DNA from: Mustelus asterias
Lineage: Eukaryota
Length of the DNA stretch: 64,000 nucleotides
Reading direction: 5' to 3'
NCBI RefSeq assembly: GCF_964213995.1
Contig: NW_027590197.1
Coordinates: 682,001-746,000 of the forward strand
Part shown: positions 1 to 64,000 of the stretch, piece by piece
Layout: each line of letters opens with the position of its first letter
Position numbering within the stretch: the first letter of the stretch is position 1
The notes under the pieces: generated by a model
Databases searched by the model: none
What the model saw: only the letters and a program-made list of their open reading frames with translations
What the model was told of the DNA's origin: nothing
Position numbers and translations under genes: made by a program

Positions 1-84
1 TTCCACCCACCTGGACGATCCATTGCTCTCTCCGTACCGCCAATCACCTCGAACAGATTTCCGAGCCCAAAATAAAAACCGTTT

Positions 85-270
85 TCCATCGCCATTACTC
101 ACACTGCGCATGCTCGAGTCAAAGTTGGCCCCGCCCCTCGTTCGCTCCTATTGGTGGAGGACCAACCGCTCCAGATCGGTCCTCCAGCTCTGCCCCCTCT
201 TCCCATTGGTCCACGCTGCCGTCAATCAGCCGGGCATTGTGACGGTGACTTGCTGCTTGTCCAATAATCA
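85..270 (+). promoter_or_regulatory. Diverged, truncated copy of the ZNF CpG promoter module
   Basis: ACTGCGCATGCTC, GGCCCCGCCCC, two ATTGG and the TGGAGGACC..GGTCCTCCA dyad; colinear with 17160-17370. Confidence 0.6.
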
Positions 271-282
271 CAGTGACAGAGT

Positions 283-555
283 CTCAGTGTAACAATGACA
301 CACACAGGCTCCAATACAATCAGAGTGGGGATGGAGCACAGAGACAACACAGCAAAGCACTGACTTACTCTGAGTGTAACAATGACACACACAGGCTCCA
401 ATACAATCAGAGTGGGGATGGAGCACAGAGACAACACAGCAAAGCACTGACTTACTCTGAGTGTAACAATGACACACACAGGCTCCAATACAATCAGAGT
501 GGGGATGGAGCACAGAGACAACACAGCAAAGCACTGACTTACTCTGAGTGTAACA
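283..555. repeat. 87-bp tandem repeat, about 3 copies
   Basis: Unit ..GTGTAACAATGACACACACAGGCTCCAATACAATCAGAGTGGGG.. recurs; 29-aa periodicity in the ORF track. Confidence 0.9.
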
Positions 556-2151
556 AATACAATGTTTGTTCAAATAATAAGAGTCACGTTGCAGTATGTT
601 AGCGAACACAGCATTAGATCCAATGTAATGGTAATACAGTCAGTATCTAGTGCACCAGAACCAAAGTTTAGGTTTCATTTGATAGTGTGAGTGAGTCATG
701 GTCTATTGATATAATGTATTTAGATTCCGGTGTGTGTTACTCTGCCACTGTCAGTATCAGACAATAACCTGTCTGTTATTCCAATTCTGCTGTATTTTAC
801 ATTCTGCTGTATTTCTGCTGTACTTTAACCTGGTGTTGTTAAAACTCTTACTGTATTTTACAACTGCAGCTCCTGGGGCTGATTGGAGTCTGGTATAATC
901 ATCACAAAGGTTGGTTTCAGTGTCTCTGAGGTCATTTTAACTGCAGGTAATCTGACAAGGGAGACAAGAGGCCCAACAAACATTCGATTACAATAGGAGG
1001 ACAAGGTGTAAGGGAGCAATGATATTTTAGGGTGTCTGTGTTGTGGTGAGTGTCACTGGGAGGTGAGTGATAAAATAGAAGTGGAAACATCACGACAGAT
1101 ACATGTGACTGACTCGGCCTGACTGAGAGCTGTTATAGTCGAGGCGAGAATAATGAGGACATGGCGAACTCCAGGATTTCTGATATCTGAGGTGTATCTG
1201 TTGGAGGAACTGAAAATAATCAGTTCCTCCTCATGGTTATCTCCAGTTCGCAAGTTACACAGACACACAGGAAAGAGATCTGACAGATCATCAAACCCAA
1301 TATTTTAATCTTCTGTTTGAGACACATTATGACCGAAAAGATCAAACATTAAAACCTTAGGAGAGAAACATTCAGAATGTCACAAAGATGAATGAACTGT
1401 CCAATTAATCCCATTCACCAGAACTCTGCCAATTTACCTTCTGCAAGTATTTATCCAATTCCCTTTGAAAGTTACTATTAAACCTGCTTCTAGCACCTGT
1501 CAGTTTGCGCATTCCAGATCATATGAAGTTATTGTGTAAAAAAATCTCCTTATCACCCCCTCCAGTTCTGTTGTCAGTTATGTTAAACCTCTGTATCATC
1601 TGCTTACAGACCCTCCTGCACCTGGGAAATAGATTCTCTCCATCGACAGACTTCCTGCTCCTGGGAGATAATTACTCTCCATTGACACTATAATAAATCA
1701 TTTGTCTTTTTAAACATCTCTATTAAATCGCCCCATCACATTCCCTAATCTCAGATGGATAACCCATGTTTTTCCTGCCCTGAAGAATTATATGGACTCA
1801 AAATGTTAACTGTTTCTCTCTGAACAGATGCCGCCGGACCTGCCGGGTTTTTCTGCTTTTCTCCCTGTTTTTCCTTCTATAATCAATCAGAAACTCTTCA
1901 TGATTTTGAACATCTTGATCAAATAGGAACACACAGAGCCTGAGAGAGGTACAGAGGGAGAGACAGAAAGACTGAGAGAAAAATTTAGAAAGATTTTAAA
2001 AAGTAGAAAGGAAGCAATCGAAGATAAAAGCTGAGAAACAGAGGAAACAAGCAATAGAGAGAATGATATAGAATTTAAGGGAGCAGGCTATCAGTTCCCA
2101 GCTATGGGGAGCAGAGTCGGCATCTCCACATCAGAGCAGAGGGAACTCAGT

Positions 2152-2492
2152 GGGCGGCACGGAAGCACAGCGGTTAGCACTGCTGCTTCACAGCTCCAGG
2201 GACCTGAGCTCGATTCCCGGCTCAGGTCGCTGTCTGTGTGGAGTTTGCACACTCTCCTCGTGTCTGCGTAGGTTTCCTCCGGGTGCTCCTTCCTTCCTCC
2301 AAAGATGTGTGGGTTAGGCTGATTGGCCATGCTAAATTTGCCCCTTAGTGTTCTGAGATGTGTAGGTTAGAGGGATTAGCGGGTAAATATATGTAGGGAT
2401 ATGGGGGTCGGGCCTGGGTGGGATTGTGGTCGGTGCAGACTCGATGGGCCGAATGGCCTCCTCCTGCACTGTAGGGTTTCTATGATTTAGAA
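2152..2492 (+). mobile_element. HE1/V-SINE-type tRNA-derived SINE with CR1-like tail
   Basis: GGTTAGCACTGCTGCTTCACAG head, GGTTTCCTCCGGGTGCTCC core, GATGGGCCGAATGGCCT tail; absent from arm B. Confidence 0.85.
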
Positions 2493-4370
2493 ACTGATCC
2501 ACAGACACAGCTGGTTTTATCTGCAAATGGAAACTCTGAACAGAAATAACTGACTCATTTGTAAATGTCACCACAATGTGACCTGTGTGACTCTGCCCTG
2601 ACTCTCTGGGTAGATACAGGCCGCATTGACAGATGTTCTCACCAGGTTGTGGTCCCTGGATTTATTTTCTGCTCAGAAGTGAGATGTGAGATTTGGAACC
2701 GGCAGCAGGGAAACAGGAAGTTGTGTTACCTGAGAGTGAAACAGCCGGCGTCAGTTTGATGTTATCACCGTGAACAGTCTTCCTGTCTGTGAGGGTGAAC
2801 TCACTCTGACAGCATCAAGAACAACCACACAGATTGCTGCCAGTCTCAGCATTACAGTCACCTCCATTCCTATTTTAAACAATGAAGAAAGGAGATTATT
2901 TGGACTTTTAACACATTCACTGAATTGGGAGATGGACTGAGGGTCATCACTGGGAGAAATGAGGAGGAATTAGAGAACAAATGAGTTTTCCCAAAGAGGG
3001 TTATTAGAAAAGAGGAGATTTAAAGTGAGTCAGGGCCTGTCAGAGGAAGTGGGAGAGAGAAACAGAGAGGATTGAATCTCCATCAATTAGCTGTTTTCTC
3101 AGACAGCGAAGAGAGATGAAGCGTGTTTGTGCTTTTTCAGAGAGAGATAACGAGAGAGAGAAAACAATGAATAAGTTTAAGCAGATCTGAAATAGGAAGG
3201 TTAAATGAGTGAGTGTTTGAAAGAACGATAGAGAGACATTAAGTGACGAAGACAGTTTCTGAGAGGAGAGAGGTTAAGTGAAAATGAGAGAGGAGCGAGG
3301 TTAGAGTGTAAGAGAGGTGGAAGGTGAGGTAAGTGTGAGTGAATGCCTGGAGAGAGAGAGAGACAATTCAGTGAGTGTGAGAGAGATGAGAGATGCTGAG
3401 CGATTGAGTTTCTGAGAGAGAGGAGATGTTAAGTGACTGAATGTCGGAAAGAGAGGAGAGCAGGTTCACACCCAGGGGTCACTGAGAATGATCAAAATAA
3501 GGAGATCACCCAGAAAACTACCAACAGGAAACTTCAGCTGAACACATCACTCATTCTTAAATGATCAGTCAGGGCTCTGATGCTGCTCAGCTTCTCTCTG
3601 TTCTGTTTATAATGGTTAAAGGCTGATAGGAGTGAGGTTTATTTAGAAGGATAGTGGATGGGAAGCACACAACAAAACTGAGAATTCTTGGACACACACT
3701 GCAGCTCCTTCTCTATCTGGGAATCAAATTGTTGTCTAATTGTCCCAGCAGTTAACAGGCTCCTTTGAACGTCTCCAGCTGCTACTTTGATGCAGACTTC
3801 AACCAATTTATTTTAAGCCAGTTTCTGTTCAATAAACCAGGACTGACACACACACATTAAAATGTTTTAGACTTTTTTGCATTTTTAGTCTGGAAACCTA
3901 AACCTGCCGTTTCACTCTCAGTCAGGAATAGATCCCAGTTTTACACCAATCTTTGACAGCACGTTTCCAGCATTCACCATTGTTCTTCCTGACTCTAAAC
4001 ACAGTTGTAAAGGAGCTTCTTTTCCGTGTCTAGGAGCTCGGAACCATGGAAAAGAACGACTGGGACACATTTTTTACACACCTCAGGATTCACCCACGCG
4101 GGGACTTTGCTGTCAGTGAAAAGTGACGAAAAAGACCAAAGTGCTGTTTGTCCCTCTCAGCGAGACCCTGAAGGACTGGGTCAAGAATGAAGTTCTGTTC
4201 CTACTGTATGATCCTCCCTCAGATTGCCCTTTCTGAGCTCCAGCCTGGTGACGTTAAACACTCAAATGGAAAAGACAAAAATCTACAACAATGATTCAAT
4301 CAAATGTCGATTTCACATTTATTCAGAATATCAAACCTCAACAGAAGAAAAAAGTCAGAGTGAAGATGAT

Positions 4371-5502
4371 TCAGACCTGGATATGATTAACAGCATCAAT
4401 AAGTGTAGAATCCAAACCTTGCAGTCCCTTGTGAACTCGCTGGTGTGTTAGCAGGTGGGATGACTGAATAAATCCCTTTCCACAGACATTACAGGTGAAC
4501 AGCCTCTCCCCAGTGTGAACTCGCTGGTGTTTCAGAAGATAAGAGAAATGAGAAAATCCCTTCCCACAGACAGAGCAGGTAAATGTGAATTTTCTGATGT
4601 GTCAGCAGGTTAGATGACTGACTGAATCCCTTCCCACACATGGAGCAGGTGAACGGCCTCTCCCCAGTGTGAACTCGCTGGTGATTCAATAGGTTGGATG
4701 AACGAGTGAATCGCTTCCCACACATGGAGCAAGTGAATGGCCTCTCCTCACTGTGAACCTGCTGGTGTGTCAGAAGGTTGTATGAACGGGTGAATCCCTT
4801 CCCACATTCAGAGCAGGTGAACGGTCGATCCCCGGTATGGAGCTGCTGGTGTATCAGAAGGTTGGATGAATTAATGAATCCCTTCCCACAGTCGGAGCAG
4901 GTGAAGGGCCTCTCCCCAGTGTGAATTCTCTGGTGGTTCAATGGGGCAGATGGGCGGCTGAATCCCTTCCCACACACACAGCAGGTGAATGGCCTCTCCC
5001 CAGTGTGAGTATATTGGTGCGTCAGCAGATCCTTTTTGTTTTTAAAGCCCTTCTCACAGTCAGAACAATTTAAAAGTTTGTTGTCAGAGTGAACAAGTTG
5101 ATGTGTCTGCAGGTGGGATGACTGAATGAATCCTTTCCCACACACAGAGCAGGTGAATGGTCTCTCCCCAGTGTGAATGCGTTGGTGTGTCAGCAGATCT
5201 TTTTTGCATTTAAAACTCTTCTCACAGTCAGAAGATGGAAACAGTCTCTCATCAGTGTGAACAAGTTGGTGTGTCACAATGTGGGATGAGCGAGTGAATC
5301 CCTTCCCACACACAGGGCAGGTGAACGGCCTCTTCCCAGTATGAACCCGTTGGTGAGTCAGAAGGTTCTGTGAATGGGTGAATCCCTTCCGACACTCGGA
5401 GCAGGTGAACGGTCTCTCCCCAGTGTGACTGCAATGAACTTCCAGTTGTGATGGGAAACCGAATCCTTTCCCGCACTCCACACATTTCCACGGTTTCTCC
5501 AT
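4371..5502 (-). pseudogene. C2H2 zinc-finger array, about 13 fingers, frameshifted paralog of 18338-19318
   Basis: MEKPWKC start and TGERP linkers; 3-bp loss in finger 1, Cys loss in finger 4, 14-bp deletion near 4585 relative to the paralog. Confidence 0.85.
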
Positions 5503-6439
5503 GGTGCGGGTGTCCTTGTGTTTCTCCAGGTTGGATGATCAGTTGAAACCTCGTCCACACACACAACATACATGTAGTTTCACTCTGCTGTGAACTGTGT
5601 GATGTTCTTTCAGACTGTGGACTGGTTAAAGCACTTTCCACAGTCAGTTCACTGGAACACTCCCAATCGGGTGTGTGTTTGTTCCAATGCTTTTCCGGTC
5701 ACACTGATGTTTAAAATCTTTGCTGACAGACAGAAGAGTCAAACATTTCTCCTCCCGCATTCAAAGACCAATGATCTTCAGCTCCAAATGAACAAAATGA
5801 CTTTGCCAGTCATGATGTTCGGTTTGAGTTTTCTGTCTACCAATCCTCCACTTCCAATATCCTGCAAAAAAAATTTGGAAAAGTCATCACTGTCAGTCCG
5901 GAATAGAAACTCTGAACAGACAATTCTAGTTTCTCCAGAACATTTTTTCCTCTCTTGTTCCCCAAAATCTGGAAATCCCCGTCCCACACACTCTCCCTCC
6001 TCCCTGGGCTTAAACCCATCTCACCATCTGCATCATTTCTTTCCTCCACTCCCAGTTTTCTCCCTCCCTCTCCTCTGTCTGGGTTCAGTTCTCCAGCTGC
6101 TGTCTGCAGACTGACAATAAAACCAATGGGTCTTACTGGGGGTGTTGGGGCCTCCAGCGGGTGTTTGTGAATCCTCCCCGCCCACCTCCCAGGGTTTCCT
6201 TCCTTCCCAGAGATCAGAGTCCTCATTGATTTGAGGCCAAAGTGTAACCTCTTATTTATTGTCCCCCTCCCCCATCCTCTGATGTGAACCATCCTCCAGT
6301 GGCTGAGCCAGGATGGGGCCGTTAACCTGGGCCTGTTCCCGGGAGGGAGGGAGGGAGAAGCCCCGCAGCTGCAAACCAGGGAGCTGACAATGATTCTGAA
6401 GGGTTTGCGGATCCACAAAGTGTTTCCAAATCCTCCCAG

Positions 6440-6860
6440 CCACCGCCTAACGCTGACTCCGCTTCTCCGGGACAAACAAGCGCCAAGGACAGCAATGACA
6501 CTGCGCATGCTCCACATCACAATGCCCGGGGACTGATTGACGGCAGCTCCGGACCAATAGGAAGAGGGGGCGGTGCTGGAGAACCGAGCGGGAGCGGCTG
6601 GTCCTCCAACCAATCGGAGTGAATGAGGGGCGGGGCTGGAGGACCTGAAGCATGCGCAGTGCGGGTAATGGCGACGGACAGAGGGACGGTTTTAACTTGG
6701 AAGCGAGATCAATACGAGGTAGAGGGCGGCGTGCGGGGAATGATAAATGTGGCGGGTGGGTGGAGAGATTTTGTAAACATATTGTTCAAACCCAAACCCC
6801 GGAAATGAACTTCCCGGTCCCCCGCTTTGTACCAAATGGAGCGGCAGCTTGTAGTGTTAG
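6440..6860. promoter_or_regulatory. CpG promoter module, putatively bidirectional
   Basis: Two GCGCATGC NRF1-like sites, two CCAAT boxes, GGGGCGGGG, dyad; lies upstream of the minus-strand ZNF. Confidence 0.7.
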
Positions 6861-6879
6861 ACCCGGGCTGACTGCCGCC

Positions 6880-7131
6880 TGTGATAAACCACTGTTAAGC
6901 TTATTGCCTGTGTGTGTGTGTGTGTGTGGCATGTCTGGGCATGCCCCTGCCAGCCCTGCATGAGACTCCTCCCCCCCCGTCCAGGTATGAAGGTGACTGC
7001 TCCCCACCCTCCTGCCTCAGTTGCTGGACCAGTTCATCAGCATGGGTGTGTGCTCCAAGTCTTTTGCGAATAAAAGCCTATTTGTTCTTGCATACAAACT
7101 AGTCTTTGCTTGATTGATAGATAGTGCATCA
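6880..7131 (+). mobile_element. Solo LTR
   Basis: TG...CA ends, internal AATAAA, 5-bp target-site duplication CCGCC (6875-6879 and 7132-7136). Confidence 0.8.
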
Positions 7132-7180
7132 CCGCCATTGAGGCTGCATGTGGGAGGCCGGCAGGGATTGTGATCGGGGA

Positions 7181-7376
7181 GTGATGTCACAATGGAATGG
7201 GTGAGGGTGTGACGTCACAATGGAATGTGTGAGGGTGTGACGTCACAATGGAATGGGTGAGAGTGTGACGTCACAATGGAATGGGTCGGAGTGTGACGTC
7301 ACAATGGAATGGGTGAGGGTGTGACGTCACAATGGAATGGGTCGGAGTGTGAGGTCACAATGGAATGGGTGAGGGT
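7181..7376. repeat. 27-28-bp minisatellite, 7 units, 5 with a perfect GTGACGTCAC palindrome
   Basis: Repeats of GTGACGTCACAATGGAATGGGTGAGGGT. Confidence 0.9.
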
Positions 7377-7399
7377 TCCAAATTCGCCCGACTTCGGTC

Positions 7400-10300
7400 A
7401 TTGCCAAGATTTCCGAGTCCATTATTAAAGCTGAGATCACAGAGTACTTGGAAGTGCAGGATAAAGTAGGACTGAGTCAGCACGGCTTTGTCAAGGGGAG
7501 GTCATGTCTGACAAATCTGTTAGAGTTCTTTGAGGAGCTTTTGATTTGATTTATTATTGTCACATGTATTAACATACAGTGAAAAGTGTTGTTTCTTGCA
7601 CGGTATACAGAGAAAACATACCATTCATAGAGAAGGAAATGAGAGAGTGCAGAATGTAGTGTTACAGTCAGAGTGAGAGTGTAGAGAAAGATCAACTGAA
7701 TGCAAGGTAAGTCCATTCAAAAGACTGACAGCAGCAGAGAAGAAGCTATTCTTGAGTCGGTGGTACGTAACCTCAGACTTTTGTATCTTTATCCCGAGGG
7801 AAGAAGGTGGAAGAGAGAATGTCGGGGTGCTTGGGGTCCTTAACTATGCTGGCTGCTTTGCCGAGGCAGCGGGAAGTGTAGACAGAGTCAATGGATGGGA
7901 GGCTGGTTCGCATGATGGATTGGGCTACATTCACAACCTTTTGTAGATCCTTGCAGTCTTGGGCAGAGCAGGAGCCATACCAAGCTGTGCTACAACCAGA
8001 AAGAATGCTTTCTATGGTGCATTTGTAAAGGTTGGTGAGAGTCGTAGCTGACATGCCAAATTTCCATAGTCTTCTGAGAAAGTAGAGGCGTTGGTGAGCT
8101 TTCTTAACAAGAGTGTCGACATGGGGAGACCAGGACATGTTTTTGGTGATCTGGATACCTAAAAACCTGAAACTCTCGACCCTTTCTACTTCGTCCCCAT
8201 TGATGTCGACATGGGCATGTTCTTCTTTATGCTTCCTCAAGTCGATGACAATCTCCTTTGTTTTGTTGACATTGAGGGAGGGATTATTGTTGCCGCACCA
8301 GTTCACCAGGTTCTCTATCTCATTCCTGTACTCTGTCTCATCATTGTTTGAAATCCGACCCAGTGCTGTGGTGTCGTCAGCAAACTTGAAAATCGAATTG
8401 GAGGGAAATTTAGCCGCACAGTCATAGGTGTAGAAGGAGTATGTTAGGGGGCTGAGAACACAGCCTCGTGGGGCACTGGTGTTGAGGATGATCGTGGAGG
8501 AGGTGTTGTTGCCTATCCTTACTGATTGTGGTCTGTGAGTTAGGAAGTTCAGGATCCAGTTGCAGAGGGAGGTGCCGAGACCCAGGCCACGGAGTTTGGA
8601 GATGAGTTTCGTGGGACTAATAGTGTTGAAGGCTGAGCTGTAGTCAACAAATAGGAGTCTGACATAGGTGTCCTTGTTATCTAGCTGTTCCAAGGTTGAG
8701 TACAGGGCCAGGGAAATGGCGTCTGCTGTGGACCTGTTGCGGCGGCAGGCAAACTGTAGTGGATCCAGATAGTCCGGGAGGCTGGAATTGATTCGTACCG
8801 TGACAAACCTTTCGAAGGACTTCATCATGATGGATGTCAGAGCCACCGGCCGATAGTCATTAAGACACGCTGCTTGGTTTTTCTTAGGTACCAGGATGAT
8901 GGCCATCTTTCTTGAAGCAGATAGGGACCTCAGATTGTTGTAAAGAGAGGTTGAAGATGTCTGTGAATACCTCTGCCAGCTAATCCGCACAGGATCTGAA
9001 TGCACATCCGGGTATCCCATCCGGGCCAGTTGCTTTCTGTGCGTTGACCTTGAAGAAAGCTGCTCTGACATCTGCAATGGAGACCCCAGATACAGGTTCA
9101 TCCAGGGCTTCCAGGGTGGAGGGCATGCTCTCGCTGACCTCTTGCTCAAAACGAATGCATTGAGCTCATCAGGGAGAGGTGCGTTGGAGCCAGCGATTTT
9201 ACATGCCTTCATCTTGTCGCCTGTTATGTCTTGCAGACCTTGCCACAGTCAGCGGGGGTTGGTGTGGCTCGCCTGGGACTCTAGCTTGGTCCAGTATTGT
9301 CTTTTGGCATCTTTGATGGATCTCCTTAGATCATATCTGGTAACAAAGAAGTTAGATAAAGGAGAACTAGTGGACCTGATTTATTTAGATTTCCAGAAGG
9401 CCTTTGACAAGGTGCTGCAGAGGAAACTGTTAAATAAGTTAAGTGCCCATGGTGTTAAGGGTAAGATCCTGGCATGGATAGAGGATTGGCTGGCAGAAGG
9501 CAGAGAGTGGGGATAAAGGGGTCTTTCTCAGGATGGCAGCCGGTGACCAGTGGTGTGTCTCAGGGGTCAGTGCTGGGACCACAACTTTTCACAATATACA
9601 TTAACGATTTGGAGGAAGGAACTGAAGGTCCTGTTGCTAAGTTTGCAGATGATACAAAGATATGTCGAGGGACAGGTAGTATTGAGGAAGCAGGGGGGCT
9701 GCAGAAGGACTTGGACAGGTTAGAAGAGTGGGCAAAGAAGCGGCAGATGGAATATAATGTGGAAATGTGTGAGGTTTTGCACTTTGGAAGGAGGAATGGA
9801 GACATCAACTATTTTCTAAATGGGGAAATGCTTAGGAAATCAGAAACACAAAGGGACTTGGAAGTCATTGTTCAAGATTCTCTTCAAGTTAACGTGCAGG
9901 TTCAGTTGGCAGTTAGGAAGGCAAATGCAATGTTAGCATTCATGTCGATAGGCCTAGAATACAAGAGCAGGGATATATTTCTGAGGCTGCGTAAGGCTCT
10001 GGTCAGTCCCCATTTGGACTATTGTGAGCAGTTTTGGTCCCCATATCTAAGGAAGGATGTGCTGGCTTTGGAAAAGGTCCAGAGGAGGTTCACAAGAATG
10101 ATCCCTGGAATGAAGAGCTTGTCCTATGAGGAACAGTTGAGGACTCTGGGTCTGTACTCATTGGAGTCTAAAAGGATGAGGGGGGATCTTGTTGAAACTT
10201 ACAGGATACTGCGGGGCCTGGATAGAGTGGACGTGGAGAGAATGTTTCCACGAGTAGGAACAGCTAGAAATAGAGGGCACAACCTCAGACGAAAGGGCCG

Positions 10301-10565
10301 ATCCTTTAAAGCAGAGAGGAGGAGGAATTTCTTCAGCCAGAGAGTGGTGAATCTGTGGAACTCTTTGCTGCAGAAGGCTGTGGAGGTCAGGACATTGAGT
10401 GTCTTTAAGACAGAGATAGATAGGTTCTTGATTAATGAGGGGATCAGGGGTTATGGGGAAAAGGCAGGAGAATGGGGATGAGAAAAATATCAGCCATGAT
10501 TGAATGGCGGAGCAGACTCGATGGGCCGAGTGGCCTAATTCTGTTACTGTGTCTTATGGTCTAAT
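7400..10565 (+). mobile_element. 5'-truncated CR1 LINE (RT and 3' end), split by a nested Rex1-like element at about 7539-9339
   Basis: [14 protein letters not shown] before the break; [24 protein letters not shown] after it; CR1 tail GATGGGCCGAGTGGCCT. Confidence 0.85.
7539..9339 (-). mobile_element. Rex1/Babar-like non-LTR retrotransposon, 5'-truncated
   Basis: ORF 7773-9212 with CLNDYRPVALTS, DYSSAFNTI, GCVLSPL, KFADD; short (CAAAT)n-like 3' tail. Confidence 0.8.
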
Positions 10566-10874
10566 GAGTTGAGACTGGGGTGGCGTCGGACGATGTCACT
10601 GAGGTGGAAATAGGCAGTCTTGATGATGATGTGGCTGGAAGCTCATCCTGGAGTGAAATATTTCACCATGGTTGTGAACAGCCTGGTTCCGGCTCCGACA
10701 GGGAGTGGAGTTTGTGGTGGGGACTGAAGACAATGGGTTCAGACTTCCCAGTATTTATATGGAAAACATTTCTGTTCTCTTAGTCCTGGATGGCAGGCAA
10801 GTCAGGATGGTGTGTGAGTTGGAGGGGAACTTGGAGCTGATGGTGCTAACCACTGTGCCACCGTGCCGCAGAAT

Positions 10875-11268
10875 GCTAAATGGAATGAGAGAGAGAGTGT
10901 ATGTGTGAGGGGCGTGGGTGGAGATTTAAAGAATGTTCCATAGAAACTACAATTGTCTGTTTTGAATTTCTATCATGTGCTGACAGTGATGATTTTTGTA
11001 AACTGCTTTCAGTGGATATTGGAAGGAGAGGTTTTGACTGGAAAAGCACGGAGATTCTCACACCCGTATCAGAGTGTTCCAGTGCACTGATTGTGGAGAG
11101 ACACAAGGACTCCGACACCATGGAGAAACCATGGAAATGTGGAGACTGTGGGAAGGGATTCAGAGCCCCATCTGGGGTGGAATCTCATCGACGCAGTCAC
11201 ACCGGGGAGAGACCGTTCATATGCTCCACTTGTGGGAAGGGATTCAATCATTCATCGAATCTGCTGAG
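10875..11268 (+). pseudogene. Truncated ZNF cassette (acceptor block plus 2 fingers)
   Basis: [28 protein letters not shown], then it breaks into (GA)n. Confidence 0.8.
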
Positions 11269-11314
11269 AGAGAGAGAGAGAGAAAGATTGAGAGAGAAAG
11301 AATCCAACCCCTGC

Positions 11315-11908
11315 AATCACTTGTGAACTTGTTGGTGTCGCTGCAGGTTGGATGACCGATTGAATCCATTTCCCACACACAGAGCAGGTGAACGGTCTGT
11401 CCCCAGTGTGAACTCGCTGGTGTCTCTGCCATGTGGATGACCTCCTAAACCTCTTTGTGCAGTGAGAGCAGCTAACCAGTCTCTCGTCAGTGTGAATGGG
11501 TTGGTGGACCATCAGTTCTCGAGAGCTTTTGAAGCCACTCCCACAGTCAGAGCATTTAAAGGGTCTGTCTTGGGTGTGAGTGACCTTGTGGCTCAACAGG
11601 TTGGGCAACTGAGTGAATCCCTTCCCACACACACAGCAGGTGAACGGTCTCTCCCCGGTGTGAATGCGCTGGTCGGTCAGCAGATTGTTTAACCGAGTGA
11701 ATCCTTTCCCACACACAGAGCAGGTGAATGGTCTCTCCCCAGTGTGAACTCCCTGGTGTGTTTGTAAATGGGATAACTGAGTGAATCTCTTCCCACACAC
11801 ACAGCAGGTGAATGGTCTCTCTCCAGTGTGACTGCGCCGATGAGTTTCCAGTGCAGATGGGAACCTGAATCCTTTCCCACAGTCCCCACATTTACACAAT
11901 TTCTCTAT
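11315..11908 (-). pseudogene. C2H2 ZNF array, about 7 fingers, start lost (ACCATA); acceptor at about 12250
   Basis: ORF 11252-11944 reads RTIEKLCKC where paralogs read RTMEKPWKC; last finger frameshifted. Confidence 0.75.
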
Positions 11909-13062
11909 GGTGCGGGTGTCCTTGTGACTCTCCAGGCTTGACAATTAGTTCAGTTACAACATAACATGGGTGCGGTCTCTCTGCTGCAATGTATTTTCAG
12001 GCTGTTTAACTGGTTAAAGTTCTTTCCACAGTCACTCAGGTGTGTGCATGTTTCAGTGTGTGTGTGTCTCGGTGCTTTTCCAGTTACACTGATGTTTAAA
12101 ATCTCCTGAAGCAGACAGAGCAGAGAAATATTTCCATTCTAGATTCAAAGGTTGATGATATTCAGGTCCCAATGAACTGAGTGACTATGTTAGATTTTGA
12201 TGTGAGGTTTGGTTTGATATTCGTCTTTAAATCTTCACCTTCTGATATCCTGCAAAAGGAATTTACAAACATCATCACTGTCAGCACAGGATAGAAATTC
12301 AGAACAGACAATTCTAATTTCCAATGAACATTCTTTCCTCTCTCATCCCCAAAGCTGTGAATCTCCATCCCACACACTCTCCCTCCATTCTCACTCTGCT
12401 GTATCTAATATTCACCCTCCCAATTCTCCTGAAGGTACTGATTGAGGCTGATTGACAGATCCATGCTCACTGCTTCCTGTCCACCACACACAAATCATAA
12501 GAAACAGGAGCTGCGGTTGGCCATTCAGCCCATCGAACTGCCTCAACCATTCATTGAGAATTGGCTGATCTACCGCAGCATCATTTCCCACGCTATCCCC
12601 CAGATAGAGAGAGAATAGAGCCAATGTTTCGAGTCTGGAGGGAGGAAAGAATGTTCCATAGAAATTAGAATTGTCTGTTCTGAATTTCTATCCTGCACTG
12701 ACACTGATGACCTCTGCAAACTTGTTTTACAGGAAATTGAAAGAGGAATCACAGACCGAAATCTCAGACGTTGTGTCTAGATCTGACAGAGTCATATTCC
12801 TCGGGACCTGAATATCATCGGCCTTTAAATCAAGGAGAAATGGTTGTCCGGTCTGGTGACTTGAAAAGATTTCAAACATCAGTGTGACTGGAAAAGTGCC
12901 AACACGCTGCAACACTGGAGTGAGTGTGTTCTAGTGCATTGACTCAAGAGCTTTAACCAGTTACACAGCAATAAATATCACACCATTCACAGCGGGGGTG
13001 GGGGGACTGTTCTGTGTGTGGACGAGTGTTCAACTGAAGAGAAAGGAAAGAACACCTGCACC

Positions 13063-14310
13063 ATGGAGAAACCATGGAAATGTGGGGACTGTGGGAAGAG
13101 ATACAGAGCCCCATCAGAGCTGGAAGATCATCGGCACAGCCACACTGGGGAGAGACCATTTACTTGCTCTCAGTGTGGGGAGGGATTCACTCGGGTATCC
13201 CAGCTGCAGAGACACCAGCGAGCTCACACTGGGGAGAGGCCCTTCACCTGCTCTCAGTGTGGGAAGGGATTCACTCGGTCATCCAGCCTGCAGGCACACC
13301 AGCGAGTTCACACTGGGGAGAGACCGTTCACCTGCTCTCAGTGTGAGAAGGGGTTCAGTCAATTGGCTAACCTGCAGAGACACCAGCGAGTTCACACTGG
13401 GGAGAGGCCGTTCACCTGCTCTCAGTGTGAGAAAGGGTTCAGTCATTTAGCTAACCTGCAGAGACACCAGCGAGTTCACACAGGGGAGAGACCTTTCACC
13501 TGCTTTCAGTGTGGGAAGGGATTCACTGATTTATCCACCCTGCGGAGACACCAGCGAGTTCACACTGGGGAGTGGCCGTTCACCTGCTCTATGTGTGGGA
13601 AGGGGTTCAGTCAATTAGCTGAGCTGCAGACGCACCAGCGAGTTCACACTGGGGAGAGACCATTCACCTGCTCTCAGTGTGAGAAGGGGTTCACTGATTT
13701 ATTCACCCTGCGGACTCACCAGCGAGTTCACACTGGGGAGTGGCCGTTCACCTGCTCTGAGTGTGAGAAGGGGTTCAGTCAATTATCTAACCTGCAGAAG
13801 CACCAGCGAGTTCACACTGGGGAGAGATCGTTCACCTGTTCTCATTGTGGGAAGGGATTCACTGATTTATCCACTCTGCGGAGACACCAGCGAGTTCACA
13901 CTGGGGAGTGGCCTTTCACCTGCTCTATGTGTGGGAAGGGGTTCAGTCAATTAGCTAAGCTGGAGACCCACCAGCGAATTCACACTGGGGAGAGACCGTT
14001 CACCTGCTCTCAGTGTGGGAAGGGATTCACTGATTTATTCACCCTGCGGACTCACCAGCGAGTTCACACTGGGGAGAGGCCGTTCACCTGCTCTCAGTGT
14101 GAGAAGGGGTTCAGTCAATTATCCAACCTGCAGAAGCACCAGCGAGTTCACACTGGGGAGAGACCGTTCACCTGCTCTCAGTGCGGGAAGGGGTTCAGTC
14201 AATTATCTAACCTGCAGACGCACCAGCGCCTTCATACTGGGGAGAGACCGTTCACCTGCTCTCAGTGTGGGAAGGGGTTCAGTCAATTATCCACCCTGCG
14301 GACACACTAG
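13063..14310 (+). CDS. C2H2 zinc-finger protein, 14 full fingers; premature TAG in finger 15, ancestral stop at 14409
   Basis: ACCATGGAG start at 13063; CAC TAG CGA where paralogous fingers have CAC CAG CGA; one more finger follows in frame; acceptor TTTTACAG ends at 12732. Confidence 0.8.
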
Positions 14311-14406
<96 letters not shown>

Positions 14407-16159
14407 TGATTCCAGGGGTTGGATTCTGCTGTTATTGTTTCTGCTCTCAATTACATCCAGGACTGCATTTTGTTCATTCTCACAGTTGGTCAATGGGGAG
14501 GGTCGGAGGGTTTCTTTCTGCTGGACTGGCCGGTCTCATGACTTTGCCTCCAGTGGGCTGATGCTCTTTGAGTCTTGTTGCGAATACCTGGTTTCAGATT
14601 TCACACGGATCACAGAGTGACAGGGTGTGAGGAAGTTAAGAGTTACTATTTCTGTTTGAAACTTCCCAAATGCTCATCCAATTTCCTTTGTAATTGTTTA
14701 CTGTCTCCACTTCCTCCACCCTCGTAGGCAGCGAGTTCCAGGTCATTACCATTCACTGCATCAAAATATTCTTCCTCACATCCCCCCTTCCTCTCTGACC
14801 CAAAACCATAAATCTGTGTCCCCCTCGTCCTTCTCTCGTCAGCTAATGGGAACAGCTTTTCTTTGTCCATCTTATCTAAACCTGTCAGAATCTTGTCCAC
14901 CTCTATCAAATCTACCCTCAACCTCCTTGCTCCAAGGGGAACAACCCTAGCCTGACATTGACAATAAAGAACAAACTAACAGAATATGTTAATACCTGAA
15001 ATCAAATGGGAATGTTTAATTTCTGTTTTAAAGAAATCATGAATATATTGTCCCGTACAATAAAGGGATTTGAATAACTCAGCTTGAGTGCAGTTGAATG
15101 AAATGTCTCAATCGCGTATCCACCCACAGTCGAGAGGAAGTGTGGAATGTGTAGCTGGAAATCCCTCCCTAACAGCACTGTGGGTGTACTTACACCTTCG
15201 GCATTATAGCAGTTCAGGAAGGCAGTGTTGGCGCTGATCGTGGCCGAGGCAGCTACATACAGCCACATATTCTGTTATAACTGAAGGACTGCAGATTAAA
15301 TGTGCGGCATTATGGGACTGGACTATCTTGACCACATTCCTGTGACTGCTCAGTTTCTGCAATCATGAACCATTAAAGCTGCTTAGCAGGGTCCTGACAG
15401 AGGACCTGGTGAGAATATTTACTCAGAATGAGTGAGAATGAAACTTATTCCAGGACCGGCTGGTGTTCAGTGGCTGAGATTCCCGAATCTGTAAAAAGGG
15501 GGTCTGACCAGTGGTAGGTAGTCCGGTAAGAAGCGTTCTCATGCATTATTTAAATTATTTTATCATGAAGTTGTGATCAGAACTGTGAGGGACTTGTAAC
15601 CCAATAGTTGTTGAATTGACGGTAAACTCCAAGTAGCACTGGACTGAAAAGGGGGTCTGACCAAGAAGTGAAGTGATCTCAGGCATTGTTTAAATTACAT
15701 CATCATTGGCCAACTTCCCCTTTGTGATGTCACAATGGAGTCCTGCCTGAATCAGCCAATAGGAATCACTCTGCTCCGCGGTGACGTCTCTGGGTTCCAG
15801 TGCTCAGGCCCGGGCGCACAGACCTGGGAGCCCCGCCCCCACCCATTGTTCCCCTCCCCCTACACCACATCGAGCCAAGGTTTCCAGGCAACCGGCTGGC
15901 GGCTCCGGCCAGAGCGAGAAGCTGCTCGGTGATCTCCCCCTCCCCCCGGCCCGGGACTGCGCATGTCCAAGGGAGGGGGAAGCTGCGAATTGCAGGGCAG
16001 ATCCTGCCCCCTGACCTTCTGAGGTGTTGATTAATAGGAAGAGTTGGAGGACCGGAAGGACTCTGGTCCTCCAGCTGATCAGAGCGCGGGCTTTGCGTGA
16101 ATGAAGATTGAGCTTCAGACAGACTGAAACTTCCTCCTGTCTCCAACATCAGAGAGGTT

Positions 16160-16232
16160 GTTTCTGTAGTGAAGTGGTTGTCACGTTTGCCTGACACGCG
16201 AAAGGTCCCCGGGTCAGAACCGGGCAGGAATG
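16160..16232 (+). tRNA. tRNA-Val-derived gene with GAC anticodon, probably a pseudogene
   Basis: GTTTCTGTAGTGAAGTGGTTGTCACGTTTGCCTGACACGCGAAAGGTCCCCGGGTCAGAACCGGGCAGGAAT follows vertebrate tRNA-Val; stems can pair, but the T-loop/B-box is altered. Confidence 0.8.
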
Positions 16233-16239
16233 TTAATTT

Positions 16240-17089
16240 GTTAATTCCAGCATCAAAGTGGGAAGGGGGAGGAAGGTGAGCTGTTGCCTGCCTGCCTGCT
16301 GTCGTCTGGCCTGCCTGCCTGTCGTCTGGCCTGCCTGCCGTCTGGCCTGCCTGTCTTCCGTCCGTCCGCCCACTGGAGGGTGCTCTCTCCCTGGAGGGAG
16401 AGAGGACACGGAGTGACTTTCTTTCTTTTTTCTTTCTATCTATGGGAGGGAGGACTGCACGTTTCAACATCGAGGGACTGAGTGGTTGGGCTGGTGCCCT
16501 CATCATCAGAAGGTCGGTGCCTGAAAGGGATGGGGGGGTGAAGTAAATTCAGACTGTTTTTTCCATCTGGGGGGGGGGGGCGGTGAAGACACCCCGGACT
16601 TGAACTGTTTGCGCCCAAAAGGGCTGGAGGAGTAAAGACCCCCACCCACTGCTGCTGCCCCCAACACCGGCGCCCCCAACACCGGCACCCCCTCCCCTCT
16701 TTCCCCCTGACTGGGGCACCGGCCCCCCTCCGTGCCTTGTCCCTCGTCCTCCCTCCTGCTCCTCCGACCTCCTCTCTCGCTCCGGGGAGAGAGCACCTAG
16801 ATCCCCATCCACCTACCCTACCCTCCCTTATTTTTCCCTCCTCTTATACGCCCTGCCGTGGCAGAGCCTTCTCGGCCCACCTATGCGGGCGTGGCGGCTG
16901 CCAGAGCCCCCGCCGCTCCCAAGGCCCTGCCACCTTTTTCGTTGCTCACGCGGCAGCTCGGGGTTAAGTGCTACGCCCACCCCGACATGTCCATCGAGGC
17001 CTGTGTCAAGGCAATGGCTGGGGTTGTCGGCCCCTCAGCCATTGTCGCGGCCTCTAAGATGTACGGCCGGGCCGTATTCTTTTTGAAGG
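16240..17089 (+). mobile_element. 5' end of a Tx1-clade LINE (putative 5'UTR plus ORF1 N-terminus)
   Basis: PPFSLLTRQLGVKC..SIEACVKAMAGVVGPSAIVAASKMYGRAVFFLK resembles the Tx1 ORF1 N-terminus; cut off at the duplication breakpoint; the 5' boundary is approximate. Confidence 0.7.
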
Positions 17090-17410
17090 CCACCCACCCG
17101 CCACATTTATCATTCCCCGCGCGCCGCCCTCTACCTTGTATTGTTCTCGCTTCCAAGTTGAAACCGTCCGTCCGCCGCCGCCATTACCCGCACTGCGCAT
17201 GCTTCAGGTCCCGCCCCTCATTCACTCCGATTGGTTGGAGGACCAGCCGCTCCCGCTCGGTCCTCCAGTCCCGCCCCCTCTTCCTATTGGTCCGGAGCTG
17301 GCGTCAATCAGCTCCCGGGCATTGTGATGTGGAGCATGCGCAGTGTCATTGCTGGCCTTGGCGCTTGTTTGTCCCGGAGGAGCGGAGTCAGCGTTAGGCG
17401 GTGGCTGGGA
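17090..17410. promoter_or_regulatory. CpG promoter module
   Basis: Same NRF1-like, CCAAT, GC-box and dyad layout as 6440-6760, inverted. Confidence 0.7.
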
Positions 17411-18337
17411 GGATTTGGAAACACTTTGTGGATCCGCAAACCCTTCAGAATCATTGTCAGCTCCCTGGTTTGCAGCTGCGGGGCTTCTCCCTCCCTCCCT
17501 CCCGGGAACAGGCCCAGGTTAACGGCCCCATCCTGGCTCAGCCACTGGAGGATGGTTCACATCAGAGGATGGGGGAGGGGGACAATAAATAAGAGGTTAC
17601 ACTTTGGCCTCAAATCAATGAGGACTCTGATCTCTGGGAAGGAAGGAAACCCTGGGAGGTGGGCGGGAAGGATTCACAAACACCCGCTGGAGGCCCCAAC
17701 ATCCCCAATAAGACCCATTGGTTTTATTGTCAGTCTGCAGACAGGAGCTGGAGAACTGAACCCAGACAGAGGAGAGGGAGGGAGAAAACTGGGAGTGGAG
17801 GAAAGAAATGGTGAGATGGGTTTGGATTTCAGCCCAGGGAGGAGGGAGAGTGTGTGGGACGGAGATTTACAGATTTGGGGGAACAAGAGAGGAAAAAATG
17901 TTCCAGACGAACTAGAATTGTCTGTTCAGAGTTTCTATCGTGTTCTGACAGTGATGACTTTTCTAAACTGTTTTTACAGGATATTGGAAGTGAAAGATTG
18001 GCAGACAGAAAATTCAAACCGGACATCACATCTGACAAAGTCATTCAGTTCCTTCGGAGCTGAATATCATTGGTCTTTGAATATAGAAAGAGAAATATTT
18101 GTCTGTTCTGCCTGTGGGCAAAGAAATTAAACATCAGTGTGACCGGAAAAGCATCGAGACAAACACACACCCGAGTGAGAGTGTTCCAGTGAACTGAATG
18201 TGGAAAGAGCTTTAACCAGTTACACAGCCTGAAAAAACATCACAGTTCACAGCAGGGTGAAACTACGTGTATGTTGTGTGTGTGGATGAGGCTTGAACTG
18301 ATCATCCAACCTGGAGAAACACAAGGACACCCGCACC

Positions 18338-19318
18338 ATGGAGAAACCGTGGAAATGTGTGGATTGTGGGAAGGGATTCGGTTTCCCATCACAACTGGAA
18401 GTTCATCGGCGCAGTCACACTGGGGAGAGACCGTTCACCTGCTCCGTCTGTGGGAAGGGATTCACCCATTCATACAAACTTCTGACTCACCAACGGGTTC
18501 ACACTGGGGAGAGGCCGTTCACCTGCCCTGTGTGTGGGAAGGGATTCACTCGCTCATCCCACATTGTGACACACCAACTTGTTCACACTGATGAGAGAAT
18601 GTTTACATGTTCTGACTGTGAGAAGAGTTTTAAATGCAAAAAGGATCTGCTGACACACCAACGAATTCACACTGGGGAGAGACCGTTCACCTGCTCTGTG
18701 TGTGGGAAAGGATTCATTCAGTCATCCCACTTGCAGACACATCAACTTGTTCACTCTGATAACAAACTTTTTAATTGTTCCCACTGTGAGAAAAGCTTTA
18801 AAAATAAAAAGGATCTGCTAACGCACCAATATGCTCACACTGGGGAGAGGCCATTCACCTGCTGTGTGTGTGGGAAGGGATTCAGCCGTCCATCTGCCCT
18901 ATTGAACCACCAGAGAATTCACACTGGGGAGAGGCCCTTCACCTGCTCAGACTGTGGGAAGGGATTCACTTGTTCATCCAACTTATTGAATCACCAGCGA
19001 GTTCACACTGGGGAGAGGCCGTTCACCTGCTCTGTGTGTGGGAAGGGATTCAGTCAGTCATCCAACCTGCTGACACACCAGAAAGTTCACAGTGCGGAGA
19101 GGCCATTTACCTGCTCTGTCTGTGGGAAGGGATTTTCTCATTTATCTTATCTTCTGAAACACCAGCGAGTTCACACTGGGGAGAGGCCGTTCACCTGTAA
19201 TGTCTGTGGAAAGGGATTTATTCAGTCATCCCACCTGCTAACACACCAGCGAGTTCACAAACGACTGCAAGGTTTGGATTCTACTCTTAATGATGCTGTT
19301 AATCATATCCAGGACTGA
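18338..19318 (+). CDS. Intact C2H2 zinc-finger protein, 11 fingers, no effector domain seen
   Basis: 326-aa ORF, ACCATGG start, CxxC..HxxxH repeats; acceptor TTTTTACAG ends at 17979. Confidence 0.9.
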
Positions 19319-20249
19319 ATCGTGTTCACTCTGACAGTCTTCATCCGTTGAGGTTTAATATTCTGAATAAATATGAAATAGACCAGCTTTGTTTTTTAAA
19401 ATTGTTGTCGATTTTTGTCTTCCCCACCTGACCCCACATCACCAGGCTGGAGCTCAGAAAGGACAATCGGGGGAGGATCATATGGCAAACAGGACGCAGT
19501 CCTTCAGGGTCACAGAGAGGGACAAACAGCACTTTGCTCTTCCTCATCTCTCTTCACGACAGCAAAGTACCCGTGTGGTTTAATCCTGAGATGTGCAAGA
19601 ACCTCAGTCGCTCCCTTCTATGTTTCAGCGCTCCTAGACCAGGAACAGAAGTTCCTTTACAACTGTGTTTAGAGTCAGGAAGAACAACAGTGAATGCTGG
19701 TAGGATGCTGCTAAATCAGAGATTGGTGCAAAACTCGGATCTGTTCCTGACTGAGAGTGAAACGGCAGGATTAGATTTCCAGACTGAAAATGCAGAAAAG
19801 TCTAAAATATTTTAATGTGTTTGTGTCAGTGCCAGTTTATTGAACAGAAACCAGTTTAAAATAAATTGGTTAAAGTCTGCATTAAAGTAGCAGCTGGAGA
19901 GTTCAAAGGAACCTGTTATCTGCTGGGACAATTAGACAACAATTTGATTCCCAGATAAAAAGGAGCTACAGCGTGTCCAAGAATTCCCAGTTTTATTGAT
20001 GTGGCTTCCCACACACTGTCCTTTTAAATAAACCTCACTCCTATCAACCTTTAACCATTATAAACAGAATAGAGAGAAGAGTGAAGCTGTGCCTGTCCCT
20101 TTAACTGGAAACTGAACAGCATCAAGCCCCAACTGTCCCTTTAAGAATGAATGATGTGTTCAGCTGAAGATTCCTATTGGTAGTTTTCTGGGTGATCTCC
20201 TTATTTTGGATTATTCTCAGTGATCCTCAGTTGTGTGAACCTCTTCTCA

Positions 20250-20530
20250 CTCACTTAATATCTCTCCTCTCTGTCAGATACTCACTTAATATCTCTCCTC
20301 TTTGTCAGATACTCAATATCTCTCCCCTCTGTCAGGTACTCACTTAATATCTCTCCTCTTTGTCAGATACTCAATATCTCTCCTCTCTGTCAGATACTCA
20401 ATATCTCTCCTCTCTGTCAGATACTCAATATCTCTCCTCTCTGTCAGATACTCAATATCTCTCCTCTCTGTCAGGTACTCAGTTAATATCTCTCCTCTGT
20501 CAGATACTGACTCACTTAACATCGCTCTCC
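20250..20530. repeat. About 27-31-bp minisatellite TCAATATCTCTCCTCTCTGTCAGATAC
   Basis: About 9 visible units. Confidence 0.85.
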
Positions 20531-20814
20531 TCTCAGACACTCATTTCACTTACCTTCCACCTCTACACTCAATTAAACACGCTCCTTTCACTCCCTTAAC
20601 CTCTCTCTCAAATACTGTCTCAGTCACTTAACCTCTATCTTTCTCTCAGACACTCATTCATTTAACTTTTTTTATGTCAGATAGTGCTGAAACTCACTTA
20701 ATTTTTTTATTCTCTGGTTATCTCTCTCTAAAAAAGCACCAAACACCTTCAATCTCTCTTCTCTGTCTGAGACAACATCGAATTTACAGAGACTCAATCT
20801 TCTCTCTCTGTTTT

Positions 20815-21165
20815 TTTTATTCATATGTGGGACACAGGTGCCGCTGACTGGCCAGCATTTATTACCCATCCCTAGTTGCCCTTGTTCAGAAGGCAGCTGA
20901 GAGTCAACCACATTGCTGTGGCCCTGGAGTCACATGTCGGCGAGGCCGGGTAAGGACGGCAGATTTCCTTCCCTAAAGGACATTAGCGAACCAGATGGGT
21001 TTTTCTGACAATGGCTTCATGGTCATCACTCGATTCTTAATTCCAGATGTTTTGAATTGAATTCAAATTCCACCATCTGCCATGGCGGTATTCGAATCTG
21101 GGTCCCCAGAAAATTTGCTGAGTTTCTGCATTAACATCTAGCGATAATACCACGAGGCCATTGTC
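20815..21165 (-). mobile_element. Older tRNA-derived SINE (Deu/Sac-SINE-like), absent from arm A
   Basis: Minus strand reads GGTTCGCTAATGTCCTTTAGGGAAGGAAATCTGCCGTCCTTACC; related copies near 38225-38495 and 47130-47270. Confidence 0.6.
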
Positions 21166-22139
21166 GCCCCACTTCTCTCTCCCACTTCCTCTGACAGGCC
21201 CTGACTCACTCTCATTTTCTGATATCCCTCTTTGGGGGAAACTCATTCCTTTCTATAATTTCCCCCCATCTCTCCCAGTGATGACCCTCAGTCCAGCTCC
21301 CAATTCATTGACTGTTAAAAACCCAAATAATCTTTGTTTATTGTTTAACATGGGAATGGAGGTGAATGTAATGCTGAGAGCGGCAGCAATCTGTGTGGTT
21401 GTTCTTGATGCTGTCAGAGTGAGTTCACCCTCACAGGCAGGAAGAATATTCACGGTGATAACATCTCAAACTGATGTCGCCTGTTTCATTCTCAGGAAAT
21501 ACAACTTCCTTTTCTCTGCTGCCGGTTGCAAACCGCGCATCTCACTTCTGGGCAAAAAATAAATCCAGGGAACATGTATCAGTGCGGCCTATATCCGTCC
21601 ACAGAGACAGGGCAGAGTCACACAGGATCACATTGCAGTGACATTTACAAATGAGTCTGTTATTTCTGTTCAGAGTCTCCATTCCGGATATAATGAGCTG
21701 TATTTGTGGATCAGTCACTGAGTTCCCTCTGCTCCCCATAGCTGGGGACTGATTGCCTGCTCCCTTATATTGTATATCATTCTCTCTGAATTGCTTGTTT
21801 CCTCTGTTTCTCAGCTTTTATCTCTGACCACCTCATCTTTCTGTTTTTTAAAATCTCTCTCAATGTTTCTGTCTTTCTGTCTCTCCTCTGTATCTCTCTC
21901 AGTCTCTGTGTGTTCCTATTTAACCGAGATGTTCAGCATCATGAAGGGTTTCTGATTGATTATAGAAGGAAAAACAGGGAAAAAAGCAGAAAAACTCAGC
22001 AAGTCAGAGAGAAACAGTTAACATTTTGAGTCCATATGATTCTTCAGGGCAGGAAAAACATGGGTTTTTCTGTCTTAGATCAGGGTACGTGATGGGGAGG
22101 TTTAATAGAGGTGTTTAAAATGACAAACGATTTATGATA

Positions 22140-22345
22140 GTGTCAATGGAGAGGAACTGTTTCCCAGGTGCAGGAGAGTCTGTCGATGGAGAGAAACTTA
22201 CCCAGGTGCAGAAGGGTCTGTCGATGGGGAGAAACTTTCCCAGGTGCAGAAGGGTCTGTCGATGGAGAGAATCTATTTCCCAGGTATTGGAGGGTCTGTC
22301 GATAGGAAGAAACTGTTTCCCAGGTGCAGGAGAGTCTGTACACAG
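22140..22345. repeat. About 41-43-bp tandem repeat, about 5 units
   Basis: GTCTGTCGATGGAGAGAAACTTACCCAGGTGCAG units. Confidence 0.8.
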
Positions 22346-22474
22346 AGGGGATACAGAGATTTAACATAATTGACAACTTAACTGGAGAGGGTGATGAGGA
22401 TGATTTTTTACACAATAATTTGATGCAATCTGGAATGTACAAACTGACAGGTGCTAGAAGCAGATTTCAAGTAA

Positions 22475-22737
22475 AGTTTATTAGTCACAAGTAAGGCTTA
22501 CATTAACACTGCAATGAAGTTATGTGAAATTCCCCGTGTCGCCACAGTCCGGCACCTGTTTGGGTCAATGCATCTAACCAGCACGTCTTTCAGAATGTGG
22601 GAGGAAACCGGAGCACCCGGAAGAAACCCACGCAGACACGGGGAGAACGTGCAAACTCCACACAGTGACTCAAGCCGGGAATTGAACCCGGCGCTGTGAA
22701 GCAGCAGTGCTAACCACTGTGCCGCCGTGCTGCCCAG
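22475..22737 (-). mobile_element. V-SINE, second tail type
   Basis: GAGGAAACCGGAGCACCCGG core; TTAGTCACAAGTAAGGCTTACATTAAC tail. Confidence 0.8.
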
Positions 22738-23560
22738 CCACCGTGCTGCCCAATTTAATAGTAAATGTCAAAGAGAATTGGATAAATACTTGCAGAGGGA
22801 ATTTGGCAGAACGATGGTAAATGGGATTAATTGACAGTTCACTCGTCTTTGTGACACTCTGAATGTTTCTCTCCTGAGGTTTTAACATTTGATCTTTTCA
22901 GTCACAATGTGTCTCAAACAGAAGATCAAAACATTGGGTTTGATGAGCTGTCAGATCTGTTTCCCATGTGACTGTAACTCAAGAATTGCAGATAACCATG
23001 AGAAGGAACTGATTATTTTCAGTTCCTCTCACAGGTACACCTCAATATCAGAAATCTCTGGAGTTCCCCATGTCCTCATTATTCTCCCCTTGAGCATAAC
23101 AGCTCTCAGTCAAGTAGAGTCAGTAACACATGTCTCTGCCATGATGTTTGCATTCCTATTTTCCCATTCACCTCCCAGTGACACTCAGCATAACACACAA
23201 ACCTCAAACTATCATTGCCCCTTACATCTTGTCCTCCTCTTACAAGCAAATATTTGTTGGGCCTCTTGTCTCCCTTAATGTCAGGTTACCTGCAGGCAAA
23301 ATGACCTCAGCGACACTGGAACCGATCTTTGTGATTATCATTGTTACACCAGATTCCAATCAGCCCCAGGACCTGCAGTTGTAAAATGCAGTAACATTTT
23401 AATATCAGGCATGTTATTGTCAAATAGTAAGTGGCAGAGTGACAAATAACAGAATTGGAATATATTATATCAATAGACCATGACTCACTCGCTATCAAAT
23501 GAGACCCAAACTTTGGTTATGGTGCACGAGATATTGACTGTATTATCATTACATTGGATC

Positions 23561-24750
23561 CCCGGGCCTAGAATACCCGACGCTAAAATGCCACCCTGAC
23601 TACCTTCCATGGGAGTTCACCTCTGTTAGCCTGACAGCAGTTTACGTCCCACCCCACGCAGGCGTGAAGACGGCATTGGATGAAATATACACCACCACAA
23701 ATAGCCTTGAGACGAGGCCTTGTCCTGAGGCCTTGTTCATCGTAGCCGAAACTTCAATCAGGCCAAGCTCAAGGGTGTTCTACCAAGGTACCTGCAACAC
23801 ATCTCCTGTTCCATCAGAGGCCCAAACATCCTAGACCACTGCTATACAAATATCAAAAATGCCTACTGCTCTATCACCAGCCCACACCTTGGAAAATCAA
23901 GTCTGTGCTCCTGCTCCCAGCTTAAAAGCAAAAACTGAAATGGGAGAATCTGCCAAAGAAAGTCGTGCAATATTGGTCTGAGGAATCGGATGATCTCCTA
24001 CTAGACTGCTTAGAGTCAGTAGATTGGTCAGTATTTAAAAACTCTGTGACCAGCCTGAATGAGTCCTCCACTACAGTAACTGACTCATTAGTAAGCGTGT
24101 AGAAGACTGTGTGCCAAAGAAGCAAATCCATGTGTTTCCCAACCAGAAACCATGGATGAACAGGGATATCCACTGTCTGCTGAAGTTTAGATCTGAGACG
24201 TTCATGTCAGGCGACACTGACCTATACAAGACAGCCAGATATGATCTATGAAGATCCATCAAAGATGCCAAAAGACAGTACCGGATCAAGCTAGAATCCC
24301 AGGCTATCCACATGGATTCCCGTCGACTATGGCAAGGTCTGCAAGACATAAAAGGCTACGAGATTAAGGCAGGTAAAATCACCGGCTCCAATGCACCCCT
24401 CCCCACTGAGCTCAACACATTCTATGCCCGTTGTGAGCAAGAGGTCAGCGAGAGCACACCCTCCATCCCAGAAGCCTCGAATGATTCTGTATGTTAGGTC
24501 ACCAGTGCAGACATCAGAGTAGCCTTCTCAAAAGTCAACCCATGGAAAGCAACTGGCCCAGACGGGGTACCCCAATGAACACTGAGGTCCTGCGTGGACC
24601 AGCTGGCAAGGGTATTCACAGACATGTTCAACCTCTCATTACAACAATCTAAGGTCCCTACCTGCTTCAAGAAGAGGACCATCATCCCGATACCAAAGAA
24701 AAGCCAGGGCAGCGTGCCTTAATGACTATCATCCGGTGGCTCTGACAAAC
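23561..24750 (+). mobile_element. Degenerate Rex1-like LINE fragment (endonuclease to early RT)
   Basis: PNQKPWMN, RRLWQGLQDI and CLNDY-like segments homologous to 7773-9340; a 3' piece lies at about 24830-25135. Confidence 0.75.
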
Positions 24751-25269
24751 CATCTTTTTGTGATTCATGCACAAGGACACCCAGGTCCCTTTGCGCAGCA
24801 GCATGCTGCAATTTATTACCATTTAAATGCATGGTTGGGGACCCCGCGCACCCCCGACATTCTCTCTCTCACCTTCTTCCATCGGGAGGGGGATGCAGAG
24901 GTCTTGGGGTCGCGTGCCGACCGACTCGAGAGCAGCTTCTTCCCGTGCTGCTGTCGGACTTTTGGGTGGGCCTATCTTGCATTGGGTTGGTCTTTCTCTG
25001 CACCCTAGCTGTGGCTGTGGCACTGCATTCTGCGCTCTCTCATTTCCTTCTCTATGAACGGTATGTTTTGTCTTTATAGCGCAGAAGAAACAATACTTTT
25101 CATTGTATGCTAAAACATGTGACAATAAAAAAAAATAGTCCATTTTGCTGTTATTCCTACCAAAATGGATGACCTCACATTTACCAACATTGTACTCGAT
25201 TTCTGTTGGCAAAATAGGTTGCATGCTTACTTTTTAATTATACAATGTTCAGAGCACTAAATTTGACAC

Positions 25270-25540
25270 ACAGAATCATAGAATCCCTATAGTGCAGAAG
25301 GAGGCCATTCGGCCCATCAAGCCTGCACTGACAACGATCCCATCCAGGCCCTATTCCTGTAATCTCATGCCCCAACATGAAAGGGGCAATTTATCATGGC
25401 TAATCCACCTAACCTGCACATCTTTGGACTGTGGGAGGAAACCCACGCAGACACGGGGAGAATGTGCAAACTCCACACAGTAACCTGAGGCTGGAATTGA
25501 ACCCAGGTCCCTGGCGCTGTGAGGCAGCAGTGCTGACCAC
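25270..25540 (-). mobile_element. HE1/V-SINE with CR1-like tail
   Basis: GGCCATTCGGCCCATC tail; GCTGTGAGGCAGCAGTGCT head. Confidence 0.8.
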
Positions 25541-25664
25541 ATGTGACCAATAACCAAGGACATGGCAGACATGACCAGTGTGTGAATTGCTGATGAATGG
25601 TCTTGTCCCTGTTGTTCCAATCTGTGTCCACAAAGGTACAATCCAATGGCAGAGCCATTGCCCA

Positions 25665-26035
25665 GCATTCACTGCGGGAGCTGCTGCGCAGGCGCACTGT
25701 TAGGTTGTGATTGGAGCATGCGCGGTGCGGGTGCTGCAGCTTGATGGAAGGGCGAGGCGGTCGTGTGGCTTTCGCAACGGGTGAAATAAAACACCGAGTG
25801 TGGATGGGGAACGGAGCCGGTGGGTGGAGAGATTTCATTACCACCAGACTCGGCTCGCAAAGTTCGAGTAAAAATCTAACGGTCCCCCATTTGGACCGAG
25901 ACGGTTGTTCTCTCGGTGTCGGGCCGGGCTCGCCGGCCGCCATCTTTATAAGGGGCAATGTTCCGGCAAGGGCGCTGCCATCTTTATAAGGGGCAATGTT
26001 CCAGCTAGGACGCTGCCATCTTTATAGGGGGCAAT
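25665..26035 (+). promoter_or_regulatory. CpG promoter/first-exon module with triplicated YY1-like GCCATCTT
   Basis: TGCGCAGGCGCA, GATTGG, GCATGCGC; GCCATCTTTATA three times at about 25939-26025. Confidence 0.6.
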
Positions 26036-27021
26036 ACCAGCAGCAGGACAGAGCTTTATGCATTTCTATGTTAAAAGCAAAATTCTGTGAGTTCTAGAAA
26101 TCTGAAATAAAAACCGAAAATGGTGGATTGCTAACCTGGACTGACAATAATGTATTTACAGGATACTCGGAGGAGAGAATTCACAATTCAAAACATTGTA
26201 TCTAGATTCAGTCGATTCATCAAGATCATTGACCTTTGAATGTGTAAAGAAGCTGTTCTGTCTGTGGGAAATTATTTCAGCTATCAATGTGTCTGGTATT
26301 TGGATATAAGACTGATAATTTCAAAATCAAGATTCCGCTTGACTGGAAATCATGACAAAGTACTGCAGATGCTGAAATCTGATGAAGGGTCATCCTGACT
26401 CGAAAAGTTGGCTCTATTCTCTGTCCACAGATGCTGTCAGACCTGCTGAGAGTTTCCAGCAGTTTCTGCTTTTGTTGTGACTGGGAATCAATGTGGGTGA
26501 GCAGGCACTGAGGTCTTGGGGCTAACTGGACTTGCTGTCATAGAGTCACACAGCACAGAAAGAGGTCCTTCAGCCCATAAGTGAACAAGCGAGGAAAAGA
26601 TGTTCCACAGCATCAGAATTGTCTATTTAGAATTTCTGTCCTGTACTTACGAGGATTCATTTTATAAACTCCTTTTACAGGCTATGAGAAAGGGAGGAAT
26701 TCCAAACAAGAACATCAAACCAAACATGACATCCAACATCTACTCACTTGATTCATCAGCGCTTGAATATTGTGAACCTTTGAATGTGGAATGAGAAATG
26801 TTTCTCTGTTTCTGTCTGAGGATTTCAAACTGAAAGTTTTGAAACAATTGACTGGAAAAGCACCGAGTGAGAGTGTTCCAGTGAACTGACTGTGGAAAGA
26901 GCTTTAACCAGTTATACAGCCTGATAAAACATCACATTATTCACAGCAAGGAGAAACCATACAGTTTGGACAAGGTTTCAACTGATTGTCCAATCTGGAG
27001 AGTCACAAGGACACTGGCATC

Positions 27022-27692
27022 ATGGAGAAACTGTGGAAATGTGGGGACTGTGGGAAGAGCTTCAATTACCCAAAGCTGAGAAAACGTTATCATTGTCACA
27101 CTGGGGAGACACCATTCACCTGCTCTGTATGTGGGAAGCGATTCACTCAGTCATCCCATCTCACTGACCATCAACTTGTACACAGTGATCAGAGACCTTT
27201 TAAATGCTCTGATTGTGAGAAGAGGTTTAAAAGCAAGAAGCATCTGGTAGCACATCAGCTTGTCCACACTGGGGAGAGGCCGTTCCTCTGCTCTGTGTGT
27301 GGGAAGAGATTCAATCGGTCATCCCACCTTCTGACACATCAGCAAGTTCACACTGGGGAGAGACCATTCCTCTGCTCTGTGTGTGGTAAGGATTCATTCA
27401 GTCATCCCAACTTCTGAGACATCAGCGAGTTCACACTGGGGAGAGGCCATTTACCTGCTCTGAGTGTGGGAAGGGATTCAGTCAGTTGTCCGACCTTCTG
27501 GTACACCAGCGAGTTCACACTGGGGAGAGGCCATTCACCTGCTCTGTGTGTCGGAACAGCTTTGCTCAGTCATCTACTCTTCAGACACACCAACGAGTTC
27601 ATACTGGAGAGAGGCCATTCACCTGCTCTGAGTGTGAGAAGGGATTCATTCAGTTATCCGACCTTCTGAGACACCAGCGAGTTCACAAATGA
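27022..27692 (+). pseudogene. C2H2 ZNF array, about 8 fingers, 1-bp frameshift near 27390
   Basis: ORFs 26986-27417 and 27486-27692; GGTAAGGATTC where other fingers have GGGAAGGGATTC; acceptor ends at 26680. Confidence 0.8.
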
Positions 27693-28214
27693 TTGTAGAA
27701 TTTGGAGTTTGTCATTGCTGCTTTTAGTGACATCCCGGACTGAACATGTGGCTGTGTAAGCTGAGGTGTGTAAGGAATGTGTCCCAGCCACGCTCTTCCA
27801 TGATTCAGTGGTCCTGGAGGGAGAACAGAAACTCCTTTACAACTGGGTTTAGAGTCAGGAAGAACAACGGTGAATATTGGAAATGTGATGTCAAGTCAGA
27901 GATTGGTGTTAAATTGGGATCTGTTCCTAACTGAGACTTTGAGAAGAAATAGAAATGTGGAATGAACATTTAAAATGTTTGTGATATTCCTGATCTATCA
28001 TTGTCAGACAATAACAACACTCTACATTTATATTGTCTCTTTAACAGAGTAAATGTGAAAACTGACACTGTTTTCAGATGTTGTCACTGATGGGAATATG
28101 TTGATAAGAAATAAGAGGCCAAGCCTCTGGAGACACCAGAGGTAAGTGTGGGAATGGGAAGGGAAGATACTATAAGTGATTCTCTGACTCTGATTGAAGA
28201 GAGAAGAATAGGTT

Positions 28215-28487
28215 TAAAGTTTAATGTTTATTTATTAGTTTCACAAGTAGGCTTACATTAACATTGCGATGAAGTTACTATGAAAATCCCCTAGTCGCCA
28301 CATTCCTGCGCCTGTTTGGGTACACTGAGGGAGAATTTGGCATGGTCAATGCGAACCAGTACATCTTTTGAACTGTGGAGGAAACCAGAACATCCGGAGG
28401 AAACCCACACAGACAGTGACCCAGAATCGAACCCGAGTCCCTGGTGCTTGAGACGGCAGTGCTAACCACTGTGCCACCGTGCCGCCC
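28215..28487 (-). mobile_element. V-SINE, second tail type
   Basis: Head GTGCTAACCACTGTGCCACCGTG; tail CACAAGTAGGCTTACATTAAC. Confidence 0.8.
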
Positions 28488-28754
28488 ATGTAGAACCAAA
28501 AGAGAGTAGCCCCACCCAGCTGGACGACAGTGGAGAGGGATGGAGCAGAATGATGTGGGCGACCTTGCCAAAGGCTGCAAATAGGTCGAGGATAAAAAGG
28601 GAAAGTTCATTTTTGTTGCAGTCACATAGGATGTCAGTGCGGACTTTGATAAGAGCTGTTTCAGTAATGTGGCAAGGCAGAAACCTGATTGAAGAATTCA
28701 AATATGGAGTTCTGGGAAAGATGGCCTTGGGTTTTGGGAGAAGGCAAAACATTC

Positions 28755-29235
28755 AGAATGAATGAGGGGGCGGGGCTGGAGGACCGAGCGAGAGCGGCTG
28801 GTCCTCCAACCAATCGGAGTGAATGAGGGGCGGGGCTAAGGGCGAGTTGCACTGTGGGGATCTGGAGCATGCGCAGTGCCGATCACTGAGGATTGAGACG
28901 GTTGCGGAAATATTCAGTCCGGGCGATAACACCGGGTAAATCAGGAATGAGTGATGGAGCCGGTGGGTGGGCGGACTTGGAGGCTTCATAAAAGTCCCGT
29001 GTAGCCGCAAGCCCCCAATAGGAAGCTCGGATTCGATATTTGAACCGTTGAAAGGTTGTTCGGGCTTTTCCCCCCGATTCAGGCCCGGGTGAACGATCGC
29101 CATCTTAACAGTGTGCGGCCGAGCGCACGCGCAGACAGAGGGAGCTCCATGCTCAGCCCCCTCCGCCCCGATTCAGTCTGATTGGTTGGAGGACCAGCCG
29201 CTTGTGCTCCGCCCACTTGCTGCGCATGCGCTCTG
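28755..29235. promoter_or_regulatory. CpG promoter module with two opposed half-modules
   Basis: GAATGAGGGGCGGGGCT twice, dyad, CCAAT, GCATGCGCA, CGCCATCTT, TGCGCATGCGC. Confidence 0.65.
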
Positions 29236-29295
29236 CTCCCCGCTGAACAAAGAAGACTGTCTGTGTGGGTTTCCTCCGGATGTTCTGGTTTCCTC

Positions 29296-31400
29296 CACTG
29301 TTTTATATTCGGGTCTGGGTCAATAATCTTCACTGTTTTATATTCGGGTCTGGGGGATAATGTTTACTGTTTTATATTTGGGTCTGGGGGGGATAATGTT
29401 CACTGTTTTATATTCGGGTCTGGGGGGGATAATGTTCACTGTTTTATATTCGGGTCTGGGGGGGAGAATGTTCACTGTTTTATATTCGGGTCTGGGGGAT
29501 AATGTTCACTGTTTTATATTTGGGTCTGGGGGATAATGTTCACTGTTTTATATTCGGGTCTGGGGGATAATGTTCACTGTTTTATATTTGGGTCTGGGGG
29601 GGGATAATGTTCACTGTTTTATATTTGGGTCTGGGGGGGGATAATGTTCACTGTTTTATATTTGGGTCTGGGGGGGGATAATGTTCACTGTTTTATATTC
29701 GGGTCTGGGGGGGATAATGTTCACTGTTTTATATTCAGGTCTGGGGGATAATGTTCACTGTTTTATATTCGGGTCTGGGGGGATAATGTTCACTGTTTTA
29801 TATTCGGGTCTGGGGGGGGATAATGTTCACTGTTTTATATTCGGGTCTGGGGGGATAATGTTCACTGTTTTATATTCGGGTCTGGGGGGGATAATGTTCA
29901 CTGTTTTATATTTGGGTCTGGGGGATAATGTTCACTGTTTTATATTCGGGTCTGGGGGTGGGATAATGTTCACTTTTATATTCGGGTCTGGGGGGGGATA
30001 ATGTTCACTGTTTTATATTCAGGTCTGGGGGGAGAATGTTCACTGTTTTATATTCGGGTCTGGGGGGGATAATGTTCACTGTTTTATATTCGGGTCTGGG
30101 GGGGGATAATGTTCACTGTTTTATATTCGGGTCTGGGGGATAATGTTCACTGTTTTATATTCGGGTCTGGGGGATAATGTTCGCTGTTTTATATTCGGGT
30201 CTGGGGGGATAATGTTCACTGTTTTATATTCGGGTCTGGGGGGGATAATCTTCACTGTTTTATATTCGGGTCTGGGGGATAATGTTTTCTGTTTTATATT
30301 TGGGTCTGGGGGGGGATAATGTTCACTGTTTTATATTCGGGTCTGGGGGGGATAATGTTCACTGTTTTATATTCGGGTCTGGGGGGGATAATGTTCACTG
30401 TTTTATATTCGGGACCGGGGGGGAGAATGTTCACTGTTTTATATTCGGGTCTGGGGGATAATGTTCACTGTTTTATATTTGGGTCTGGGGGATAATGTTC
30501 ACTGTTTTATATTCGGGTCTGGGGGGGGGGATAATGTTCACTGTTTTATATTCGGGTCTGGGGGGGATAATGTTCACTGTTTTATATTTGGGTCTGGGGG
30601 ATAATGTTCACTGTTTTATATTCGGGTCTGGGGGGGATAATGTTCACTGTTTTATATTCGGGTCTGGGGGATAATGTTCACTGTTTTATATTCGGGTCTG
30701 GGGGATAATGTTCACTGTTTTATATTCGGGTCTGGGGGGGATAATGTTCACTGTTTTATATTCGGGTCTGGGGGGGGATAATGTTCACTGTTTTATATTC
30801 AGGTCTGGGGGATAATGTTCACTGTTTTATATTCGGGTCTGGGGGATAATGTTCGCTGTTTTATATTCGGGTCTGGGGGGATAAGATTCACTGTTTTATA
30901 TTCGGGTCTGGGGGGGATAATGTTCACTGTTTTATATTCGGGTCTGGGGGGGGGATAATGTTCACTTTTATATTCGGGTCTGGGGGGGGATAATGTTCAC
31001 TGTTTTATATTCGGGTCTGGGGGGGGGGATAATGTTCACTTTTATATTCGGGTCTGGGGGGGGATAATGTTCACTGTTTTATATTCAGGTCTGGGGGGAG
31101 AATGTTCACTGTTTTATATTCAGGTCTGGGGGGGATAATGTTCACTGTTTTATATTTGGGTCTCGGGGGGATAATGTTCACTGTTTTATATTCAGGTCTG
31201 GGGGGGATAATGTTCACTGTTTTATATTCGGGTCTGGGGGGGATAATGTTCACTGTTTTATATTCGGGTTTGCGGGGGAGAATGTTCACTGTTTTATATT
31301 CGGGTCTGGGGGGCATAATGTTCACTGTTTTATATTCGGGTCTGGGGGGGATAATGTTCACTGTTTTATATTCGGGTCTGGGGGGGAATAATGTTCACTG
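29296..31400. repeat. 2.1-kb minisatellite, unit ATAATGTTCACTGTTTTATATTCGGGTCT plus G5-10 (about 34-39 bp, roughly 58 units)
   Basis: Directly visible. Confidence 0.97.
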
Positions 31401-32733
31401 TCTGGGGTTTGTGAGCTCGGGTTGATTCTGCCTACGGTGCATTCTCAGTTGTCAGAGCTCTCATTAAAAGCCCTAATTTCCAGTCAGTGACTGAGTTGTC
31501 TCTGATGGGATGGAGAATCAGAGTGGGGGTAATGTGCTTCATGGACAGCGATGGGTGGGAGTGAGTATAAAATAAACCAGGACTACACCAAGTAGTTTTG
31601 AGAACATTGAAACCATCACAAAATATCACAGCATCATGTTGGAAAACAGAATACTTTATCTGAATCTTTGATCAATTTTGTTTGATTCAATATTGTGAGT
31701 GACTTGTTGGATTGCTGGTTATTTTCTAAAGGCAGCTCAGCACCATCATTTTGGCCATAAACTCGGCCCTGGTAACTGCTGCTTTTTTTCTGCACCTTCT
31801 GTTTTAATTTTAAGTGGAACCTTAATATTTGCTTGGTACACCGGCCGATTGATCTTTCCAGGGGTGAGTGTGTCTGAGAAATATACAACTAAAAACATTC
31901 TCTATTTACCTCCTGCATTGCTGCAGTAAATATACATTGTTCTGACTCTGCCAGCAGGGCTGTGGAATTAATTGGATCGATCTTAAAGAGAGCCCGGCTG
32001 GGCAGGATAAAGTCACAGAGGTTTACAGCATGGAAACGTGAGCCAAATGGTTTCCATCTGTGATGTATCATTGCATAAAACAGAATATTCAGTCTCAGGA
32101 GAAAGAAAGTGAAATAAACCAGTTTCTGGGGGATTTACCCAATCAGTATGAGCACCTTCAGGAGAGCGGGGGGAGGGGGGAAACCAGTGAGAAATGTTTT
32201 AAAAACTCAGGGTGTTCCCACAGGAGAGCACTGGTTTAAATCAATTTTAGAAATAGAGAATGGCAGTGCACAAATTCAGAGGAATGTATTTTAAAAAATT
32301 AATTGATCTCAATTGCACAAGATAATTTTCTATTATGTCTTTGATTGACAATGGCGCTGTTAATTCCCAGGTGCTCCTGCGGTTGTGAACGTGCCCTATT
32401 CTTCCGGTGAAGCGGGCAGAGAGGGGAGTGATTTTTGGAGGGCAGAACTGGAAGATAAGATAAGCTGAATTTATTTTTACTTACTTTTTTCGGAGTTGTT
32501 TTTTTCCTGAGAAACAGGAAACTGGAAGTCAGCCGTAGGGAGACCTGGGACGTTTTTTTTTTTGCCCACTAAATTTGAACGGGGAGGTAACCCGAGACTC
32601 TACACGTGTATAGAGTCTCCCACCCTCCCTCCTCCTCTAACCTAAAAAAAAAGACTCGGTGTGAGAGCAGGTGAGCTTTCTTTTTCTTTTTCTTCTTTTC
32701 TCTTTCGTTTATTAGTTCGGGAAGTTAGCAGGG

Positions 32734-33657
32734 ATGTCAGTGCAGGCAGTGCAATGTTCCTCCTGTGGGATGTGTGAGGTGAGGGACACCATTAGTGTCC
32801 CAGCTGAGTACACCTGCAGGAAGTGCACCCAATTCCAGCTCCTTGAAGACCATGTTAGGGATCTGGAGTTGGAACTGGATGAACTCAGGATCATTCGGGA
32901 GGCAGAGACAGTTATAGATAAAAGCTACAGGGAGGTTCATACTCCTAGGAATGAGGATACTTGGGTGACTGTTAGAAAGGGTAAGAAGCAGACAGTGCAG
33001 CGATCCCCTGTGGCCGTTCCTCTGTATAACAAGTATACCGTTTTGGATACTGTTGGGGAGGGCAACTTACCAGGGGTAAGCCATGGGGTACAGATCTCTG
33101 GCACAGAGTCTGTCCCTGTTGCTCAGAAGGGAAAGGGGGGGAGGAGTAGAGCATTAGTCATTGGGAACTGCATAGTTAGGGGGACAGATCGGAGATTCTG
33201 TGAGAGCGAGAGGGACTCGCGGCTGGTGTGTTGCCTCCCAGGTACCAGGGTCTTTGATGTCTCGGATCGTGTTTTCAAGATCCTTAAGGGGGAAGGGGAC
33301 CAGCCCCAAGTTGTGGTCCACACAGGCACCAATGACATAGGTAGGAAAAGAGATGGGGATATAAGGCAGAAATTCAGGGAGTTAGGGTGGAAGCTTAGAG
33401 CGAGAACAAATAGAGTTGTTATCTCTGGTTTGTTACCCGTGCCACGTGCTAGTGAGGAGAGGAATAGGGAGAGAGAGCAGTTGAACACGTGGCTACAGGA
33501 ATGGTGCAGGAGGGAAGGATTTAGATACCTGGATAATTGGCGCTCATTCTGGGGTAGGTGGGACCTCTACAAACGGGATGGTCTTCACCTGGACCAGAGG
33601 GGTACTAATATCCTGGGGGGGAAATTTGCTAATGCTCTTCGGGAGGGTTTAAACTAA
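32734..33657 (+). CDS. CR1 ORF1p: zinc finger/leucine zipper plus SGNH esterase-like domain
   Basis: CSSC..CRKC, heptad leucines, HTGTND, DGLHL; the GDS motif reads GNC. Confidence 0.85.
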   Translation: MSVQAVQCSSCGMCEVRDTISVPAEYTCRKCTQFQLLEDHVRDLELELDELRIIREAETVIDKSYREVHTPRNEDTWVTVRKGKKQTVQRSPVAVPLYNKYTVLDTVGEGNLPGVSHGVQISGTESVPVAQKGKGGRSRALVIGNCIVRGTDRRFCESERDSRLVCCLPGTRVFDVSDRVFKILKGEGDQPQVVVHTGTNDIGRKRDGDIRQKFRELGWKLRARTNRVVISGLLPVPRASEERNREREQLNTWLQEWCRREGFRYLDNWRSFWGRWDLYKRDGLHLDQRGTNILGGKFANALREGLN

Positions 33658-34534
33658 TTCGGCAGGGGGGTGGGAACCTGGATTTCTGCTCCAGTGTACA
33701 GGAGGATGTGAGTGGTGAGGTGATGAATAAGATTTCAAGGTCGCAGGAGTGTACCGGCAGGCAGGAAGGTGCTTTGAAGTGTGTCTACTTCAATGCCAGG
33801 AGCATCCGGAATAACGTGGGTGAACTTGCAGCATGGGCTGGTACCTGGGACTTCGATGTTGTGGCCATTTCGGGGACATGGATAGAGCAGGGACAGGAAT
33901 GGTTGTTGCAGGTTCCGGGGTTTAGATGTTTCAGTAAGATCAGGGAAGGTGGTAAAAGAGGAGGAGGTGCGGCATTGTTAGTCAAGGACAGTATTACGGT
34001 GGCAGAAAGGATGTTAATGAGGACTCGTCTACTGAGGTAGTATGGGCTGAGGTTAGAAACAGGAAAGGAGAGGTCACCCTGATGGGAGTTTTCTATAGGT
34101 CTCCGAAAAGTTCCAGAGATGTAGAGGAAAAGATTGCAAAGATGATTCTGGATAGGAGCGAAAGTAACAGGGCAGTTGTTATGGGGGACTTTAACTTTAC
34201 AAATATTGACTGGAAATGCTATAGTTCGAGTACTTTAGATGGGTCAGTTTTTGTCCAATGTGTGCAGGAGGGTTTGCTGACACAGTATGTAGATAGACCA
34301 ACAAGAGGCGAGGCCACATTGGATTTGGTACTGGGTAATGAACCAGGCCAGGTGTTAGATTTGGAGGTAGGTGAACACTTTGGTGATAGTGACCACAATT
34401 CGGTTACGTTTACTTTAGCAATGGAAAGGGATAGGTATACACCGCAGGGCAAGTATTATAGCTGGGGGAAAGGAAATTATGATGCGATTAGGCGAGATTT
34501 AGGATGCACAGGATGGGGAAGAAATCTGTAGGGG

Positions 34535-36481
34535 ATGGGCACAATTGAAATGTGGAGCTTGTTCAATGAACAGCTACTGCGTGTCCTTGATAAGTATGTA
34601 CCTGTCAGGCAAGGAGGTAGTGGTCGAGCGGGGGAACCGTGGTTTACTAAAGAAGTTGAATCTCTTGTGAAGAGGAAGAAGGAGACTTATGTAAAGATGA
34701 GACGTGAAGGCTCAGTAAGGGCGCTTGAGAGTTACAAGTTCGCCAGGAAGGAGCTGAAGAGAGAGCGAAGAAGAGCCAGGAGGGGACATGAGAAGTCTTT
34801 GGCAGGTAGGATCAAGGAAAATCCTAACGCTTTCTACAGGTATGTCAGGAATAAAAGAATGACTAGGGTAAGATTAGGGCCAGTCAAGGACAGTAGTGGG
34901 AAGTTGTGCGTGGAGTCTGAAGAGATAGGAGAGGCGCTAAATGAATATTTTTCGTCAGTATTCACACAGGAAAAAGACAATGTTGTCGAAGAGAATACTG
35001 AGATACAGGCTATTGGACTAGACGGGATTGAGGTTCATAAGGAGGAGGTGTTAGCAATTCTGGAAAGTGTGAAAATAGATAAGTCCCCTGGGCCGGATGG
35101 GATTTATCCTAGCATTCGCTGGGAAGCTAGGGAGGAGATTGCAGAGCCTTTGGCTTTGATTTTTATGTCATTGTCTACAGGAATAGTGCCAGAAGACTGG
35201 AGAATAGCAAATGTTGTCCCCTTGTTCAAGAAGGGGAGTAGAGACAACCCTGGTAATTATAGACTGGTGAGCCTTACTTCTGTTGTGGGCAAAGTTTTGG
35301 AAAGGATTAGAAGAGATAGGATTTATAATCATCTCGAAATTAATAATTTGATTAGGGATAGTCAGCACGGTTTTGTGAAGGGAAGGTCGTGCTTCACAAA
35401 CCTTATTGAGTTCTTTGGGAAGGTGACCAAAGAGGTGGATGAGGGTAAAGCAGTTGATGTGGTGTTTATGGATTTAAGTAAAGCATTTGATAAAGTTCCC
35501 CACTTTAGGCTATTGCAGAAAATACAGAGGCATGGGATTGAGGGTGATTTTGAGATTTGGATCAGAAATTGGCGAGCTGTAAGAAGACAGAGGGTGGTGG
35601 TTGATGGGAAATGTTCATCCTGGAGTTCAGTTACTAGTGTACCGCAAGGATCTGTTTTGGGGCCACTTTTGTTTGTCATTTTTATAAATGGTCTGGATGA
35701 GGGCGTAGAAGGATGGGTTAGTAAATTTGCGGATGACACTAAAGTCGGTGGAGTTGAGGACAGTGTGGAAGGATGTTGCAGGTTACAGAGGGACATAGAT
35801 AAGCTGCAGTGCTGGGCTGAGAGGTGGCAAATGGAGTTTGATGTGGAAAAGTGTGAGGTGATTCACTTTGGAAGGAGTAACAGGAATACAGAGTACTGGG
35901 CTAATGGTAAGATACTTGGTAGTGTGGATGAGCAGAGAGATCTCGATGTCCATGTGCATAGATCCCTGAAAGTTGGCACCCAGATTGATAGGGTTGCTAA
36001 GAAGGCGTACAGTGTGTTAGCTTTTATTAGAAGAGGGATTGAGTTTCGGAGCCATGCTGTCATGTTGCAGCTGTACAAAACTCTGGTGCGGCCGCACTTG
36101 GACTATTGCGTACAGTTCTGGTCGCCGCATTATAGGAAGGATGTGGAAGCATTGGAAAGGGTGCAGAGGAGATTTACCAGGATGTTGCCTGGTATGGTGG
36201 GAAGGTCTTATGAGGAAAGGCTGAGTGACTTGAGGCTTTTTTCGTTGGAGAGAAGAAGTTTAAGAGGTGACTTAATAGAGGCATTCAAGATGATCAGAGG
36301 ATTAGATAAGTTGGACAGTGTAAGCCTTTTTCCTCGGATGATGATGGCTAGCACGAGGGGGCATAGCTTTAAATTGAGGGGTGATAGATATAGATCAGAT
36401 GTCAGAGGTAGGTTCTTTACTCAGAGAGTAGTAAGGGTGTGGAATGCCCTGCCTGCAACAGTAGTGGACTCGTCAACATGA
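34535..36481 (+). CDS. CR1 ORF2 reverse transcriptase portion
   Basis: [31 protein letters not shown]. Confidence 0.85.
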   Translation: MGTIEMWSLFNEQLLRVLDKYVPVRQGGSGRAGEPWFTKEVESLVKRKKETYVKMRREGSVRALESYKFARKELKRERRRARRGHEKSLAGRIKENPNAFYRYVRNKRMTRVRLGPVKDSSGKLCVESEEIGEALNEYFSSVFTQEKDNVVEENTEIQAIGLDGIEVHKEEVLAILESVKIDKSPGPDGIYPSIRWEAREEIAEPLALIFMSLSTGIVPEDWRIANVVPLFKKGSRDNPGNYRLVSLTSVVGKVLERIRRDRIYNHLEINNLIRDSQHGFVKGRSCFTNLIEFFGKVTKEVDEGKAVDVVFMDLSKAFDKVPHFRLLQKIQRHGIEGDFEIWIRNWRAVRRQRVVVDGKCSSWSSVTSVPQGSVLGPLLFVIFINGLDEGVEGWVSKFADDTKVGGVEDSVEGCCRLQRDIDKLQCWAERWQMEFDVEKCEVIHFGRSNRNTEYWANGKILGSVDEQRDLDVHVHRSLKVGTQIDRVAKKAYSVLAFIRRGIEFRSHAVMLQLYKTLVRPHLDYCVQFWSPHYRKDVEALERVQRRFTRMLPGMVGRSYEERLSDLRLFSLERRSLRGDLIEAFKMIRGLDKLDSVSLFPRMMMASTRGHSFKLRGDRYRSDVRGRFFTQRVVRVWNALPATVVDSST

Positions 36482-36639
36482 AGGGCATTTAAAGGGTCAT
36501 TGGATAAACATATGGATGAGATTGGAATAGTGTAGGTTGGATGGGTTTAGATTCGTTTCACAGGTCGGTGCAACATTGAGGGCCGAAGGGCCTGTACTGC
36601 GCTGTAATGTTCTATGTTCTATAGTCATTCCACAGGAGC

Positions 36640-37030
36640 CTATTGCGCAGGCGCAGTGCTGTATCTGGGGCATGCGCAGTGTCACTGCTCAGAGTCCTGA
36701 ATGCGGGAGACGCTTTTTTCAGCGGGTGAGTCGGCTGGGCTGCGGGAGAAGTGGAGCCGGGAGTTGGGGTAGGGAGGGAGCGAGCGGAGGCTTCACAAAC
36801 ATCCGCTGTAGGCTGCACGGCCCGAATCAGACCCTGCAGGTCCCGGGTTTACAGCTCCCAGGCTTTTATCTCGGGAACAGGCCCCGGTTATCGGCCGCCA
36901 TCTTGTTTCAGCGGGGAAGGAGGGCACATGCGCTGCTGTCTGTGACGGGTCACAATGGGCGTGGTTTCGGGGGCTGGTTCAGAACCTCTATCTTCAGAGG
37001 GACAATAGGTAGCAGGGCGCATGCGCAGCT
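36640..37030 (+). promoter_or_regulatory. CpG promoter/first exon with splice donor CGG|GTGAGT near 36726
   Basis: TGCGCAGGCGCA, GCATGCGCA twice, GCCGCCATCTT; homologous to 17470-17540. Confidence 0.6.
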
Positions 37031-37369
37031 ATCCAAGAACATCGGAATAAGAATTCGAAACAGGAGCCCGTCATTCGGCCCATCGAGCCTGCTGCATCAT
37101 TCAATAAGATCATGTCTACTTTGCTACCCCCAGCCCGTCCATACCCTTAACTCTCTTGTGGATCAAAACCTCAGCTTTGAATATATTCAATGACCTGCCT
37201 CCAATCCTCACTGGTGAAGACAGAGTTCCAAAGATCAACAACCCGCTGAGAGAAAAGATCTCTCTTCATCTTCATCTTAAATTTGAGATCCTTTATTTTT
37301 ACTTGATTCCCACACCTGAGGAAACATCCTCTCAGCATCTACCTTGTCAAGCACCTTATATCATATGAA

Positions 37370-37668
37370 TCACAGAATCCCTACAGTGCAGAAGCAGGCC
37401 ATTTGGCCCATCGAGTCTGTGCCGACCACAATCCCACCCAAGCCCCATCCCCACAACCCCATGCATTTGACACGAGGGTCAATTTAGCATAGCCAATCCA
37501 CCGAACCACAGTCTTTGGACTGTGGGAGGAAACCAGAGCACCTGGAGGAAACCCACACAGACAGTGCACAGAAAATGTGCAAACTCCACACAGACAGTGA
37601 CCCAAGGCCGGAATTGAACCTGGGACCCTGGCGCTGTGAGGCAGCAGTGCTAGCCACCATGCCGCCCT
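37370..37668 (-). mobile_element. HE1/V-SINE with CR1-like tail
   Basis: Same head, core and tail as 2152-2492. Confidence 0.8.
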
Positions 37669-38499
37669 TAAATTCCCAGATATTTCAATAGGATTACTTC
37701 TCAGTCTTCTAAACTCCAAAGAGTACAGGCCCAAGCTGCTCAACCTGAAAGATAAAACCCCTCATTTCAGGAATCAACCAACTGGATCTTCCCTGAACTG
37801 CCTCCACTGCAATTTTGTCCCAGCTGAAGTAATTCTGTGCCAGGTTAAAGGAGGAGTGAATGTTTGGAATTTCTGTTCTGGACAGATGCTGATGGATTTT
37901 GGAAACTCCTTTTACAGGGGATTAGAAGGGAAAGATTTACACACAGCAAACTCAGACCAAAAGAAATGTTTGTCTGTCTTGAATTTCTAACCTTGAATTA
38001 CACCTATAACTTTCCTCATTTACAGGGACAAGATTTGAAGATTGCAACATTTTTCCCGGACACCAATCTCTCTGAGATCTTTGCAGATGTAGACTCCAGC
38101 GGATTTAAAATGTTGAAAACAGTGAAATGGTTTTGGGGTGAGTGCTACTGAGCATTAAGTTAAATTTAGAGCATGCTCTGATTCCATGGATCTCGGGCTA
38201 CTGTGACTCCTTTACCATGGATGGGCAGGCAATGGTGCAGTGATAGTGTTATTGGATTAGTAATACAGGGATCCAGGGCAATGCACTGTGAACCCTGGGT
38301 TCGAATCCCACAGTGGCAGATGTTGAAATTTGAATTCAGTAAAAATCTAGAATTGGAAGTCCATTGATGACAATTGTTGTAAAAATCCATCTGATTTAAT
38401 AATGTCCTTTAAAGAAGGAAATCTACCACATCCCCCAGCAATGCAAGCCACTCAGTTCAAGGGCAATGAGTTATGGGCAGTAGATGCTGATGCAGCCAG

Positions 38500-39590
38500 C
38501 ACATAGAGTCATAGAGCAATACAGCACGGAAACAGGCCCTTAGGCCCAACTGATCCATGCCAACCATGGTGCCCTCCCAGCTAGTCCCAAATGCCCGTGT
38601 TTGGCTCATGAATTGGAAAGGATTAGAGAGATATGTACTTATCCAAATGCTTTTTAAATGTTTAAACCTGCTGTTTGAACATTCAACCACTTTCTCTGGC
38701 AGCTCAATCCATGTACACATCACCCTCTGCATGAAGAAGTTGCCCCTCAGGTCCCTTTTAATCTTTCCCCTCTCATATTAAATCTATGTCCTCTAGTTTT
38801 CAATTCCCCGACCCTGGCAAAAAGACAATGTGGGTTCATCCTATCTATGCCCCTCATTATTTAATACACCTCAATATAGTCACCCCACATTCTCCAACAT
38901 TCGAAGGAATAAACCCGAGCCTGTCCAACCTCTCATGATCATTCAGACCCATTAGTCCCGGCAACATCCTCATAAATCTTCTTTGCACTCTTTACAGTTT
39001 ATCAATGTTTTTCCTATAACAGGGTTACAAAAACTGTCCACAATACTCCAAGTGCAGCCTCACCAACGACTCATACAACTATAACATAATGTCCCAACTC
39101 CTATACTCAGTGCCCTGACTGATGAAGGCCAGTGTGCTAAATGCCTTCTTCACCACTCTGTCTACCTGTGACATCACTTTCAACGAACGATATACTTGTA
39201 CTCCTGGGTTCCTCTGTTCCTCAACACTCCCCAGGGCCTTACCATTCACTGTATAAGTCCTACCCTGGTTTGACTTTCCAAAATGCAACACTCACACTTA
39301 AGACCATAAGACATAGGAGCAGAATTAGGCCACTTGGCCCATTGAGTCTGCTCCGCCATTCAATCATGGCAGATATTTTTCTCATCCCCATTCTCCTGCC
39401 TTTTTGCGATCACCCCTGATCCCCTTATTAATCAAGAACCTATCTATCTCTGTCTTAAAGACAGTCAATGACCCGGCCTCCACAGCCTTCTGCGGCAAAG
39501 AGTTCCACAAATTCCCCACTCTCTGGCTGAAGAAATTCCTCCTTATCTCTGTTTTAAAGGATCGTCCCTTTAGCCTGAGGTTGTGCCTCT
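38500..39590 (-). mobile_element. CR1 3' fragments (two, adjacent or nested)
   Basis: HFGKSN and QRV..W-type CR1 C-terminal motifs; tails near 38500 and 39300. Confidence 0.7.
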
Positions 39591-40690
39591 GTGCTCTGTA
39601 TTATTTGTACTGAAATCCATTTGCCAATCATCGGCTCACTTCCTTAACCGATCAACTGATGAAGATCCCCCTGTATATATATATATTTCCAGACGTCTCT
39701 TCCCTCAGAGGGCTGTTAGTCTTTTGGATTTCTCTTCTACAGGGACCAGTGGAGGCTGAGGATCATTGAATATATTCCAGTTAGACAGATCTTTGACTGA
39801 CAAGGGTGTCAAGGGTTATGGGGAACAGACAAGAAGATGGAGCAAAAGCTAAGATGTGGGGGGATTTCTTCACTCAAGGATGTGGTAAAGCTTTGGAATT
39901 CTCAATCCCTGAGGACAGTGAAACCTCAGTCATCAACTACTTGCAAGAGAGCGATTGATTGGTTTTTAGATATTGAGGATATCAAGGGATATGGGTTTAG
40001 TGTGGGGAGAATGATGCTGAGGTAGATGAACGAATTATCTCATTGAATAGTTTAAAAGGCTCGATGGGCCAAATGGCCGACTGCAGCTCCTATTTGTTAT
40101 GGTCTCTGTGTCCAGGACAAGAAGCAGTGAGCATGGATCTGTCAATCAGCACCTTCAGGAGAATTGGGAGGGTGAATATTAGATACAGCAGAGTGAGAAT
40201 GGAGGGAGAGTGTGTGGGATGGCGATTTACAGCTTCTTGGGACTGAAATAGGAAAGAATGTTCGATAGAAACTAGAATTGTCTGTTCTGAATTTCTATCC
40301 TGTACTGATACTGATGACTTTTGTAAACTTGTTTTACAGGATATTGAAAGAGGAATCACAGGCCGAAATCTCAAACGTCACGTCTAGATCTGACAGAGTC
40401 ATATTCCATGGGAGCTGAAAATCATCGGCCTTTGAATCTAGAAGGAGAAATGGTTGTCCAGTCTGTTGATTTGAAAAGATTTCAAACATCAGTGTGACTG
40501 GAAAAGCACCAACACACGGCCACACTGGAGTGAGAGTCTTCCAGTGCACTGACTAAAGAACTTTAACCAGTTACACAGCCTGAATAACTATCACACCATT
40601 CACAGCGGGGAGAGACTGTACCCGTGTTCTGTGTGTGAACAAGGCTTCAACTGATTGTCCACCCAAGGGAGAGGCAAGGACACCTGCACC

Positions 40691-41701
40691 ATGGAGAAAC
40701 CATGGAAATGTGCGGACTGTGCGAAGAGATACAGATACCCAAATGAGCTGGAAGCTCATCGGCGCAACCACATTGGGGAGAGGCCATTCACCTGCTCTCA
40801 GTGTGGGAAGGGATTCACTCGGTTATCCATCCTGCAGTCACACCAGCGAGTTCACACTGGGGAGAGACCGTTCACCTGCTCTCAGTGTGGGAAGGGATTC
40901 ACTCAGTTATCCACCCTGCAGAAACACCAGCGAGTTCACACTGGGGAGAGGCCATTCACCTGCTCTCAGTGTGGGAAGGGATTCACTCGGTTATCCATCC
41001 TGCAGTCACACCAGCGAGTTCACACTGGGGAGAGGCCGTTCACCTGCTCTCAGTGTGGGAAGGGATTCTGTGATCCATCCAGCCTGCGGATACACCAGCG
41101 GGTTCACACTGGGGAGAGGCCATTCACCTGCTCTCAGTGTGAGAAGGGATTCTGTAATCCATCCAGCCTGCTGAGACACCAGCGAGTTCACACTGGGGAG
41201 AGGCCGTTCACCTGCTCTCAGTGTGGGAAGGGATTCTATGATTCATCCAGCCTGCGGATACACCAGCGGGTTCACACTGGGGAGAGGCCATTCACCTGCT
41301 CTCAGTGTGGGAAGGGATTCACTTGGTCAAACCAGCTGCAGAGACACCAGCGAGTTCACACTGGGGAGAGGCCATTCACCTGCTCTCAGTGTGGGAAGGA
41401 ATTCACTCGGTCATCCCAGCTGCAGAGACACCATGAAGTTCACACTGGGGAGAGGCCATTCACCTGCTCTCAGTGTGGGGAGGGATTCACTCAGTCATCC
41501 CACCTGCTGAGACACCAGCGAATTCACACTGGGGAGAGGCCGTTCACCTGCTCTCAGTGTGAGAAGGGATTCACTCGATTATCCAGCCTGCGGATACACC
41601 AGCGAGTTCACACTGGGGAGAGGCCATTCACCTGCTCTCAGTGTGGGAAGGGATTCAGTCTTTCATCCCAGCTGCTGAGACACCAACGAGTTCACGAGTG
41701 A
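40691..41701 (+). CDS. Intact C2H2 zinc-finger protein, 12 fingers
   Basis: ACCATGGAG at 40691; [10 protein letters not shown] repeats; acceptor ends at 40339. Confidence 0.9.
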
Positions 41702-41792
41702 TTCCAGGGGTTGGATTCTGCTGTTATTGTTTCTGCTCTCAGTTACATCCAGGACTGCATTTTGTTCATTCTCACAGTTGGTCAATGGGGAG

Positions 41793-42199
41793 GATGCTCT
41801 GATTGTGGGAAGGGATTCACTGATTCATCCGACCTGTTGAAACACCAGAGAATTCATAATAGGGAGAGGCCATTTATCTGCTCCGAGTGTGGGAAGGGAT
41901 TTACTCAGTCATTCAACCTGCTAAAACACCAGCCAAGTCACACTGGAGAGAGGCCATTCACTTGCTCCAGTTGTGGGAAGGGATTTATTGATTCATCCAG
42001 TCTGCGGAGGCACCAGCGAGTTCACACCAGGGAGAGACCATTCACCTCCTCTGATTGTGGCAAGGGATTCAGTCAATCATCCAACCTGGTAAAGCACCAG
42101 CGAATTCACACTGGGGACAGGCCATTCACCTGCTCCGTGTGTGGGAAGGGATTCACTCAATCACCTCACCTGCTGAAACACCATCATGTTCACGAGTGA
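41793..42199 (+). pseudogene. Headless 5-finger ZNF fragment joined into the 3' flank of the preceding gene
   Basis: ORF 41711-42199; the junction falls where paralogs continue GGGTCGGAGGG. Confidence 0.75.
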
Positions 42200-44124
42200 C
42201 TGCAAGGACTGAATTTTGCTGTTAATCTCATTGAGGTCCCAACCATTTTCATTGGTGTCTGTTTCTGCTGATGTTAATAAACCCTGGCCCAGTTGTAAGA
42301 TTTGTATTGTGGATTGTCTTGTCTGAGTCCTGAACTCGTAAATAAAAACAAGAAGTGCTGTAAAAACTCAGCAGGTCTGACAGCATCTCTGGAGAGAGAA
42401 ACAGAGCTAATGTTTTGACACTGAAGAAGAGTCACATTCAACTGGAAACATTAATTGTTCCTGTCTTTACAGATTCTGTCAGACTTACTGAGATTTTGCA
42501 GCAACTTCTGCTTTTAGAATGACGGTGAATGCTGGATACATGAATCAGAGATTGGTGTAAAACTGGGATCTGCTCCTAAATGAAAGTGAAACAGCAGGTT
42601 AAAGTTTCCAGTCTGAAAAGTACCATGGTTGTTATACTATATATACCATTTTAAGGCTGGTTTTAACTCATTTAAAATAAACCTATTTAAAATATATTTG
42701 TTAAAGTCAGTATTAAAATATGAGTTGGATGAGTTCACAGGAGCCTGTTAACCGCTGGGACAATTATTCAACAAACATTGGATTTCCAGATAGAGAAGAA
42801 GCTGCAGTTTGTTTGCAGGAATTCCCTGTTTTATTGATGTGTGTGTGTTAGACATCAGGATAACTAAAACTGCACAAACCTGGACATCAATGGTGATCTG
42901 ATTGACAGTTACTCTGGGAATCACTCCCACTGTGAAACTTCAGCACTGACACTGCTGAATGTTGTAGGCTCAGGGAGTGGGGCCTCCAGGAGTGGACTGT
43001 AAAAAAAGCTGGGTTTCAGTATCCTGACTAATATATGGTGAGGAACCAGAAAACTCCTTACTGAGGAACTGCCTGGGGTTTTACCAGTGTAGGTTCAGGG
43101 GCGAATGATTCCTGACTCCCTGAAATGTCTGATATTGAACCCAGTTTGGAACAAGATTCATTCAGTTTCCAGGAGAATAGAGACAAATATCACCCACAAC
43201 TGAGAGAGAGAAAAACAGCCACCTTGATCAATGACTTGGATGAAGCCAGAATTGATGATACAAAGATAGGTAGAAAAGCAAGTTGTGAGGTTGTGACAAA
43301 AAATCTGTAAGGGGCACAGATAAGTTACCTGAATGGACAGAAAAATGGCAGATGGAGTATAGTGCGGGAAAGTGGGAGCTTTTCCACTTTGGCAGGAAGA
43401 ATAGAGAAGCAAAAAATTGTTTAAATATAGAGAAACTGAAGAATACTGCCGTAGAGAGGAATCTGGGTGACCTTGTACATGAATCGTGAAAAAATAGGAT
43501 GAAGGTACAGCAAGTAAAGAAGAAGGCAAATGGAGTGTTGGACTTTACTGCAAGGGGGTGGAGTTTGAAAAAGGGAACTTGCTGCACCTACACAGGACAT
43601 TGCTGAGATAGCAGCTGGAATACTGTGTACGGTTCTGGTCTCCCTACTGATGGAATGACATGCTTTCATTGGAATGAGTTCAGAGAAAGTTCACCAGGTC
43701 CATTCCTAAGATGAAGGTGTTGTCTTTTGAGGAAAGGTTGTGAAGGTGTAGGGGAGAATTCTCCCATCCCGCCCACCACAGGAATCGTAGAAGGCTGGGG
43801 GTTGGACCACACAAAGGTCCTTTGACCTCAGGGGGGGGGGATTTTCCAGTTTTGGGGCAAGTGAGGCCGCAGAATCCAACTCGTTGTCTTTTGGGGAAGG
43901 GTTGCACCTATACTCATTAGGTTTGGAAGAATGAGCAGTGAACATTCTGAAACATATAAGATTCTCATGGACAGTTGACAGGCGAGAGGCCAAGAGGATG
44001 ATTCATGAAGGAGTCTTGAACTTGGTGCCACAGATCTACAAGGAAACCAAGGGTATTGTATTAGCCCTTACAGACACCAATACTTTATCCTCAGTTTTAG
44101 TCAGGTTAGTCAGAGGTTTAGTCA

Positions 44125-44216
44125 GGTGTGGTGAAAGCTTCAACCAATCATCTGGCCTTTTGGAACATAATTGCAGTCACAGGGAGATGCCATGGAAATG
44201 TGGGGATTGTGGGAAG
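44125..44216 (+). pseudogene. ZNF remnant cut by a CR1 insertion
   Basis: [30 protein letters not shown], then a CR1 tail. Confidence 0.6.
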
Positions 44217-44924
44217 AACATAAGAACTAGGAGCAGGAGTAGGCCATCTGGCCCCTCGAGCCTCATGGCTGATCTTTTTGTGGACTCAGCTCCACTTACC
44301 CGCCCGCTCACCATAGCCCTTAATTCCTTTACTGTTCAATAATTTATCTATCCTTGCCTTAAAAACATTCAATGAGGTAGCCCCAACTGCTTCACTGGGC
44401 AGGGAATTCCACAGATTCACAACCCTTTGTGTGAAGAAGTTCCTCCTCAACTCAGTCCTAAATCTGCTTCCCCTTATTTTGAGGCTATGCCCCCAAGTTC
44501 TAGTTTCACCCGCCAGTGGAAACAACTTCCCTGCTTCTATCTTATCTATTCCCTTCATAATCTTATATGTTTCTATAAGATCTCCCCTCATTCTTCTGAA
44601 ATCCAATGAGTATAGCCCCAGTCTATTCAGTTTCTGCTCATAAGCCAACCCTCTCAACTCCGGAATCAACCTCGTGAATCTCCTCTGCACCCCCTCCAGT
44701 GCCAGTATATCCTTTCTCAAGTAAGGAGACCAAAACTGTACACGGTACTCCAGGTGTGGCCTCACCAGCACCTTATACAGCTGCAACATAATCTCGCTGT
44801 TTTTAAACTCCATCCCTCTAGCAATGAAGGACAAAATTCCATTTGCCTTCTTAATTACCTGTTGCACCTGCAAACCAACTCTTTGAGATTCCTGCACAAG
44901 GACACCCCTGTCCCTCTGCACAGC

Positions 44925-45778
44925 GTAAGAAGTCTCACAACACCAGGTTAAAGTCCAACAGGTTTATTTGGTAGCAAATACCATAAGCTTTCGGAGCACT
45001 GCTCCTTCGTCAGATGGAGTGGAAATGTGCTCTCAAACAGTGCAAACAGACAGAATCAAGTTGCAGAATACTGATTAGAATGCGAATCCTCCAGCCAGCC
45101 AGGTCTTAAAGGTACAGACAATGTGGGTGGGGGGAACAGTAAACACGGGTTAAAGAAATGTGTATTGTCTCCAGACAGAACAGCTATTAAGATTCTACAA
45201 GCCCAGGAGGCAAGCTGTGGGTGTTACTGATAATGTGACATAAATCCAACATCCCGGTTTAGGCCGTCCTCATGTGTGCGGAACTTGGCTATCAGTTTCT
45301 GCTCAGCGACTCTGCGCTGTCGTGTGACGTGAAGGCCGCCTTGGAGAACGCTTACCTGAAGATCCAAGGCTGAATGCCCGTGACTGCTGAAGTGCTCCCC
45401 CACAGGAAGAGAACAGTCTTGCCTGGTGATTGTCGAGCGGTGTTCATTCATCCGTTGTCGTAGTGTCTGCATTGTTTCCCCAATGTACCATGCCTCGGGA
45501 CATCCTTTCTTGCAGCGTATCAGGTAGACAATGTTGGCCGAGTTGCAAGAGTAGGTACCGTGTACCTGGTAGATGGTGTTCTCACGTGAGATGATGGCAT
45601 CCGTGTCAATGATCCGGCACGTCTTGCAGAGGTTTGTTTGAGGTCATTAGGTTACATTGAAGCTTCATATGTTTCATATGAAGCAATTTTTAAAAGCAGT
45701 ATCTCGGCCTTTTGGCTAAGATGCAAATGAGATCAAGTCATAGAGGAGGAAGTGCTTTCCCTCCTCCAATCAGCTTGG
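44925..45778 (-). mobile_element. Penelope-like insertion (GIY-YIG C-terminus, pLTR with hammerhead motif, extra U2-like segment)
   Basis: VYLIRC..WYIGETMQTLRQRMNEH..EQKLI..GLNRD; 12-bp TSD CCTCTGCACAGC at 44913-44924 and 45779-45790. Confidence 0.85.
45702..45738 (+). ncRNA. U2 snRNA 5' fragment-like sequence (not a full gene)
   Basis: TCTCGGCCTTTTGGCTAAGAT..CAAGT matches the U2 5' stem-loop region as recalled. Confidence 0.6.
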
Positions 45779-46368
45779 CCTCTGCACAGCAGCATGCTGC
45801 AATTTTTTCCCATTTAAATAATAGTCCATTTTGCTGTTATTCCTACCAAAATGGATGACCTCACATTTACCAACATTGTACTCCATCTGTCAGACCCTCG
45901 CCCACTCACTTAGATTATCTATATCCCTTTGCAGACTTTCAGCATCCTCTGCACACTTTGCTCTTAGTGTCATCTGCGAATTTTGACACACTACACTTGG
46001 TCCCCAACTCCAAATCATCTATGTAAATCGTAAACAATTGCGGTCCCAACACTGATCCCTGAGGCACACCACTAGTCACTGATCGCCAACCAGAAAAACA
46101 CCCATTTACCCCCACTCTTTGCTTTCTGTTAGTTAACCAATCCTCTATCCATGCTAATACATTACCCGTTACACTGTGCACCTTTATCTTATGTAGCAGT
46201 CTTTGGTGCGGCACCTTGTCAAATGCCTTCTGGAAATCCAGATACACCACATCCACAGGTTCCCCATTGTCCACTGCACATGTAATGTTCTCAAATAATT
46301 CCACCAAATTAGTCAAACATGACCTGCCCTTCATGAACCCATGCTGCATCTTACCCATGGGACAATTT

Positions 46369-46835
46369 AGAACATAGAACATAGAACATTACAGCGCAGA
46401 ACAGGCCCTTCGGCCCACGATGTTGCACCGACCAGTTAAAAAAAAACAAAAAAAAAACTGTGACCCTCCAACCTAAACCAATTTCTTTTCGTCCATGAAC
46501 CTATCTACGGATCTCTTAAACGCCCCCAAACTAGGCGCATTTACTACTGATGCTGGCAGGGCATTCCAATCCCTCACCACCCTCTGGGTAAAGAACCTAC
46601 CCCTGACATCGGTTCTATAACTACCCCCCCTCAATTTAAAGCCATGCCCCCTCGTGCTGGATTTCTCCATCAGAGGAAAAAGGCTATCACTATCCACCCT
46701 ATCTAAACCTCTAATCATCTTATATGTTTCAATAAGATCCCCTCTTAGCCGCCGCCTTTCCAGCGAAAACAATCCCAAATCCCTCAGCCTCTCCTCATAG
46801 GATCTCCCCTCCATACCGGGCAACATCCTGGTAAA
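46369..46835 (-). mobile_element. CR1 3' fragment with (AGAACAT)n tail
   Basis: ORF 46473-46826; tail repeats at 46369-46390. Confidence 0.8.
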
Positions 46836-47679
46836 TTTATATCCAGATGTCTCGCTATTTCTTCCCTGATGATAGATCCAAGCATTTTCCCTCCTACAGA
46901 AGTTAAGCGAACCAGCCTATAGTTACCCGCCTTTTGTCTACCTCCTTTTTTAAATGTTTGCGATTTTGTGAAACCTGTTTTTGTTGTCTGAGCTGACTGG
47001 AATTAGAGCCAGAGCAGGAGTAATCCAGGGGAATGATTTGGAGATAAAGGAAAATCCAGCAGATGCTGGAATTCTGAATAAAACAGACTTGCTGAGTTTA
47101 TCCAGCATTTTCTCTATTTATTATAATGATTTTGGGACCTGGGTTTGAATCCCACCACGTTTCAACAAAAATATTGATGAGCATGAATTAATTGTTGTAA
47201 AAACACATCTGGTTCTCTAATTCCCTTCAAGGAAGGAAATCTGCCGCCCTGATCCAGTCTAACCGACATGTGACTGGATTCACAAACAATTCAAGGGTTG
47301 ACTGGGTAAACAGGGAATGTCACCATCAGAAAAACAGAGCCCCCTGGAGGGCAGAAGTGTTAGGACAGGTTACGGAGAGGTTAAAACTGTCATCATTGAG
47401 AACAACACAGACTTTAGTGGAACAACTGGTCCCAAACACAATCTCTTGTAATTAGTGTGGCAGGGTGTGGTGAATCAGGTTTAAAAAGAGTCAAATTATA
47501 TATGTTTTCTAGTTTGGACAACCACATTTAAATCTGGGACTCGGATGAGGATATAAATTGGTGTTTGGTGGTAAGATCTAAATCTGTGTATTACGCCGTG
47601 AAGCCTTAAACCCAGAGTGAGAATATTTCAAACCAGGGTTCAAAATAAATGGCTGTGGATGGTGAATTCACTCTCAAAA

Positions 47680-48270
47680 GAAAACAAAGAAAATTACAGC
47701 ACAGGAACATTCCTTCGACCCTCCAAGCCTGCACCAACCACGCTGCCCGACTGAACTGAAATCCCCTCCCCTTCTGGGGACCATATCCCTCCATTCCCAT
47801 CCTATTCATGTATTTGTCAAGACGCCTCTTAAAACTCACTATCGTATCTACTTCCACTACCTCCCCCGGCAGCGAGTTCCAGGCACCCACCACCCTCTGG
47901 GTAAAAAACCTGCCTCGTACATCTCCTTTAAACCTTGCCCCTCGCACCTTAAACCTGTGCCCCCGAGTAATTGACTCTTCTACCCTGGGAAAAAGCTTCT
48001 ATCCACTTTGCCCAAGCCCCTCACAATCTTGTAGACTTTGTCAGATCGCCCTCAACCTGCGTCGTTCCAGTGAGAACAAACCAAGTTTCTCCAACCTCTC
48101 CTCATAGCTAATGCCCTCCATGCCAGGCAACATTCTGGTAGATCTTTTCTGTACCCTCTCCACTCTCCAAAGCCTCCACATCCTTCTGGTAGTGTGGCGA
48201 CCAGAATTGAACCCTATATTCCAAGTGCGGCCTAACTGAGGTTCTATAAAGCTGCAACATGACTTGCCAA
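47680..48270 (-). mobile_element. CR1 3' fragment
   Basis: RPHLEY..QFWSP and FFTQRVVGAWN; same subfamily as 54535-55572. Confidence 0.8.
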
Positions 48271-49066
48271 AAGGCCCGCAGAAATTCTGTCTTGGGAGGA
48301 GCAACTGGAAGAAAATAAATCATCCTGTACATGGGAGAGACAGAAACTGTGAGGACCATCTCCTCCAATCACAGATTCTGTCTCTCCCGGTGTTGCTACA
48401 TCTGCAGAGACAGAGTCTCAAACTGGAGGAACAGCTTTGCCACCTATTTTGAGAAAAGAAGTTCACTGACTCAGCAGCCTATCGGTGATGTGTGGAGGAG
48501 TTGTGTCTTCCTGCTACAGAACTAGTTTCATAGCAGTGTGAGCCTCAAAAGGAATGATCCAACCATCGGCAGAGCTTTCCCCATTCTGCTGAACAAGTCT
48601 CAATTATTTTTATATATCTCAGGAGGTGGGGTTTACAGCTCAGGAATTTGAGTAACCAGATATTGTGAACATACTTACCAATCACTTGGGTCGTCACATT
48701 AGAAATTGAGATCCATTCATCCAGGTTCATATTCTAAACTGCTTTTATTTGCAGTTTAATGTTCACAGACAACATACAGAATCCCCGGTCAGAGCTGATC
48801 TCAGCTGGTGTAGTGAGGTTATTGATGGGTTATCAATGTAAATCCACACACAATGAAGATCAGAATCGGGAGAGATTTTTCCTGCTCCACCGTCTGAACC
48901 AATGAACATCTGATTCAGTTACCTTGTGTCCAATAGTTAGAATTCTCATTTTGGAAAGAGTATGGGAGTATTTTTAAAGTAAATTAACAAAACATATCAT
49001 TCATAGATTCCAATTTAAAAGATTTAATATATACACAGTCTTCAGTATTTGTGCTATCTTATTCAA

Positions 49067-49349
49067 AGAAGTAAACTAACAGAAACACAAAAGGTAATGT
49101 TACTACGTGACTACATCACTAATAAAGGAGTTACTGAGAATGGAAAACGATGCCCTGGAAACCAAAAAATAGCCCTTAAAAATCAAAGAGTAGCTTTCCA
49201 GAAAATCTCAATACAAGCATTGAAAATAAATACTTTGTGCCCTGCAGATGGATCTTTCCAGGGCATCGTTTTCCATTCTCAGTAACTCCTTTATTAGTGA
49301 TGTAGTCACGTAGTAACATTACCTTTTGTGTTTCTGTTAGTTTACTTCT
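49067..49349. repeat. Perfect 95-bp inverted repeat with 93-bp spacer
   Basis: 49067-49161 is the exact reverse complement of 49255-49349. Confidence 0.92.
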
Positions 49350-49625
49350 AACTGAATTGTAGATTTTGCCCAAAGATCAAATTAGAATTGAAGCAAAAGT
49401 TCTTAACTTTATTCTAAACAGGTTCCTGTTGAGAGTTCTTCAGTTAAGAGGGAAGATCACTGGTGGTGCTTTTAAAAAGTGACATTGCAGCCCGGAAAAT
49501 CAGTGACACTTCCAGAATATTAAATTCCAGCTAGTTATAGGGTTTGTTCACATCAGCAGAAATAAAATATTGTCAGACTGTCAATACTGAACAGCAGCAA
49601 AAACAGCAAAATCCAACCCCTGCAG

Positions 49626-50547
49626 TCACTTGTGAACTTGTTGATGTCTCAGGAGCCATTGTGACTGAGTGAATCCCTTCCCACACACAGAGTAGTTGAA
49701 TGGCCTCTTAGTGTGAGTGCGTTGGTGAGCCAGCAGGTTGAAAGACTGCGAATCCTTTCCCACACACGGAGCAAGTGAATGGCCTCTCCCCTGTGTCAAC
49801 TCGCTGGTGAGCAGAGAGGTTGGATGGCCGATTGAATCCCTTCCCACACACTGAGCATGTGAATGGTCTTTCTGCAGTGTGAGTGCGTCGGTGAGCAGTG
49901 AGGTTGGATGACTGCCTGAAATTCTTTCCACAGTCAGTGCAGCTGAATGGCTTCTCTTCAGTGTGAATTTTCTGGTGTCTCAGCAGGGTGGGTAAAACTG
50001 TGAATCCCTTTCCACACACAAAGCAAGTAAACGGTCTCTCCCCAGTGTGAATTCGCTGGTGTGCAACGAGGGAGGATGCCTGTCTGAAACTCCGTCCACA
50101 GTCAGTGCAGCTGAATGGCTTCTCCTCAATGTGAACTCGCTGATGTGACAGTAAGTGGGATGACCCAGTGAATCCCTTCCCACAGTCGGAGCAGGTGAAC
50201 GGCCTCTCCCCAGTATGAACTCGCTGGTGTGACAGCAGGTGGAATGACTGAGTGAATCCCTTCCCACACACGGAGCAGATGAATGGTCTCTCCCCGGTGT
50301 GAGTGCGTTGGTGCACAGTGAGTGCTGAAGAATGCCTGAATCTCTTCCCACAGGAGGTGCAGGTGAATGGCTTTTCCTCAGTGTGAATTCTCTGGTGAGA
50401 CCAAAGGCCCGATGACTGAATGAATCCCTCCCCACAGACAGAACAGGTGAACGGTCTCTCACCAGTGTGACTGCGCCGATGGTTTTCCAGCAGGGAAGGG
50501 AAACTGAATCCTTTCCCACAGTCCCCACATTTCCACGGTTTCTCCAT
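49626..50547 (-). pseudogene. C2H2 ZNF array, about 11 fingers; first 8 intact, frameshift in finger 10
   Basis: ORF 49708-50547 MEKPWKC..; the tail continues in the 49626 frame; acceptor at about 50880. Confidence 0.75.
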
Positions 50548-51105
50548 GGTGCTGGTGTCCTGATGTTTCTCCAGGTTAAACGATCAGTTGAAGCCTCATC
50601 CACACACAGAACACGTGTATAGTTTCTCCTTGCTGTGAATGGTGTGATGTTTTTTCAGGCTGTGTAACTGGATAAAGCTCTTTCCACAGTCAACTCACTG
50701 AAACACTCTCACTCGGGTGTGCGTGTAACTTGGTGCTTTTTCAGTCACACTGATGTTTGAAATCTTCTCCTCCAGACAGAAGACAAACATTTCTCCTTCC
50801 ACATTCAAAGTCTGAGGATATTTAAGTCCAAGTGAATTGAGACTCTGTCTGATTTTGATGTGATGTTTCTTCACCTCACCTGTAAAAGGAGTTTACAAAA
50901 TTAATCACTGTCAGTCCAGGATAGAAATTTTGAACAGGCAATTCTAATTCTCTGGAACATTTCTTCCTCTCTTGTTCCCCAAATCAATAAATTCCTGTCC
51001 CACAAACTCTCCCTCCTCCCTGGGCTGAAATCCAAACCCACCTCACAATTTCTTTTCTCCACTCCCAGTTTGCTCCCTCCCTCTCCTCTGTCTGGGTTCA
51101 GTTCT

Positions 51106-51271
51106 GATGTGGAGATGCCGGCGTTGGACTGGGGTGAACACAGTAAGAGTTTTAACAACACCAGGTTAAAGGCCAACAGGTTTATTTGGTAGCAAACACC
51201 TAATGGTAGCTAATGGTGTTTGCTACCAAATAAACCTGTTGGACTTTAACCTGGTGTTGTTAAAACTCTTA
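51106..51271. mobile_element. Palindromic Penelope pLTR fragment
   Basis: Inverted copies of AACACCAGGTTAAAG..TTTATTTGGTAGCAAA; TSD CTGGGTTCAGTTCT. Confidence 0.8.
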
Positions 51272-51619
51272 CTGGGTTCAGTTCTCCAGCTGCTGTCTGC
51301 AGACTGACAATAAAACCAATGGGTCTGATTGGAGGTGTTGGGGCCTCCAGCGGGTGTTTGTGAATCCTCCCCGCCCACCTCCCAGGGTTTCCTTCCTTCC
51401 CAGAGATCAGAGTCCTCATTGATTTGAGGTCAAAGTGTAACCTCTTATTTATTGTCCCCCTCCCCCATCCTCTGATGTGAACCATCCTCCAGTGGCTGAG
51501 CCAGGATGGGGCCGTTAACCTGGGCCTGTTCCCGGGAGGGAGAAGCCCCGCAGCTGCAAACCAGGGAGCTGACAATGATTCTGAAGGGTTTGCGGATCCA
51601 CAAAGTGTTTCCAAATCCT

Positions 51620-51985
51620 CCCAGCCACCGCCTAACGCTGACTCCGCTTCTCCGGGACAAACAAGCGCCAAGGACAGCAATGACACTGCGCATGCTCCAC
51701 ATCACAATGCCCGGGCACTGATTGACGGCAGCTCCGGACCAATAGGAAGAGGGGGTGGGGCTGGAAGACCGAGCGGGAGCGGCTGGTCCTCCAACCAATC
51801 GGAATGAATGAGGGGCGGGACCTGAAGCATGCGCAGTGCGGGTGAACCAGATAAACCTGTTGGACTTTAACCTGGTGTTGTTTGACTTGTTGCTGTGTTT
51901 ACCCCAGTCCAAAGCCGGCATCTCCACATCAGTGCGGGTAATGGCGACGGACGGCCGGTTTTAGTTTGGAAGCGAGATCAATGAA
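51620..51985. promoter_or_regulatory. CpG promoter module between divergent ZNF genes; small Penelope insert at 51844-51929
   Basis: Near-identical to 6440-6715; insert TSD CAGTGCGGGT. Confidence 0.7.
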
Positions 51986-51999
51986 GGGAAAGGAATGAC

Positions 52000-52515
52000 T
52001 GGCAAATGGGAGGTTTTAAAAGTGTGATATCAAGAGACCAGGGTCAGTATATTCCTGTTAAGATGCAGGGAAATAATGGTAAATTTAGGGATCTCTGGCA
52101 GACAAGGGACATTGAGGCTCTGGTCAGGTAAAAGAAGGAAGCATACATTGGGTTTAGGCAATCGGGGACAAGTGAATCACTCTGACTATAAAAAGTGTAA
52201 GAAAATACTGAAGAGGGAAATCAGGAGGACAAAAAGAGGGTATGATATGGATCTGGCAGGTAAGATTAAAGAAAATTCCAAGAGGTTCTATGGCTATATT
52301 AAGAGTAAAAGGGTGGCTAGAGAGAGAATAGATCCCCTTAAAAATCAGTATGGCCATCTGTGTGTGGAGCCACAGGAGATGGGTGAGATTTTTAATGAAT
52401 ACTTCTCCTCTGTGTTTACTGCGGAGAGCACCATGGGTGCGAAAGAAATAAGGGAAACAAGTGGTGATGTCTTGGGCACACGCATGTTACTTGGGAGGAG
52501 GTATCTGCAGCCTTA
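52000..52515 (+). mobile_element. Degenerate CR1 ORF2 middle fragment
   Basis: KIKENSKRFYGYIKSKR..EIFNEYFSSVFT. Confidence 0.7.
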
Positions 52516-53188
52516 TAAAAGCAAATTACTGCGGATGCTGGAATCTGAAACCAAGAGAGAAAATGCTGGAAAATCTCAGCAGGTCTGGCAGCATCTGTAA
52601 GGAGAGAAAAGAGCTGATGTTTCTTGTCTCGATGACCCTTTGTCAAAGCTCTGAAACATCAGTTCTTTTCTCTCCATACAGATGCTGCCAGACCTGCTGA
52701 GAATGGGGAGAGAGTGTGTGGAATGGAGATTTACAGCTTCTGGGGAATGAGAGAGGAAAGAATGTTCCATAGAAATTGTCTGTTCTGAATTTCTATCCTG
52801 TACTGACACTGATGACTTTTGGAAACTCATTTTACAGGATATTGAAAGAGGAATCACAGGCTGAAATCTCAAACGTCACGTCTCGATCTGACAGAGTCTT
52901 ATTCCTTGGGACCTCAATATCATCGGCCTTTGAATCTTGAAGGAGAAATGATTGTCCAGTCTGTCGATTTGAAAAGATTTGAAATGTCAGTGTGAGTGAA
53001 AAAGCATCAACACACTGCCACACTTGAGAGAGAGTGTTCCAATGCACTGACTAAAGAGCTTTAACCAGTTACACAGTCTGAATAAATATCACACCATTCA
53101 CAGCGGGTAGAGACTGTAATCTTGTTCTGTGTGGGGACGAAGTTTCAACTAATTGTCCACCCAAGAGAGAGGTAAGGACACCCGCACC

Positions 53189-54283
53189 ATGGAGAAACCG
53201 TGGAAATGTGCAGACTGTGGGAAAAGATACAGAGCCCCATCTCTGCTGGAAGCTCATCGGCGCAGCCACACTGGGGAGAGACCATTCACCTGCTCTCAGT
53301 GTGAGAAGGGATTCATTCAGTTATCCAGCCTGCGGACACACGAGCGAGTTCACACTGGGGAGAGGCCATTCACCTGCTCTGAATGTGGGAAGGGATTCAC
53401 GCAGTCATCCCACCTGCAGACACACCAGCGAGTTCACACTGGGGTGAGGCCATTCACTTGCTCTCAGTGTGGGAAGGGATTCATTCAGTTATCTACCCTG
53501 CGGACACACGAGCGAGTTCACACTGGGGAGAGGCCATTCACCTGCTCTCAGTGTGGGGAGGGATTCACTTGTTCATCCAACCTGCAGACACACGAGCGAG
53601 TTCACACTGGGGAGAGGCCGTTCACCTGCTCTCAGTGTGGGGAGGGATTCACTTGTTTATCCACCCTGCGGACACACCAGCGAGTTCACACTGGGGAAAG
53701 GCCCTTCACCTGCTCTCAGTGTGGGAAGGGATTCACTCAGTTATCCAATTTGCGGGCTCACCAGCGACTTCACACAGGGGAGAGGCCATTCACCTGCTCT
53801 CAGTGTGGAAAGGGATTCACCCAGTCATCCGAGCTGTGGGCACACCAGCGAGTTCACACTGGGGAGAGGCCCTTCACCTGCTCTCAGTGTGGGAAGGGAT
53901 TCACTCAGTCATCCAACCTGCAGACACACCAGCGAGTTCACACTGGGGAGAAACCATTCACCTGCTCTCAGTGTGGGAAGGGATTCACTCAGTTATCCCA
54001 CCTGCAGGCACACCAGCAAGTTCACACTGGGGAGAGACCATTCACCTGCTCTCAGTGTGGGAAGGGATTCACTCAGTTATCCCACCTGCAGAGACACCAG
54101 CAAGTTCACACTGGGGAGAGGCCATTCACCTGCTCTCAGTGTGGGAAGGGATTCACTCGGTTATTCCACCTGCAGGCACACCAGCGAGTTCACACTGGGG
54201 AGAGGCCGTTCACCGGCTCTCAGTGTGGGAAGGGATTCAGAGTTTCATCCCGGCTGCTGAGACATCAGCAAGTTCATGAGTGA
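53189..54283 (+). CDS. Intact C2H2 zinc-finger protein, 13 fingers (the last lacks a Cys)
   Basis: ACCATGGAG at 53189; acceptor ends at 52837; paralog of the 13063 and 40691 genes. Confidence 0.9.
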
Positions 54284-54534
54284 TGACAGGAGTTGGATTC
54301 TGCTGTTATTGTTTCTGCTCTCAATTACATCCAGGACTGCATTTTGTTCATTCTCACAGTTGGTCAATGGGGAGGGTCAGAGGGTTTCTTTGTGCTGGAC
54401 TGGCCGGTCTCAGCCTCCAGTGGGCTGATGCTCTTTCAGTCTTTTTGTGAATACCTGGTTTCAAATGTCACAAGGATCACAGAGTGACAGGGTGTTAGGA
54501 AGTTCAGAGATATTTAGTCAGAAGAAAACAGAGG

Positions 54535-55572
54535 TTGGCAGTGCAAAGGTACATTTCTGAATGGAGGGCTGTGACAAGTGACATTCCTCAGGGATCAGTG
54601 CTGGGACCTTTGCTGTTTGTAATATATATAAATGATTTGGAGGAAAATGTAACTGGTTTGATTGGTAAGTTTGTGGACGACACAAAGGTTGGTAGAATTG
54701 CGGATAGCGATGGGGACCGGCAGAGGATACAGCAGGATATAGATCAGTTGGAGACTTGGGCGGAGAGATGGCAGATGAAGTTTAATCCGGACAAATGTGA
54801 GGTAATGAATTTTGGAAGGTCAAATACAGGTGGGAAATATACAGCAAATGGCAGAACCCTTAAGAGTATTCATAGGCAGAGGGATCTGGGTGTCCAGGTA
54901 CACAGGTCATTGAAAGTGGCAACGCAGGTGGAGAAGATAGTCAAGAAGGCATACGGCATGCTTGCCTTTATCGGCCGGGGCATTGAGTTTAAAAATTGGT
55001 AAGTCATGTTGCATCTTTATAGAAACTTAGTTAGACCGCACTTGGAATCTAGTGTTCAGTTCTGGTCACCACACTACCAGAAGGATGTGGAGGCTTTGGA
55101 GAGGGTACGGAAAATATTTATCAGGATGTTGCCTGGTGTGGAGGGCATTAGCTATGAGGAGAGGTTGGAGGAACTTGGTTTGTTCTCACTGGAATGACGG
55201 AGGTTGAGGGGAGACCTGATAGAAGTCTACAAGACAGAGTGGATATTCAGAAGCTTTTTCCCAGGGTGGAAGAGTCAGTTACTAGGGGACACAGGTTTAA
55301 GGTGCGAGGGGCAAGGTTTAAAGGAGATGTACAAGGCAGGTTTTTTACACAGAGGGTGGTGGGTGCCTGGAACTCGTTGCCGGGGAAGGTAGTGGAAGCA
55401 GATACGATAGTGACTTTAAGATGTGTCTTGACAAATATATGAATAGCATAGGAATAGAGGGATATGGTCCCCAGAAAGGTAGGGGGTTTTAGTTCAGACG
55501 GGCAGAATGGTTGCTGCAGGCTTGGAGGGCCAAAGGGCTTGTTTCTGTGCTGTAATTTTCTTTGTTCTTCGT
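54535..55572 (+). mobile_element. 5'-truncated CR1, absent from the paralogous flank at about 14640
   Basis: [15 protein letters not shown] and 3' tail. Confidence 0.85.
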
Positions 55573-57719
55573 TCTGTTTGGAACATCCCAAATGCCCATC
55601 CAATTTCCTTTTTAATTGTTTATTGTCTCCACTTCCTCCACCCTCGTAGGCAGCGAGTTCCAGGTCATTACCATTCGCTGCATCAGAATATTCTTCCTCA
55701 CATCTCCCCCCCCCACTCCCCCCCCGCCCCCCCCCCCCACTCCCCCTCTTGCATCTCTGACCCAAAACAAGAAATCTGTGTCCCCCTCGTCTTGTCCCTT
55801 CAGCTATTGGGAACAGCTTTTCTTTGTCCACCTATCTAAACCTGTCAGAATCTTGTCCACCTCTATCAAATCTCCCCTCAACCTCCTTTGCTCCAAGGAA
55901 AACAACCCCAGTCTGACATTGACAATAAAGAACAAACCAACAGAATATGTTAATACCTGAAATCAAATGGGAATGTTTAATTTCTGTTTTAAAGATATTG
56001 TGAATATATTGTCCTGGACAATAACGGAATTGGAATAACTCACCTTGGGTGTGGTTGAATGGAATATATCAATCTGATATCCACCTGCAGTCTAGTGAAA
56101 GTCTGGAATGTGTAGCTGGAAATCCCTCCCTAACAGCACTGTGGGTGTACTTACACCTCAGGCATTGTAGCAGTTCAGGAAGGCAGTGTTGGGGTTGACC
56201 ATGGCCGAGGCAGCTACATACAGCCACATATTCTGTTATAATTGAAGGACTGCAGATTGAATGTGAGGCATTGTGGGACTGGACTATCTTGACCACATTC
56301 CTGTGACTGCCCGGAAACACGTGTGTATTTTAGTTTATAATTGAGGATTTCTGGGAATAAGTTAAATGCGGAAATATTAAGCATCGCCTGGAGGAATTTG
56401 GAATAACTGAGAATTTTATCCCCAGATAAAGAACAAAGATTTTGCCGGTGTTTGGCTATAACGTGTTTGGGATTTTAAATCAACAAAGATGTTGCCTCTA
56501 AAATCAGTCCTTGTCGGTTGGCTTTAAAAAGGTTCAGTTATAATGAAGGACCTTGTATCTTATTTTAATCAAGGAGTTGTGAGCTTGTAGTGCTCTGTCG
56601 CTTTAAGAAGCTACAGCTGCGAGAGAGAATGCTGAAGATTCATTGTTTGAAATTTACGAGCTGTGAGAATCTGTGTGTTTTGTTTGTTTTCTGTGGATGT
56701 TTGTAGATATGTTTTATCATTGTTTTGGGCTACATTTGTTAAGGTTTATCTTTCTGGGGAATTAACCTCACCTTGAGTCTTTAATTAAAGGCATTTTTGG
56801 AAGTTTAAAAACAGAATCACAAGAACACTTCAGTAATTAATTTTGGTTATTGTTGTTGTAAAGCACATGCTAAGTTTCTCTGTTTGTGTGTGGATGATAT
56901 TTGTGGGATGAATGCTTCAAGCCTTGAGGTTTTCTGTCTGTGATTTAAATCAAACAGATTTTTAAAAAAGGAAGTGTGATCAATGAAACTTTTTTTGTTC
57001 AGAAGTTATGAACCTGGAGCCATTTTTACTGGCCAGAGACAGGATTCCAGGATATTTTACTAAACATGTGGGAATTTTAATCCGGATACAATTCACCCAT
57101 GTGAGAATGAGAGTTTTAATTTGTAATGGTTATTTAAAATTTGACACATGTGAAATGATTCAGACCAATCCTGTGTTGGATTGATCTTGGGTTAAACTTC
57201 CTGTCAGGTCCAAAGATTTATTCCTGACGCAAGTAACACAAAGAAAAGGAAAATTCTGGAATTGGATACTGAAGAAAAGAGTTTAAAAAGAGAGAGCATT
57301 AAATAGAAATGTTCCCAGACCATGTGGTCATTAGATTAAAACAAAGGAAGAGTGCTGACGGCCATTTGAGAACTTGTAATCCACCCCATTTCTAACTAAG
57401 GGAGTCTATGTACAAAGAAAGCCCAAGAAAGACCCCCCCCCCAAGGGGGGTCTGGAAAGCATCATGATGGGGGCACCTGTCCATGAGATGATCACAAAGC
57501 CCCATAATGCCCAGTTACTACTTTGATTGAACCTATAATGTATGTAATCTATCACCATTCTGATTGGATTGTGTCCAGCCAGGATGGTCTGAGTAACTGG
57601 ATAAGAATTGATGATATTCTTTGTTGGGTGGAGTTGCACATGGTCAGCCCCTGTGGCTTCTCCCCGCTGGCGTAACTCAATAAACTGTTTGTCGATTGAA
57701 TCAGTCACAACACACTGGG

Positions 57720-58782
57720 TACATTACCACTTCATCCTTGGGAGTGGCCTGATAGGCCGTGGTCCAGACTAAATGTGGCCTTTGGGGGGGCCTTTCATGA
57801 ATCACATGTGTTTGGTCATTGTAAATGTGCATTCAAAATGGTTGGAAGCACAGATCATGAGTAATATTCCAGCTCCTGTGGCAATAGAGAAGCTCTGTCA
57901 AATTTTCACTTGCCCTGGGTTACCAGATTTGCTTGTTTCAGATAACGACACTCTGTTTACAAGTGAGGTGTTTCAGGAATTCCTGTAAAGGAATGGTCTA
58001 CGCCATGTGCGTACTGCACCGTTTCATCTGGCTACAAATGGTCTCGCAGAAAGAGCTGTTCAAACTCTGAAGGAGGGATTGAAGAGAATGGCAGGCGATA
58101 CTTTAAGAACAAGCTCTCAAGATTTTTGTTCCAGTTTCGCATCACACCACAATCCACAACCGGACTCTCTCCTGTGGAATTTTTAGGTAGAAGGTTGAAG
58201 TCACATCTGGATCTGCTTCATCCAGATCTCAGAGCAAAAGTGAGCAGGAGACAAGAGAAGCAGAAGGAGGGACATGACTGCCACGCCAAAGAGAGGCAGT
58301 TCAAACCGGGTGATCAGGTTTACATCAGAAAGTTTGGGAGTGACCAAAGGTGGTTACCGGGAATAATTTTAAACCAAAGTGGTCCAGTATCTTGGGTGGT
58401 GAGACTGTAAAATGGAAGAGTTGTTCACAGACACCAAGACCATATTCGTTTGCGGTGTGACCCTGAGTCAGGAACAGTTTCAGAGTCAGCAACCATTACT
58501 GAGAACATGGCAGAGGGTCATGCTGCTGTGGATGTTCACCAGGAAATGGCTCCAGCTTTGCCAGTTGACTCTGCTGTGGGAGTGGAAGAGGAATGTTCAT
58601 GTACAGATTCTCAAACTACCTCTTCACCTCCCATTCCAGAAACACCATTACAAGATTTACCAGTGGTATTGTACAGGTCGCAATGCAACCACAAAGCTCC
58701 TGACAGACTTCCGTATTGTTAAAGACATTACTTTGTTGTATTTCTGTCCTGATGGGGGATTGAAATTTAAGGAGAGGAGAAG
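57720..58782 (+). mobile_element. Gypsy (Mag/K02A2.6-like) integrase remnant, PPT, LTR starting about 58783
   Basis: LHPWEWP.RPWSRL, SKWLEA, VSDN..FTS, TAPFH.ATNGLAERAVQTLK; AAGGAGAGGAGAAG followed by TG. Confidence 0.8.
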
Positions 58783-59204
58783 TGTTACAGAGTGTTCTTC
58801 TCAGCCTCTCTCCCTTCTGAGCACGTGCGGGCTTTGGGCGGGCTTTCAGTCTGCAAGTCCAGGCTGGTTCCAATGCTCCTGTTTCCTTTTGTTTGCCAAT
58901 GATTTTTAAACTTTCTTATTTATATAAAGAAGATCCTGCTTTTCACAATGCATTTGACTACCTTATTTGTGGACTGAAGTTCCCACAATTGTAAAGCAGG
59001 AGATGAGTTAAATGGACAACCTGAATTGAGAGACAATTAAAGAATAAATGATTCATTAATACAGATGTTAGGATGGAAATGTAAATTTGAACACAAAAGT
59101 TTACAACGTTTAGAATTATAAAGATATAAAGAATGTTTAAAATGCTGTGGGAATTATAAAATGTTACCTTCTGGCACCAACCGAATAGAAAGAAACAGAT
59201 CACA

Positions 59205-59545
59205 AGGGCCACACGGTAGCACAGTGGTTAGCACTGCTGCTTCACAGCTCCAGGGACCCGGGTTCGATTCCCGGCTTGGGTCACTGTCTGTGTGGAGTTT
59301 GCACATTCTCCTCGTGTCTGCGTGGGTTTCCTCCGGGTGCTCCGGTTTCCTCCCACAGTCCAAAGATGTGCGGGTTAGGTTGATTGGCCAGGTTAAAAAA
59401 ATTGCCCCTTAGAGTCCTGGGATGCGTAGGTTAGAGGAATTAGTGGGTAAAATATGTGGGGGTGGGGCCTGGGTGGGATTGTGGTCGGTGCAGACTCGAT
59501 GGGCCGAATGGCCTCCTTCTGCACTGTAGGGTTTCTATGATTTCT
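59205..59545 (+). mobile_element. HE1/V-SINE with CR1-like tail
   Basis: A/B-box head GGTTCGATTCC, V core and tail. Confidence 0.85.
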
Positions 59546-59561
59546 ACGAAGACTTGGTGGC

Positions 59562-59862
59562 GTGGCGCGGTGCCACAGTGGTTAGCACTGCTGCCTCACA
59601 GTGCCAGGGACCTGGGCTCAATTCCCGGCTTGGGTGACTATGAGGAGTCTGCACGTCTCCCCCGTGTCTGCGTGGGTTTCCTCCGGGTGCTCCAGTTTCC
59701 TCCCACAGTCCAAAAGACGTGCTGGTTAGGTGCATTAGTCATGTTAAATTCTCAATCAGTGTAACCGATCAGACGCCAGAGTGCGGAAACTAAGGGATTT
59801 TCACAGTAACTTCATTGCAGTGTTAACGTAAGCCTACTGGTGACACTAATAAATAAACTTTA
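59562..59862 (+). mobile_element. V-SINE, second tail type
   Basis: Same head; tail TTCACAGTAACTTCATTGCAGTGTT..AATAAATAAACTT. Confidence 0.85.
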
Positions 59863-60184
59863 ATACTTTCTTAACCTTGACTAGAGGGAATGAATCAGTT
59901 CCTGTTCAAGATGTCTCAACATTGAATGACTGATGTTAACCAATTATTGGTCAACACTCAGGCTACCCCAAGTTAAGAGATATCGTTTGAGAGAAAGAAT
60001 TGTCTTAAAATTCAGACAATGTGTGCAACTTGCTAAAAACCAAACCAGTTTCATTATTGACAAGTTATAGACCAATTGGCTAATTCCCAACAATTGGCTG
60101 AGCTGGGCTTTCTACATTTTGAAAGGATAAAAAAGGGGATTCAAGAAACCAATTTGGTAGATGTTTTTAAAAGTTTAAGGTTTT

Positions 60185-60438
60185 TTAAAGTTTATTTATT
60201 AGTGTCACACATTCACACTGCAATGAAGTTACTCTGAAAATTCCCCAGTCACCACGCTCTGGCGCCTGTTCCGGTAAACCGAGGGAGAATTTAGCATGCT
60301 CAATGTACCTAACCAGCATGTCCTTCGGTCTGTGGGAGAAATCCACACAGACAGGGGGAGAATATGCCGACTCTGCACAGACAGTGACCCAAGCCGGGTC
60401 CCTGGCGCTGTGAGGCAGCAGTGCTAACTACTGTGCCC
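60185..60438 (-). mobile_element. V-SINE, second tail type
   Basis: Head and tail as in the other second-tail copies, reversed. Confidence 0.7.
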
Positions 60439-60832
60439 TACAGAGAGGTGTTGAAAGCTGTTGATTTTACAAGTTATCCATGTTTTCAGAGTGGTCACTT
60501 TTTGTCCTGGTCTGAGAAGGATGGAGAAAAGTCTGTTCAATTGTTCAAGTTAAGCTTTCTCCTTTTACTGTTAATAGATGCTTTGCTTTTTTTATCCTTC
60601 TCTCTTACATTTTTAATCGTTAATAAACTTTCCGAATTCACCATTTAAAGCGTTATTTCTTGCCATTTGGTTAAGTCACTGGAACCTGGTGTGATTTACG
60701 ATTAGGGAGGTTATTGGAAACAAGTGAACCCTATAAATCTTCATTTAAATAAATCAAAGTTTTTACAAATGGAATGCTATCCTTTATTACGAGGGAAATT
60801 GAACATCGGAAAGAGGATGTTATGCTTCAGTT

Positions 60833-61450
60833 ATGATGTGGAGATGCTGACGTTGGACTGGGGTAAACACAGTAAGAAGTCTCACAACACCAGGTTAAAG
60901 TCCAACAAGTTTACTTGGCAGCAAAAGCCACTAGCTTTTGGAGTGCTGCTCCTTCATCAGGTGAGTGGGAGTTCTGTTCACAAACAGGGCATATAAAGAC
61001 ACAAACTCAATTTACAAAATAATGGTTGGAATGCGAGTCTTTACAGGTAATCAAGTCTTAAAGGTACAGACAATGTGAATGGAGAGAGGGCCAAGCACAG
61101 GTTAAAGAGGTGTGTATTGTCTCCAGCCAGGACAGTTAGTGAGATTTTGCAAGCCCAGGCAAGTCGTGGGGGTTACAGATAGTGTGACATAAACCCAAGA
61201 TCCCGGTTGAGGCCATCCTCATGTGTGCGGAACTTGGCTATCAGTTTCTGCTCAGCGATTCTGCGTTGTCGTGTGTTGTGAAGGCCGCCTTGGAGAACGC
61301 TTACCCGAAGATCAGAGGCTGAATGCCCCTGACTGCTGAAGTGTTCCTCAAGTTAAGGGAACACTCCTGCCTGGTGATTGTCGAGCGGTGTTCATTCATT
61401 CGTTGTCGTAGCGTCTGCATGGTCTCCCTAATGTACCATGCCTTGGGACA
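60833..61450 (-). mobile_element. Penelope-like fragment (GIY-YIG end plus pLTR)
   Basis: AWYIRETMQTLRQRMNEH; homologous to 44925-45500. Confidence 0.85.
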
Positions 61451-63530
61451 GGAGCGGTGCCAGAGGACTGGAGGACAGCTGATATGGTACCACTCGTCAA
61501 GAAGGGAAGTAGGGAAAAAAACAACAAATTCCTGGCCAGTGAGTCTAACTTCAGCAATAGGGAAACGATTGGAAAAAGTTCTGGGGGACAGAATTAATTT
61601 CCACTTGGGGAGGTGAGGATTAATCAAGGATGGGCAGCATGGTTTTGGCAAAGAGAGATCATGCCTTACAAATCTGGTTGAATTTTTGAGGAGGTGACTC
61701 GGTGTGTAGATGAGGGGAGTTAAGTTGATGTCGTCAACATGGACTTCATTAAGGCTTTTGACAAGGTCCCACATGGGAGGCTGACGGAGAAGGTAAAAGC
61801 CCATGGGATCCAGGGCAATTTGCCAAACTGGACCCAAAATTGTGTTTGTGACTGGATGCCTGTGTTTAGTGATGTTCTGCAGGGATTGGTGCTGCGTTGC
61901 TTGTTGCTTGTAGTGTACGTTAATGACCTGGATATGAATATAGGAGGTATGATAAGTAAGTTTGCAGATGACACAAAAATTGATGATGTGCTAAAAACCG
62001 AGGAGCAAAACCTTAGATTACAGGACGATATCGACAGGGCGGCACAGAGGCACTGCTGCCTCACAGTGCCAGGGACCCAAGTTTGATTCCCGGCTTGCGT
62101 CACCCTCTGCGTGGAGTCTGCACGTTCTCCCCATGTCTGCGTGGGTTTCCTCCGGGTGCTCCGGTTTCCTCCCACAGTCCAAAAGATGTGTTGATTAGGT
62201 GCATTGGTCATGCTAAATTCTCCCTCAGTGTACCTAAACAGGCGCTGGAGTGTGGCGACTCAGGGATTTTCACAGTAACTTCACTGCAGTGTTAATGTAA
62301 GCCTACTTGTGACACTAGTAAATAAACCTTAAAACTTTAGTTAGATGGGCAGAACAGTGGCAAGTGGAATTCAACCCTGAAAAGATTAGGTAATTTTTGG
62401 AGGACGAGCAATGTAATGGAATGCGCAATGAATGGTCAGATCCTAGGAAGTACAGAGGATCAGAGGAACCTTGGTGTGCATGTCCATAGATCTCTGAAGA
62501 CAGTAGGACAGTTACATAAGGTGGTTCAGAAGGCACATGGGATACTTGCCTTTATTAACCAAGGCATTGAATATATGGCTGTAGAGTTTCACATTCTAAT
62601 CAGTATTCTGTCACTTGATTTTGTGCCTCTGTATGCCCTGTTTCCACTCCATCTGACGAAGGAGCAGCGCTCCGAAAGCTTATGGTATTTGCTACCAAAT
62701 AAACCTGTTGGACTTTAACCTGGTGTTGTGAGACTTCTTACTGTGTTCACCCCAGTCCAACACCGGCATCTCCACATCATGGCCCTGTTTGAGAGCAGAT
62801 ATCCACTCCATCTGACGAAGGAGCAGCACTCTGAAAGCTAATGGCATTTGCTACCAAATAAACCTGTTGGACTTTAACCTGGTGTTGTTAAAACTCTTAC
62901 TGTGTTTACCCCAGTCCAAGGCCACATCATTGAATATAAGGGCAGGGAGGTTATGATGGAGCTGTCTAAAACACTGGATAGGCCACAGCTGGAGTACTGT
63001 GTGCAGTTCTGGTCGCCACACTATAGGAAGGATGTAATTGCACTGGAGAAGGTGCAGAGGAAATTCCCCAGGGTGTTGGCTGGGCTGGAGTGTTTCAGCT
63101 ATGAGGAGAGGCTGGAGAGGCTGGCATTGTTTTTCTTGGAGCAGAGAAGGGTGAGGGGGACCTGATTGAGGTGTATAAAATTCTGAGGGGCACAGATAGG
63201 GGGCATAGGAAGGAACTTTTCTCTTTAGTCGAGAGGTCAATAACCAAGGGCATGGATTTAATTTCAGGAGCAGGAGGTTTATAGGAGAAATGAGGAGAAA
63301 TCTTTTGACCCAGAGGGTCATGAATCTGGAACTCAGTGCCTGAAAGAGTGGTAGAGGTGGGAACCTTCACAACATTTAAGAAGAATTTAGTTAAGCTTTT
63401 GAAATGCCTTAGCATACAAGGTTACGCACAAAGAGTGGAAAATGGGGTTGGAATAGAACGGTCCTTGATGGCCGGCACAAACACGATGGGCCGAAGGGCC
63501 TCTTTCCATGCTGTAAAACTCTATGACCAC
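61451..63530 (+). mobile_element. Degenerate CR1 with a nested V-SINE (62037-62335) and Penelope pLTR tandem (62576-62927)
   Basis: KAFDKV, KFADDTK, QFWSP; pLTR TSD CATTGAATATA. Confidence 0.8.
62645..62845 (+). ncRNA. Two tandem minimal type I hammerhead ribozyme motifs in Penelope pLTRs
   Basis: CCAT-CTGACGA-AGGAGCAGCGCTCC-GAAAGCT-T-ATGG at about 62649-62685; second copy at about 62808-62844. Confidence 0.7.
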
Positions 63531-63674
63531 CCACGTTGGCAGCAAGTTCAATATCATCATCAGTCACAACCCCCCTGTATCTTCACTAACTGAATCAATC
63601 CATTTAAAACATTCTTAGTTGAGGTATGTAGCCATATTTCTGTTTGGCCGGCATCCTGCATGGAGATTTCCAGC

Positions 63675-64000
63675 TCTCTGTGTCCAGGACAGGAAGCAGT
63701 GAGCACGGATCTGTCAATCAGCCTCAATCAGCACCTTCAGGAGAATTGGGAGGGTGAATATTAGATACAGCAGAGTGAGAATGGAGGGAGAGTGTGTGGG
63801 ATGGAGATTTACAGCTTTTGGAGAATAAGAGAGGAAAGAATGTTCCAGAGAAACTACAATTGTTCTGAATTTCTATCTTGTAATGACACTGATCACTTTT
63901 GTAAACTCCTTTTACAGGATATTGGAAGGGGAGGATTTACAGACAGAAATCTCAAACCTAATGTCACATCAACATCTGACATCCTCACTCAATTCATCGG
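63675..64000 (+). other. Conserved intron-end/acceptor block of a further ZNF cassette that runs off the window
   Basis: Homologous to 40105-40400 and 12200-12480; CCTTTTACAG|GATATT with the exon starting at 63918. Confidence 0.8.

Follow-up and report, generated by a model that had tools for sequence, protein, structure and literature searches.

How a gene cluster that seems to encode nothing but zinc fingers diversifies, and how its proteins might act, are questions raised by a 64,000-nucleotide stretch of the Mustelus asterias genome (the window). Positions 4371-54283 hold eight tandem C2H2 arrays (A1-A8, Table 1), each with its TGEKP-linked fingers in one exon. An earlier note on this DNA had described the arrays as sharing an MEK-type start and related 3′ ends, with 7-16 fingers and differing recognition residues, and this description holds, the start being MEK-type in 8/8 (with ATA in A2 and MEKL in A5). 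The note's estimate that about half are disrupted also agrees with our reading, as A1, A2, A3, A5 and A7 carry lesions and A4, A6 and A8 are open. The A3 lesion is a stop in finger 15 of the window copy, and most sibling copies are open; the A7 lesion is a frameshift near the end of the window copy, and 19/30 copies encode 307 aa. A1 is an older paralogue of A4 (91% identity), and A8 has 12 canonical fingers plus one without the first Cys. Additional fragments, overlooked in the first reading, lie at 11120, 41795-42199, 44181 and 63680-64000.

Table 1. Features of the window, in window coordinates.
Feature	Position	Strand	Remarks
Type A promoter module	17090..17771	+	CpG island
Further type A modules	6073-6763, 51266-51843	-, -
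Type A fragments	85-242, 28753-29209
Type B promoter-like module	15703..16156	+	resembles regions 5′ of other ZNF genes by homology
Non-LTR retrotransposon 5′ fragment	16380..17088	+	ORF1 start; relatives with zinc knuckle
Intron-end block, acceptor (17979/17980) and leader of A4	17880..18337	+	equivalent block precedes each array
Finger 1 of A4	18338..18418	+	WKCxDC..PS.LE.HRRSH
A1	4371..5502	-	13-finger type; finger 1 minus one codon; frameshift near 4585
A2	11252..11908	-	about 7 fingers; ATA replaces ATG; frameshift in last finger
A3	13063..14406	+	16 fingers, minisatellite-like
A4	18338..19318	+	intact, 326 aa, 11 fingers, stable class
A5	27022..27689	+	finger 1 broken; three further fingers, then frameshift
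A6	40691..41701	+	intact, 12 fingers, minisatellite-like
Headless array	41795-42199		after A6
A7	49630..50547	-	11 fingers, stable class
A8	53189..54283	+	open, 364 aa, minisatellite-like
Duplicated block core	7549..51105	.	A2-A7 with LINE/SINE pieces between

The cassette described in the earlier note is not what moves; the amplifying unit is a multi-gene segmental duplication. The window represents a single copy of a ZNF block, 40-50 kb in length, that was duplicated about 17 times, recently and repeatedly. The block is collinear at 95-99.6% with C105, C118 (twice, in tandem with a period of 74.7 kb), C71 and C87, in stretches of up to 51 kb, and its copies differ by 1.1-2.4% substitutions; an interior marker finds 17 assembled copies at at least 99%. 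A4 is present in at least 40 copies at 98% identity or more. Introns and inserted LINEs were copied along at the DNA level, and dead genes and LINE pieces were duplicated together with the block. Retroposition is ruled out because introns and flanks are copied. A mobile single-gene cassette is ruled out because the ends vary among copies (365 to 56332) and the unit spans several genes, with close copies found only on C71 and unplaced contigs. The copy count that the note had proposed gave 2,457 exact start motifs genome-wide (reversed control, 0), 2,383 of them on C71 and unplaced contigs as inferred from listing order. The family comprises thousands of loci, in clusters where genes are born and die and where growth comes from segmental duplication of several genes at once; 44/116 sampled starts are intact.

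Less is shared upstream of the arrays than had been claimed. The promoter module said to be common to all eight lies directly upstream of only three (A1, A4 and A7), and we infer from homology that the type B module may also act as a promoter. A splice donor near 16512 falls inside the retrotransposon fragment, which we take to be Tx1. Expression, rather than silence, is weakly indicated by a single splice joint, whose short side spans 30 letters, in assembled contigs from one sample of unrecorded type (85% likeness). No RNA entry is listed over 17200-19400, which is neutral as to expression. The intron-end block and leader are indeed shared, with mean identities of 84% and 78-79%, respectively, across 20 non-redundant genes. 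The leader consists of a spacer and three dead zinc fingers with stops, and the MEK start is an ATG that sits behind them in an old finger linker, in the context ACCATGG in 83 of 116 sampled starts. Coding constraint on the leader was ruled out because codon periodicity is absent (0.86/0.83/0.84). An RNA structure was not accepted either: consensus folding of 20 leaders reached at most -1.4 kcal/mol, and an inverted repeat pairs in 211/234 cells with one compensatory change.

The absence of visible KRAB, SCAN and BTB sequence, as reported in the note, was borne out. There was no KRAB match in 31,344 six-frame peptides from 987,552 bases of cluster (held-out control, 3/3 found), no SCAN match in the same 988 kb (7/7 found) and no phmmer match to BTB, the last run without a control. 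A genome-wide Pfam search for KRAB gave 0 matches, as did its control. For PR/SET, the frames start at MEK, and scanning 8 upstream frames returned no significant Pfam family. In 8/8 window genes the frame from acceptor to start is closed, with stops 12 codons above the start (40 codons in A3, with no ATG). The frame begins behind three dead fingers, which leaves no way for an effector exon to be joined to these genes at their known acceptor. The same closed frames in the 8 genes speak against a FiNZ-type upstream coding exon, judged by frame and not by a FiNZ model.

With no effector domain matched, attention falls on finger 1, which the note had called atypical. It is a canonical C2H2 finger, and it was not originally first, since three dead fingers precede it, one of which is intact in relatives. 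Its conservation is real and takes the form of special constraint on non-contact positions: D is kept in 23/24, P+1 in 24/24, E+5 in 24/24 and R in 23/24 family members, while contact residues -1, +3 and +6 vary like those of other fingers. The same positions in fingers 2-3 have a heterozygosity of 0.48-0.74 at similar pS. Records from sawshark, horn shark, sevengill, basking shark, catshark, bamboo shark and skate contain the motif as well. Atlas and PDB searches with finger 1 returned generic C2H2 proteins only. Contacts between proteins can also be made through zinc fingers (PMC5705219).

The fingers behind it fall into two classes, and the description "hypervariable" fits A3, A6 and A8 but not A1/A4 or A7, which form a stable class. 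In the fast class, arrays of 8-17 fingers stand behind near-identical leaders, finger-to-finger DNA identity is 85-89%, and 38-44% of amino-acid heterozygosity lies at -1,2,3,6. Among twelve normally ending A3 copies with leaders at least 98.5% alike, there are 9 different fingerprints and 5 lengths. Whole fingers are gained, lost and exchanged to give new arrays. Recombination inside arrays also makes chimeras, with the 5′ half taken from one gene and the 3′ half from a second, as seen in L087, L134 and a C143 copy; these chimeras were read from array junctions, as 3′ UTR sorting is confounded by near-identical fast-class UTRs and many loci that are too short.

The predicted excess at contact residues is present between fingers of the fast class but not in A1/A4 or among the youngest copies. 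Within arrays, dN(-1,3,6)/dS between fingers is 2.4 in A3, 12.3 in A6 and 3.5 in A8, against 0.7 in A1 and A4 (no excess) and 1.5 in A7 (little), ratios that gene conversion inflates and that were computed from pairs that are not independent; pS is also raised at A3 contact codons (0.57 vs 0.20). Among the youngest copies, non-contact dN is 0.020 vs a dS of 0.053 (p 9e-8), and contact codons also show fewer changes than synonymous sites (0.030 vs 0.053, p 0.04) and do not exceed non-contact codons (p 0.14), so no current arms race by point mutation is seen. In copy sets, dN/dS is 0.23-0.35 for A3, A7 and A8, and in the youngest sets of A4 and A6 copies dN is about equal to dS, as expected under neutrality, all taken from the 75/150 copies that were collinear. 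Together, the note's chondrichthyan birth-and-death family of fingers only survives as an elasmobranch family under purifying selection, with its unit, promoter claim and the nature of its leader corrected. None of the three outcomes that the note had named as fatal to it came out plainly against it.

We tentatively favor the reading that the block's finger-only proteins bind DNA of fast-changing repeats and act through a partner recruited by the conserved surface of finger 1. The proteins very probably bind DNA. By analogy with KRAB and FiNZ clusters (available portions of PMC10547256 and PMC12575710), rapidly changing repeats such as transposons are quite possibly the targets, with repression as the outcome. 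A finger 1 surface that recruits a partner, standing in for a KRAB domain, is a more doubtful element, suggested by the pattern of constraint.

Alternatively, the proteins could be bare DNA binders that act by site occupancy, through steric blocking or competition, with finger 1 kept to fold and cap an array that has no upstream neighbor. The variable contact residues of finger 1 and the lack of any matched effector suit this explanation, and the conservation could be structural; P+1, E+5 and R+8/+9 presumably fit helix capping and salt bridges. However, the same finger 1 residues are kept behind an intact preceding finger (P0037, P0135, P0160), so N-terminal position does not explain the constraint, and we regard bare binding as rather unlikely. 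An unseen upstream exon, spliced past the dead leader, might instead contribute a short effector, either a FiNZ-like one or an HP1-type motif. Pfam and HMMs miss short motifs (the FiNZ domain, at 28 aa, resembles no known domain, in the available text of PMC10547256), skate model P0010 shows a PRVVL motif upstream together with a spacer that is open, and at 3/116 local starts an additional finger is intact and carries an ATG of its own. Against this stand the closed frames of all eight genes, relatives' gene-model N-termini that are unrelated to one another, and models P0008 and P0136, which start at MEK; such an exon is very improbable.

The expansion itself could be mostly drift in a recombination-prone region, where finger arrays and LINEs favor unequal exchange, genes are carried along and most copies have no specific role. 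The 72/116 sampled starts that are not intact, the dead genes and LINE pieces copied with the block, the neutral A4 and A6 sets and the junctions inside arrays would all be expected. We still consider drift unlikely given the low dN/dS of the A3, A7 and A8 sets, the contact excess in the fast class and a finger 1 motif kept from sharks to skates. Least probable of all is that false duplication in unplaced contigs accounts for most of the copy number. Most copies do lie on small unplaced contigs, and a few pairs are separated by only 0-2 substitutions over 2.5 kb, but 30 A4 copies comprise 29 distinct sequences with a median divergence of 0.9%, and therefore are not two haplotypes; several block copies also share a contig while carrying private insertions and deletions.

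The family bears on how new elements are silenced sequence-specifically in the transposon-rich genomes of cartilaginous fish, as KRAB-domain families are reported to be depleted in these fish (available part of PMC8455134). Among its thousands of finger-only loci, fast and stable genes stand side by side, and a single module of 27 residues is under constraint. Should finger 1 prove to attract a corepressor, an effector would have evolved inside a DNA-binding fold; even otherwise, the family offers a model of how arrays evolve, in what is for a vertebrate a very large ZNF expansion. We speculate, as a rather unlikely extension of our preferred reading of repeat binding and partner recruitment, that elasmobranchs may possess a third, independently built transposon-surveillance system of ~4,000 ZNF genes, with finger 1 as effector and specificities from PRDM9-like shuffling and recombination in amplifying blocks.

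We found no study of this family in the literature, although the supplements of PMC10547256 (per-species ZNF counts) and 10.1101/2025.06.08.657570 (tandem-cluster lists) may cover it, and recent zinc-finger duplicate clusters on catshark chromosomes 13 and 17 are mentioned in passing in the available text of PMC11979771. Elasmobranch records P0008, P0013, P0015, P0037, P0135 and P0136 share the finger (a 15-residue stretch) and the array type. They carry automatic names (zinc finger protein 239-like, ZFP2-like, gastrula zinc finger-like or uncharacterized), and these RefSeq/UniRef records list no KRAB, SCAN or BTB family annotation.

Compared with PRDM9 as presented in the available part of PMC5519329, the minisatellite-like A3, A6 and A8 show the same whole-finger turnover and diversity at contact positions, although their contact share is lower than the 0.46-1.0 mostly given for complete PRDM9 in a table excerpt, where site sets may differ. 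The shark genes also lack KRAB, SSXRD and SET and form a multi-copy family. Young KRAB-ZFP clusters on mouse Chr4 (available portions of PMC12575710 and PMC5363842) likewise grow by large multi-gene segmental duplications and contain many pseudogenes; their fingerprint arrays are partly shared and partly divergent, and blocks of fingers have been duplicated within them. In contrast, the shark family has no KRAB exon, the junctions seen in it fall inside finger arrays and are not tied to ERVs, and it is far larger, as counted by exact start motifs. The FiNZ-ZNFs of zebrafish Chr4q, a cyprinid family of 684 members in the available text of PMC10547256, are also a lineage-specific tandem-finger family in one region, but in FiNZ genes a separate exon encodes an N-terminal domain, whereas the shark frame is closed above the first finger. 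By analogy, the shark family would work like the KRAB and FiNZ clusters while belonging to neither.

The unit that multiplies is not the single zinc-finger (ZNF) cassette proposed in the earlier note; the window is one copy of a 40-50 kb multi-gene duplicated block. A 601-base non-coding stretch 5′ of array A4 matched at 98-100% in 40 of 40 scored matches on 27 contigs, and with longer stretches the match continues across several genes plus their LINE/SINE pieces. Window 365-51105 is collinear with contig C105, 7549-44924 with C71, and 914-44109 with C87; contig C118 carries a tandem pair, 74.7 kb apart, collinear with 7549-51105 and 7549-56332. These copies differ from the window by 1.1-2.4% substitutions. 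Block ends vary from copy to copy, which counts against a transposon-like cassette. Since A4 has 29 distinct sequences in 30 copies (median divergence 0.9%) and block copies on one contig carry private insertions, we interpret the assembled copies as paralogs rather than as two haplotypes. Of the 40 scored matches to an interior marker, 17 reach at least 99% identity, spread over 11 contigs, and another 16 fall at 88-90%, which suggests a young duplication wave atop an older one.

Most other examined copies contain ~3.4 kb with a further ZNF gene that is missing from the window copy at 29209. A 36-bp satellite (29296-31401, 59 copies), present at different lengths in other block copies, adjoins this deletion. 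A nearly full-length LINE (32716-36481, +), which we take to be a CR1 element, has a GDSL-type ORF1, a reverse transcriptase and a few stops, and travels in the block copies.

The phenomenon is real and bigger than the earlier note had seen. The genome contains 2,457 instances of a 23-base start motif (reversed control, 0), with 74 occurrences on contigs C1-C70 and the remainder on C71 and later contigs by listing order. With 116 starts in 887,552 sampled bases, a density of one per 7.7 kb, and an exact motif at 66 of these starts, the family would comprise roughly 4,300 loci, an estimate based on a redundant sample picked around block copies. Under a strict rule, 44 of the 116 sampled starts are intact. 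Smaller clusters lie on large scaffolds (C12, 54.3-55.1 Mb; C16, 92.7-93.0 Mb; C23, 3.3-4.7 and 11.1-12.4 Mb). Relatives that carry the family's finger appear, under automatic names, in records of sawshark, horn shark, sevengill, basking shark, catshark, bamboo shark, skate and stingray.

A six-frame scan confirmed eight tandem C2H2 arrays in the window and found lesions in five, in keeping with the earlier estimate that about half are disrupted; most sibling copies lack those seen in A3 and A7.

Array starts and other features of the window
Feature	Position	Strand	Remarks
A1 start	5502	-	six-frame scan; lesion-bearing
A2 start	11908	-	six-frame scan; lesion-bearing
A3 start	13063	+	six-frame scan; lesion-bearing
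A4 start	18338	+	six-frame scan; open
A5 start	27022	+	six-frame scan; lesion-bearing
A6 start	40691	+	six-frame scan; open
A7 start	50547	-	six-frame scan; lesion-bearing
A8 start	53189	+	six-frame scan; open
Additional fragments	11120; 41795-42199; 44181		
Intron-end block	63680-64000		
Retrotransposon 5′ fragment	16380-17088	+	A4 5′ region; source of donor for sole joint seen

With arrays masked, ~400-500 bases 5′ of the start are common to all eight (66-92% identity). The CpG promoter module lies immediately 5′ of A1, A4 and A7 only. A second promoter-like module (15703-16156) recurs 5′ of other family members; in a sibling copy it sits 5′ of A8, within 2.4 kb missing from the window copy. 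The A7 promoter module (51266-51843) is 96% identical to that of A4 (17186-17771) and their leaders are 80% alike, which may reflect promoter exchange or conversion between subfamilies. A2/A3 (11908-13063) and A7/A8 (50547-53189) are head-to-head pairs; no promoter module separates the intron-end blocks of A2 and A3, which lie within a few hundred bases of each other. A tRNA-Val(GAC) gene (16159-16233, +) lies within the duplicated block, flanked by this second (type-B) module and by the retrotransposon fragment 5′ of A4. In contigs from two runs of one sample, position 16510 is joined to 17978 at a GT..AG joint whose short side is 30 letters long, which lends slight support to the acceptor and to transcription. 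Its donor falls within that fragment, presumably Tx1-like, and the joined frame ends in a stop at 18128, ahead of the fingers.

Translated over its frameshifts, the leader (5′ of the MEK-type start) reads as a ~45-residue spacer plus three dead fingers whose stops fall at common places. In protein records of relatives (P0037, P0135, P0160) and at 3 of 116 local starts, the last of the three has remained intact and has its own ATG: the MEK start originated within a finger linker. The start context is ACCATGG at 83 of 116 starts. In-frame stops lie 12 codons 5′ of the start in the eight genes, except in A3, where the distance is 40 codons with no ATG, so an upstream exon cannot contribute a domain via the known acceptor. 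The claimed absence of KRAB and SCAN held up: HMMs built from proteins gathered in the analysis matched none of 31,344 peptides from 987,552 bases and recovered held-out controls (3/3 KRAB, 7/7 SCAN). BTB, also claimed absent, gave no match in a search without a control, and eight upstream frames yielded no significant Pfam family. Within the A4 leader, a reading frame that starts at an out-of-frame ATG (~18271-18591, +) spans the MEK start and may dampen translation. The dead-finger leader also holds an inverted repeat (~18132-18196 and equivalent positions; 211/234 cells paired, 20 genes), with arms 92% versus 86% conserved, one compensatory change and a weak consensus fold. One skate record (P0010, a single automatic gene model) has an open spacer and a PRVVL motif, presumably PxVxL-type, 5′ of its fingers.

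The arrays fall into two evolutionary regimes. A3, A6 and A8 have a leader type and 3′ end in common and finger DNA identity of 85-89%; in A1, A4 and A7 finger identity is 69-73%. Between fingers, dN(-1,3,6)/dS, from pairwise comparisons that are non-independent and inflated by gene conversion (a caveat also raised in a PRDM9 paper, PMC5519329), is 2.4 in A3, 12.3 in A6 and 3.5 in A8, with framework dN/dS of 0.28-0.64, and 0.7, 0.75 and 1.5 in A1, A4 and A7. Twelve A3 copies that end normally and whose leaders are at least 98.5% alike range from 8 to 17 fingers with 9 fingerprints, and A8-like copies show 17 fingerprints among 29. A single length and near-constant fingerprints characterize 25/30 A4 and 19/30 A7 copies, so the hypervariability claimed for all arrays applies to the first class but not the second. 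Compared position by position, the 75 of 150 copies collinear with the majority form gave contact dN 0.030, non-contact dN 0.020 and dS 0.053. The copies are under purifying selection overall and, over this short span, show no excess at contact positions; the youngest A4 and A6 sets appear neutral. This suggests that new specificity arises first by whole-finger turnover and chimeras. Locus L087 is a chimera with the promoter and first fingers of A7 followed by a fast-class 3′ end; a copy on C143 is 88% identical to A3 in the leader and 97% in the 3′ UTR; and locus L134 departs from A3 within the array.

Finger 1, described earlier as atypical, is a canonical C2H2 finger. Across a non-redundant set of 24 intact genes, it varies at positions -1, +3 and +6 as much as fingers 2-3 do (heterozygosity 0.77-0.79). 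Fixed in finger 1 are D between the cysteines (23/24), P+1 (24/24), E+5 (24/24) and R at His+2 (23/24), positions with heterozygosity of 0.48-0.74 in fingers 2-3, a contrast weakened because fingers 2-3 of different genes are not orthologs. Synonymous divergence is alike for fingers 1, 2 and 3 (0.35, 0.33, 0.37), and the motif is conserved in other sharks and skate even with another finger before it. The fixed positions lie off the base-reading face of C2H2 fingers, so the constraint would fit a protein-binding surface; it may instead reflect a structural role. Zinc fingers make protein contacts in PRDM9 and ZNF133 (PMC5705219).

These proteins probably bind DNA, with transposons as putative targets, and might repress them with a cofactor. 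Our literature search found no dedicated study of the family. By term, it is undescribed in the accessible text of 10.1101/2025.06.08.657570 and PMC13047888; one sentence in the available part of a catshark paper mentions recently duplicated zinc-finger clusters (PMC11979771), and excerpts of whale shark work report KRAB-domain families as depleted in cartilaginous fish (PMC8455134). The defining domains of KZFP and FiNZ proteins are absent here and the shark family belongs to neither; however, the system in the window works similarly to young mouse KZFP clusters, which likewise grow through multi-gene segmental duplication (PMC12575710, PMC5363842), and to the zebrafish FiNZ genes on Chr4q (PMC10547256, PMC11603059).

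What the first reader, a model, noticed from the sequence alone, without database searches (positions are those of the whole stretch)
17980..18345. 5' leader is three fossil zinc fingers, and the start codon appears to come from a TGEKP linker
Seen: between the acceptor and the ATG the sequence reads as dead fingers (FVCSACG.., [34 protein letters not shown]). ACC ATG GAG AAA CCG then sits exactly where the linker ACT GGG GAG AAA CCG would be, giving an ideal ACCATGG Kozak context. The same fossil leader, with signature words CAGTGTGACTGGAAAAGCA and CTTTAACCAGTTACACAGC, precedes the arrays near 5.6, 12.0, 12.9, 26.9, 40.5, 50.7 and 53.0 kb. Inference: the family descends from an N-terminally decapitated ancestor rescued by a new start, and the dead fingers are kept as UTR, possibly with a regulatory role.
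Basis: partly seen in the sequence, partly recalled or inferred. Interest (0 to 1): 0.7.

Follow-up and report, generated by a model that had tools for sequence, protein, structure and literature searches.

The report
Shark zinc-finger genes restarted mid-array
Hundreds of zinc-finger genes in a shark-like genome carry the broken remains of their own first fingers in front of a methionine codon that sits where a living sister family has an ordinary finger linker, so the proteins likely start there; two of the dead fingers change about half as fast as the DNA beside them, which may reflect gene conversion or a new regulatory role.

Summary
Confirmed. 17980-18337 holds remains of C2H2 fingers: F2 and F3 clear, F1 weak in this copy. 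A stop 39 nt before the ATG at 18338 is shared family-wide (TGA or TAA in 67 of 73 non-redundant paralogs). F2 is in frame with the ATG in only 16 of 63, so the leader cannot be read into the array. A living sister family in the same genome (type B) has the same acceptor and pre-finger leader, an intact F3, sense codons at the stop site (15 of 15) and a TGEKP-type linker where type A has ATG. Its own start matches 18083. So the ancestor likely lost fingers; no lost effector exon was found, and 'rescue' as an order of events is unproven. Dead F2-F3 diverges at 0.49x the intron rate without codon periodicity, but at 0.76x (0.60-0.97) in recent duplicates, so conversion and cis-constraint are both open. 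No usable RNA evidence; splicing and start site are untested. The scan noted this family before on other DNA of this genome (e1-9534447, e1-9551152); the outgroup and rate tests are my additions. A new variant of effector-less tandem ZNF clusters; moderate interest.

The parts
17978..17979 (+). Putative splice acceptor AG of the exon carrying leader and array
   Evidence: Sequence; 14 of 20 pyrimidines upstream; same position in type A and type B consensus. Use in RNA not shown.
17980..18082 (+). Pre-finger leader, shared with sister type B; evolves near the intron rate
   Evidence: A/B consensus alignment; 6.9 vs 7.6-7.7 changes per site
18083..18085 (+). Codon homologous to the type B start (ATA here); likely the ancestral start
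   Evidence: alignment; in 63 type A paralogs CTA 21, GTG 17, ATG 2, ATA 1, rest other. Ancestral status inferred.
18098..18171 (+). Fossil finger 1 with TAA (18128) and family-wide TGA (18140), followed by a short CA repeat
   Evidence: TGA in 54 and TAA in 3 of 63 at the second site; finger score 3.9 bits, not above shuffles in this copy
18172..18253 (+). Fossil finger 2; first Cys codon is TGA (18190), out of frame with the ATG here; slowest-changing part of the leader
   Evidence: 23.4 bits vs shuffle maximum 5.9; Pfam E=4.4e-4; 3.3 changes per site
18254..18337 (+). Fossil finger 3 and decayed linker; TGA at 18287 and family-wide TGA at 18299-18301
   Evidence: 17.4 bits; 76 TGA vs 1 non-T match genome-wide in one context; intact in type B
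18338..18340 (+). Likely start codon in ACC-ATG-G context, at the Gly position of the finger linker
   Evidence: 555 of 600 genome-wide pattern matches have ATG; type B consensus has ACC GGG here. Initiation itself untested.
18338..19318 (+). Finger-only ORF, 326 aa, 11 C2H2 fingers
   Evidence: same length in 26 of 30 near-identical loci
17200..17400 (+). Probable promoter and non-coding first exon (CCAAT-type and NRF1-type words, labels recalled); donor not fixed
   Evidence: Sequence; ORF 17162-18127 has no Pfam hit at E<=10. Inferred.
5480..5931 (-). Paralog leader, ATG 5502
   Evidence: 88% identity
10935..11141 (+). Internally deleted paralog leader, ATG 11120
11887..12319 (-). Paralog leader, start reads ATA (11908)
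12653..13084 (+). Paralog leader, ATG 13063
26615..27043 (+). Paralog leader, ATG 27022
40270..40712 (+). Paralog leader, ATG 40691
50526..50958 (-). Paralog leader, ATG 50547; F2-F3 still in frame with the ATG, broken by three TGA codons
52774..53210 (+). Paralog leader, ATG 53189
63842..64000 (+). Start of a further leader, cut by the window end

Best explanation
The leader is the broken front of an older zinc-finger array, shared by hundreds of paralogs, and translation likely starts at a Met that replaced the linker Gly before the first surviving finger. Shown: finger homology of F2-F3, shared stops, frequent frameshifts, and a sister family (type B) that keeps F3 and a TGEKP-type linker. 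Inferred history: an ancestor started at the codon matching 18083 and read F1-F2-F3 and on; type B deleted F1-F2 and kept that start; the type A founder lost that start, gained stops in F1 and F3 (CGA to TGA, a CpG change) and used the linker Met, whose ACC and G context came free from the Thr and Glu codons. The founder then amplified by segmental duplication. The leader is probably 5' UTR scanned past weak upstream ATGs. The slow change of F2-F3 is, in my estimate, most likely homogenisation among paralogs (about 50%), next a cis-element under selection (35%), then local mutation rate (15%).
For: Finger scores. Stop site TGA 65 and TAA 2 of 73; 76 TGA vs 1 non-T genome-wide, so no CGA in that context, which fits one ancestral event. 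F2 in frame with the ATG in 16 of 63; all 9 distinct in-frame copies found carry at least one stop. Type B: sense codon at the stop site in 15 of 15 (CAA 9, CGA 3, CGG, CAG, CCA); Gly 4, Arg 4, Glu 3, Lys 2, other 2 at the ATG site; consensus aligns to type A except for one gap over F1-F2. Codon signal begins at the ATG: 0-fold/4-fold changes 4.45/9.45 in the first coding finger vs 3.55/4.75 in F2-F3. Array pN/pS 0.31-0.35 in young pairs. This copy's three upstream ATGs: two in weak context overlap the ORF, one is a 5-codon uORF. A horn shark protein model has the same pre-finger and linker-Met peptides. For homogenisation: the F2-F3 ratio rises towards 1 in younger pairs, 0.49 deep, 0.66, 0.74, 0.83; 7 of 18 supported splits conflict between 5' and 3' leader, control 2 of 11 (small numbers).
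Against: No RNA, ribosome or protein evidence. Two in-phase AGs (18315, 18324) lie between the stop and the ATG, so a splice from an upstream coding exon is not excluded; the horn shark model skips F1-F3 in a similar way. ATG retention is the same in copies with long and with broken arrays (43 of 48 vs 23 of 25) and no better than neighbouring codons. Avoidance of new upstream ATGs in F2-F3 is not significant (40 vs 65 expected, p=0.052; 23 vs 33, p=0.19 in the set not picked by pattern). Most type B loci were fetched with a pattern that barred T at the first two bases of the linker codon, so the absence of ATG there is partly by construction. Pairs chosen by intron similarity give 0.46-0.62 in all five bins, which fits steady constraint rather than conversion.
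Confidence: 0.75

Rival explanations
1. Dead fingers 2-3 were co-opted as a family-wide cis-element (a DNA site bound by a family member or chromatin recruiter, or an RNA element controlling translation) and are under purifying selection.
For: F2-F3/intron ratio 0.49 (bootstrap 0.42-0.56) and lower for all four bases; slower on terminal (4.13 vs 7.49) and internal (0.89 vs 1.95) branches; still 0.76 (0.60-0.97, p=0.024) in 46 pairs alike on both flanks; in type B the 4-fold sites of the same F3 DNA change at the pre-finger rate (2.0 vs 2.0, only 13 sites); a promoter-fused derivative drops intron, pre-finger and F1 but keeps F2-F3. Analogy: human ZNF 3' exons carry H3K9me3 on their own (PMC3039671, abstract).
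Against: 0.83 (0.54-1.29) in the youngest pairs, where coding selection is already visible; indels in the F2 core are about as dense as upstream (27 vs 36 per 100 nt); no fold (z=-0.5), no Rfam match; no bound factor identified.
Confidence: 0.3
2. The mature mRNA skips the fossil part: an upstream coding exon splices to an AG just before the linker Met, which is then an internal residue.
For: In-phase AGs at 18315 and 18324; the last 39 nt have few indels (2 in 38 copies, 5 per 100 nt vs 27-36 upstream); horn shark model P0002 has such a shape.
Against: Their pyrimidine tracts are weaker (11 and 9 of 20 vs 14); no Pfam domain in the upstream ORF; type B uses the upstream acceptor position and has an ATG in the same exon; the promoter-fused derivative shows no intron before F2; P0002 is a computed model.
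Confidence: 0.1
3. The TGA codons are read through (or as selenocysteine), or a CTG at -27 starts a short extension, so part of the leader is still translated.
For: Most shared stops are TGA; AACCTGG at -30 in 51 of 73 copies is an in-frame CTG in good context.
Against: 47 of 63 copies are frameshifted between F2 and the ATG; no codon periodicity in F2; type B has CGA at the same sites, so CpG decay explains TGA; 7 copies replace the CTG context.
Confidence: 0.05

Closest known systems
KRAB and SCAN C2H2 zinc-finger gene clusters of mammals (PMC2443715, passages read)
   Same: Clustered, fast-duplicating tandem arrays in one exon; loss of N-terminal parts by deletion or degeneration is described as a recurrent theme.
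   Different: What is lost here is fingers inside the array exon, not a KRAB or SCAN exon, and the truncated form founded the dominant family (35 of 39 arrays in the stretches read, 1 type B, 3 unclear; stretches chosen near type A hits).
Human ZNF252 (PMC2865497, passages read)
   Same: Complete and degenerate fingers lie in an untranslated region after a stop; disrupted N-terminus.
   Different: There the dead fingers are in the 3' UTR of one gene; here they are 5' of the start and fixed across hundreds of copies.
FiNZ-ZNF genes of cyprinid fish (PMC10547256, passages read)
   Same: Lineage-specific fish expansion of hundreds of tandem ZNF genes.
   Different: FiNZ is a 28-aa domain on its own exon; no such coding exon was found here. 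The main text has no mention of shark, cartilaginous or chondrichthyan; its supplements were not read and may cover such genomes.
Type B sister family of this genome (start MEGKS) and annotated horn shark 'zinc finger protein 530-like' (P0002)
   Same: Same acceptor region, pre-finger leader and KPWKC finger.
   Different: Type B lacks F1-F2, keeps F3 and the upstream Met; P0002 is a type A-like model that omits F1-F3.

Membership tests
Tandem C2H2 (Kruppel-type) zinc-finger genes | Tandem C-x2-C-x12-H-x3-H fingers with TGEKP-like linkers | tested here: met
   11 fingers in 18338-19318; Pfam PF00096 above cut-off for the first finger
Tandem C2H2 (Kruppel-type) zinc-finger genes | Array under purifying selection | tested here: met
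   pN/pS 0.31-0.65 by divergence bin
Tandem C2H2 (Kruppel-type) zinc-finger genes | Sequence-specific DNA binding | not testable with these tools
   No binding data
KRAB-ZNF | KRAB domain on upstream exons in frame with the array | tested here: not met
   In-frame stop 39 nt before the ATG; no Pfam hit in the upstream ORF. The genome-wide PF01352 search found nothing but its controls did not ring either, so it is uninformative. PMC8455134 (passage) lists KRAB among families lost in cartilaginous fishes.
FiNZ-ZNF | 28-aa acidic N-terminal domain on its own exon | tested here: inconclusive
   No FiNZ model was run; the stop blocks any exon spliced at 17980, but the cryptic AGs are untested
Coding sequence turned 5' UTR | Homology to coding sequence with shared disabling lesions | tested here: met
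Coding sequence turned 5' UTR | Present in mature mRNA upstream of the used start | tested here: inconclusive
   One search runs are of unknown kind and show no GT-AG joint among those listed
Conserved cis-regulatory element | Slower than neutral, no codon periodicity, explained by selection | tested here: inconclusive
   Slow and non-periodic, but selection and conversion are not separated

The most novel reading that the evidence does not exclude
A vertebrate zinc-finger family of hundreds of genes was founded by restarting translation inside its own array, and it then co-opted two of the discarded fingers as a shared 170-nt control element in front of every member: a family barcode by which one factor or RNA could govern the whole cluster.
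Probability: 0.25. Interest if true: 0.72.

Novelty: new variant of a known kind. Interest (0 to 1): 0.42.

Why it matters
Cartilaginous fish are reported to lack KRAB genes, yet this genome holds a very large cluster of finger-only genes. The fossil leader and the living sister family date and explain how the dominant branch arose, and give a marker for correcting gene models that bridge the stops. If F2-F3 proves to be a selected element, it would be a case of protein-coding remains reused as a family-wide regulatory tag, testable with one reporter. If it is conversion, it maps where paralogs exchange sequence next to arrays that must stay diverse.

Tried and rejected
RNA evidence: no RNA holder on record was listed. 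Contigs of X19, X20, X21 and X1 show no GT-AG joint among the 15 listed (12 more not shown); intron and exon contigs of the near-identical copies have similar depth, so the runs may be DNA; contig starts at 17978 could be paralog branching. Not used as evidence. No further read evidence was obtained. Metagenome scan for the F2 word: 0. Protein searches: 11 hits, one from a shark; the read-through leader query gave 1 candidate, none significant, so rays and chimaeras are untested. RNA structure rejected, Rfam none. KRAB search uninformative. Near-identical clusters: 31/1838 vs 43/1980, p=0.29, with intron counts inflated by non-homologous patches. Pairs chosen by array similarity alone gave 0.74, 0.94, 0.51, 0.32, open to linkage bias, hence. 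Singleton counts were equal across regions (0.68-0.82 per site), but are insensitive at these rates, so I used them neither way; linkage values there were all near background. A test of changes back towards the family consensus, which would bear on conversion, was not completed. Selenocysteine or read-through rejected on frameshifts. Mobile-element reading of the gene rejected: shared blocks run over several genes and up to the full 20 kb compared. Literature: 8 searches found no description of this leader or start; the library lacks most subscription papers, and no supplements were read.

Full report
Setting. The window is a cluster of finger-only C2H2 genes among LINE fragments (repeat labels recalled). 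It lies in a 3.68-Gb assembly; the leader has 3,618 first-look candidates, and the 40 scored are 99-100% identical. Ten such loci share multi-gene blocks with the window at about 94-99%, one over the full 20 kb compared, so the copies come from segmental duplication. The one shark hit of a protein search, a horn shark model, has the same pre-finger and linker-Met peptides; 'shark-like' rests on that. Whether it is another species than this genome was not determined.

Observation. The acceptor, the three peptides and the ATG are as described. Against a profile of internal fingers, F2 and F3 score 23.4 and 17.4 bits and the best of 300 shuffles 5.9; F1 scores 3.9 in this copy and 8.2 in the consensus. 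So two fingers are clear and the third is seen mainly through the family. All seven other listed arrays have the leader, one with ATA for ATG.

The leader is dead across the family. Of 139 full copies, 63 were non-redundant below 95%; a later set gave 73 of 159. The codon 39 nt before the ATG is TGA in 65 and TAA in 2 of 73. Genome-wide, one 33-base context has 76 TGA matches and 1 match without T at the first two positions. Recurrent CpG decay would leave CGA and CAA copies; CAA was seen once and CGA never in 63, so one ancestral event is the simpler reading. A second TGA in F1 is in 54 of 63, and F2 is in frame with the ATG in 16 of 63. In 360 kb plus the window, 35 of 39 arrays show this leader, 1 is type B and 3 could not be classed (the stretches were chosen near type A hits).

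The start comes from the linker. Type B was found and extended (51 pattern matches). Its consensus aligns with type A through acceptor, pre-finger region, F3 and the first shared finger, with a single gap over F1-F2. F3 is intact in most, the stop site is a sense codon in 15 of 15, and the consensus reads ACC GGG GAG AAA CCG where type A reads ACC ATG GAG AAA CCG. The pattern that fetched most type B loci excluded ATG, so the Gly/Glu/Arg/Lys spread shows what is tolerated, not a frequency. Type B starts at a Met that matches 18083, and continues with a half finger (His plus linker), which points to deletion in B from a three-finger ancestor (inference). The old start therefore probably lay in the same exon, and nothing here shows a lost effector exon. 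Since AAG and AGG occur in type B and are one step from ATG, a harmless internal Met may have preceded the stops; the order is open.

Is the ATG used? 555 of 600 pattern matches keep it. The 0-fold/4-fold contrast appears at the first coding finger (4.45/9.45) and is weak in F2-F3 (3.55/4.75; 16 four-fold sites), and arrays are under purifying selection. Against: the ATG is kept equally in long and broken arrays, and no better than its neighbours; two in-phase AGs lie after the stop; RNA data were not usable.

Is the leader neutral? In part. Pre-finger and F1 change at about the intron rate; F2-F3 at 0.49 of it (0.42-0.56), also in the 40 copies not picked by pattern (2.4 vs about 4.0 changes per site). 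There is no periodicity, fold or Rfam match, and indels are tolerated. Pairs chosen by intron similarity give 0.46-0.62; pairs alike on both flanks give 0.83, 0.74, 0.66 with rising age, 0.76 (0.60-0.97) overall. The trend with age, while coding selection is already strong in young pairs, favours homogenisation or a younger module; the ratio below 1 in recent pairs, the type B control and the retention of F2-F3 in a promoter-fused derivative keep selection alive. I could not separate them.

Comparison. Loss of N-terminal parts is a recurrent theme in mammalian ZNF clusters (PMC2443715, passages), and human ZNF252 has dead fingers in its 3' UTR (PMC2865497, passages). Cyprinid FiNZ genes are the nearest fish expansion (PMC10547256, passages). 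KRAB is reported lost in cartilaginous fishes (PMC8455134, passages; PMC11603059, passages, places the first KRAB-ZNF in bony fish ancestors). PMC3039671 was read as abstract and outline; PMC10208646 (passages) added nothing. Eight searches found no account of this leader. Earlier notes of this scan describe the same family on other DNA; they are leads, not support. My look-ups by sequence and by words for a sister family returned nothing, but only a few lines of each note are shown.

Verdict. Real and well supported as evolutionary anatomy; the mechanism (stops plus a downstream Met) is ordinary, its scale and the living outgroup are not. Regulatory co-option is possible but unproven. New variant of a known kind; interest 0.42.

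Noticed in passing
L085, L089, L093, L095 and others on G000:C23; one copy near C71:18.18 Mb: A derivative in which a CCAAT-rich promoter-like stretch is joined at the CA repeat directly to fossil F2, with no intron, pre-finger or F1.
   Followed up: partly
window 7549-27947 and G000:C165, C71, C87, C118 and others: The multi-gene block is duplicated many times at 94-99% identity; another copy of the focal gene lies 65,246 bases downstream on the same contig. Some copies may be assembly duplicates.
   Followed up: partly
window 16800-17090: Fragment resembling the start of a Tx1-type ORF1 (label recalled) just upstream of the probable promoter; earlier scan notes report Tx1 insertions at ZNF first exons.
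   Followed up: no
window 16020-16110 and 17200-17345: Two related promoter-like stretches in opposite orientation upstream of the gene (by eye).
   Followed up: no
window 17740-17810: Possible small exon with an AG before it and a strong GTGAGA donor after it; its final ATG would open a 28-codon upstream ORF if spliced to 17980 (from the sequence).
   Followed up: no
window 18299-18337: The last 39 nt before the ATG have few indels (5 per 100 nt vs 27-36 upstream in 38 copies), and an in-frame CTG in good context sits at -27 in 51 of 73 copies.
   Followed up: partly
window 18095 (ATA here): 38 of 63 paralogs have an ATG at the start of fossil F1, which would give a short upstream ORF ending at the F1 stops.
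   Followed up: no
L151, L174, L178: One type B subfamily also has a Met in the same linker, two codons later, while keeping its upstream finger: internal linker Mets are tolerated.
   Followed up: no
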